DNA of 63,045 bases, the filler included, from Sluysia triapertura (Eukaryota), in assembly GCA_046118255.1 (NCBI GenBank). It is 5 parts of 5 records of this genome, joined end to end, with 100 filler letters (N's around TTAATTAATTAA, not from the genome) between each part and the next. Parts side by side here need not be neighbours in the genome. Positions count along the whole stretch, not along the records: positions 1 to 12,126 come from JBJNIA010136840.1; positions 12,227 to 25,179 come from JBJNIA010069507.1; positions 25,280 to 36,526 come from JBJNIA010186802.1; positions 36,627 to 50,824 come from JBJNIA010003891.1; positions 50,925 to 63,045 come from JBJNIA010137729.1. One strand, 5' to 3'. The notes beneath the pieces are model-generated. The model was not told the origin of the DNA. It searched no databases and was given only the letters and a program-made list of their open reading frames with translations. The number at the start of each line of letters is the position of its first letter. The stretch's first letter is position 1. This document shows, piece after piece, positions 1 through 63,045 of this stretch. The translations under genes and the position numbers were made by a program.

Positions 1-2199
1 TACCAGTTTTTCCCTCATTTTTTGATTTTACTTATGTTCATTCCTCTCCAGATCCTCAGTTGGGCAATCCCAACAATTATATTAATTCATTTTGTATTTC
101 TAATTTGATTTTTGGAATCATTTTATTTTTGATTACTTTGATTTTTGAAAAATTATTGGAAATTAATTCTTATCGTAAACTAACGTAAGTATTTACTAAT
201 TTATAAAAATATTTAATATTTAATTTATAAATTAATTCTAAATTATTTTCTTTCTTGTTTTAAATGGATTCAAGGCCACCAAAACACATAAAAACATAAA
301 AATTTCTTACAAGACGGGCATTTATTCACAAATAACACAATAAAAGGAGTTTCAAAACTTTATTCATAAAACTTCGTTGCGGATCGTAATCGTTAACACC
401 TCTTCTCAGGAACGACTACAAATTGAAAATTCATTTTTACTTAAACTGAATAATTTTAAAACGTTAGTTTATTTTTGTAAGGTTTAAATACCTTTGAGTA
501 TCGTACGAAACATCAACTAAAAATATATTTTAAAGACATACGGAATCCTTTAACGATTCCTACGTAAAATCTATTTAAATTTTATTGTGAAATAAAGAAT
601 TAACTCCAATAGTCAATCGACGTAATAATTTTATTCCTTATATTATATTTATTGAAAGTTTTGTATAATTTTGTATAATACACATTATAAAAAAGATCTT
701 GTTATTTTGTATAATTGATAACTTATGTAGCTTCAAAATCAGAATAATCATACGTGTATCAAAGACTTTATCAGAATTTAAATCTGATTACGTAAAATAT
801 ATTTATTACGAATCCTTTTTCATAGGATTCACGAAAAATATTCATTAAATAATTGTTTTTTTCAGTTAATACTTGCATTTATTCTTTAAAATACCTCCAG
901 AATTTAACTTAACTTCACTAAACATTTAGGCACGCATAGAGTCATATCTTTAATCTTTTTTATTGCAAAAACCCAACGGCTAGCCCTAACTGGTAAGCCT
1001 AGTACGTTGGTGGACTCACGTTAAAATCTCTTTTTATTCTACTTTAAATACCCACAGAAAGATAAATTTGAATACCTTACTGAATTCTTTATCACTTAAT
1101 AAATTTAGACATAGTTGGAATAGAATCAGAAAACTCAATTATTTAAAATTATACATAAGAGTAAGGAATTTTAACAAACAGCTTTGCAAGCTTAAACTCA
1201 CTTGGACGAACATTTAAAAAGAATATATAAAGGTTTTTAGTAAATAATATATAATTATTACGTGTTGATTATCCTTAAAAGAGTTAAAACATAAATTACT
1301 TTAACAAGCTAATAGACAAACCTCCGAAGTTTTACAAGAATAAAATAATATTGGTTTTACTTTATTTTAGAAGGTAAATATGCATACCCGCATAACTAAA
1401 ATATTTAAGTGCTCGAGTTTAAGTGCTGTTACTTACGAATACGTAAGGTCTAAATCGCATATTGTAAGCCGACCATTAGTAATTGTAAACAATTTGAAAA
1501 AGTATAAGAAAATACTAGCATAAGGGTATTAATGTGTTTCTACTTTGTAGTTTTAATAATCTATTAAGTAATTGTTAGAAAAACATCAATTAATTATTCG
1601 AAGAACATTAATTAATTATTGTACATATGTTAGAAAAAACATTAATTATCGCTAATTTATTTATGTTATTAATCATTTCATCGAGAAAACACTAATTATC
1701 ATTGATTTTTTTATATCATTTATCTATAATTGTTATTCATAACAAAATATTAATTAATTTGTTTACGAAAAAGCGGTAAAAATCAAAATCACGGAATAAC
1801 TATTAAAAGAGCAAAATTGACTTACAAGTCAAAAAAATAAATCAAAAAATTATTTATAAATCTTGAAATTGTCATGTTGGGGATATGTATTCACAAAAAA
1901 TATCATTTTTGGTAGAAGAATTTTGAAGTCAAACTTATTCGGTAGAAACATCAATAGTGTCAATAACGTCAAATTTTCTCGTAGAATTTCGTTGAACGGA
2001 CTGTATTTTGGACATTTTTAGCTCTGAAGATTGTAACGCTAAATAAGTAAGCTAATTTTGTTAAGTTATCACATTGTCAAACTTTGTGTCAAAATGCACT
2101 TAAATTAAAATAATGTAAAGTGAAGACAATATATGTTCAAATAGTAATTTACAATAATAAATAAATAATTCACATATATAATTTGTGGTAGATCTGTTA

Positions 2200-2900
2200 T
2201 TACGTAACATCCTAACTATTTTCCATCGAAACTTTTTTTCATATTTTATTTCTTCAGATCCACTAAAACCAATTTAATACCTTAAAATATTTTTTAATTT
2301 TCAATCTGGCAACGTCTAAATCATAATTATACTCAAAACCATCAACCTACAATTCAAAGTTCATTTAAAACATTTTATTTACAAAGTTACAACATCAAAA
2401 TTACTTCTACATTCAGAAACATCACTACACATTAAATTTTATTCAACACATTTTCAAGTTACAACCTTCCAACATCCAAACTTTTCTTTCATTTAAAAAT
2501 ATTAAGTATATGTAAAAATTCTTTTAAAACATTCATTCATTATTTTATAACTTTAGAATCACAATTACAACTCAAATTCTGTTATAAATGAAAAAGCCTC
2601 ATTCAAAACATCTCAATTCACAATCTTACAACATCTAAACTATTAATTCCACTCAAAACATTTTAAATCCATGTTACATTTATTTAAGAAGAATAAGTAA
2701 AAGATTATGCTTTGATTTTTATTTTAATTCAAAGTATTAAGCAAAAAATATTATTATGTCGAGAAAGAACGATATTTACATAAAAGAAAGATCATTTTTA
2801 TTATTTGAAAAGAATTTATGTTTTTATTTAATTTATCATTAATATTAATATTTTATTTTATTCATTATTATAATTCTTATTATTTAACACTTTTCATTAC
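2200..2900 (+). repeat. About 700-bp dispersed G-poor repeat, copy A
   Basis: Shares AACYTTTTTCATRTTTTATTTC(C)TTCASATCCAC, TTAGAATCACAATT and TTTATGTTTTTATT with copies B and C; degenerate internal units of about 60 bp. Confidence 0.7.
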
Positions 2901-3242
2901 TATCATTATTATTACATATTATTATCTTTTTACTCATTAATTTAATTAGTCTCGTCTTCACCAGTTAACAGTACATTAAACTAAATCATTATATTACATT
3001 AAACTGCCAAATGGTGACAGTTACTATGTGTCAACTTATTTATTATTTATTATGCACTGAGTAATTGCACAGTAAACATGGTATTTCGGTACACTTTTTA
3101 TTTTATTGGCTATCAAATCACGACATATTTTCCATGCATTTTCAATGAATTTTGCTGTGCTACTTTTTAATACATTATTAATTACTTAATGTTAAAATTT
3201 TATCGTGAAAAGAGAAAAGTAAAAATTAGAAATTTTATTAAT

Positions 3243-3527
3243 TGTTCTTTTCAAAATATTTAACAACTGGTAAAACATTTAAAAGATTCAGGTTATATCA
3301 AATCTGATAAAGTTGTTGAAACATTGTCATCAATTAATCGAAAACACTTTATACAAAATAATCCTTATTAAGATTCGCCACAATTTATTAGTTTTGGAGT
3401 AACTATTAGCGCTTCTCATATGCAAGCTACAGGCTTGGAACAACTAGCACCAGTACTTATACCAGGTGCACATATAATTCATGTTGGTTCAGGTAGTGCA
3501 TATTTAACACTTTGTTTTACAAAAATG
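3243..3527 (+). pseudogene. PCMT1: Protein-L-isoaspartate O-methyltransferase (PCMT/PIMT) N-terminal fragment, intronless, disabled
   Basis: Translation QLVKHLKDSGYIKSDKVVETLSSINRKHFIQNNPY*DSPQFISFGVTISASHMQATGLEQLAPVLIPGAHIIHVGSGSAYLTLCFTKM; in-frame TAA at 3261 and 3369; SAM motif DVGSGSG decayed to HVGSGSA; no C-terminal half. Confidence 0.85.
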
Positions 3528-3751
3528 AATTTAAATCAATTTTTAAAAATATTTTCTTATAAAGTGATCATTATGTAAACTTTTTATCTAAACATGAGAT
3601 TGTGAATGATATTTCATTAAAATTAGTATTAATTGTAAAATTAGAACAATTAGTATTAAAAATATTGGAATTAATTAAACAACCTATAATAGAATCTAAA
3701 TTCATTAAACTTATTGAAATTTGTTCTTTATCTTCAAATCGTATATTAAAC

Positions 3752-3910
3752 TGTTGGGGTAAAAGGCCTAAAAAGTGCTAAGTAGTATAATTGAATATAT
3801 TAAAAATGAAATTGTTAGACGGGGCTTATAGCTCAGTGGTAGAGCATTCGAACTGCGCAGCGATGGTCCCGGGTTCGATCCCCGGTTAGTCCATTTTACG
3901 AAGTCTAACA
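3752..3910 (+). mobile_element. tRNA-Ala-bearing TG...CA mini-element, copy 1
   Basis: TGTTGGGGTAAAAGGCCTAA 5' end; internal TGTTAGAC at 3813; tRNA-like unit 3822-3893; TTTT; GTCTAACA end. No clear TSD. Confidence 0.85.
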
Positions 3911-4067
3911 ATTTGTTTAATTAGCTTGATAGCACGCAGTACGAACACGAAGTGATCATCTGAGAGACAAATACAATGCAACTGGGTAGCAGAAGCAATA
4001 TGTTAGTCGTCGCAGCCCGTAGGATTCTTAGAACGCAAAACAATGATTTTCATTATTTTTAATTCTA

Positions 4068-4149
4068 AAAGTCGGAACGTCTCGAGACTCGGGACAACTT
4101 GTGAAAAATCGGGAATATCCCGCCAAAAGCGGGACGTCTGGTCACCTTA
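4068..4149. mobile_element. Terminal fragment of a hAT (Blackjack-like) DNA transposon
   Basis: Repeated CGGGA(C) subterminal motifs ending in CTGGTCACCTTA, the complement of a TAGGGTGACCAG-like TIR; partner end not seen. Confidence 0.55.
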
Positions 4150-4159
4150 CACCATTGTC

Positions 4160-5650
4160 ATCTATTTGATTTTTATTATTCACTTCAAGAGCATTTTTCT
4201 CCTTTTCTAACTCCTTATCTTTCAACTCCTGTTTCTTTTAAATATTAAGATAATAGTCGTACATATAATCTATAAATGCATATTCTTCTTTTTGTCTATT
4301 ATATCTATCTTTAATTTCATCATCATCGTCACCGTATAATTTTATTCTAGAGAACTCATTAACAAATCCATCTTTATGCCTTTTATTATATTCCATCGAT
4401 CTCGTATAGTTTTCTTCTTCAGAATCATAATCTCTTGCGTTTCTTCATCATAATTATTGGGACTGTTTCGGATTTTATTAAAATTATAATTTATTTGTCC
4501 CTACCCTTTTCTTAAAGTCATTAAATCTTGCTCTTCTATCAGAACTTGTTCTTCTTGAATAATATTGCATTTTAGATTTTGATTAAAAGTTTCAGCTCTT
4601 TTAATTTCTAGCATAGTGACCTTGCTTACAACAGTTAGTACAAATTACATTCCCTTCTATGTTTGTCTGAGTCTTATAGTTATTATTATCATTAAATTTA
4701 GCAGGACTCCTGTTTCTAGTGTTACGTCTATTACTTTGTTGATCAAAATATTCACCAGCCGGACTTGGCCAACGCGGTGCAGGTTTTTGTTTTCAACCAT
4801 TAAAGCCTGAGGATTTGTTATTGCTTTTAAAACCCAAATTGTTATTATTTCTAAAAGCCTGCGAGTTATTTCTCTAAAATTATTTCTAACCCATAGAGAA
4901 TCATTATACCTTAGAGCTTTATTTGTTTTAAAATTATTTCCTCTATTAAAATTGTTACCTCTGTAATTAGAATTATTTCCTCTAAAATTGGGATTAGTAG
5001 TATTATAACTATTTACTCTATAATCTAAATGATTATCATATCCATCATTAAAATTAAAGTTTTTATGCTCAAATCTTGGAGACTCCATTTTCTTAAAATT
5101 TCTATTTTTATAGTTATCTTCGTTATCACTTACGTAACTTATATTATCTTTTTCTTCAGTTCGAGATTTCTCGATGCCCCTTAATTTTTTAACAATATCT
5201 CTAAAGGATAAATCATCATTTAGACTTACATACGCTCCTAACTCTGAACGCAGGCCATTTTTAACTTATCAATTAAAACATTTTCCTTTTTATCATCAGG
5301 AATTTTAGCTCTAGCTAGTAAAGACTTTAATGCGCATGCAAATTCATATATAGTTTCCTTAATCTTTTGTTTTCTTACATTGAGCATCTTATTGTAATAC
5401 TTACCTATATCGTCGAGAACTATTTCTTCAGCATTGCAATAAGATGCAATTTTTGCTTATAACCTTTGCTTATCTCCTTAGAAGTTTGGATTGCCATTCC
5501 ACTGCAATACTACCATATTCAAAAAGAAAGTCACAGAGTTCTTCCTCTGCGTCGTTAAATTTTCTTAATTCAGGAGCGCCTAATATCCTTAGCAAATTGA
5601 GACATACAGTCTCGAAATTTTTCTATCGGTAAAGACATCTTATTAGTTGG
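4160..5650 (-). mobile_element. gag: Decayed LTR-retrotransposon (Ty3/Gypsy-like) gag
   Basis: Minus-strand KQKIKETIYEFACALKSLLARA (5307-5372), NGLRSEL (5239-5260), N/R/G-rich linker (ORF 4657-5088) and zinc knuckle ICTNCCKQGHYARN* (4601-4645); many stops and frameshifts. Confidence 0.7.
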
Positions 5651-6830
5651 TTTAGACTTTTAGACTTTTTCTTATTCTTAGTAAATTCAATTAAACTTCG
5701 TGTATCAATTCTGAAGACTTAAAAACTTAAATATAAACTTATAATTTATCAAAATAAAGATAAACCTAGTCAAATATCAAAACTTAACTTAAATAATAAT
5801 CCAAAAGGGTAAAAATTAAAATCGGAATTGAATCAAGAAAACTTAGTAAAATTCAGTAAACTCAATAATTACAAATCAAAATCTTATGAAACTTAATCGG
5901 AGAAGCTTTTATCAATAAACTTAATACTTAATAACAATGAAATAAACTTATAATCAAACTTAAAACTTATATAACTTATCAATTAAACTCTAAAACTTAG
6001 TGGGTAATGTTAAAAATCGTACAAAACTTAACAAATTTCAAAAAACTTATAAACTTAGATAAACTTCAAAAAGATACTTTAATACAATAAAATCGCAAGA
6101 AAATTGTACTTATAAACTTAACTTTTATCAGAATTTTATAACTTTATATTTTATAACTTGCTTAAAACTTATGTAAAATTCAAATAATCAACTGAAACTT
6201 AGCAAAGACTATGAAAATTAATGAAATCCTTATGGAATAACTTAAAATAACTGTTAAACTTATATAACTTTATATCAAACTTAAATAAATCGTACAAAAC
6301 TTATAAAAATTAGGGCAAATACGTAAGAAACTTATAAATTCTTACTTAAACTTATACGAAAACTTATAAAAATCAACTAAAACTTATGAAATGCTTAAGA
6401 GGTAATCAAAATAATCACATATAAACTTAAAGTTAATAGAAATTTGACTTAATTATCAAAATATGGGATAACTTAAACTTATGACTTAAAAATTCAAAAT
6501 ATAACACTTAAACTCGTTAAAATTCACAATTTAAAAGCTTAAACTTAATGGAAACATACAGTAATCACAAAATATATAATATAACTTCAACGTATAGCTT
6601 AAAAATACAAAATTAGACTTAATTTGCTTAACTTGCTTAAAAATCGAAATAACAATAAAATTCAAACTTATATCCTTAAACTTATTAAAATCTTGTCGAA
6701 ATAACGTAGAAAACAGCTTATAAAATGTAAATAGATCCAAAACTTGATTTATACTTGAACGACAACGAACTGATCGAATACAAACAAATCTGATAAGAAA
6801 CTTCATTTGTGGTGTCGTTCGGAAAGAAGC
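5650..6830 (-). repeat. Low-complexity AAACTTA-rich tract, probable 5' leader of the adjacent gag remnant
   Basis: Dozens of AAACTT(A) motifs with strong strand bias directly upstream of gag; a similar tract in the opposite orientation at about 51900-52170. Confidence 0.5.
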
Positions 6831-6831
6831 C

Positions 6832-7780
6832 ACTGTCGAAGAACATCATATTGCTCTGAAATTCAATTAATTTTGTGAAAGTGAATACTTTTGATGAGAA
6901 ATAAAACTACTGTTGCCATAAGGTTGTGATATTTTTTCTGATTCAAATCCTAATTATAAAAACTTCATTAAAAACGTAAGAAATTATAGTAACGCAATAA
7001 CATTTGCATTGATTGGAACATAAATTACTCACATGTCTGTATGTAGTACGTACTGTTATAAATTACAAGAACAGGTTTATCACAGAATATCTGCACTTCA
7101 TCTGAATGCAAGAGAGCGACCATAGTTCGCTTATATTTATATATTTGACTCCGAAAAAACATTGAATGAACGAATGAATACAAAATCAAATAATAATTGC
7201 GATAGAGAATTATTGTCACAACTTGATCAGCATATAGTCAGTCCTTTCGCTGAAGTATACAAAATGATCTTTGAGTTAGAAATGAAATTGGAAATAAAAA
7301 TGTATCAATCACAAACTGAATCTCAAAATAGTAGCAGTTTTAATGTTATTGAGAAATTTGAAAACTAAAAGATGTCTTTGCAATCAAATTAGATTAGAAA
7401 TTGAAGAATTCAAAATAACATAATTGCGGCTAAAGTTCTAACAGGATCTTCGATTGGTGAAGTGATAGTAATACCTTGAACTGATCTAATTCCCTCTGAT
7501 CTGGATCTTTCTTTTCAAATACGAAGACGACAGTTTCCGGTTAGACATGCATTCGTAATGACAATCAGTAAATCTCCAGGACAAACTTTTGATAACGTCG
7601 GAATCAATTTAAGGGCACCAGCTTTCACTCATGGTAATTTTTATGTAGCTTTTTTCAAGAGCTAAAAGAGCGTCAATCAAAAGTGTAGATAATTAGTACT
7701 GATAAAGAAGGAAAGCTTTTCAGAAAATTACAAAGATCATTTAATCCATATTGTTTTTACAAAGAAATTTTCAGCCTTTG
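6832..7780 (+). mobile_element. Internally deleted Helitron RepHel remnant
   Basis: N-terminal pieces KNFIKNVRNYSNAITFALIG and YCYKLQEQVYHRISALH...FAYIYIFDSEKTLNERM...SPFAEVYKM, then Pif1 helicase C-terminus KVLTGSSIGEVIVIP*TDLIPSDLDLSFQIRRRQFPVRHAFVMTISKSPGQTFDNVGINLRAPAFTHGNFYVAF (7411-7655). Confidence 0.85.
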
Positions 7781-8854
7781 ATAGTATAAATATATGGTAA
7801 GCATAACAAATTCATTTTAGAGCAATATTCTTTCGCCTGAATTAACAAGAAATTATTAAATTGTATTATGAAAATTTTACATTTTGATACTTCTTTAAGT
7901 ACAACTAAAATATAAATTTATTTTGATTATGATTGCGAATAAATCATTTTAAATATTGTTTTATTTATTAATTTTAAGTAATATTAATTTTATTTATTGT
8001 TACCTTGAAATTTTTATTTACAATTAAGCGAAGTGAATTCATTTATAAGGAATTTAAAAAATATTTAAAAAAATATTTCTGAACGAGCTTTACATCTGAT
8101 ATTAAATAATCAGTTACTACACTTTTGTTAATGATTTCCTAACACTGAAATAATCAATATCAAAACAAAATCACAACAGTTTTAAAGAAAATTCAATTTT
8201 TTTACGTACTAAAGGAATTTTTCGTATCCACGATATCTTAAGTACGCTAATAAATTATTCAGGAAAATTTTATACTAAAACGATATTTAATTATTCCATT
8301 CAATCTATTTGAAGACTTTCTTTTTTATTCTGTAAGGATTAAGTGCTACTGATATTAATAAGAAGCTTTAAACAATGATAAATCCTCAAGTTAAAAACTT
8401 TTAAAGTAGTATTTAAATTAATTTGTCTTGTTTAAATTGGTTTTTAAAAATATTAAATAATTTTTCTGACTACTCCATATCACATTTTCGAACGTTTAGA
8501 ATTAGAAATGTAAATTCATTTTTGTATAAATTAATTAACTTTAAATAATCGATTAAGTTTTAAGTAAAATTATATCAAATCTGTTATTACTTTATTGATT
8601 AATTTTTACAAATTTTGAAATTTTTGGAAAAGAAATTCAAATTATAAATGATTTTTGTTTCTAAAAATTTAAGTTTGTAATTAGTAAATATTTGCCAAAC
8701 CTAAATTATAAAATTAGTAAAATAAATATCAAATAGTAAAATAAAATAAAATAATAAATAAATAAGTAAATAAATTCATATAAATATTATTTAAGTAGTT
8801 TAAATTAAATATATAATAAATTCTTAATATTTTATATAATTAAATTTAATTTAA

Positions 8855-9238
8855 TTAATGTGATGACAAAATGAAATCTAAATATGACATATATCGAATA
8901 GCTAAACGCAAAATTTCTATTTTCGACAATTTTTTATCTGGTGGAAATGTTGGTAACAAATTTCTGAGCTGCAAAAATGCTCCATTGAATGCTTCTACTC
9001 TGACACGTTCTCGGGCTGCATGTGCATTTCTATATTTTTGAGTTGCACGCCGCTTACGTCTTCTTTCTTCTTTAGTCATATTCGAATTTGTATTTACCTT
9101 TTTCAAATTATTTTCATTATTGGAACTGTATATTATTGGATTAGTAGAATTGGTTTGCATAGTAACAACTGAACATTCGACTATATTTATTGAATTATCC
9201 GTTTTAGATGTAAAAGAAATGTGATTAGTTTTTGTCAT
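8855..9238 (-). CDS. NHLH: Nescient helix-loop-helix (NHLH/NSCL/HEN family) bHLH transcription factor, single coding exon, 127 aa
   Basis: C-terminal [66 protein letters not shown] matches the NHLH1/2 bHLH signature; intact ATG to TAA ORF. Confidence 0.93.
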
Positions 9239-10132
9239 AAATGAAAAATGTAATTATTTAAAAATAGATATGAAAATCAATATTGATACATTTATATTTT
9301 TTGAAATTTCAATTTTCATTTGTAAATTATCTTACTCCAATAATATTTATTTATTAAAATTCATGTTGCATTCTGTTGTTTTAATGGATAATTGTTTAAC
9401 TTATGCGCACAGTTTTTAGCTTTAATAATAACTAAAATTAATAATTAGTAATTATTAATTAGTAATTATAATAATAATTTACGAAATGTTGCAATGATAA
9501 ATAAAATTGAAATTATTGATAATTGTCATTTTTTGGGCATGATTTTAAAATATAAGATATATATACATGCTAGGAAATTTATAACTATATAAAATTTCTA
9601 AAAGTTTTAATATAAATGGAATATGTATGTTATTGTTACTGGTACCGGAAGAAGTAGATTAAATTTGTATATGCTGAAGAATTATATCTCATTCGGATAA
9701 AATGATACAGATATTTGAATTCACCAAAATATGCAGACATTTTACAAAGTTAAAGTATAGAAGATTTACTGAACGATTACGTATTTCAATACGATAAAAT
9801 TATAATTAATAATCTATTTTTAAATTTTCTTTATAATGATATTTTTATTCAACCTTTTAAATTTAACCAGATGTCTAATTAAATAATTTTTTAATTTTTA
9901 TTAATTTTATTTTTGTAGTAAAATATATTTTTACTCTTATTTTTTTCTAAATGTTATTTGAATATTTTCTGTTTTTAAATATATAATTAAAATATTTAAA
10001 TTAACTTTTTAACTTTAAATTAAAAACTCAAAAAATCAAAATAAGATTTAATCTCAAATATATTCTCTATATCACAATTAATACAATTTATTAATTATAA
10101 ATATAAATTAAGACATTAAATAGCTTTACAGC

Positions 10133-10290
10133 TGTTGGGGTAAAAAAGGCCTAAAGTGCCACATAGTATAATGGACTATAGAAATATAAAATTATTAGAC
10201 AGGGCTGATAGCTCATTGGTAGAGCATCGAACTGCGCAGCTAGAGGTCCCGGGTTCGATCCTCGGTCAGTCCATTTTACGAAGTCTAACA
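10133..10290 (+). mobile_element. tRNA-Ala-bearing TG...CA mini-element, copy 2
   Basis: Same architecture; fully paired acceptor stem GGGCTGA/TCAGTCC-A; A box TAGCTCATTGG, B box GGTTCGATCC. Confidence 0.87.
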
Positions 10291-12126
10291 TAGTGCAGCA
10301 ATAACAAAAATGAGGCTACCAAAATTGTAATAATCAATGTAAAACGAAGTATAATAACAAACTCGAATAAATAAATAATAACAAAAGTAATAACTCGAAT
10401 CTATCGCATAGATTTCCGCTCAATGTTAGACGAAATATAACTCGAGGTTCATAATTAAAATAATTTTGTTACGAAATTGGAAAAGAAAAGAGCTCGCTTA
10501 TAAAGTAAATTTTAATCATATTTGTCCAAAAGGACAAATAATGCACAAATTGTGTTGAGTTTAGTGAAAGATGACAGTATGCAAAAGTGTTATAGCTTAT
10601 GGTACATAAGAAAAAAAAATAAAAGGAATATTAATAAAAGAATAAAATTAAACACCGTGGTGGATTAAGTTTATTAATTGGATATACTCACAAAATGTTT
10701 AAATTAAAAAGAAAGAAAAAAAACCTTATACAAGTTTTTATTTGTGAAAATATAAAAATTCATGTGCTAATTAATTTAATTGGAAATTGTTTTGACTTAA
10801 CTTTATGTATGTAAGATGTTTGTGTATGAGAAAATGACATCCGAACTGAAGTATAATGTTGATATTCATCAATGTTTCTAATAGTGATGTGACGCAGATA
10901 ATTATTTATTTCAATTAATTTTCTATAATGTAAAGTTAAATTTATATATGTTGTAATGTTCATATTTAATGTTCATTAAAGCGTATGTTATTGAAATCGA
11001 CGTGTAACGTATTGATTTAAATGTTACTATGGAAAAGAAGTTGTTGCATATTTGATTGATTTTATCTTTAATTTAAGTTAATAAATTATTCAAACAGTAA
11101 ACATTACTATAATAAACGTGATAAATTTTGATAAGAGGATTGTTTGCTACATATCTCATTATTTTTAGGCAATTGTTAGAAGACAATAAGTTGGAAATTA
11201 ACGAAAATTTGATGGCAATTATGGTCGAAATTTGATTATTAATATTGGTCGGCTTATAACCGACTGAAAAGAATAAGTAATTATACAAAGTAATTATGTC
11301 GAATTTTCAATTTCTAATCTTCTCAGAAATTATTGAACAGCTGCATAAGCGATCGAATTGTTCCTAAAAATTCATTGCTAAATTCCAGAGTAAAATGTCG
11401 AACAAAAACCTCTCGTGCTGCAGGAGAGCTGCTCCAACGTTATATTGGCAAACATTGCAACAGGAGCTTTAACAAATGATTAAATTTTTAATTTTTTCTT
11501 TATGTATTTTTGCAGTTAGTTAATTCACGTTTTGTTACATTTTTTAGGTTGTGTCATACCTGGATTTGAGTACTATATTTTAATAGTTCATCGTGTAACG
11601 AAATTGATTTATATCATTATCAAAGTATAAGTGATTGTAATAATTTGAATTTGTTTTGGGATTATTAAAAATATTGATAATAATAACAAAAATATATTAA
11701 TTATTTTTAAGTAAAATCTTTGCCCGAAGGCTGTACACTTAATGATTTTATCTTCGAACTAGATATTTCTTCAGAATCTTCGTTTGATTTTTTTTGCAGT
11801 CACAAGGGCAGAATTTGCAGTATGATCTGGAACATGGATTGGAGCATTTCTTGGAGGTGGGGCTGTATTGCTGTTGTTTATTGTCTGATTGTTGGGTACC
11901 GGGACAAGACATGATTCATGTGGATACTATATGACATTTTCACCATTCCAATGGAAATATCAACAAGTAATTTATTTATTGACAATCTGCTGAATGTAAA
12001 AGTTCCAAGGATACTAATATTCTCAGGATTCATTGTTCCCATAACCGGAAAGATTAACCCCTTACCGGTTTTATTTTTTTTCTGTGAATGGTCAAAAACT
12101 GACTTAATTTTTTTTTTAAATTTAAC

Positions 12127-12226
12127 NNNNNNNNNNNNNNNNNNNNNNNNNNNNNNNNNNNNNNNNNNNNTTAATTAATTAANNNNNNNNNNNNNNNNNN
12201 NNNNNNNNNNNNNNNNNNNNNNNNNN
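12127..12226. other. Assembly gap with artificial all-frame stop linker; also 25180-25279, 36527-36626, 50825-50924
   Basis: Identical N44-TTAATTAATTAA-N44 blocks. Confidence 0.97.
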
Positions 12227-14914
12227 ATATATACATATTATTATTATATCATTGTATAATCTATTTTGAAACGTCTTTTGCGAATAAATTATATCAATTC
12301 TTAATTTTTATTATAAACTACAATTTACATAGTTTCAAATATAAAATTAGTCGTTCTTTATGATTTCAATAGCTAGAATTTCTGTAGCTACGTAAAATAA
12401 CATTTAAAGATTCCATGTAAAGGAATCTAAGAAAAATCACCTTATAAACTTGATCATTATTATTAATTCTTTTAGATAAATTTCTTTAATATCATTACTT
12501 ACCTCCAGGTGTTTAAAGATTTTAAACCTTGCAGTTTTATCAGAAGTTTTCTTTTTTGAGACTCTTTTAATTTAATTAACTGGTAAGCCCAGTACGTTGG
12601 TGAACTCATACTAAGTTCTGGATTTATTCTATTGCTTCACTTTTAATTTCTCACACATTTAATTTGATTTTTGTTTTGAAAATCTTTATATTTTACAAGA
12701 AATGATGAATAAACGAATAATTTAAGTAAAAGGTTGGAATTATTGAAAAAGGAATATTATATAAGTAAATATTATATTATTAGATACTTATATTTAATGA
12801 ATTACTGTAGTAATAATGAATAGATATACTTGTAAAATAATATATTAAATAAAATAAAGTTTTTCAATTAAATTACGCCAAAAAATAAATTAGTTACTTT
12901 TAAATTTTTTAAAAACTCTGCATTAAAGCAAAATTTAAAAAGATGAATTATTTATACATTTTAATTAAATCTGATACAGGGCATTTTTCAATAGATATGT
13001 AAATATTATATTATATTTCCAACTTTTAATAAAACATTTTTTTATAATCATGTGATAAGAAATCAAAATTTGAACTTCAAAAATAACGACTTTCGGCTTA
13101 CGTATGTATAAAATCGCTTATTTTATTTAATTATATACAAAAATGTTTATATAATATGAATTTGGCATAATATAATGAAGTAGTTAATGTTTTGTAATTA
13201 TTTACTTGCTTTATTATTTTAACTTGCCTCTGTTAGTCTAAGATAAAAGTGTAATGTGAGTTCGAGTATAAAGACACTGTAAGATAAATGAATTTCGTCA
13301 TTCTTAATAAAATAATTTCTTTACTTTTTAAACAAAAACAAATAGTTTATTTTATTTTATTTTCATTACTTTATTTAATTATAATCATGTACATCAGACT
13401 GTTACAGACGCTTTATCTGTCAATATATTAAACTATTGCATTTATTTATATTTACTTAGATCAAAATAAAAGATCTCCAAAATAATAATTATTTAAATTT
13501 GATAAAATTCTCCGAGTCAATTCGCTTGATCAAAATTCAGTGGTGATAATAATTTTTATCTACTTGGGTCAAAATAATAATAATAATTTTATATAACACA
13601 TGTTTATTCCTTGAGATCAAAATTCATTGGTGATAGTAATCTCAAATTCTCCAAAATAATTATATTTGAATAAAATGTTCATATTTTATTTGTATCTCTT
13701 ATAAAGTGTTTATACAGAATATTTGCACACGCGTTCACTGCAGAATGTCACAAACTTCGACTTATAAGATAACTCGCAGTTAGCTGCAAAATTGTTAAAC
13801 AAATATGATATTTTATAAAATTCTGAGTTTTTTTCTCTTCAGGATTTATAGCCAGTAATTATTTAATCTTCTTCATCGATATTCAACTTTCCTTTGCTTC
13901 TATATTTCATTAGTTAACTAATTTAACAAGTTATCTCGTAGATAAAAGTTTGTGTTATATTTGCAAGAAAAGTAGTACTTAATGCGAAGAATAAAACTTA
14001 AAAGATATCAGTGAGTCCACCAACGTCTTGGTCTTACTGACTTAACGGCCAAGCGTTGGATTTTGTCGTAAAAGTAAAAATGGAGGTTAATCAATCAAGT
14101 CTCTTTGGGTTATCACAAACTTAGGCTAGATCAATGACAAATTTAAATTAAGCTTTAATATATCAAAAATGATCAAATTAATAAAATATCAAATAATTTA
14201 ATTACGTAAATGATTTTATGGGCAAATTCAAATTTTAGTTTGATTTTAATTTAAATTTTAAAAATCCTATAATTATTGATATTACTCAGGTTTGAGTATA
14301 CAAACCTTTTATAACAAAGAATTTACTTGGGTTCAAATAAACTGAACCCTTAAAAAATTATTGAAAGTTACTTAGGTTCTTTCTCGAACCTGTACGTGTA
14401 ATTTAAAAATTAATAAGATGGTTTACTACAAATTTTTATTATAAAACAAAATGTTATATACAATTGAAAATATATAAATAATAAAGTTATAATAGATTAT
14501 TGTTACAATAATAATCTTTTTACAAAAAATTTTAGAATAATTTACTTAGTTTCCGATAAAAGGAAACTTTTAAAAAATTAAAAAATAAGTAATTTAAGTA
14601 AAATGTTACTTTGCAAATTCTAATTGCTATCTCTTAAAAACTAACGTTAATAAAATCAACGAATGTTGTGATGGACAGTTTCTTAATCGGAGTGCGTCTG
14701 GATATACTGCGAAGAGTGGTGTTGAAATAAATTATTGGTACGTATTAAAAATCGTCGAAGAGACGGTGTTCCTTTGAAAGATGTGTAAAAATTTAAACTT
14801 GAAAAGTTGTAAGTGAAAAGTTGTGTGAAGCAGTGTTTAATTGGTCTTATATTTATACCTTTTTATCTTCAAGGTTATTCAGTTAAATGAAATTATTAGA
14901 ATTAAACAAAATTA

Positions 14915-15350
14915 TTAAAATTAATAAAGATTTTTATAAATAATAAAATAATTTGGACATACCGTTTAAAATTAATAAAAATTTTTATAACTAATAATAA
15001 AATAATAAAATAATAAAATAATTTGGACATACCGTTTAGAGATGAATGATTTATTTCCTAATATTTTGTTAATTACAAATATCCTCTGGTTTTGGAATAA
15101 AATTATTAAAATTAAAATTTGAAACTAATTAAAATCTGAAAATCTGAAAACTTTGAAATGCGAAACAATTAATATTCTAAAATTATCGTTTAAACTATGT
15201 TCATTACTAATTTAAATCTAAACATTTACATTATTACTAATCTAAATCTATGAAAATGTGTAGTTTTGAAATACGAAACAATTAATATAAACTTATATTC
15301 TTACTAATCTAAATCTAAACATTTAAATCCAAACATTTACATTTTATATT
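14915..15350. repeat. Local direct duplications
   Basis: TAATAAAATAATTTGGACATACCGTTTA twice; TTTGAAATRCGAAACAATTAATAT twice; AATCTAAACATTTA several times. Confidence 0.7.
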
Positions 15351-15774
15351 TAACATAGTCAATTGAATCTCTATTGAATGCATTGATTTGGAAAAATCCA
15401 ATTTTGTCCTTGAGATTTGTTAATTGTTATTGCTAAATAAACAGCTTCACAATCTATAATGTTTGACAACTTTGAAATGAACTGTGAACATTTTGCTGCA
15501 TACGTTTTTGAATAACTTGTTTATTTAACGTTATCGTTATGTTAAATTATATATCACCAAATATCTCAACAAAAATAATGTTTAAAGTTCAAAAACCAAT
15601 AAAAATTTCAATAATACATTGAACACTTATTTCTACACTGATCTGTTTCCTTCATTGTGATTGGTCAGATTTTTATAGATTAGTAATTTAAAATTTGTTG
15701 TAAAATGTATATACATTTAAATAACTCTTAATCTTCATGTTTTCTTTTCTTGTATTATTTAACTTATTTATCAA

Positions 15775-15813
<39 letters not shown>

Positions 15814-16303
15814 TGCGTACCTTTTCTTCAAATTTTGTTCATAAAAATTATTAATAAAACAATTTGCAAATTCATTCGATATAAAATAAAATGATAAAAT
15901 AAAAGTAAAACCAAAAAAATGAATAAAACGACTAATAAATAATAAAAAAACAATAATAATAAATAATTTCCCAATTCATTAACAAAATAATAATATTATT
16001 ATAGTAATAGACAAAGTGGATTTTGTTTGTTGTTTTTTTTGCTTTTCTTCTTTTTATTTACATTGTTTATACTGACCATAATTAAATTATTAAAATAAAA
16101 TACAAAATAAAAGTAATAAAAAAGATAAAAAACAAATTAATCATTGCATAGATAAGTCTAATAATTAGATATTTGTAAAATATATATATAGTTTTAAATA
16201 TAAAATTAAAACGTTTTGATGAAACGTTTGATAAATAAATATTTTTTAAGTCTGACTCCATACGTAAAACCGTTACTTATATTTTGCTATTTATTATTTA
16301 GAT

Positions 16304-16775
16304 CAGTCATTCCCAAAGTGGTCCATTATCGACCCTCAGGGGTCAGTGAAAACCTGCGAAAAAAATTGGGGGTCTATGAATGAAAATGGGGGTCAATAGC
16401 AAGAAATTTCAAAAATTGCAAGAAACAGTATAATTGATATAATTTTGACATTAAAAAAATGACAAAAATATAATACTATTAATATAATTAATATCGTCGG
16501 TCTAAAACTGCTTTCACTTGATCTCGGAACATTTTATAGGCGTCTCACTCGCTCCATGGTACTCGCCGAACTTATCGTCTCAGTCACTCCACACAGCCAC
16601 GCATCGCATCAACTCAAATTTTAAATTTAATTAATAAATGTGTAAAAATGTGTTGTTTTTTACGTTTTCACTACAGTTTGAAATTTAAATCTTTCAAAGT
16701 GAATAGCATGGGGTTTATCTAAAATTGAAAACCATGACAACGGGTCTACGCAAGAAAGAAGTTTGTGAACCTCTG
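16304..16775. mobile_element. Non-autonomous hAT (Charlie/Buster-like) element, 472 bp
   Basis: TIRs CAGTCATTCCCAAAGT / AGTTTGTGAACCTCTG; 8-bp TSD ATTTAGAT / ATTTAGTT; subterminal GGGGTC repeats. Confidence 0.8.
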
Positions 16776-18590
16776 ATTTAGTTAATAAAAGATCACTTTT
16801 CATAATTACGAGATAAATAAACTCGTTAATGTTTAACTGTATTTCACAAAAGAACTCTCAGTTTATCATTTTTATGTCATAAATTAAATCTATGGATAAG
16901 TTACAATGTATCATTTTATTTAAGTTTTTAAGCTTTGGTTCTCACTTATTTCAATCTGAATACCAATTGATACAAGTAAAGAAGAGTTATTTCAACTCTT
17001 ACTTCATATTTAACTATATAAAAACCAATTACATTTTAAGTGAATCTAACTGTCATCTTTTTACTTCTTCATTTAGGTGCTTTCCAAAAATTTCACCCTA
17101 TAAAGATGATAACAACTTAGATGTATAAATTTCGTGTCATTTTAGAATTTAATCTAATGATTCGCATTTGGTTTTAAATGCAACATCTTGATTTTACCTT
17201 TCATTATCTAATTTGAGAATGAATACAATCCGAGACTTAAGGGTTAGTTCGTAGGTGTCAGCACGTTTAATTAATATGATAAAATCTTAAACTTATTTAC
17301 AATTGGCTCTTTAATTAATAATACTTAGTATGTTTACGTAAGATCTTACTACTGTGTAATTAAAACGGTATACTTACTAAATCGAATCTAATAATGATAA
17401 TTTTACGTCAGATTTTACGACAGTATGATTATAAATGGCGCTCCTTATTTATTTCTTTAAATAAAACAAAATTAAATTAACAAGTTTTTAAGTGTATTAA
17501 TGGTGCAATAAAAGATATAAATAAAGTAATAAAAATGGATAATACAATAGCTTTGAAATATATGAACAAATAACTTTACAAATAGAAGTTGTAATTAAAT
17601 TTAATATGATTAGTATATAATCAAGTTAATGGATTTTAATAAATATTTTAATTTAATAGACCACTTTAAAAGGTCTTTAAAAAAAGATTTTAAAACTTAA
17701 GAAATATAAACTAACTTTAAAATACTGTAAAAACCGAGCAGCAATTGTAAAAATTTGTATATTTTTTGTGTGCATAGAATTATAAAATCAGGCGTTTATA
17801 TAGTATTTTAATATGACCTTGAAATTTAGTTATTAAAAAAATTCTTAAAACAAAATTTTACAAAAACCTATATTTTTTATAAATGTGCGGAAACAAACGA
17901 TTTATTATTTAAAGTTTTCTAAGTAAATTATTTAATTTTAAACAAATATTAGCATATTGAACTATATTTAGTACATAAATTTAGTTGACTAATTCATTTA
18001 CTCTGCTAACATTTGCAAGGTGAATTATTTCATCTAATGATTTGTATTTAATTTCAGATTCAGTTTCATGATTCTAATCTTTATGAAAATTATCACTATC
18101 TGTATTAATATGAAAAACAATATCATGAGTACACATTGTTTTTAATCAACGGTTACCTAAAAATTTCACTTTTATCATTTACTTCGAGTGCCAATTTTTG
18201 AAATGTAATCTGTCTATTTTTTCTTTTTAATTAATACATACTTTATCCAATCAAATGGCAGTTAATTCGCATTTCATTGGTTGTTGAAATAATTATAATT
18301 AAAATGTTATGTCATAAATTGTATAACTTATTTTTAATCAAAGTTTTGACTATTATATAATATTTTTTTAATGTAACGTTATTACAGAATGGTTTAATGG
18401 TTTAATATTACGAATTAATGATTGTAAGAGTTGTGTGATAATCAATTCTTAAAGGTGTAACGTGTAGATAGTTTCGAGAATTATTTGACGATCTTTGAAA
18501 GCGATTAACATTACAAGTTTTGATGAGCTTTAAAAGATGGTTGTGTTTCTTTTGTTTGTAATAATTGTATTTTAAAGATAATCTTTGTAT

Positions 18591-18746
18591 TATTGTGATA
18601 CAGGCCTAAGGTACCACTTGGTATGGTTGACTATTCTAATCTAAAAATTGTTAGATTGGGCTGATAACTCAGTGGAAGAGCATCGAAATGCGCAGCGAGA
18701 GGTCCGGGGTTCGATCCTAGGTCAGTCTATTTTATGAAGTCTAACA
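18591..18746 (+). mobile_element. tRNA-Ala-bearing TG...CA mini-element, copy 3
   Basis: Same architecture (5' end decayed to TATTGTGATA); flanked by a 4-bp direct repeat GTAT at 18587-18590 and 18747-18750. Confidence 0.85.
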
Positions 18747-19402
18747 GTATCTATTTATGAATTTGATGAGTGCTACAGTGTGTAGGTTTTCTTTTGTGAA
18801 ATTGTGTTAATTGGTGATCTAAAAATGTGTGGATTTAATGAATTAAAGAACTATTCCGGGATCTAAGAATATGTGACTGAGCTTGACAATTTTGTTGAAT
18901 ATGTTATTAGTTAAAGGTTCATTATGTGCTGATTCTGAAGTAAAATTAGTACACAATAAGTTGAGCCACTAAATATAAATTTTTTGTTTAAAATTAAACA
19001 TAAATAATAAAATATTTTACATCATTTTCAATCGACCAATATTTTTACGATTATTATAATAAAAATACAAATATTATAATATAAAATTAATGAGCTTTTT
19101 TGTGAATTATTCGCTGTTAATTTAATAATAAGTACAAATGCTGACGAAAAATTTGAATCTGTAAAACATTGCTTTTCTTTTTCATCAATTTTAAATTGAT
19201 TTATCATCGACAAAATCGTAATAGCCGAAAACATTATCATTCATTGTAATATATTAATAGTTTAATAAATCTATTTTACGGCAAATTTTTATCTATGTAA
19301 TAACAGATGTAGTTAAAGCTTTCTTTGTAGTTAAAGTTTTATAAACTATTTTATTATTATTATTATTATCATGTGTCCCTTACTGATGTACCTTTCTGTT
19401 AA

Positions 19403-19472
19403 CCCCTTAACGCGCAGGAACGTATTAACACAGGCGTGCACGGTTTTTTTTTGAAAATTGTGCATTAAGGGG
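19403..19472. mobile_element. 70-bp piggyBac-type MITE
   Basis: TTAA|CCCCTTAACGCGCA ... TGTGCATTAAGGGG|TTAA. Confidence 0.8.
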
Positions 19473-20952
19473 TTAAAGTGTCATTATTGCATCAATTTAA
19501 ACAAAAAAATAAATATTTCCATATTTTATTATATAAAGAAAAATAAAATTCGAAATATTTTTCCATATTAACGATTTATTTAAATATTTGTGAAACAATT
19601 TTCTAATAAAGAAATGAAATATAAAATCATTAATTGAAATTACTTTCAATATAATGATATAAATTACAAGTCAAGTATAACAAAAATTAATTTGATTATT
19701 ATATAAATATAAATATTATTTTATTATTTTCATTTTCATATGTAATAACAATTATTTATTTTCGTTTAACAACTTTTAATAAAAATATGGCATATTTAAA
19801 ATATATTCAAATTATATTATTAATTAAATTTTAAATCAATATTTTATTAATTTGTGAATATTTTATTTATATTAATTTTATAACATTTTATTTATTTATG
19901 ATATTTTTAATTAAGTTTTGTTTAATTGTTATCTTTATTTTACTATTGTTTAAATCATTACGAAGGTCAAATGTTCAAATACAAATAGTGTTTAATTGAA
20001 ATGGATGATTAGACGATTAGTTAAGTTATATGTGCTTAACTGTATTTCTTTACTGTATTTCTGTCTCAATATTTAACAATGTGCGAAGATTATAACAAAT
20101 ATACACTCTTTAAAATACACTCAAAATCGTTCTATAGTATTAAGGGTTATCTTTTAACATAATAACCGAATAAAATCAATTTTAAATTCTTAAAAGAATT
20201 CAAGATTATTCAAAAAAGAATAACCTAACACATTCGAATAACGTTTTGTTATTATATTGTAATTTATAATTATTTCTGTAAAATTTCATCAATAAATCTT
20301 AAGCTTTATTTCCTTATGAATGTAAATTTATTTTTAAATTATAATTAAGTTTTTAAAAATTATAATCATTTAAATAGGAAACCGCAGTAAAATATACAAA
20401 ATTCAATATAAATTTGTTGAGTTAAAATTAAAATAGTTTCGTTTAATCAGAGAACCAAAGCAAAATATTAATTTTTAAACGATTTACTATAATAAGGAAT
20501 CAAAGTAAAATGACGATTTAACAAATTATTAACAGTTTTATTTAATACAGAGCCTAAATAAATTGAATTAATAACGATAATAATAAATTTTTAAAAAAAT
20601 GATTAAGAGTAACACAAATCAGTTTGAGAATTAAAATTAAAATATTCTTGAGGTTCCATTTAATAAGAAAACCTAATAAAATAATTTTTCAAGGTTTCAT
20701 TTAAAAAGGAACCTAAGTAAGATCAATTTCCATTACAAAACAACAAATAAGGCTCAGTCAAAGCAGAATAAGCCATAAGCCATTACAAACGAGAAAATAC
20801 CTAAATTAATAATAGTGTTTATCCCCTATTTGTTTATGATCATTGTTGTTAAAATTCTACAGATTAGCCATAATTAGTAAGCTTAGGATCGTACGTGGAC
20901 TCACATTTTATATGAAGCATTTTCTTGTAAATTTTACTACACTTTTCCACAC

Positions 20953-21020
<68 letters not shown>
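20953..21020. repeat. (AAT)n microsatellite; others at about 15775-15812, 30692-30743, 35276-35324, 36270-36490, 39596-39672, 47043-47103
   Basis: Directly visible trinucleotide runs. Confidence 0.95.
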
Positions 21021-21021
<1 letters not shown>

Positions 21022-21354
21022 GAATGATAGAATTACACCAAATAGTTATTATGACTGTGGAAATAATTAAAATAAAATTATAGAAAATAAAAATTATTAC
21101 AAATGTGTTTTGGTTTTGTATATATCGAGTAACATGTTTAATAATTTGTTTATGTAAGAAGTGTTGACTTATGATGAAATGTATTTATGATTGCGATGAG
21201 TTGTTTGTAGTGGTAATTGACAATATATTTCTTTTTGCTATCAATCTTGCCATTTAAATTTTGTGTGAAATAGTGCTTAAGGCACATAAACGTCACTTGA
21301 AAATTAAATCAAAATTACAATTACAATTAAAATATAAATAACACTTAAGACTAT

Positions 21355-21482
21355 TGTTAGACTTCATAAAATGGACTGACACGGTATCGAACCCTGGACC
21401 TCTCGTTGCGCAGTTCGATGCTCTACCCATTGAGTTATCAGCCCCGTCTAACCATTTTATTATAGTTAATTTTACCGCAACA
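21355..21482 (-). mobile_element. tRNA-Ala-bearing TG...CA mini-element, copy 4 (deletion in 5' part)
   Basis: Reverse complement reads TGTTGCGGTAAAA...TGGTTAGAC-GGGGCTGATAACTCAATGGGTAGAGCATCGAACTGCGCAACGAGAGGTCCAGGGTTCGATACCGTGTCAGTCCA-TTTTATGAAGTCTAACA; flanks CTAT and CTAC. Confidence 0.85.
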
Positions 21483-24400
21483 CTACTTATTTCACAAAGA
21501 TCGTTTAATTAAAATCATATGAAATTTAAAAAAGAAAGTCTTTTATAACTCTTTTATACTCCACAAGCGCAATCAGGTACAATTGATCAAATATTTCATC
21601 ACTTTTGAATTTAAAAATTATGCATTTATTTACTTTGAAATATGCACAGTCTTCATAAAGTTTATTAATTTCGGACTCCTTTCTAACGGTAATCGCGAGG
21701 ACGTTAGAACCTCTGGAACATATTCCTACAATTTATTTATAATTATATAAATACTTTTGCTTTATTAATACAATTCGCTTTTAAAAATACATCTTCACTA
21801 AATTTGTTAAAATCTGAATATCCTTTTTCACTCAAATAAACTTGCATATGTGAAGAAGAACACATATATCTATTAATCTTACGATGAAATTTGTAAGCTC
21901 TATATGAACGTATATATGTTTAATCTGTGATTTGTAGGCTACTAAACATTTACACTCACCATTCGCTTCTGCATTTGTCAATATCTTTAATAAATGTTCT
22001 TCAAATTTTTGAGCCATTTGCTTTGAGAACACTTGAAAGTCTTAGCTTGTACTTTAAGGCTAGTAGAACCACTAGATCGTCTATATGGTACTATTTCTTC
22101 CTTAGCAATATCATTTTTGAAAATATCTTTGAACTCTTCTTAAAGGCATGTTTTTTAAAACGTTGGCTGCACTTTTAAGATCGTTTTTACTATCTTGCAG
22201 GTATGTGCTCACACATAATATTTTGCGGTCACTTAACTTTAAAACTTTTCTTACTTTTCGAAGTCCACAAACAGCACAAATTATGACATATTAATTTATT
22301 GGGTTTTAAATATTTATATTTAAGATATTAAATGTTTTACAAAAACGTTAAATTAATATAATAATAATTTAACCTTTGAAAAGTCAATTTCTGAGTGAAG
22401 AATGATATTGAATAATCGTGTGTATAAAAAGTTAATATTTGAATAAAACTGAAATAAACAATTTTAAAAGATTACATATTAAACTGTTACTCTGGGCACT
22501 GAATCGAAAAATCATGAACATATTTCTGATTCATATTGAAAATGCACACTTTTCCTATTTATTAATCCCTTAACAGAACTTAAACCTTTATTATTTAATA
22601 ACAAATTAATAATTAATTTGATTAATTTATAACTTTATCATAAAAAATTAATCATTTTAAAATATTTCGAACATTCTGAATTCTATTAATAGTTCTAGTG
22701 ATATCTTCTATTATTTTATTTTCTATAATACTTGATTAATCTATAATTTTTTATAATATTTGAATATCCCACTTGTTTAACATTTTTAAATTCAAAAAAA
22801 TCAAATAGAATTATCAATTTACACTGATTGATTAGTAAATTGTCCCTCGGTTGCTTTAACTTAAAGAAGGGTGGATTATGTTTTGTTAACAAGGGTAGAA
22901 GACTTAAAATAGTTCTAAATATTTATGTCTTTGGGATATACTTTGAAACACTACAATCTCACAATAGCAACTTCCATTCTTGTTATTACAAAAATTTTGT
23001 AAATTAATAGAATGTTTAAACATTTTGTTCTTTGGTACAATATTTGCCACAAAAAGGTTAATATTAACTTCATTTAATATAACAGGCCATGTGATAATAA
23101 AAGTTTTAGAATAACGTAAATGAACCTTTTTCATTACTCGGATACTGTGAGTGGTTAGTAATTTGTCAGCAAAAGATGTAATACGTTGGGAAACGAATAA
23201 AATACTACTAGTTTCCAATGTAGAAGAGGTTGTTAATAAAATGTTATAACCGTTGCTAACAAAACGGTTACAGCAGAAGTGTAAATTGATATTTAAAGGT
23301 ATAACAAACGAAAATGAATCAAGTGGGATAAATTTTAATTTGCGAAATTTATAAAAGTAGGTTTGCATAAGAGATAGAGTAGTAAAATTGTGCGATAAAC
23401 TTGACTTAGTACAGTAAAGATCTTTAAAATGTTATTGATGTTTATAATATGTATTCATATTTTAGGCATTATGAATTTTATCATAATTTGCACTCTTTTA
23501 TGAATTAAAAAACAAATTTAAGCATCTTTTTAAATAAAACGTGCTATAATATATCCATTGGTCTTAAGGATTGTAACATGAATTAACATTAATCTAGAAA
23601 TAACAAAATACATCTTGGCTAATTTGTTATATACACTAAGAAACTTAACTATATAAATTTGATAAGAAGAAATAAAAGATTCTCATAAAGTATAAAACTA
23701 ACATTTAAAGAGAGGTTTGCGCATAAGAAGAGAAACAAACTAAATAGTTTTTATATTTTCGCAGCTTGACATAAACAAAAATAGCAATTAAGAAAGAGTA
23801 AGTCTGTTATTTGAAGAGTATCGTTAAATTCTTTAAAATTGAAATACGCGATGAAATTTATGATCATAGACTTGGAATCGTGATGAATAAAATATTGTCC
23901 AAAAAATAATGAATATATGTGCCCAAGCTCTGTAACACTTCAAAAAAGTTAGGATACAATAATTGTCTAGAACGAAAGAATGGCGAAAACTTAGGAATTA
24001 TTTGTGATCTCAGATTGATCATTAAATCATCAAGAGTAACAATTTTCGTTAACTTTATAATTAACTTTACCTTATTCGTTAGGTGGGTTTAAATCATTTA
24101 TTTTGCTAGGAATATTAAGAGTTTGTTCATCATCATCTGATTCCAGATGATTACCTTCAAAACTAGGATTTAAATCTACTCACATTGTTGTATTAGTATT
24201 TAATTGTTTTATTGATGGTATACATTTGTTTAAAACTCGAGTGATAACTAATTATGAGGCTGCTGGCAGAAGTGGTATCAAAAATTAAATGTTGATGAAG
24301 TGAAGCCATATGAAATATCAAATTATGATTTAAGGAAGCCATTTTTTAAATTTTCAGAAATCTCCAATTGAATATTATTTTTTAAAACATGATATTGATT

Positions 24401-25879
24401 AGATTAAAAATTATTATTAATATTTAATGTAAATTATTAAATATATCTTTTCTGAATTAATTTCTTAAGTTATCATAACTTAATAGTTTCAGAATAGTTT
24501 CAGAATACAACGGCATAAACGTAATATATTAGTATCATTTGTGAATCTTTAATTTTAATATTTTTTTCTTTTGCTCTTTAAGTACTATTATGGTTTTGTA
24601 TTCCGAGGTGTGGGTTTCTTGCTCTTATTTTCTTTTACTTCAAGTAGCAATTAGAATTCGTTTTCATGGACTGATCTAATTGAATTAACTTATTGGAATT
24701 TATAATGAAGTTTTGTAATCTGGGTTACATTTCAAAGAATTGATTACAAATTTTCTTTTATGTAGTTACGAAAAAAGAAAAATAAAATGATATGAATAAG
24801 AATGTTTTGAAATGAGGAAATTTAAGTTTAGCTCAAGAAAAGCTGGATAAGTGAGAGTGAAGGGTGTTATTGTTTTATTGGAAGTATGTTATTTATAAAT
24901 TTGTGCTAAGACAAGTAGAACTTAATGTATTGTGTTAAATGAGTTTAACATATTAAGATTGATTGTTTACTTAATTTGTAAAAATTATTTAAGTTGTCAA
25001 TTTTTTGTGTATGATGAATAATGTGATATAAAATTTTGAATTATTTTATCCTTGTTCCACATTGTTAGAAGCAATAAAATAATAATAATAATATATTAAT
25101 TTATATTGCGCTCATATCTACCGCGCTTAAGGTAAATCATTCACCATAATATTTCTGAAACAGAAAGAACTTTGCTTTTNNNNNNNNNNNNNNNNNNNNN
25201 NNNNNNNNNNNNNNNNNNNNNNNTTAATTAATTAANNNNNNNNNNNNNNNNNNNNNNNNNNNNNNNNNNNNNNNNNNNNTTTGGTGAAGTGTTAAGGTTG
25301 TGTATTATTGTTTGATGAAATGAATTGCGTGGTGTTTATAGTTGAAAAGTATGGCTGTGAGTGAGGTTATTTTAATAAGATTATTTTTAATCTTAAATTA
25401 TGGGGTTGGCCACTACAACCACAATTTACTTCATTTCTCATCACGAGTTTTTTCCAAGGGTTTTTTAACAATTTATTGCAATACTCTGTTGAGCCTAAGA
25501 TTATCTTTAGTTTATAATTTCTTGAATTGTATTTTTTGTAATAAAGATTATATTGGAGCTTAAGGCTCGGTTTAAAATGCAAATTTAATAAGTTTGTCAG
25601 GGACTTTTGTAAATTTTATTGTTCATAAGCAACAAGAAATAAAACTTTGATTTCCTATTAGAATAATATATAGAGATGTTTAATGTATAAAAGTATAAAT
25701 CATGAGAAAAAGTTATTACGTGATCTTACCTTTCTGCGGAGATGCGTAAAATCAACAATAAACTTGACTCTGAGGCTTCGTATTTAATGATTTGACATTT
25801 GTGTAGTTCCGCATTTTATCGTAATAGAATAATTCTGATTATGCTCAAAGCCGATCTTGGAATGCGGAGATTTATTACA

Positions 25880-26215
25880 TATTTCTTTTGTATTCATAAG
25901 TATATTTTTTCCAGAGAGGTGAAAGGTTTTAGTAATTGGGCAACTAAGATCGAGCCAAATTATCGAGTTGAAGTGAATTGTCTATCATTTGTGAGGTTGA
26001 TTGTATAAATGTGGTGAAATTGTGGTACATTTGGTAACAATATATGAGATCTTTCGTCGTTAGTTTCGTGATTTATGAACCTGTCAAGTTCCATGACGTC
26101 GCACGATCACTATCATCTATAAAACATTTGCATAATTTTCTGTGCAATTTTCTGAAATCTTCAATTTCCATCTTATTCTTGACGATTATATTTTGCCGTA
26201 AAAAGACCTTTAGTT
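25880..26215 (-). pseudogene. Degenerate SET-domain fragment
   Basis: Minus strand, with frameshifts: KGLFTAK (26191-26211), VI.ATS.GNLT.RFINHE (26068-26110) and TYEY (25890-25901), in the order of SET motifs GLFA / IDATxxGNxxRFINH / ELTYDY. Confidence 0.5.
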
Positions 26216-27879
26216 TTTTGTTAGAGATGAGTTTATTATAACATACGGTTTAATTAACACATTTTGATATCGACATAAATGTAGTGTCGCGAGTGGTTCT
26301 TCTGGTTTAGGTAGCAATATTTCTGAAAATACATCGACAAAGGAAAAAATGTAACTAATACTAATTTAAAAACACGCTCGAACTCGTTAGACCAATCTGG
26401 ATTAACTGGAACGTTGAAGAAACGAAATACAAAGCGAAATCCCTAAATTTATCTGATGTTTGTGTTCGTAAACCGCAAAAGATATATGAAGAATGGTGAG
26501 TGACCTTGAAAGTGAAAACATTTTGGTCAAATGCGAATGTGGAGATGGATATAAAGAAATTTCAAGAAATGTCTAACATTATTGAACCTTCTCAATTAAG
26601 TATTATGTTAAACAGTTCAACAAATATCAGTACTATTAGTTCAAATGAATCATCATAACCATCAACACAAACCACCTCGAAAACTTCTACAAAAACATTA
26701 ATTTATCTACTACAGACAAATCGGATTCTTTTATTGAAACTTCAAGTAAGAATAAAATTTAAACAGAATCCACACAACCAACATTATTTCGTTCGGCAAC
26801 TCAACAACTTCTACATCCATCACCACTTTAACGAGAAACCAAGACCACAATCAATACTCAACAGTCAAGCATGGGAAGGTAATGCAAAATTAAAAGAATT
26901 ATCAAATCCTTGTAAAATACCAGCAAGCAGTGTTCAAAATAATCAAAATCAATTTTCATATAATTACATTTATTCTCAATATTATCAACATTGAATGATA
27001 TGATGTCGGTACCTGAAATTATAAAAATAAGTAGATACAAAACTAATATTAATTTAGTTATAATTATTTTGTTATGATTATAATTATTTTGTTATGATTA
27101 TAATTATTTCAATAGTATAATTATTTGGTAAACTGCATTTTAAAAAAATCGATAATATATAATCTACAAAATATATTTAATCGTCATTTATGACAATTTA
27201 ATAAATTTGTTTAATCGTCAACATTCAAATTTTCAATCACGGTTAACCAATTAGACGACCTCATTCTAGTTTTACTCCTGAACTTGAAGTAAAACGGTTT
27301 CGCTCGATTGATGCTAGAATAGAACATGAAGGCATATTAAAAAAGAAGTCAAAATATGATACAATTGAAAAGTATAGGCTAGAAAATACGCGATCATCAA
27401 ATTATGTATGTCTAGTTCAAGGTATGGACTTAGTTATGTGTTTTATATTATGCTTTTACTTGTATTTAATCTTAATAAAAAATACGTTAAATTGTTTAAT
27501 ATTTTTGTTCAAAAATTTTAGAATTGAGTTTAAAAAGTTTTAAAGTTAACATGTTTTTACAATTAAAATTATATATATATATATCTTAAAAGTAAAATTT
27601 CGTTAATGTTTCACAATAAATTTTTGTTTACTTTTATGATAAATATAACTTTCTCTCACTAAAATAACTTAAAGTTTTTTTTATTCTTTTATTGACATTC
27701 TACTTTTATCTTTATCATTGCGCAATTAATCATCATCAATACGAAAAGTTTTTCATTGTAGCGGCATGAATTTAATTAACTTTAGTTGGTGAAATAACAT
27801 GACAATAATTATTATGATAATAATATTAATAATACTTGTGGTGGTCAACCCAATAATTTGAAATTTTATAGCAATAAAA

Positions 27880-28600
27880 TATAACAAATCACTCTTCAGA
27901 ATATTTCATAATTGGTATTACCTTCAAATATTTCAAACATAAAATTTCACAACATCAAAATCATAATCAAAATCGCAAGTCATCAAATATATTTAAAAAA
28001 TTAATTCAAAACATCGTTAATTTAATTTAACACATCGCACATAAAATCATATTTTATATCATCTAACCGTTTTTTTCATCAAAACCTTTTTCATGTTTTA
28101 TTTCCTTCACATCCACTAAAACTTTATTCCAACCTTTTCAAAACATTCCTATTTTATTACCTTATAACATTAGAATCACAATTTACATCTTAAATTATCA
28201 AATTTACAACTTAAAAATTCAATCCAAAATATTTCAAGTTTACAGTCCTCAACATTCATTACCTAATATTGAAAACATTAAATCAACATTAAATCATGTT
28301 TAGACATTGCAATCAAATTGTTACTTTTTAACATTTTTAGTTACGCATTATTTCCTTTAAACATTTTCCTATCAACTCCTTAAACACATTACATAGTTTA
28401 CTAATCACCGAATAAGGTCCTCTTCAAAAGAATCTGAATATAATTTTATTTTAAATCATTTTTCAAGGAACTTAAATGTCTGGAAACAGAATAAATTAAA
28501 GAAAGATCGTGTTTAGAGGATATTAAAGAGATTTATGTTTTTATTCTTATTTAATTTTAATTATTACTATTTAATTATTATCATGTTAGTAGCAATAATT
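27880..28600 (+). repeat. About 700-bp dispersed G-poor repeat, copy B
   Basis: CACTCTTCAGAAT...AAACATAAAATTTCACAAC shared with copy C; other blocks shared with copy A. Confidence 0.7.
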
Positions 28601-30688
28601 TAACATTAACATTGAACACATCTAGGTAACTGCCAGTGATTGATAGTTTTAATTAAACAAAACTGCGTCGATAGTATTTACTGTCAACTGCTGACAGCCG
28701 GATAATTTGATTGTATACCACTATTTCGTTAGTACTGTCTCTATACCTTCATTGTTTGTCCAACCAGAATTAATATTTTTATTAATGCCTCTCGTTCTGA
28801 TTGAACGGCCAATGACAGTTAATGAGTACAAATCGCAAGTGTTAAAAATAAAAACAAAATAAAACAACACACTTACTGTTGACAAGTGATTGAAAAGATC
28901 ATTAAGTTAATAAAACTTAAAAGTGAAAAGTAAAAAATTGAAATAATAAATAAATAATAAATAATAAATAAATAATAATAAATAACAAATTCGCTCTTTG
29001 CCTTCAAGTTGTATGTTAAAATTAGTAGACAAACAAAATGCAAAACAAGATGAAGTAAGAAAATTCTCTGAAATATCTCATGACTTTCAAATAAAACGAT
29101 TCGATAAATGCTTCAATTTATATCGTGATGAAAATAGATGGAAATATACGTGTCCCTATTGATGTGGACTCGTATGTGATCACAAATAAAATTATATCAT
29201 TAGTGAAAGACATGACAAAAGTAATAACAAAGACTGACAATTTAAAACGTTACTATAGTAACAACATATTTTCGCGTAAAAATTTAGTCTGTTGCCTATC
29301 ACTGCAAACATTATAAACATGGTTTATGTCTGTATGGAAGAATAAAGAATGGTGAGTGTTCCAGATACTTTATCTATGGTCCCGAAGCTTTTGAAATTAG
29401 GGATCTTTTTATTTTAACATCGAATATCAATGATCATCATCGTAGGATCATTGCCTTACTATTAAGTGTGACATCATCACCATTAGACTTTAAAGTAATA
29501 TTAGTTTTACTTTTACTCACTCTTACTCAGAAAATGATTAAACCATGGCAAAATTTAAATACAAATATCAAAAATTTTTGTAAGATAAATCAATTATGTG
29601 TTCATTTTTGCATTTGTTTAGTAATTAATAAAGTTGAGATTAATTTAATTAAATGTGGTAACATTTTTATAGTGCAGAATTTTCTTATGCTATTAAATAT
29701 AAATAAATTAGTTCAATTAATAAATTTATCTAAATGTAACAATTTTGAGTTAAATTTAAATATAATGTATAATAACACAATATGATTACAATACTAATAA
29801 TGATGAAAATAATAAACTTGTAAACAACTCACATTGTAGAATAATATGCAGCTTCTTTTCTGTTTTGCTTAGAATTAAACTTTACTTTGATGATAAATGA
29901 GTTTTATACTTCTTTTTTAATACAAACTTTCATATTTTTAATATATCCTTTTATCAGATATTAATTTTAATGCAATCTTTAATTTTATATGTAAGAATAA
30001 TGACAAATATTATAACGTTGGAAGTGCTGCAACTCTTTAGTTATTTAGTCTATTAAATTGGCTTGTGTATTTTACATTCTGATTCATAATATTTCTAAAT
30101 TTTCGTCGTTATTAGCTACAGATGATTTAAAGATGTATGGATAATGTGATGGGGAATAATTTCTAAGATTTGTTTTGTTGAAATGTTATGAAATATGACT
30201 ACTAAGATAATTGGTTACAATGGTGGATGTTGTGTTTTTTTGATTTCGGTTCAACACTTCAGAAATTGAATGTTGTATTTATGTGGAGATGAATATTTTG
30301 TGAGAGTTTTGGGTGTTAGGCTGAACTCGAGATCGCCTATAATTAGAAACTTATGTTAAGCGCTTGGCTCGATTATAGGATTTATATTAAGAAAAGTTTT
30401 TTCTCAACTGCGTCTTTCGATTACACATGGTCTTTTATTAATGTACTAGTTTACTAGAGATAATGCTTGTTTTTTTAGAACGTAATCTCTATATAACTTA
30501 ATTCAAAATGAGTATCTTTAAACAATGTATTTATTTATTTGATTTTATTTCTTTGTTTACTATTTTATACAAAAATACATAAGTTGTTTAATTAGTCAAC
30601 AATAATTGGTAACTAATGCAGTTATTATGTAAATATGAGTACAATTTTTGATACAAATGAAAATATAAAATGTTTACATATATAATAG

Positions 30689-30743
<55 letters not shown>

Positions 30744-31794
30744 TAATGTAATTTAATTTATATTTTACTGTATCCTTAAAATACCTGTACTTTATGCTTA
30801 CGTAAGTAAGCTAAACATATTAAATGAAAAACTAACGGAATTACAACTAAACACAACACGAAAAATAAAATTTGGAATTAAATATTATTGACAATTTTCT
30901 AGGATTTTCATGATAAAAGAGTTCTCATAGATAATTGTAATCCGTTTCAAAAATTTGTATAAAATTTCATTATAAATAATGTTTCTATTAATAAAGGTTT
31001 CTTTATTGGTTTAATATTGTTGTATTGTAATTCTCAATTATTCTCTTTTTAGACAACTAAGATTATTATAATTGGCTAATATTATTGTACTTCAAATACT
31101 AAAACATTAATATTATATTATAATACTAAAGTACTAAAACTTATTTTTTCGAAGAAATTTATTAATATTTTCTTTAAAATTTAAAATATTTCTTTTGTTT
31201 AAGTTATTTTAAGGAAACAATCGTCAAAAGTATCATTGTCAAAAACAATGTATTAATAATCTATAAAAATAATTTAAAGACTATATGTATACGTAATAAA
31301 CTTATGGATTATGAAATTACAAAAATTGTTTACATAATCAAACTTACAATTTTGTTACACCAATTTGCACATTAATATCACTTTATATTATTTCGATGTA
31401 TCAAATACAAAACCATAACATCATTTTTCCAATATGTGTAATTTAGAAAGAATCTCGTTATCATCTTAAATATTTTATTACTAATTCATTAAATTACTAA
31501 CCTTGTCATAAACAATACGAATATGAATCAGTTTATATCATCTTCATTACGTACCTTAGACTATAAATCAGAACAATGTAAAAACACAATACTTTACAAT
31601 CTCTCATTAACTTTGCGCTTTCTTATAACTAATTTTAGACATCATGCTCTGTTTATTTGAATATGATACTTTCAATGCATCTATAACACGTATACTCGAA
31701 AGATATTTACTTTTGTCATGTCTTATTATTTCCAAATGATATTCGTGATTTACGTAACATAATTAAATATAGTTAAAAAGTGATAATAAATTAA

Positions 31795-31894
31795 AATAAT
31801 ATTAATATTAAAATAAATATAATTTTAATTATAATAACAATAATATTAATATTAAAATAAATATAATTTTAATTATAATAACAATAATATTAAT
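31795..31894. repeat. 44-bp tandem repeat, about 2.3 units
   Basis: AATAATATTAATATTAAAATAAATATAATTTTAATTATAATAAC repeated. Confidence 0.85.
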
Positions 31895-34634
31895 AAATAT
31901 AATACTAATAAATATCAGTATAATAAAAAGAATGATAATTTATTACTATCATCATCCTCATCCTCATCCTCATCCTCATCTTATTCGTCATTGCACGTAC
32001 TAATACACCTAAGTCAATTTACAGTTAAATTACAGTTCATTGATGTCACACGATATCAATACCAGAATTTTGTCACGTTTTATACCTTTTGTTACTAAAC
32101 CTTTTTATTTTACATTTTATATCAAAGGTTTTTTTGTTAGAGTTTGAAAATTGAGGTCAAATAAAGTTTAAACCTGTTAAAACTCATTATTTATCAAATA
32201 ATGGCTACAGAAGCAGATTTAAGTTTAATCAATGCACTTACTAATGTTGAGCTTCAAAACGTGATTGAGATGGAGTCAGAAATCCTTGTTACCGATTGTA
32301 AATCCGGATATTTATTTAAAAGATGTTCATATATTTAATTTAAAATGTTTCAAAAGATTTTTGAATGAAACCGATGAGAGAGTACAGTATTTAATGTAAA
32401 ATTTTGTATTTTATAATTTCGGCCATTTTGGTTAATAGTTCTGTTTGAAGAACGTACTTCCAATACAACTAAATAAGGATTCATCATTCGTCGTTTAATT
32501 TTTAATAATCATGACATTGCCAGAGTTATAGTATGTTGTCCTAATTATCTATTACTAAAGAGAAATAGAGTGATATCAGTACATTTGTCAATCAAGGTGT
32601 GCTGATGAGACATGGTTCTCCCTGTTGGACGATTCAGCTTTAATTTAATATATTAGTTTAAACAATATTTTAATTTTGATACTACTAAATACACGATATT
32701 GTGCTTGATTAGTAATGTCTTATTCAATTTCAATAATAAAACAAAAAATCGCTTCGACAGATATTAACAATCCCTTTTTAATACAGTCCATTAATCAAAC
32801 CCAAGATGATCCGATTTAAAGGTTCGACAATCAATTACCGTTGTACGAATCCAATTTTAAATAACACATTGTGAAAACTTTGTGTTCTAAATTTCTGTCT
32901 ACTGTTTTTCTACTATTTGTGTCTGCGGTGGAAAAAACACCATATATAGTATTTTTCACGAGTAACCTTAATAAGGCCAGAAATTTATTAATGATTTCTT
33001 ACAAATAAATTTATTTCTATAGTTAATCTCACCGTTTGGCTAACTTTTGCTCTAATGAGATACATTTGTTTTTAATATAATAGTTATTCACATTTGTGGT
33101 GGTCCAATCTTTTACTCAAAATTTTATACACCAATTTAACAAAAACATCACGCACTACAATGAACCAAACTCTGTATTAAATCAACAAACATTTAAACCG
33201 TTCAACACATAAATCATTAAACTTTAAAATAACATTATAAAAGAATAAATTGATATGATAATTAAATTTCTCCAGAAGTTATATTGTTATACAAACTATA
33301 ATGAAATTGTAACTCACTACTTTCCATCAATCTTATGATTTTCAAATAACATCCAACGGTAAACAATGTGACTACTATGGTTCATAAAATAAATGAAAAG
33401 ATTGTAATGCGAAAATCTACAATTCAAGAAGAACGTAAAGAACATTTAAAAGAGTGTGAAGAATTACTAAATGAAATTCAAAACAATGGCCTTGAACAAA
33501 TAAGTAATAACAATGAATTATTTTCTATTCCAATTGAAGAAAACAAAGAAATTATTAAACTTAAAGATGAAAATATCAATAAATTAACTAATGAAAATTT
33601 AGATAGCCAAAACATACTAAAGAATTGTCTAATGTAATCGAACATTTACAGAAACAATTACAAATCATTACTAATAATTCATCAGAATCACAAAAAATAC
33701 CCAAGAGAAAACTCACTAATTAGGAACATTTCTTAATATAAATCAAGAACAACAAGATCGATCACGATTTTCTCAAAAAATCGATGAATTAAATAAAGAA
33801 TTAAACATAAAATTCAGCAATATAAACATAAGACATAACAAAAAACTTCAAGCAGTGTGCACTGAAAAATACAGCTATGTTATTACAATGGAAAAAGAAG
33901 CATCCAATTAGATCAATTTGTTCTATGCAGAACGTTTAGAAGCTTCCAAACCAAGATTAGACGTTTGATTCAAGAATAAAAAAAAGAAAAAATAAAGATT
34001 ATGAAATAATTGAATTGTCAATTATAATTCAAGAATGAGAAAAAGATTACACAGGAGAATTGGATACGATGGATTTGAGGAAGAAGCAGTTATAAATTAA
34101 ATATAGTAAAGTTTTAGATGACAAGAAGATTGAACGTGAATTGTAAAAGCTTCAAATATAAATGGCTATTAATACTAAAAGATAGAGCCATTAAAGATTG
34201 CACAAAGATCGACTAAATGTTGAAGAGTGTTGAAAATGATGCTCCACATTTCAAATTATTAGAAGTCATCGAAATAGTGCTCATAGTCACTACGAAAAGA
34301 AAGTCAGTTAAAGGAAGCTGTTGACGACCTATGTTAAGCGTTTTATGTATTTTTGTTAATAATTAAAACAATAATTATAAAGATAAATGTTTAAAATAAT
34401 AATAATAAATATAATACATCTAGATAACCAAACATAATTAATTAATAAAAGCGAAAGTGGCTGTCAAAAGTACAAATTTGTAATATCTATGTTGCTGAAT
34501 CCAATCAAATGTGAATTTGCTACCTCAAAAGTTCACTGACTCAAAAATAAATTAAAAAGTAAATCAAATTGAAAATTCTTCTCAAGTTATAAAGTGCAAA
34601 GTAAAATTAATAAAACAGAAATTTAAAGTTTTCG

Positions 34635-34770
34635 AATGATTATGAAATAAATCAAGCAATTATTGATGCACTATCAGATGGTTTAAAATTCATCCCAGAA
34701 GTAGTTGTCTAATATTATGTTTGCGTGTGAAAGTTACATGTTGCGAAAGACTTTCATAAACTACACTTAA
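34635..34770 (+). mobile_element. Possible MULE transposase fragment
   Basis: DYEINQAIIDAL...FIPE...C...LHVAKDFHKL loosely fits the MULE D..A..NA...FP...CxxH region; contains stops. Confidence 0.3.
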
Positions 34771-35271
34771 TAAGAATTCTAATTTTTGTAATTTTAAAAC
34801 ATTAAAACATTTTTATTATAAAAGTAAAGTGGTTTCGGGACAAAAAGAATTATTGATCAGTACAAAATCTTTGAAAGATAATGTAATAATTGAGTACTAC
34901 ATATCAGACGAAGACGAATCTGAATTTGAAAAAGATATAAATCGATCATGCACGCCAAAACTTTATTTGAAAGAAAGCATATTAGATGAATATAGCACGA
35001 AATAAAAGTAAAGATGACTTTGAGGACAAAGAAGATCCAAATGAAGTGAAATTTAATCTCAGATGTCAGGTCATTATGAATATTATGAAAAATTCGAAAT
35101 ATCCTTAAGTGGATTCAAAGCGAAATTTGAAATACCAAATACTCCTCTTCTCGCTTTACTTCAAGAGATGATAAATCTATCAATTGTTATTATGTAAACA
35201 GTACTACACTATCAATAAACATGTTCTGTCCAAGCACAACAAAATTTTAAATTTTGTATATACCTTCATGC

Positions 35272-35326
<55 letters not shown>

Positions 35327-36269
35327 ATTAGGATTGTTCTTCCCCGAAAAATAATATTAAGCTATGTCGTAATCCATTATGAAATAAATGTATCAATAAA
35401 ATCTTAAATAATAAAATTTTGAGTTTAATTAGTAATAAAAATTAATAATTAATAATGATAATTAAGACTTGAATTAATATTTTATCGAAGTATAAATCGA
35501 AATTAATTTTGTTGATGAATTTAAAAAATAATAAGTTACTAAACGTTTTCCATCATTATCACAAACTTTCTACAATTTCCAGTTGTTTTCAGAGGCATGC
35601 GAATTAATGTACCAATCTTATTTTATACCGATCATTCAACAAGATGTCTTCTGAAACCTTCATTAGTCTTTTAAACTCTATTTAATTCCTTTCCATTCAT
35701 CTGTCCTTCTGCATACATAAATACTCTGAATATACATAATTGGTATGAGACCAGAATATTACAATATAAAAAGGACGATAAAATATTATCACCATATAAA
35801 CGTACAATTACATCTTTGTCAATATACAAATGTTTTATTATAAACGGCTCCCAATGACTACATATAAATGTAATCGGTGCCACATAACCTCAAATAAATC
35901 GTTCCACACATCAATATAGTTCTATAATATAGTTCTGCCTGTTGAAAATTTCAATAGTAAATTTACATCCGCTTTAATTTCTGTATTGGTTTATTGTATA
36001 TACATTATATGTATTTTATTTAAACATATATTTAGATTACTATTAGTTATAATATATATATATATATATATAAAACTACATATTTACACACTATTTTTAT
36101 CTTTAATTGATTATTTTTTGAATTTCATAAGCCAAGTATTTATTTAAGAAATAACATTGGTAAAATATTTATCAATATTTCATTTCGTAAAATAAATAAG
36201 TTATATAAAATCTTGTAATTAATGTTGAGACAGCAATTCCAGTCACCCTGAAATTGTGAAACTATAAGA

Positions 36270-36310
<41 letters not shown>

Positions 36311-36460
36311 TAATAATACTAATAATAAAAATAATAATAATAATAAAAATATTAGAAAACAAAATTTTAAAAAAATATAAAAATAATTTCTTGGATTAAT
36401 TATTATGGAAAAACTACTACTGATTCTAAATTATTATAAAAATAAATAATAATAATAATA

Positions 36461-36491
<31 letters not shown>

Positions 36492-36749
36492 CAAAAAATA
36501 AAATAAATATATTCATTAATCTATAANNNNNNNNNNNNNNNNNNNNNNNNNNNNNNNNNNNNNNNNNNNNTTAATTAATTAANNNNNNNNNNNNNNNNNN
36601 NNNNNNNNNNNNNNNNNNNNNNNNNNACTAATTGTTTTAAAATTAAAATTCGATTTTTTCGTGTTAATTAAATTGTTAAACTTTTTAAATAAAAAATTAA
36701 AAATAAACAAAAATATTAATAGTTTATTTAAATTAAATTACTTAATGTC

Positions 36750-37085
36750 CTCCACATTGTCAATTATAATTCTTTTAAATTTGATATCACATTATTCTCT
36801 CTATTCTGCTTAATCTTTGATCGAGAATAATAATACATTTTAATTACACACTAGTTTTATTCAATCTCAATTTATTATAAATATAAATTTAATTTTAATT
36901 GGATTTTATGTTCTTGAAGTTTGATTTCATATTGTCTTTATGGAATCTCACTTTAAAATGATTATTTATTTATTCATCTTGATGATGATTTTAATTTTAT
37001 TTAAAATAATTTTAAGAATTTAAAGAATAAATTTAAATTAAATAGATTGGATTTTAAAATTTTGAAGAATAAATGAACATTTCTT
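36750..37085 (+). repeat. Dispersed repeat, inverted partner of 50000-50395
   Basis: Blocks such as GTTTTATTCAATCTCA, TTTATGTTCTT and TTTAAAATGATTATTTATTTA recur collinearly as reverse complements at 50000-50395. Confidence 0.75.
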
Positions 37086-38289
37086 ACAATTGCTTATTAT
37101 TGCAAATAATTTTATCTTTAAATAGTCCCAGTGAAATATAAATTGAGATGAAGTTGGGTTACTTTAGAATCCATATAGTGGTCAAAAGTGCATTTGAAGT
37201 TCATATAAATAGTTAAACCACTGACATTCGTGGAATGTTTTTCGTGGTTATTTTGCATGGTGTACTTATTTTAAATTTATAAAATGTACTTAAACCAAAG
37301 ATACTAATTTTAAATTTGCTATCAGCAAGAATTTTCTGCACGTTTTTTATTGGAGAATAAGATTTTTAAAGTTTATTATTTTGAATTACCGCTTTCAAAT
37401 TTTGCAAAAAACATAACTAAAATCTAATTAATGAAAATTTCTTGATAACAAAATGTAAATGACAAATGTTTATTACACGACAAAAATTCAACACTATTGA
37501 AATAAAATTTAACACTATAACAAAAATTACACTAATGAAATAAGTGAAAGCCACTATTAATGCTTTATTATTTTAGTTTTTAGTTTTTTTTCTAATTCAA
37601 TATCTCATATTATAATAATTTTATAATAATTATAATAATAATAATTTTATAATAATAATAATTTTATAATAATTTTCAAATATTCAAAATCTTATTGTTC
37701 AATTCTGCTTTAAATCTTCAGATTTTCTTTAAATAATCTTCTTAAAAATTCTTAAAATTTTGCTGAACGTATCGTATTTTTTGTGGGCATTACTTATTTT
37801 TACTCTTATTTGGCCAATTTCTCTCGTGCAATAGTTAATCTAATTATACATTCTCTATAATAAATTTACATCTGCCTTTATTGTATTCTGCAATATAATT
37901 ATTATAGTATAGAATTTTTCTAATTCTTTATACATTTTTAACAGAATTTTATACTAAGGCTTCATTTGAATTGCCGTTTAACTAACCTATTTTGTTATGT
38001 AAATAATTGTTTATTTTGAAAAGTATTAATAAATTAATAATAATTATAATGGCCGTAGGGTATTCGATTTAGTAATATGGATTAAATTGTAATGATTTAA
38101 AAATTTATTAATACTTAAATTAAAAAGAAAACGGGACTTAAGGTGTTGGATTAAACCATTTAAAATAACGATCATTAGGGAACTGCAATTTATTAAAATT
38201 TTATCTAAAACTTAAAAATAATAACTATAATTATACAAATAAAAGACAATAATTGAAACGATCATGTATTGAAGCGACAAAACGGATAA

Positions 38290-39080
38290 AAAGGTAAAAA
38301 TAACTAAAACCAGTCAACTCGAATGGAGTTTCGAACTGACTACAAATAAAAACATGCCATTTAAAAGGTTCTTGACTAGCTTGAGATATATTGCAAGCAA
38401 TTTGTACTGGGGAATCGCCATTTTCATCCATTGAAGTAAATCTCCATCCATAAGCAAAAATTTGATTGTTCGTAGTCGATTGTAATAGCGTAGTCTGTCG
38501 AATTGGATAGATAGCGTTCGGGCGAACTCCCAGAGTTAATAGATAACGACTAGTTTCTAGAAATCCACTTCTGACTCTGGCATGTAACTGTTCATTAAGA
38601 TCTTCAACAGATATAGTTTGCAGTTTTCTAAAATAAAGATCATCAACACATCAAATCGATTTTATAAAGACGTGTTCGATATGATTGATTTGATTTACTA
38701 AATTTTGATTTTTTAAAATTTCTTTCATAATTATCATTTTCTGTATTTAAATAATTTATTATTGTATCAACGCTTTCTCTCAAACTATCATTACAATTTA
38801 GATACTGTGATTCTTCTACTGTTTTCTTTATAGACGTGCTTGTGCATACATCAGGACCTTTCATTTTTTAATGAAATATATCAACAGCATTAGCTGAATT
38901 AACTTGATAAGAAATATTCTTTTTGTCATATTGAGTTTTACGCCATTTTGATTTAATTATATATTTAATTCGACTCGTAAGAAGTCCTGATTGGCGATGG
39001 ACACTACTACAATTTTCGCATAACATTAATACAAGTTGAAAGTGCGACACATCACAGCAAAATTTGACATCGTCTTGCAT
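38290..39080 (-). pseudogene. GIT: GIT-family ArfGAP (ArfGAP domain plus ankyrin repeats) N-terminal fragment, intronless, disabled
   Basis: LCENCSSVHRQSGLLTSRIKYIIKSKW (ArfGAP finger, first CxxC broken), then DLNEQLHARVRSGFLETSRYLLTLGVRPN and MDENGDSPVQIA...FELTGFSYFYL matching GIT ankyrin and post-ankyrin motifs; stop near 38868 and frameshift near 38650. Confidence 0.78.
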
Positions 39081-39593
39081 AGTTTGTGTAAATTTTGTAT
39101 GAGGAAACTTCAGATAAACTTATCGCTTGATAAAAATTTCTCAATTATTTTGAAATTCGCGTACATAAGGTAAATTTTAAAAATTTTCAAACATTTTAAA
39201 AAAATTTACAAAAAAGTGGGATATTTCAACAAAAAAACTTATTTTTACAAAACATAAATCACATAAACTTTTCTGTTATACATTATCTTTAAAACCTTTT
39301 ACATTTTCAAAATATAAATGTTTACGTAATAAATTAAAATTTCAGACGTGATGCCAAGGAGAACAAAGAAAGCCATATCAGCAAGAAGAACTATAATTAA
39401 TTTATAAATAATAAAACTTTTATATGTTAATGATTTAATAACGTGAATTTTTTAAGTTGAGCGAGACATGATGATGTTATAAGGTGGATCAAATGTTTAT
39501 GAATGGGTTTGAAGTAAATTGTATTTATACTTATGTCTGTTTATTAATGGGTGTATTAACACCAAAAGCGATGTGTACGGGTGTGACACTACA

Positions 39594-39672
<79 letters not shown>

Positions 39673-42600
39673 CTAAAAATTAAAATGGAACGCAATTTTC
39701 TAATGAATATTCTTAAAACAATACTTAAATATACTTAAATATATTAAACAGCAACAGCGCCTTGAAAAAGCAGTATAACTCAGAAAATAAAAGACAAAAG
39801 ATGGGAACTCGCCAAACTGAATCCGTGGAAAAAACGATTACGAATCAAAGGGAAACCTTGAAAAAAATACAAAACAAATAAAGTCAATATTAATATACAG
39901 AAATAAATAACACATTGCAGATGTAAATAAATAAATTATATTAAAATAAATAAAGTACCATAATTAAATCTTGTAGATCTTTTTCAACATCCGTATATCA
40001 ACTGTATCCTTTTGTTTACTGAATGATTCTTCTGATACTTTGTCAGTGCTTATTTCGTTTAAAGATTCATAAAATTATCATTCGTCATTCAGACAAAGTT
40101 CTTTTTTTATATTGTTTGGCGAGTTATTTCTTTATGAATTTGATTTATCTGCCCTCATTTGTTGTTGTTCCATCCATTTAGTTTTCCTATTACTATTTCT
40201 CCGTGTGTTTCTGTATCGTTAACTCATACTTCATCGTTGTGATCATACAATAACTCTTATAATAAATATAATTTTTAATCCATCTCTTGTGTGACCTTAT
40301 TTTAGAAGATATCCACAGTTCACAATTTAACAACAATATTAATAATAATAATAATCACCATCATTATCCAATTCATTCCGGTTGTATGAACTCATCATAT
40401 GGGTGCAGTAGGAGTTTGTTTCTTTCTGAATTCTACATCTAATAAATTTTTCTATAGTATCTATTGTACTTGGAATAAAGTAGTGTTTATACTAAAAAAA
40501 TTTAAATATACACTTACATAATTATCTGAAGGTTAGTACGACTTAAATCTGTAAAGAAGGCGCCCTTTTAGGATTTCCGTAAAGTAATTGTGTAATACGT
40601 CAAAGTTTAGAAGTAGTCACGAAAAAATTCGTAAATGATTAATATGAACAAATCGTAAACTTTAAGTCAGCCCGTTACGCTCTGACAAATGATACAATAT
40701 TTTAAACTACTCAAACAGCTCAAATTAAATAAACGTTATGTAATAATATATATTAACAAAATGAATTATAAAGAACAAAATATATAATAGAATGGTTAAA
40801 ACAATAATTATAATAACGATAGTGATTTTAAAACCCTACGATTAATTCTTAGATTTTTACAAAAATTGATTTTGTTGCAAGTTGACCTAGCCTGTAGTGT
40901 ATAGGATGATATTCTATGATTTTAAGTAAAAATTTTATTTATCCTACTATTTACAGTTAGGATTTTGTTAATAAACTTATTTAGAATAGCCTTGCTTATT
41001 CATGGAAATTGTATTTAATGCTGCCGAAGATAATATAAGTGTTGCTTTAGATTCTTTGTTGTGTTATGAATTAATTCCAAAAATGCAAATGCAAATCTGT
41101 CATGTTTGTTTATTTTTAATACTTTTAAATAAAAATTATGCGATAAAACAAGATTGTTTATTTTATTTAAAAATTATTTATTCACTAAAGTCACAAGTGG
41201 TTTTTCTTTTATAATAAATTTAGTAATTAAAATTTTAATATATTTAATAATATTTAGTAATTATAATAATTAAAATAAAGTCATAAATTACCATAAAAAT
41301 CATAAATTATAATAAAATCATAAAATAAACATCAATGTTAAATATTAAATGTTAAGTTTTCCAAATAAATAAATATCAATTAAATATCAATGTCAGCTTT
41401 ACAACAAGTCGAATTTTACTTTTCTGCTTTGTACTTATTACTGATATTTTCTGTAATTTTCTCACTGATACTTTTTGTCAAATCTTGATCTGACACTAAA
41501 ATTTAGGTGGGTTAACACAAATTCATCCATGGATATAAGAGTTAATCTACATTTTAAATCTCTTTCATTTGTACGTAATCCAATTTTAAAATAGGGTAAT
41601 ATATCGAGCTATGTAACAACTGAATAACATTAAGATTTACAATACTGTATAAATATCGTTAATTACCGGGACACTTGCATTAGCACATAATCATTACGTT
41701 TCAAAGTCATGATTTTAATTCTACGGTAAAATTACATCAATACTAAAAGGCAATATGGGATAATAATAAATCACACATAATAATAAATCACATATTACAA
41801 TAATAAATCACAATATCGCTTACTATTAAATTGCAACTGTACCTGCTACTACTTCATTACACTAAAACAATGAAAGAACAGATATTACGATGAAATAATT
41901 TTTACGCCCAAGCTTATTGTCCTATATAGTGGTTCAATCCTTTACCTGCGATTACATTACTCCACCACCATCACGCACATCAACGTGTAACATTTTGTAA
42001 ATAATGTATTATAAAGTATTTTTTAGTATATAATAGAAATTTTAGTTAATCATGTATTCTGTAAATAATTAAATAATATATTATAATGTATTTTTTAGTA
42101 TTAAAAAATAAAATTCTATTTTAATTATAAATTATTATTGTATTAATATTTATTGTATTATTATAAATTGTATTATATTGTATTAATTGTATTATTTTAT
42201 ATTTACAATAATTTACCGATTATATTAGTTCAAAATACGTAAAATATGATTTATATATTTTATTGCTATTATAATAAAAAACAATTTATTTGTTACTTTA
42301 TTGCTATTATGATGCAAAACAAATTTATTTGTCATCTAAAAATTTTTTTAAATAATTTATGATTAATAACAACTGTATTTACTGGAGTATATAAGTACAA
42401 AATAATATTAAAAATCACACAAGATATAAGGCACAAGTTATTTTGGTTTTAAAGATTTTTGCACGTTACGGAACAAATACATTCAGTAATTTAAGGAGAT
42501 TTTACGGAACAATCACATCTAATTGTTAAAGAAGATAAAAAATATTTTTGTTTATAAAGACAATTTTAATTCATACTATCAGTTGCAGTTTTCGTCAAAA

Positions 42601-44009
42601 GACCAACATTATTTTGATACTGGAAAAAATATCATTGGTGGAATACTCCAGAAAATAATACATCATTATAATTTCTAGTTTTGATCAAGTAAGATAATAA
42701 TTGGTAAGTTATAACGCTTTGATACTCTCGGCGTCAAACTCTCACTTAAAATATCAGTTAATCTTTCAAAAATCCAAATATTATACCTGGATTAATCTAA
42801 TCTTAAAATATTGATTAAAATTAAAGAATCATTTATTGTATTTGAAATTAGATATTTTTATTATATTTACTTATATTATTTTTAACCAAAAATTTGTGTT
42901 TAATAAATCTTTTGTATTATTCTAGTTTATTTTTCGGTTAATATTTAAGAGCACAGTTTAAACTTGATTCAGAATAATTTTAGACAACAAAAAATAATAG
43001 ATAAAATAAAGAAAATTTTAAGGAACATAAGATTATAGAAAAGAAGATTAATAAAATCCTCATCAATTGATATAAATATAAGAGAAACTTTTGAAGTGCA
43101 CCAACCTTTGAATATAAAGAGAAGAGATTTAAAAAGAAATTAGTTATTAATAAAATTACAAATTGAAATTAACTTTTTTCACAGTCAGATCTCTAGATAC
43201 GTCCACTTTATGTTGTAAATCGTAGCTTAGAGACGAACCTCATTAAATTTTATAATTGTTAAATAAGTAAGAAAATTATTAACACTTTTTTCAATCTCTT
43301 GAAGCAGTAAAGCTACGAAATTCTAAATAGGTCCAACTTATCGTTTCAGTTATCAACATTGTCACACTAACTGTTACAAACCATCTATCATTATTGTAAT
43401 CCATAAACAAAACTCTAACGTAACCTAACACAATCATTAAGAAAAACAACACATACAAAACAAAAAGTAAGACACATTGATAACAACTAAAATTTTCACA
43501 ATGACAATACCTACATCAACACATACACAAGTGCAATCTAAAATCTAATAATTCTAGTGTATATAAAACATTATTGTTGTATTAATGTTATTGTATTTCT
43601 ATCTTTCTATTTTATCATTTTTATAATTTATTGTTTATTCTTTTTTTAATTAAAACCGTTTCTTATTTTTTGCAATACGATTTTAGAGTGAAATTGTAAG
43701 AGTATTATTATTTTTATCAGCTTACTACTTTCAGTCTTGAAATAAGTGTAACTTTTATTACTATAAAGATACATGAATTTGACATTACAAATATTTTGAC
43801 AAACAATGAATATAATCTATTTCATGAAATAAAGAGTTCTCAGGATTATGATAAAGATTTGCATCTCGAAATAGATATACTTTGACGATTGCGTTTACTT
43901 GTAATTCTTAATTATATATTTTAGTGTTTTGTGTTTCATTTATATTTATAAGATGCTTCTGAGAAATATTAATAAAATCCCAAAAAAGTAGTTTTTATTT
44001 AAATCTTAA

Positions 44010-44221
44010 CACATTAAAGGCGAGGGATCTTGACGAAATTTAAAAATTTACTGTAAGTAGAATTTGAACAACCGAACAGCTTCAAACCACAAAACATACT
44101 AAATAAAATGTAAAGTGGGGCATGGATTGCGCAATGTGATTGCAAAGCGTACTAATACGACTCCCGCCTTTAAGCTACAGTCGAGATAAATCGTAGTACT
44201 ACGACTTCCGCCTTTAATGTG
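44010..44221. mobile_element. piggyBac-type MITE, 212 bp
   Basis: TTAA|CACATTAAAGGCG ... CGCCTTTAATGTG|TTAA; internal second copy of TACGACTCCCGCCTTTAA at about 44156-44173. Confidence 0.85.
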
Positions 44222-44959
44222 TTAAGAGATTGCTGCTTGCATAGCTTCTGAAAATTTTTGAAAGACTAAAAATGTTTGAAATTTAAAAAATAAATATATA
44301 ATGAAAAATTTCGAAATATCAAATCAAGATGTGCTTATTATTGAATATCCATGAAAAAAAGTATTGAAATTTCAGGTGGTGCTTAAGATATAAAATATGA
44401 GAGAAGATGCTTAATTGCTTTGTATGGAAATAAAAAATCGTAAAACTGGTGAAACAACATTTATTCCGGAAGCTCTGCGTTTTGTCAAGTCTCTATCATT
44501 TTGTGGTTATAAGGTTGCTAATTAATAAAAATATTTTGGTTAAGATGAATTTTTTTGTTACTCAAAATAACGATGGAGAATGTCGGATCATTAGAAGTAG
44601 AGTTAGATGATATCTGAAATTGAAACGCCGAAATTATGGTGAAGAAACGAAATATTTTATTTATATTAATCATGAAGAACAAATCGAAGTCCCTAACAGC
44701 GATAGAAAATCTAACTGTATTTCTAATTTTTAATCAATTACACCTTATACGGATAGTGAAACGTTTCGAAGAATAGCTGAATTTGAATATATATTGAAGT
44801 TCATTATTGTTATTTCAAATTCCATAACGATAAAATTAAAATTTGCAAAGGGCACTAAAATTTGCTAGAGTAAATGACAAATTTAATACTATTAAACGTA
44901 CAAATGCATAATTTCTTTTTAACATAAATTGAAAACAACCAAATCCTATTCATCACATG

Positions 44960-45150
44960 CATTGTCAGTAAAACAGGAAATTTTAGATGGAAAATAATGT
45001 GTAATCACATCAAAATAGAAGAGTAATCTCAAGCGAAATATGTTATTCCGTAATAGGAAGTGTCCAGTAATTATTTATGCCTTAAAACAATTCAAACAAT
45101 ATTTCGTGACAAAAATACCCTTACATGAACCATTGGTGCACTTAGGTGGT
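44960..45150 (+). mobile_element. Ty3/Gypsy-like RNase H fragment
   Basis: KCPVIIYALKQFKQYF...LHEPLVHL resembles the ECLAIxxALxxFxxYL...TDHxPL motif; preceded by EILDGK. Confidence 0.45.
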
Positions 45151-47040
45151 ATTAGACATATCTGCCACATTTTAAATAAAAGTAGTTATTAAAAGTAGTT
45201 ATCTAGTAAAAGTAGTTGATAATATATTAAAAAATACAAATGTTTTTAATTTCGGAAGTAATGGGTTAATAAATAAATGTTTTTTCTTTCGCATCTTTCT
45301 TTTGAAATTCCTTGACTAAATTTAAGATACCTTACTTAATTTTAAAATTTATTAAAAATGACTTTAAAAAAGTTTGATATTCCATGAGAAAATAAATAGC
45401 AAAAATACTAATATGTATTTCTTATCAATTTCTACAATTATTACATTTTAATAGGAAAAAGTGTAAAGTTAGAAATTATTTGCCTTAAGGTAAGAATATC
45501 AAGCCAATATATAAAAAGTTCAAATTAAAAAATGTGTTTTGCAACATTTGTGCTGTCACAAAGAAGCATACTTTGTATTATACTTAAATGTTTTTAATCA
45601 GCATTTAAATTGTGTATTAGATATTTGTAAATAAAGAAATGTATAATCTTAATTTAATTTACAAACTTATTTTAATGTCTGAAAAATACATAAAATCTAA
45701 AAATAAGTATAGATTGTATTTTTAATGTTGTATTAATTAATTAATTGCTAAATAGCTTACGGGTATGCTAGTTTGCAAATTATTTTAAAAAAATATAATT
45801 CACTAATTAATGCTAATTTAATAATGCATTGCTTTACATAGATTTTTACTTCTTGATTATAATAATACAGTATAATTTACACAAACAAAATGAATATAAA
45901 TATTATAATTAATTCGACATAATTAGAAAATGCGGTTTTATTTTTGAATTCTATTATGTTAAAAAATATTTTAGAATTATGTATTTCATTAATAAAATTT
46001 CATAAATGTTTGATTCATTGAATGACAGATTTTAATTATCGAAATTGAATATTTAATTTTTAGTATTTATTTGACAAACAATAGCTTATTATTTTCAAAT
46101 AAAAACACTTGATTGAGAAATTAGATTACTGCTGAATATACAATGATAAATAATAGCAGATATTTATCATTAAGTTTCATGAATTAATTTATTGTACAAT
46201 TATTGGTAATTAAATATTAATATTAAAAATATTTTTAAATCAATATTGAATATTAAATTATTTATATTTAATAAATTAGCTTTAGTTGAATTATGTTAAT
46301 TAGGTATCGGTTTGGTAAACAAGAGGTAAAGGTCGAAATTTTGAATTGAATTTATTACTAAATGTGCCTAAGCATCTTAAAATCATGTGTGCATTTTCAT
46401 AAGCTTGTTAATGTAACTCTAACGGTACCTACTTATTGAAATATAATAGTTACAACAAATCATCAGTCGGCTTGTAACTAATGGAATTAATATTTTACCA
46501 AAATGGCACTGCATGGCGAACGAGGTGAAATTAAGACCTCATCGAAAGTTTGTAAAAGTCTATAATTACTTGAAAAAATTGTAATCTTTTGAAAGCTCAT
46601 AGAGGTATTTTTAAAGTCGAAGATTTATTATTGGTCAAAAAGTACAAAATAAATACAACTACATATTTCTTGTATTCAAATAAATAAGGTTATGTTAATG
46701 ACAGATTGCACATTACATAATTTTCATATTGATTTGATATTATTATTGAGCGCAATGGAAAATTATTACTATTTATTACAAAATTATATATTTGCAGTTA
46801 TGTGTAAAAAAATTATTGAGAATTTACTTTTCTAAGAAATTGAAAACACTGTTTACAATCAATTTAATATAGGTTTTTTAATGTTTACTTAATCAGTATT
46901 TAAAATAATATCGAATGTAAATTTTTCATCATTTAAAATAAAAATATTGTACATTCTTTTGTACATTTGTAAACAGCAATGTTGAAATTCCAGAGTTAAT
47001 TCATTAAAAAGGGTGTGAAAAAAGTGCATAATATATAAGC

Positions 47041-47106
<66 letters not shown>

Positions 47107-47619
47107 TTAATTAATTTTTTATTAATTTTCCGGTTGATTAAATTTTTTATGCATTATTAATATAAAAAAAATTTAAATTAAAAATTTATATAAAAATTAT
47201 TTACTTTTAATTAAAATAAATTTGAATTGAATTAATTTTTTTATTCTTAAGCATTAATATAATGGAGATATGTATTTGTAACTTTGTATCATTATTTATA
47301 CTTTTAAACAAATTTGACCTGTTTATAAGTTTTCGTTTTGTAATTAAGTTATTATTAAGTACTTTAATTATAAGCAATAGAAAATCAGTAAATTTAAATT
47401 TTATTAAAACAGATTTTATTTTCTGAGTTTTATGCAAATAATTATTTGATATTAAGCGAGACAAACTTTATATTAATTTAGGGTGGTGAATAGCCATTAG
47501 TTTGCTAACACTAAAAGTTTATATATGAAAAAGGTCTAAAGCAAAACAATAGTAAACATTTGTCCATACTTTGTTAAATCACTGTTAAAATACTTTAAGA
47601 ATTTTATTTCATCAATACA

Positions 47620-48300
47620 CAATAAAACCACTCTTCAGAATGTTCTCAATTGTTATTACCATCAAGCATTTTAAACATAAAATTTCACAACAGAATATCT
47701 TATTCGACATCGAAAATCATCAAACATGCACTTTAAAAATTAAATTGAAACATTTTAAAATTAATTTAACACATTTCATAACATTTTACCCATCTTTCTA
47801 TCAAAACCTTTTTCATATTTTATTTCTTCAGATCCACCAGAACTATTCTCATTTTAAGTTACATTTTTATGACACCAAAATCACTTCTACATCCAAAACC
47901 ATTAACACACATTAAATTTTATTCAAAACATTTTAATCCACAATTTCATAACACCAGAATTACAATTTACATCAAAAACACATCTTAAAACTAACCCAAA
48001 ATATTTCAAGTTCTCAATACATTCACACTCAAGTATTTACATTTGAAAAACTTTAAGTTCACACCTTTAACCGTTTTTGACATTTTCAAGTCAACAAACT
48101 TCATTTTTGTCAAATTCATTTAATTATATGCTGAGAAATAAGTCATTAAAAGCAAAGCTTGTGTATAAAATATTTGAAGACAAAGTTTATGCGTTTATCT
48201 TTATTCTATTTTATTTATTATTATTATTACTACTTTATAATTAGTATTATTATTTCATTTAAATTTTATTATCTATACATATTATTATCATTACCATTAT
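47620..48300 (+). repeat. About 700-bp dispersed G-poor repeat, copy C
   Basis: As above; ACACATTAAATTTTATTCAA shared with 2427-2446. Confidence 0.7.
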
Positions 48301-49999
48301 TAACTGTCATATTTTGATTTAACTACTCTATGATTTCGGTTGCTATCTAACTAATTAAAGTAAATCTGTCATTACCTGACAGAAAGTTATACAGGCACAC
48401 AGATTCATTTCGTGTTAGCTGTGTGATGAGTGTTAGGTGCGTGATTATAGCAGTTGATTGGACAGCGAATCAAAACGATTTTAACATTTTAAGTTTACTC
48501 ACTGCCATTGCACGCCCAATCAACATCGTTAACTTATTTATGCAGCCTAAAATTAAACAACATATAATATAAAGAAGCCGATGCGTTAGACACAAAAATA
48601 AATAAAAATTAATAAACATTTGTGTTACTCAAAAATTTAAAAAAGAAAAACGCAACGATTATATAGTTAAAAGAAAAGTATTTCAGAAAATAAACGAGAA
48701 GGATAATGATAATGCTAACTCAAAATTACTTAAATTTCAAAGGCCATGTTCGTTATCATTTTCAAATAAAAATTCTATTCACAGGTTAATGCTTCATTTA
48801 ATACCTATTCCATCAATCGATGTTGATAATAATACAGTTTATTATGTTGTGTCATTATTGATCATGAAGCATTCTCAATGTTTAAAATGTGAATTAAAGA
48901 TTTCACATACTAACAAAACAATACCTTTTGATATTGATACTTTCGAATTGATAGACATTCAAGCTGTACGAAAATTAACAAAATTTATTCATTCATTCTA
49001 AAACTCAATGTATAAAGTTCTTCAATGTTTCATTAAGATTTACAGTATTTGTTTCAAGTCATTATTTTCAAGAACTAAAAAGAATACAATATCGCATCAA
49101 AAACGCTCTTCAAGTCATGCCAAACAATTAATCTACTCATTGTTTACTAATGCGCGCGAACCGGTTACAAATACTTACGCTAAATCAAGCACCTATCCAT
49201 TTTATCTCTTTCTCCGACATATTAGTTATTCAAGTTAATTTTGGATTTTTAAATTGGTATCGTCAATGATATAGTTGAACCGTCGATCGAATTTCAAGAC
49301 CAATCTATCTTCCCGCCATCTTTAGATACAATTTCTATCAATCGACTACAAACAGCACAATGGCGCAGCCAACTCGATCGTTATAACAGGTGCATAATGT
49401 ATGGATTATACTGTCCATGCTTTCATAACATAACCCAAATCGACAACAATTGTGACTTATCAACAGGATATAGAATAAGAGTTGATCAACTAATGATATC
49501 ATTAAAGCACGGAGCTCAACAATCATGCGGACAAATTGATACTATCGCATCAAACGAGATCTACAATAGCACCCACATCATCCACAATGTAATTTCACTT
49601 CTTTTACCAAATTTTATAGATAAATTTTATTATTTATTATTTTACAGGAATCTGCAATCCGAAGGGCTGGCAATGCATTTGACACCAACAGTAACAATAT
49701 CTAATATACAGAATTTAAAAATATTAATGGTAAAATTTAAACTAAATATTTATAAAAATAAAACTTCCTGTCTTTTTTCGTTTATTTTAATATTTATTCG
49801 GATATATCTGAAATAAAAGAATTACGTATAAATCTTATTAAATCAATTTTATTATACTATCCAATTTTCATGAACTTATACATATAGATTTTAAATTATA
49901 CTACCTAAAATCACATTGGAGGACTTGTACTAGGAGACTTGATTGTACTTTATGACTAAATTCTTAGGCGTATCTGAAAAATTGAATTTAGTAGTGTAA

Positions 50000-50395
50000 C
50001 ATAATGTTCATTAAAATTTTATGATTCATTTCTCAACATTTAAAATCCAATCTAAATTCCATTTAATTTAAATCACAAATTCTTAAAATAAAATTATTCT
50101 TAAAATAAGATTTAATAGAGTTAAAATAAATTTAAAATTAAGTAACCAGTTTTAAATTGAAATTAAATAAATAATCATTTTAAAATGAGATTTTATAAAG
50201 AGAATGTAAATTCAAACTTTAAGAACATAAAGTCCAATATAAGTCATTTTAATACATATGTTAAAATTATGTTAAACTGAGATTGAATAAAACTTGTATG
50301 TAATTAAAAATTAGTAACATTCTCGATTAAAATTAACTTAAATTAAGGATTGGTCAGAATGTGGTATCAAAATTAAAAGCATTATAATCGACAAA
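50000..50395 (-). repeat. Dispersed repeat, inverted partner of 36750-37085
   Basis: TGAGATTGAATAAAAC, AAGAACATAAA, TAAATAAATAATCATTTTAAA. Confidence 0.75.
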
Positions 50396-52483
50396 TATCA
50401 TCTTAAAATTAGAATGAATATAAATTATATGTAATCAAAATTTAATAACAAACTATTTAAGCAGAAGGCAATATTTGTTATATAGTATTATAATTTTTCT
50501 GTAAATATTATTACTGATATTTATTAAAACTGTAAATACTATTAACTAAATTATTATTATTGTATAATTATTATCGTACAATACTACTGTTATATAACCA
50601 AAATGTACTTTGTATATTTTTTATTAAAATTATAAATACTGTTAACTAGATACTACTAATATAAATTACTGTTGTATTAAAATTAAGATTATTATGATAC
50701 AAAATTAAATTATTGTTAATATTGGTGAAAAAGTATACCCTCTATTGTGAAACACGAAAAACTATAAATAGCTAAATAAATTTTACACAAAACACAAAGA
50801 AGTCGTCTTATACCCATATATATANNNNNNNNNNNNNNNNNNNNNNNNNNNNNNNNNNNNNNNNNNNNTTAATTAATTAANNNNNNNNNNNNNNNNNNNN
50901 NNNNNNNNNNNNNNNNNNNNNNNNACCTTAATAAAGGGTTGTGTAAATATAAAATAAATTTTCTCATACAACATCTCATTAAGGGAGTTGTGTAATTTTC
51001 TTTATCTTAACAACACCATAAAAAGGGTTGTGAAATCTAAATAAAATATTAATTAAAGAAAATTAATTTTATTCAGCTGTAAAACACATATATAAACTAA
51101 AGCTAATTCATCATAAGATAATTAATTAGTTTACGTAGTTTTTTAAGTTAAAATTCTAAATTCTAAAAACTTAGTAATACGTCTCCAAGTTTGGTATAAA
51201 GCGTATATACTAAGCGAACTAACCCTACAGATAATTTGTTAGGAATAAGGAAAATTCTAACATAAGTTTATTATTAAAGGTTATGGAATTGATATACATT
51301 ATTTCTGTTTTATTTACATTATTTAAATTTCGCTCTTTTAAGTTATTAATACGTTATTAATAATTAATTATTCTTAATTTTAATTGATATAAGTTCATTA
51401 AGTTCGATAAATCTACATTTGACAAGTCTTACGTTTTTTAAGACTTAAAATAATATTTTGTTTTATTTATTTCATTTAACTTTTTATTTTGATTATAAGT
51501 TGCTGATTAAAGTTTTTGTTTGGTGAATAAATACTTAATCTTACCAATACATGAAATTAAGTGTTACGAGTTCGCCTACGATCATAGACTTCTACACTTA
51601 AGGACTAGTTGGTAGAATTTGGAAAAACGTATTAACGGAGTTCTGATAATGGTAAGCTTTCTTATATGTCAAAGGAGAACGACGGTAATAGTAATGATAT
51701 CTTTGTTGAATTATGCAATTAGGTTATATAATATTAAATGTTCAAACGTAATTTATTTAAGGATTAATTAAATATGCATGGATAATCTGCAATAATATTT
51801 CAAGATTGAATTTCAATGATTAAAATCAATTACTTTGGTTTTGTGATTTGATGAATTAATACTGTTAATTTATTGAGACTTTAATGAGTTGTTCCCATCA
51901 TTTAATATTAGCTTAAGTAAGTTAAATTTTGATTGCTTTTCGATAAGTTATAAGTTTTAAATTCAAGTATTTATTTGATTATTATTTTGATTAAAATTCG
52001 TTAAGTTTTTTAATAATTGATACATTTTTGATTTGATTTAAGTAATAAGTTCGTAAAAGTTTCCATAAGTTATTTGTGAAGTTTATTAGATTTTAATTTT
52101 TGCTATTTCTATAATTTCGATATTTTATGAGGTTTTTCATTGATTTTGACATTATCTAATAGTTGATTTTTGAAACATAGATGGTATAGTTACCTTATCA
52201 TTTCTACATTTCGGAAAAATTATGTATCCTAAAGATATTCAATGTGGTTTCCGCATTTTTTATTATTTCCAAGAGATATTTAAGACTAAATATATTTAAA
52301 TATTTTTAACACTTTAAATATTTTTAGGCCACTAAATATATTTTATTTGAAGAATTAAAGTGCAAAATTTTTTGTACCTTATTTAAAAATTATCTCAAAA
52401 GTTAAATTACTAATGTTTATTTAGTTTATGTACGAATTTTAAGTTACTTTTGTTTTACTATTTAAGTTTTTGCTTGTTTTAAA

Positions 52484-53188
52484 ATGCCGAAAAATAAAGG
52501 TTGACTTACTATGAATAATTTTTAATTTATTTTATATAGGAAAGGGCGGTAAAAACAGAAGAAGAGGAAAGAATGAAAATGAGGCAGTTAAACGAGAACT
52601 TATTTTTAAAGAAGATGGTCAAGGTTAAATATTTTTCTTTTATTATTTAATAACAGAATACGCTAAAGTAGAAAAAATTTTGGGAAATGGTCGTTTAGAA
52701 GCTGATTGTTTTGATGGTAAGAAGAGATTGTGTCATATTCGCGGGAAGTTAAGAAAGAAGGTGTGGATTAACCAGGGCGATATTATTTTGGTTGGTCTTA
52801 GAGATTATCAAGATGGGAAAGCAGATGTGATAATGAAATATAACGCCGAAGAAGCACGAACTCTAAAATCTTATAAGGAAATTCCTGATAATATAAAAAT
52901 AGAAGAAGATAACGATATCGAATTCGACGCTACTGCTCAAGTAGATGCTGTAGATGGTGATGACAACAGTGAAAAATCGGGTTCTGAAGCTTCTGAAGAA
53001 GAGGAAGTGGAAGGTGAAGAAGATGCTGAAGACGAAGAAGAGGATGATATTCCTAATTGGGCTAGTAAAAATCCCGTCAGAAATATTAAATGGGAGAAAA
53101 ATAAACAAAGAAATAAAAAGAATAATAATGACTTCATTGAAAAGGTAAATTGATTCTGTATGTATTCACTACTTATTTTTAGATTTAA
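52484..53188 (+). CDS. EIF1A: Translation initiation factor eIF1A, 4 exons: 52484-52499, 52540-52623, 52657-53144, 53183-53188 (197 aa)
   Basis: Spliced translation [95 protein letters not shown]...; GT-AG introns 52500-52539, 52624-52656, 53145-53182 keep the frame; last exon is ATT TAA. Confidence 0.95.
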
Positions 53189-54014
53189 GAATGATCTATT
53201 TGAATTCGAAACTAAAACTTTCCTTTCGATGAAGTTATTTGCAATACATATGTAATTGTCTTTTAATATAGTTAAAGGAATGATATTTGAAGTGATTATT
53301 AATTTTTTGCCAATAAAGGTTTTAGTTTTAAAATTTATATCAAGCGTTAGAAATACGTAATGTCTAAAGTGTAACTAGAGAAGTGTAATTTCTCTAAAAA
53401 GGAAAAAACAATTAATATTATAAAGATATATTTACAGTGAAATGAAAAATTGAACTTTAGTTGAAAATGTTTTAGCGAGTATATTTTATTGTTGCGTAGA
53501 ATTTTACTTGTATTTTAATTTTAATTTATGTATAATAGCATTACTTGTAAATATTTAAACTGAGATTAGATTGTATGGATTTAAATATATTGAAGTGTTT
53601 TTACTTTCTTTTAGGCAATGGCTGAGTAATTACTATAATCTAATACTTGTGATCTTAAATTTGTGAATGTTGAAAATAATGCGTTTTATGTATAAGTTTT
53701 AGAAAACGATTTTAAACATCCGATAAAATTTTAATTGAGTTTAAAGTTATTTAAAGTTACAAATAATATGTAATATGTGTTTACAAATTATTCGTTTCTG
53801 AAAATGTTCACTGTAAAATTGTACTTTTTAGGCAAATGTAAAAACGACGATTCAGTAAAATTATTTATAATGATGGCATTAAACTTTAGGCAAAAATACC
53901 CAATATGTTATATGTTGATACCTTAATTTGAATAGTTAAAACTTTTTTAAATTAGAAATTCTTCTGAACACGTTTTTTGAGTTTTTTTTACAGGTGAAAG
54001 TTTGATTTTATAAA

Positions 54015-54167
54015 TGTTGAGGTATAGGCCTAAAGTGCCATTTAGAATAAAGACAGTATGATTAATTATAAAATAAAATTGTTAGAGGGGGCAGCACCGA
54101 GTTGCACAGCTGTGAGGTAAGACGGCCCGGGTTCTAATCCTGATCAGTCATTTAATGAAGTCTAATG
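54015..54167 (+). mobile_element. tRNA-Ala-bearing TG...CA mini-element, copy 5 (degenerate tRNA part)
   Basis: TGTTGAGGTATAGGCCTAAAGTGCCA...TTGTTAGAGGGGGC...CCCGGGTTCTAATCCTGATCAGTCATTTAATGAAGTCTAATG. Confidence 0.75.
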
Positions 54168-54866
54168 CTTAGAAACAAATTTTAAATCAAGTTTAATCAT
54201 TTTATAATTTCCTTTATGCTTTGATTTCAATGAGTTCATAAATATAAAACGTGTCACCAATAATTTAATTAAATGTTCTTATAACAATTTATGTAAGTGT
54301 TTACGCTTTTCTCGTTTTGCAGTTTTTTTCGCACTTATAAAACTTTAAAATTAAATATTCAAAATGAACAAATTTTCAATATTGAATTTTAAATTTTTTG
54401 AACGGCGTAAAAGCGAAAACATGCAAAATAGTACCTTTTAAAGCATTGGATAGGTGTAGTTAATATTTAATAATTAAATGATAATATATCTGATTAAAAA
54501 TTACGAAATTTTGTCTTTAGAATTTACTTATATTATTTAACCTTAATGTATAAGATAATATTAATACTAACAAATATATGATTAACAATTTTTTGGCATT
54601 TAACTTTATTGTCATATTTACAAAATGAAATTTTATGTTTAAAAACTTGATTTTAATAAATGCTATGAAAACGAAATAATAAAAATTTAATTTTTGTTTG
54701 AATAAATAAATTAGAATACCTATTTATTTACATTTAATTTAAAAACTTCGAATTCATTTTTGTGCATATGTTCTGTGTTTTTAGTTTTGAAGTTTAAATC
54801 AATAGACTTTTAGTAACCATAATTTAAAGTTTTTGTTCATTGTTTATTTAATTATTTATAACTCTT

Positions 54867-55988
54867 ATGGAGTTAGAAGTTCTTGATTTAAGTCATAAAC
54901 CCAATTGTGAAAAAGTAGTGAATGATTTTCCCATTGCCATGGATTTATCGCAAAAAGTAGACGCATCTAAATCTTTAAACATTAATAACATTTGCGACGA
55001 AGAAGATGATGAAATAGTGAATCAGTTATTATCAAAATTGAATACAGATAATCCTTCTACAGAAACTATTGATGCTTGTAAAAAATTGTTATTTCAATTA
55101 GATGAAAAACTACGAAATGAAGAAACTGTTGAAGTAGTTTTAGCTCAAATGAAGTTATCTCAGAAATCATTAGTTCCTACTTCATCAAATTCAACATCTG
55201 GTAATCGGATTAATGGAGTTAATCAAACTACCAACAACTGTACAAGTACCTACTCAAATAGACATCAAGTTGGGGAAGGAATGTTAAATAATGCGAACAA
55301 TTCTGTGATTAATTCAAATGATGCGTCTGTAGTTGACGGATCTATAATAAACAATCGTGGTGTATCTAATCAAATAATGGCCAATAATAATAGCTCAGGA
55401 AATTTTAAAAATGATCTTAATTCTATGGGTAAAGGTCCTACGAATATAACTAATTCTGCAATAAATATTAATAATAGTGGAAACAATGCAAGTACTGCAA
55501 TAAGTTCTAGTTTAAGTGGCCAACCGCAACAAAAAATGACTAGAGAAATGGCCATGCAAGCTTTAGATCAGCAATATATGGCTCGAAAAGCATTGCTACG
55601 TAAGCAGGCTGATAAAGCACTTTCAGAAATTCCTTTGGCCCGTCCACCGCCACAAAATTCAAGTACGCAATGTGATTTAAATATTATACCAAGTACTGCG
55701 ACAAATGAATTTGTGGCACTATTCGGATTAGAAGAAGTTGTAAAAAACTTACAAGAATTTAGAAATGTAGCTTGTGGTCACAAAGGTACAATTGAAAAGC
55801 AGCTATCAGTGGTAAATCCTTTCAATTGTGTTCAATGTGGGACTGACTTTACACCCTTGTGGAAACGAGAACGACATGGAAGTAATAGTGTAGTCTGCGA
55901 AAATTGTTGTGGTCTTAATTATCGAAAAATTATACAAAAAGATTATCAAGATAAAATACGGATGGTTTTAAAAAAGTATCAAGATCAA
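54867..55988 (+). CDS. GATAD2: GATAD2/p66 (simjang) NuRD subunit, first large coding exon
   Basis: CR1 coiled coil LLFQLDEKLRNEETVEVVLAQMKLSQ; CR2 KALLRKQADKALSEIPLARPP...NIIPSTATNEFVALFGLEEVVKNL; GATA-type finger CVQCGTDFTPLWKR...CENC; donor CAA|GTAGGT at 55989. Confidence 0.9.
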
Positions 55989-56696
55989 GTAGGTATTTTA
56001 ATAAATTATTGAAGCGACTATTTTAAAATTAACATAATTTTCTATTAATATTTTAAATAATTTAGTAATAATAATTTAAATAATTTATTTGGACTCAAAA
56101 TAATTTTTAGTATTTGATTTTTGTTCATTAAGTTAACTAACTGATTACTTTATTAATTTGTGTAAATTAATAAATTTGTATTTTTAATAAAACTAATACC
56201 AATTATGTTAATAAAATTTAATAGTTGCGTAATTTTTATTAGATTTAAATTATTAAGATTATATTCCATAATTTTTCTGTTTCAAAGGAATATTCAAGAT
56301 TGATGTGATTTACTTTATTAAATTTAAAGTTATGCCTTTTTAAATTTTGATGCATTATAGATTATAATAAAATATTGCATATATTTTTATTAGTATACCG
56401 AATTCAACACAATATTTAAAGAATGATGTAAATTACAGTTGTACGTATGACTAACCATGCCATTCTAGCCCTTTTTAATTAACTTTGTCATCACAAGGTA
56501 TATTGACATTCTAAACTTTTAATTTTAAAAATACAACTAATAACAAATTTCACACATTATAACACTGACCATATTTATTTACCAAAAAATTCTAAAATAT
56601 TATTTCGACATTTATATTTAAATAAATAGTAGTAATATATTAATTTATGTGGTGCAAATACATACTATAAAATAAGTGCTTAAAAGTGCTTAGAAT

Positions 56697-56764
56697 CAGG
56701 GGCGGTCTAAGGCATAGGCAACCTAGGCACGTGCATAGTGCCCGCTGGACTTAGTCCGCCACTG
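56697..56764. mobile_element. 68-bp hAT-type MITE in the GATAD2 intron
   Basis: TIRs CAGGGGCGGTCTAAG / CTTAGTCCGCCACTG; perfect 8-bp TSD CTTAGAAT. Confidence 0.88.
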
Positions 56765-57539
56765 CTTAGAATGCATTTTTTTTTAAATAATATTTATGAA
56801 ATAAAAAGAAGTCTAAATATTTTTTTATCTTTCAGTGATTTGACATTTTATGGTGTCTGATTGTAGATTTTTTAAACATTAACTGTTATTTATTCAGGAT
56901 TTACGTAATGTAAGCGTCTATGGATAACCATAATTTTTAAATTCAACTCTTGTTTTTATTGATAACCAGTGTAACTCTTTGCCATAAGATGTAATAAGAT
57001 ATCTTAAAGAAAAAAATACTTTTGCTGTTTCATGCAATAACAATTACTACTTTTTTCCGTACAATAGAATATAGTAAACTAATATAATCTATTTTTATTG
57101 AATGAAAAATAAGTTTTGTTAAATCTTTATTGATGTGCTTTTTAATGATTTATATTATATTTACGTTTTGAAATAAAATTAATATAATCTATATCCATTT
57201 TTGAATCAATAAAGTTCCTAAGTTTTCACTACCTTAAACTAATTATTGGTTTCTGAAAAATGTGAAGTGTAATTTTTCTTAAATAATCAAATATCAATTA
57301 AGTGATTTTATCAATTAAGTGATTAATTTTTCAATTATTTTTACAATAATTTCTATTTTATTGATTGCAAATTTAATGTGTTTATATATCATGTGTCATA
57401 AGATTCAATCCATTTTATCACAATAGATAAAAGATTCGGTTCTGCAGATGCTAAAGTAAAAAAGCTGTTTAGGACTTGAATGCATTCATCTACATTTATG
57501 ATAAGTGATGGTTCAATAATGTCTAAAAATCGTAGTGGT

Positions 57540-57620
57540 TTTGGCTTCACGACTGCATGCAAAAATTATATCAGTAATTTAAGTCAGAAGTCCTTTAGGT
57601 GGCCAGTTTTCAATAAAGGC
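57540..57620 (-). mobile_element. Possible Tc1/mariner transposase fragment in the GATAD2 intron
   Basis: Minus strand ENWPP then, frameshifted, TSDLN, resembling WPPxSPDLNP. Confidence 0.35.
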
Positions 57621-57719
57621 AAATCCTTAGTTATTAAAATTATTGATTATTAGAAAACAGAATTACAAAAATAATTTCTATTTAAATATTCAATATTTTT
57701 ATTTCTATGCTTTTTTTAG

Positions 57720-58150
57720 GAGCGTGATTTAGATCGGGATTATAAAGATATGCTTGACAGTCCTAAAAAATTCGAATTATTTCGAAAAGAGCAAGAGAAG
57801 AAAATGTTAGCAATGTCTGGTGCCAATCAATCTAATAATAATAACAATGTTAATACAATGTCAAGTTTAGCTAACCCAAATTCAGTAGCTAGAAATAATC
57901 TCAATAATATGGCATCAGCTCTGCAGCAACAACAGCAACAGCAGCAGCAACAACAGAACTCCCAAGTGCGAATACCAAGTGGTGTTTGTGGTTCGCATCA
58001 ATCAGTTGTGAATACACCCGGATCTACAGGTTCGCGCATGTCATCTTCACATCATCACCATCACCAACAACAACAACAGCAACAACAACAGCAGCAGCAA
58101 CATCAACATCAACACCATCATCATCAACATCATCATCGATCGACTGGTAA
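57720..58150 (+). CDS. GATAD2: GATAD2/p66 second coding exon (Q/H-rich); 3' boundary uncertain, gene may continue downstream
   Basis: Polypyrimidine acceptor TTTTTTTAG|GAG at 57719/57720 gives in-frame KKYQDQ|ERDLDRDYKDMLDSPKK, resembling the p66 QEQEIE helix; several possible GT donors near 58147-58163, or read-through to the stop at 58193. Confidence 0.75.
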
Positions 58151-59106
58151 TAGTAATGGTAATGTTTATTTGTATTTTGATAATGGAAATTAATTAAAAA
58201 GTATCTCTTAACACATTAATAGCGGGAAGCCTAACAGACCTAGTTAGTTTGCTTAATGGGCGAAATTTGGGAGGTGCGCAAAAATATGAATTTGAAAATA
58301 AAGCAATATATTTAAAAGTAATGATTAGATTTCAATAAAATTTGTAAATATGGGTCATATTTTATGTGCGGAACAGTAAGAATATTTTGATAAAATTTCA
58401 ATTGTGAACTAATAAAGCTAATAAGATAATAAGTAAAGATTGACTTATATTTTTTTTGTACAATGAATGTTATATTTTATTAAATAATAAATTCTTTTTA
58501 TATTTGTTGTATTTATATTAGAAACTAAAAATTAATCATTTTACATAAATTGAATTTTTAATGAAATTGGATTCAATGCATTTTAGTTTAAGTGAGATTT
58601 AACAACTTCAAACTTCAAATTTTATTTCGAGTTATTAAGCGAATTAGATTTGATTACAACAGCTTAAATTCAAGTATCAAGAACGATTTGATAATTCTAT
58701 CAATTCCAAATGCTTTAATTTCAAAGATCAAACAATAAGCTAACAACACTTACATTAATATGTATGATAAATTTTTAATAAGCTAAACTTATGTATTTTA
58801 ATTAAAAATCATTTTTTTCTATTTATTTTCAAACCATTGTTAGTGTTAGCTTTTATAAAAGTTCAAGTAACTAGATTGTGAAAAATATTATTGGTTCATA
58901 AGAAAACGTAATATTTTTACTGAAAATGATCTTCCAGTTAATCCATTCTTTTCCAATTTTTTTCTTAAATCTCTAGTATTTTATACATAATAAAAAATTC
59001 CTCAAAATATTTAAAGGTTTTGAGAGTTTAATTTCTTCATTATTAAAAACGATCTCAGTTGCGTTATTTAACACCAATCTTTTATATTAATGAAGGGTTT
59101 CATTAA

Positions 59107-59344
59107 CCCTTTCAGCCCCGGGACCGCCATATGGCGCCAATGACGATTTTTTCTCTTACACAACTGCTATGCAAGATCCTACTAAAGTAATACGAAGAGA
59201 TAGATATTTATGTTTGAACTTTGACCTATATATTTTTACTTCACGTTAATATTTACAATTTTCATACATTTTTCCTAAATCATCATCTATAAAGACAGTA
59301 AATCACCATATATCTTAAGGAAAAAAAATTCGGGGCTGAAAGGG
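59107..59344. mobile_element. piggyBac-type MITE, 238 bp
   Basis: Perfect 14-bp TIR CCCTTTCAGCCCCG / CGGGGCTGAAAGGG with TTAA TSD. Confidence 0.92.
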
Positions 59345-61569
59345 TTAAAAATGAATTAAGTCTCCGATTCATTATTTACTATCGAAATCAGTGTTTTAGT
59401 TATTCACTTTTTAATCTTGTCCATTTAGGATAATTTGAAGAATCAAAAAAGGATATTTTTCACTTTTACAAAAAACCCTAGGTTTTTTTATTTTCCTATA
59501 ATAAATGGCCTCATTATGTTAGATTCTATAAAATAATGATTCTATTTTTAATATTAATGTTTCATGTACAGAAACTAAAAATATATGACCATCCATTACT
59601 AGTTTTTCAAACATTCATACTAAAACTGGTTTTGGTTCCCTATGTATATTTCTCATTATTTTCATAAACTGTGTTTTCTAACTTTTTCTGCCTTTACAAT
59701 ATTTACAGTTCGCCCAATTGAATATAGTGATTTCTCTTATATTATATTTTCTTTCTACAATTTCATTTTATTATCAAGCAACTTTGAAGTTTTGTGCTTT
59801 GTTTGTAAATCTTAGTTAATATTTTATGTTTCATAAAAACTTAAAGTGACATTTTAAAATAAAACGTTTCTTGAACTTTTCAATTGTGGCAAAAATAAGT
59901 GTTATCCTGTATGAATATGCAGTAGCAGAATACAAGAGTGTTCATTATGGTTCCATGGTATAAGTGAAGTAAATTAACTAAATATTTAAATACATAGCTA
60001 AAAGTTATTGGTTATTGAAAAGTAATTTTTTCAAATAACACAGACTACGGTATGTTTTGAGAAAATATTGCACAAATATTTTAAAATTTTTAATACTGGA
60101 AATTAATGACTTTATTTCGATCATTTACGTGTTAGATTTTTTATGATAAAACGAATGATGTGTAAATATAATAAGTTTGATTATTTAAATGTTTAATGCA
60201 TGTTAGTTTAGCGCATATATTACCATTTTTTCATAGTTTTGAATCTCATAATAATTTTCTAAGTTTTTAGCCATTTATGCTTTACTTTATAGCTACAGAA
60301 GAGTGGTTTTAAAATGTGAATGTAAGTATTGACTATTATGTTAATGAATTTTGGAATTTAAGTATACAATAATTTCTATTTGGTTTGCGATCAATAAATA
60401 ATATAAATAAATATAATCAAATAAAGTAGAGTTAATAAACAATTATACAAATGTTCTCAGACTCAATCGTAGCAGCAGTTGGGTAATTAATTACTTTGTT
60501 AAGTATTATTCTTAAAATACTTAGAATAACTTTAATTTTAGTGTATCTTTTAATTTATGAAATTCGTTGAAAGTATAATTATCAACAAATAAGTTAGGAT
60601 GGCGCTTAAGGCGCTTACAATATAAAATTAATGCACGCTTCATATTATAATTAAAAAGACAAAATAACTAATAAATTTATTGTTAGTCTTATTTAAGTGA
60701 TGGTGGTAGTGAAGTAATTATTAATCTGACGACTTTATCACTTCTTGGTCGTGATTTTGAGTGCTAAGATTATAACGCAACAAGTACAATGAATCTTTAT
60801 TAAAATTATAATCAAACCTGAAGTGTATAAACTTAAAATTCAAATAAATTTTATTTATCACAAAGTCATTGGTCTATTTATAAGAATCTAAAATATTTCT
60901 ACGCATGAAAATATGATTATTAAGATATTATTCAGAACAAAAGGAACTATTAAGTTATCTGAAACACATTTTAAAATATTCTTTTGTACATTTACTTCCA
61001 CTACTTTTATTGAAATGCTTTTTATTAACATGACATTATAAATGTCTTTACTATCTATACTAAATGTACATTGACTTACTTAGAATCACCAAATCGTTTG
61101 AGAGATTACGTAGTTGTAGTTTTATGCAATAATAATTTCCATTTTAAATAAGTTAATATTTTGTATAACTTTTCTAAAACATGTTTCGTTGAATAATCTT
61201 TAACACATTACCATGTTATTCTACTTTATTAACCTCGATACTAAAATTAATAATAAATAATTAATAATTTAAATTAGTTTAATAAACAAATAAATGCCAA
61301 GAATACACAAAAATGATAAAATCAAAGTTATAGTACAGTAAAGGTTAAGTAATAAACAAAAATACAAATTATAGTACTGTATTTTTATAATTATCATTGC
61401 AAACCATTTTTAGAACGCTTATACATACGTAAAATTTTTAAATGTTAAGTCGCTTGATATAAAATTAATAATTCTTAATTTTGATCTTGAAAGCTTGTAA
61501 CTTTGTAGTAGTACTTTAATTGTTAATAGTTATTTCAAGTTTTGACATTATATCTCTTTATGTATTTGT

Positions 61570-62890
61570 TAATTCTTTTTACATAGATCACTCAAAGCTT
61601 ATTGTCTAAAATTCGTTTACTGACTAAGCCCTAAATTATAACTATTAATCATATTACTCTTACTTAATATTAAATTCTCTTTAATTTGGATATATAGTTC
61701 AAAACTCGTCCCTGTTCTTAAAGATGGAAGTACTTGTTATATTTTTTAGATCCTTAACAAATCTTTTACAGATATTTAATAAAATTTTAACAAATTGTTT
61801 CTTTAATCAGTTGTGTTTTTAATCTTTAAGTATTTATCCTTAATATCCTTAACCATACATTTCGAAGCACGAATTCGAAATTCAATAATTTATCATGAAC
61901 AAGTGATAAGACGTTATTATCAGTTAAGTATTAATAATTATAATACTTATCATGTAACCAAATGGTCTTCGAAGCTCATATAAATATTTTAATCTAAATT
62001 ACATTTAAAAACAAGTCTTTTATCGTGTTCACCATACTTAAATTATATTAAGCGTCGGCTTAATATCTAGTTCTTCCTTCAGTTTAAAGTTAAAATTATT
62101 CCAGAATTTGCCGTTACGTAAAACTGTATCTGTGAATTAATATTTGTAATTCTTTAAATTTAGATACACATCACTTTGCAAGTTAAATTTATATATTAAT
62201 AAATAAATCGCGTTAGTATCTAGATTTTGATTTCAATATTGTGCAACATATATACTTATTTTTCCATTACTGTTTCATGTTTCTTTTGTATGTTTGAGGC
62301 TTGTGATAGTCTCCTAGTTACTTAGATACAAATTACACCAACTTCAAATATATTCTTGAAACATGAGTTTAGTTTTAAATTGAAATTAATTGATATAAAC
62401 TCTTATAAATTATCGTTATGAAAACTATAATTATTTATCAAATTTAATGGCCGTATTTTTAAATTTAACGCGTTATTCTAATTTGAAGGATAATGAAAGA
62501 TGACTTAGTCTTACTAATGCAACAACTCGAATTAAAACGTTTTGCAAGCTTATCTTAACGGACTCGCAATTCTCGAAAGTTTTTTAATTTTAAAGCATGT
62601 ATCTTAAAAATAGATGAAATTTTAAACATATGCATCTAAAACAATACTTTATCATCACTGCAGTTTAAAAGACGAGCATTTGTATTATTCGAATAAAGAA
62701 TTATTTACATATTTAATATTTTAATATTTAATATTTTAAATTGCCATTTAAATTTAAATTTGTCACATTCAAAATTTTAAATTTTAACTATAATTCGTGA
62801 TGCTAGAATGTACCTTCATAACAATTAAATAATACAACAATAACATCCTTTAAACGTTCATTCATCGATTCTAGTTGATGTGCAAAGGAT
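61570..62890 (-). mobile_element. Possible highly decayed hAT transposase
   Basis: SFAHQLE near 62870 (CxAHxLxL-like), VLPS near 61725 and LSDL near 61590 in the expected order; heavily disrupted. Confidence 0.3.
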
Positions 62891-62947
62891 GTTAAACGTT
62901 TTTGGAATTTTAGAAATTAAATTTTCGTTCTACAAAAACTATTTTAA

Positions 62948-63045
62948 CCCTTTCAGCCCAGGGACCGGCATATGGCGTCAATGGCGATTTTTTCTCTTAC
63001 ACAACTGCTATGCAAGATCCTACTAAAGTAATACGAAGAGCATAA
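62948..63045. mobile_element. Second copy of the 59107 piggyBac MITE, cut by the window end
   Basis: TTAA|CCCTTTCAGCCCAGGGACCGGCATATGGCG... nearly identical to 59107-59199. Confidence 0.88.

Follow-up and report, generated by a model that had tools for sequence, protein, structure and literature searches.

A dispersed repeat with a broken tRNA look-alike in flatworm-like DNA of Sluysia triapertura: probable solo LTRs of a Helenus-type TRIM

Miniature LTR retrotransposons (TRIMs) that carry a tRNA-like sequence in the LTR have been described under the name Helenus, or TRIMp3 (Kojima 2024, PMC10886601); examples are Helenus-2_TeGr and Helenus-2_CGi from bivalves and Helenus-1_LiLo from a nemertean (PMC10886601). 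Helenus LTRs begin with TGT and proceed through a variable upstream part, a tRNA-like unit, usually a T-run and a short tail to ACA (Data S1, PMC10886601), and in animals they are 104-323 bp long, with 4-bp target site duplications (TSDs) (Table S1, PMC10886601). Most of the tRNA-like units have a broken anticodon stem, and families consisting only of solo LTRs count as Helenus, the ratio of LTRs to interiors being at least 10:1 in several families (PMC10886601). Pol III transcription and mobilisation by Gypsy elements are a model for Helenus without experimental validation (PMC10886601).

Cassandra of plants and Ajax of nemerteans (5-bp TSD) are TRIMs with LTR sequence derived from 5S rRNA (PMC10886601). 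Among flatworms, passages of Koziol et al. (2015, PMC4558846) describe ta-TRIM from taeniid cestodes, with TG...CA LTRs of about 198 bp, many solo LTRs, 4-bp TSDs in 52 of 57 cases in Echinococcus multilocularis, and no similar sequence reported beyond taeniids. At the DNA level, the relevant passages of Bao et al. (2010, PMC2836005) assign Ginger1 TIRs of about 40-270 bp with a CCGG/CCGT TSD and Ginger2/Tdd TIRs of 50-180 bp with an RTATAY target, and describe TGTNR ends as common to Ginger and Gypsy.

The repeat of about 158 bases described here contains a broken tRNA look-alike and probably represents solo LTRs of a Helenus-type TRIM. The Helenus design was already known and had apparently gone unreported from flatworms until now. 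The sequence-only reading of this DNA had suggested a tiny solo LTR analogous to Cassandra, and this is the best fit; its view of the element as novel is wrong, the tRNA counterpart of Cassandra having been published in 2024 as Helenus (PMC10886601).

Five copies and their common structure

The source DNA, from Sluysia triapertura, groups with flatworms (Platyhelminthes). In the window (the whole 63-kb stretch of DNA that was analysed), blastn and alignments agree on five homologous copies at the positions first proposed, and a profile of the five gave no additional match in the window at E < 8.7 (nhmmer).

Copy 1: 3752..3910, plus strand; 159 bp from TGT to ACA, with both promoter boxes (A and B) intact and no TSD
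Inner 98-bp unit of copy 1: 3813..3910, plus strand; perfect 8-bp inverted repeat TGTTAGAC/GTCTAACA flanking the tRNA-like unit, T4 and tail
tRNA-like unit of copy 1: 3822..3893, plus strand; Rfam RF00005 at 47.2 bits, ARAGORN match without a readable anticodon
Copy 2: 10133..10290, plus strand; 158 bp, TGT...ACA, flanks CAGC/TAGT; used for the family boundaries in run X1
tRNA-like unit of copy 2: 10202..10273, plus strand; stem pairs acceptor 7/7, D 4/4, T 5/5, anticodon 2/5; G3-U70, A73
Copy 3: 18591..18746, plus strand; 156 bp, left end decayed to TA, exact 4-bp TSD GTAT
Copy 4: 21355..21482, minus strand; 128 bp, upstream part short by about 30 bp, both ends kept, flanks GTAG/ATAG
Copy 5: 54015..54167, plus strand; 153 bp, the most diverged copy, decayed in the promoter boxes and at the right end; no TSD

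The copies are 10-25% diverged, and homology ends at identical points. The 17-base tail is exact in four of the five, with three mismatches in copy 5, and the inner 98-bp part is identical at 84-89 of 97-98 positions among copies 1-4. Upstream of this, 58-65 bp are homologous in copies 1, 2, 3 and 5, a level that at most one of about 991 random segments equals; the 29 bp present in copy 4 show weaker homology (2-35 of about 994 random segments score equally), which is not recovered when this part is left out. As the sequence-only reading proposed, the upstream segment and the tail both travel with the tRNA-like unit. The common GGCCTAAAGTGCC block that had been reported stands in three of the five copies (at three or fewer mismatches) and is deleted in copy 4. 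Exact-pattern scans of metagenome, viral and genome contig collections with the tail gave 0 loci.

The tRNA-like unit begins at about position 70 of 158, i.e. 69 bp inside the left end, and is followed by T4 and then a 13-bp tail. The acceptor, D and T stems are largely paired, and G3-U70, the alanine identity mark of tRNA, occurs with A73 in all five copies. Boxes A and B match in four copies and are both lost in copy 5. The anticodon stem has 0-2 of 5 pairs in every copy, so the unit is not the "whole tRNA" of the sequence-only reading; no copy combines the full cloverleaf, paired anticodon stem and readable anticodon of a functional tRNA gene. Copies 1, 2 and 4 (three of five) exceed the Rfam gathering score for tRNA, and ARAGORN predicts a tRNA in copy 1 only (1/5), with no anticodon assigned. 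The inner unit folds no better than shuffled sequence (z -1.2 and -1.5), and an inverted, perfect 8-bp match to the right end lies 60 bp inside the element, not at its left end.

The fixed TG...CA ends that had been described are both present in three copies; copy 3 has lost the left one (it begins TA) and copy 5 the right one (it ends TG). The termini of copies 1, 2 and 4 conform to TGTNR (TGTTG at the left, TGTTA at the right, read inward). Read as an inverted repeat, the outer ends agree perfectly over 4 bases and at 5-8 of the first 20 positions. The flanking tetranucleotides are exact repeats at copy 3 (GTAT/GTAT, as first noted), agree at three of four positions at copy 4 (GTAG/ATAG) and are two transitions apart at copy 2 (CAGC/TAGT); copies 1 (AAAC/ATTT) and 5 (TAAA/CTTA) have no TSD. 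When seven TSD lengths (2-8) were simulated for the five copies, length 4 alone rose above background (P=0.007, or about 0.05 allowing for the seven lengths), and the other six gave P >= 0.12, with no signal at 5-8 bp. The 4-bp TSD claimed for the repeat family is suggestive rather than established, being exact in copy 3 and near in copies 2 and 4.

Copy number, boundaries and the search for a full-length form

Contigs of one public run (X1) were mapped to a 481-bp stretch around copy 2 with an 80% cut-off, the results covering 6 of the 379 loose-end rows, 15 of the 23 joints and 8 of the 9,965 pieces. The stretch attracts 9,886 contigs, part of which belong to a second repeat immediately upstream; among the rows listed, 265+79 of the 9,886 end at the right boundary with unrelated flanks, which supports the high copy number anticipated from the window. 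Both boundaries are sharp: summed depth, which is not a copy number, climbs from 127 to 11,063 at the left and drops from about 1,000,000 to 57 at the right. At the left, 69 loose ends among the rows listed have a common TGTTGG start preceded by unrelated AT-rich sequence.

Depth in run X1 also rises about 7-fold from 10188 to 10194. The upstream part of copy 2 has only 72-86% similarity to the upstream parts of copies 1, 3 and 5, and therefore the 80% cut-off can itself produce a depth step. Further loose ends fall inside the tRNA part, at 10225 (97) and 10242, among the rows listed. The 97 at 10225, together with one contig, give a hint of a short variant that starts with TGTT and has no box A; the motif that starts it has two occurrences in the window, neither of them ahead of the element. 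Copy 1 has letters in common with a variant present in 60 contigs of the run.

In the proposed check for paired copies around a PBS and PPT, none of the five copies has a partner LTR within 1,500 bp, a TGG within the first 8 downstream bases (PBS) or a G-rich purine tract upstream (PPT). Solo LTRs lack a partner by definition, and PBS and PPT are expected only at full-length copies. In run X1 the 265 right-end loose ends yield an AT-rich consensus (agreement 0.43) with no PBS, and no joint of a right end to a left end occurs among 15 of 23 joints; short contigs could conceal either. The window also contains a Retrotrans_gag-like remnant with an Atlas score of 0.93 and 119-134 shared features; although no more than a lead, it suggests that LTR helpers likely existed in the host genome.

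Several other candidate arrangements were considered. Copy 1 as an LTR of the adjacent gag-like remnant is rejected, as it has no PPT and no second LTR. A further rejected arrangement is the following: if the upstream 60 bp were a TRIM interior (PBS and PPT) ahead of a 98-bp LTR, a left LTR would be expected, and none is found at any copy; the likeness to the Helenus-1_TeGr PBS ends after 6 bases, and the TSD signal sits at the outer end instead. A second LTR at 10424, after a decayed PBS in the right flank of copy 2, is not supported: the site has no profile match, a local score of 20 against a null median of 23, and run X1 depth at background. The two top flank scores (upstream of copy 3 and downstream of copy 4) are AT-rich noise. 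A Helitron-type end is rejected as well, since the CA after CTAA is conserved and there is no fixed insertion dinucleotide.

The solo-LTR reading and its rivals

The ends of the repeat are fixed and have TGT/ACA termini; between them lie boxes A and B, an anticodon arm that is broken and a run of four Ts, and the family has many dispersed copies. The five window repeats are likely solo LTRs of a Helenus-type element. In that case the tRNA look-alike would serve as an internal RNA polymerase III promoter, not as a tRNA. A full-length master would have the order LTR-PBS-short interior-PPT-LTR. Pol III would begin transcription at the left LTR's tRNA-like unit and occasionally pass T4 to continue into the right LTR, and this read-through RNA would be packaged and reverse-transcribed by a Gypsy-type helper. 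The right LTR would supply the sequence for restoring the 69 bp in front of the tRNA (U3), and the left LTR that for the 13-bp tail (U5), which is why untranscribed flanks would travel with the tRNA-like unit. In integration the helper's enzyme would insert the TGT...ACA ends at a target cut with a 4-bp stagger, and single units like those in the window would arise by recombination between the two LTRs.

This reading is favored by the order of parts, which by eye is that of the Helenus LTRs in Data S1, by a length (153-159 bp; copy 4, 128 bp) within the animal LTR range of 104-323 bp, and by boxes kept in four of five copies while the anticodon stem is broken, as in most Helenus. Against it, copy 1 lacks a TSD despite its good preservation, and TSD identity reaches at least 3/4 in only two of the five copies. 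Four motif comparisons gave no kinship by sequence to a named Helenus family. A short TGTT-starting variant without box A would fit a Pol III-driven TRIM poorly. Neither the 8-bp inner sequence that perfectly repeats the right end nor the hints of shorter TGTT-starting variants are explained.

The main rival, which we consider unlikely, is a single-unit, Ginger-like DNA element: a non-autonomous, MITE-like transposon with short TGTNR ends and 4-bp TSDs, moved by a Ginger2-like or other integrase-type transposase, with the tRNA-like unit as a captured passenger and deletion derivatives (TGTT left, fixed right end) spreading. All five copies are indeed single units with no PBS or PPT, TGTNR stands at both ends of copies 1, 2 and 4, and at least three possible TGTT left ends (outer, inner 8-mer, short variant) share one right end, towards which run X1 depth peaks. 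That depth step may come from the 80% cut-off, however, given the 72-86% similarity of the copy 2 upstream part, and upstream sequence is present in all five window copies, so inner-only units are not dominant here. Ginger TIRs are also long, whereas here the perfect match spans 4 bases, with 5-8 of the first 20 positions alike, and the flanks (GTAT, RTAG, YAGY and two without TSD) are neither CCGG/CCGT nor RTATAY. The Ginger-like alternative of the sequence-only reading accordingly lacks both the 40-270-bp TIRs and the CCGG/CCGT TSD of Ginger1, and the tRNA-Ala fragments it mentioned in Ginger1 TIRs have no counterpart in a literature search or in the main text of PMC2836005, where "tRNA" occurs 0 times. 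A quite doubtful variant is a tRNA-bearing LTR freed from the two-LTR cycle and moving as a single unit at the DNA level via an integrase-like transposase, with one fixed right end and a choice of TGTT left ends that give forms of 158, 98 and about 77 bp, the shortest of them lacking box A.

A LINE-mobilised SINE of tRNA origin is improbable; its tail would be the end that the LINE recognises, and its upstream segment would stem from read-in transcripts of a master locus. The fixed right end with depth climbing towards it in run X1 would suit it, the loose ends at 10225 and 10242 could be 5' truncations, and a tRNA-Gln-derived SINE family is described for Schistosoma in passages of PMC2770079. 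Still, the tRNA-like unit lies 69 bp inside a fixed TGT left end that is sharp across run X1 contigs, and there is neither an A-rich or microsatellite tail nor a TSD signal at 5-8 bp, in agreement with the original view that this is no standard SINE. Real or recently dead tRNA-Ala genes, dispersed with their flanks by small duplications, would account for the largely paired acceptor, D and T stems and for G3-U70 with A73 in all five copies; the idea is scarcely credible and largely refuted by the anticodon stem (0-2 of 5 pairs), the single ARAGORN prediction in five without an anticodon, 10-25% divergence with identical homology endpoints, and hundreds of contigs with distinct flanks.

If the Helenus assignment is correct, Platyhelminthes would be the seventh animal phylum for the group, and the repeat would add one more case in which an LTR has probably captured a tRNA promoter independently, at the high density of five copies per 63 kb. 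With T4 right after the tRNA-like unit, the Pol III model predicts mostly 75-nt RNAs and rare retrotransposable read-through RNAs. In practice, tRNA finders will over-predict tRNA genes in the Sluysia triapertura genome. Should no two-LTR form exist, the repeat would be a mobile element of a less usual kind, consisting of a single unit; the freed-LTR variant would make it a bridge between Helenus-type TRIMs and Ginger-like MITEs.

Compared with known systems, the repeat resembles Ginger1 and Ginger2 in its TGTNR termini, a 4-bp TSD being Ginger's as well, but the long TIRs and target preferences of Ginger are absent here, and the main text of PMC2836005 has no tRNA. With ta-TRIM it has in common a flatworm host, TG...CA ends and solo units; in the passages of PMC4558846 drawn on here, no tRNA-like unit is described in the ta-TRIM LTR and "polymerase III" occurs 0 times. 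Like Cassandra and Ajax it has a Pol III small-RNA promoter within the LTR, theirs being 5S-derived rather than tRNA-derived. It differs from described Helenus in that no two-LTR form, PBS or PPT is seen, in the inverted repeat of the right end 60 bp inside and the mere 13 bp after T4, and in its host, since Table S1 lists no Platyhelminthes and the main text makes no mention of them (PMC10886601). What the window repeat shares with Helenus is a TGT...ACA unit of 100-300 bp with an upstream part, boxes A and B, a T-run and a short tail, a non-functional tRNA, and common solo LTRs.

Anatomy of the repeat and its tRNA-like unit

The five copies claimed by the sequence-only reading were all found, at the coordinates below; when a profile of the five was run against the window, no copy beyond these was detected (next match, E 8.7).

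Copies of the repeat in the window, with the lengths of their two parts
3752-3910, plus strand: copy 1, upstream part 61 bp, inner unit 98 bp
10133-10290, plus strand: copy 2, upstream part 60 bp, inner unit 98 bp
18591-18746, plus strand: copy 3, upstream part 58 bp, inner unit 98 bp
21355-21482, minus strand: copy 4, upstream part 29 bp, inner unit 99 bp
54015-54167, plus strand: copy 5, upstream part 65 bp, inner unit 88 bp

The inner unit starts with TGTTAGAC or a decayed form of it and ends with the reverse complement, GTCTAACA; between the two lie a tRNA-like stretch 72 nt long and a T4 run. Copies 1-4 share 84-89 of 97-98 positions of this unit, and for copy 5 against the others the figure is 61-65 of 86-88. 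Homology extends to the upstream parts of copies 1, 2, 3 and 5, whose scores are equalled by no more than 1 of about 991 random segments. Homology is weaker for the short upstream part of copy 4, which 2-35 of about 994 random segments equal in score and which a profile built without copy 4 does not recover.

Three copies exceed the gathering score of the Rfam tRNA model (copy 1, 47.2 bits; copy 2, 42.2; copy 4, 31.2), and ARAGORN predicts a tRNA in copy 1 only, with an unreadable anticodon. Boxes A and B match the search patterns in four of the five copies. Stem pairing in copies 1-4 is 6-7 of 7 in the acceptor stem, 3-4 of 4 in the D stem and 3-5 of 5 in the T stem, with just 0-2 of 5 pairs in the anticodon stem. 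All five copies have G3-U70 and A73. Because G3-U70 is an identity mark of alanine tRNAs, the acceptor end justifies calling the unit "tRNA-Ala-like", but as a whole it is not a working tRNA.

Termini and abundance of the family

The TG...CA ends proposed earlier are both kept in copies 1, 2 and 4 and not in copies 3 and 5. The outer ends have 4 perfect bases in common and agree at 5-8 of the first 20. It is with the inner-unit start, not the outer left end, that the right end forms a perfect 8-bp inverted repeat. The proposed 4-bp target-site duplication (TSD) is exact in copy 3, 3 of 4 bases in copy 4 and two transitions apart in copy 2, and the flanks of copies 1 and 5 are unrelated. Compared with the background of the window, P is 0.007 for length 4 and at least 0.12 for each of the six other lengths within 2-8, which is only suggestive because it was these very copies that had led to the choice of length 4. 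Although well preserved, copy 1 has no TSD; its right flank lies where fragments of other elements cluster, and this may or may not be the reason.

One public sequencing run (X1) contains part of the window, and its contigs were mapped on window 9990-10470 at 80% likeness; of the 9,886 that matched, some belong to a second repeat (about 10007-10108). The depth summed over contigs, which is not a copy number, is 127 immediately left of copy 2, 11,063-36,163 across its first 40 bases, 600,000-2,300,000 over most of its inner unit and 57 immediately right of it. The element exits to unrelated AT-rich sequence in 265 contigs at 10290 and in 79 at 10291 (agreement 0.43-0.44), and 69 contigs diverge at 10147, with a common TGTTGG start preceded by AT-rich sequence. 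From these depth steps and contig boundaries it follows that both ends are fixed family-wide and that the family is abundant in X1, which bears out the suggested high copy number as far as abundance goes.

Depth rises 7-fold from 10188 to 10194. This may reflect inner-only units; alternatively, the copy 2 upstream part, 72-86% like those of copies 1, 3 and 5, may fall below the 80% cut-off. Some contigs join the element only within the tRNA-like unit (97 at 10225, 78 at 10242) and carry different sequence before that point; they may represent short subfamilies without box A. The consensus of the 97 closes with a TGTT-T-rich run (agreement 0.52). A start of this type also occurs in one contig, 11 bases past the right end of another copy. 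These observations hint at a variant of about 77 bp without box A.

Host and other repeats in the window

The window has a GC content of about 24% and spliced genes, and flatworm proteins rank best among the named relatives of its eIF1A exon. In a tree of 30 rows (29 chosen from 120 listed, as the 15 best and 14 named outgroups), the window sequence and all 11 named flatworms share one set (98/97); trematodes and cestodes group together without it (99/98). The host would thus be a flatworm, neither trematode nor cestode; a single gene, in a tree without monogenean or triclad rows, carries the placement no further.

Other features of the window
8858-9253, minus strand: host gene, bHLH protein (PF00010)
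52629-53153, plus strand: host gene, eIF1A with a long acidic C-terminal extension (PF01176)
54852-56012, plus strand: host gene, GATA-finger protein (PF00320) resembling p66/GATAD2
36757-37041 and 50083-50394: dispersed repeat family, about 68-81% identity
2199-2634, 27852-28255 and 47589-47980: another dispersed repeat family, about 68-81% identity
59103-59350: piggyBac-type MITE with TTAA on either side and CCCTTTCAGCCCC terminal inverted repeats
62944-63045: second copy of this MITE, 96% identical over 97 bp, leaving the window end
4657-5456, minus strand: broken gag-like remnant in two frames, adjoining copy 1
About 9948-10108: a second repeat family, AT-rich, directly upstream of copy 2
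About 4110-4150: GC-rich stretch ending TGGTCACC, which we take to resemble a hAT-type terminal repeat

The gag-like remnant has no Pfam match; in the Atlas it lies next to Retrotrans_gag clusters, at score 0.93 and with few shared features. The AT-rich repeat near copy 2 has an inverted self-match and a summed X1 depth of 7,000-13,000 at 10024-10091.

Comparison with Helenus and other elements

The five repeats are probably solo LTRs of a new flatworm family of Helenus (TRIMp3), the TRIMs whose LTRs, as described in the available text of Kojima 2024 (PMC10886601), contain a tRNA-like sequence in which boxes A and B are conserved and tRNA function is mostly lacking. A single-unit DNA element is the live rival, at clearly lower probability. 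The Ginger-like option raised by the sequence-only reading is matched by the TGTNR ends, but the long TIRs and target features set out in the portion of PMC2836005 at hand are missing; IS481EU, likewise TGT...ACA, is known from parabasalids alone according to the corresponding portion of PMC10045372. The anatomy fits neither a tRNA gene nor, as had been argued before, a SINE.

An LTR cycle would also account for the copying of sequence upstream of the Pol III start and downstream of the terminator, U3 being supplied by the right LTR and U5 by the left one. No partner LTR was found within 1,500 bp of any of the five copies, and no PBS- or PPT-like flank at any of them. In X1, the right-end consensus shows no PBS, and among 15 of the 23 joints listed none connects an end to a start; short contigs would hide both. 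The form that defines Helenus (two LTRs, PBS and PPT) was thus not found at the five copies, as expected of solo LTRs, and membership is to that extent unproven.

The animal hosts of Helenus listed in PMC10886601 span six phyla, and flatworms are nowhere mentioned in its available text. Among the matches listed, literature since 2024 that cites this work and names Helenus or TRIMp3 adds no further host, as far as its available text goes, and no such family is apparent in the listed titles on flatworm repeats (Repbase, Dfam and subscription journals being outside this scope). Animal Helenus, in the same available text, have 4-bp TSDs and LTRs of 104-323 bp, and certain families are represented by solo LTRs alone. 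Their LTRs run from TGT through a variable upstream part, the tRNA-like unit, usually a T-run and a short tail to ACA (PMC10886601). This order, as given there, is the layout of the copies in the window, and by analogy the repeat likely works as a Helenus LTR does.
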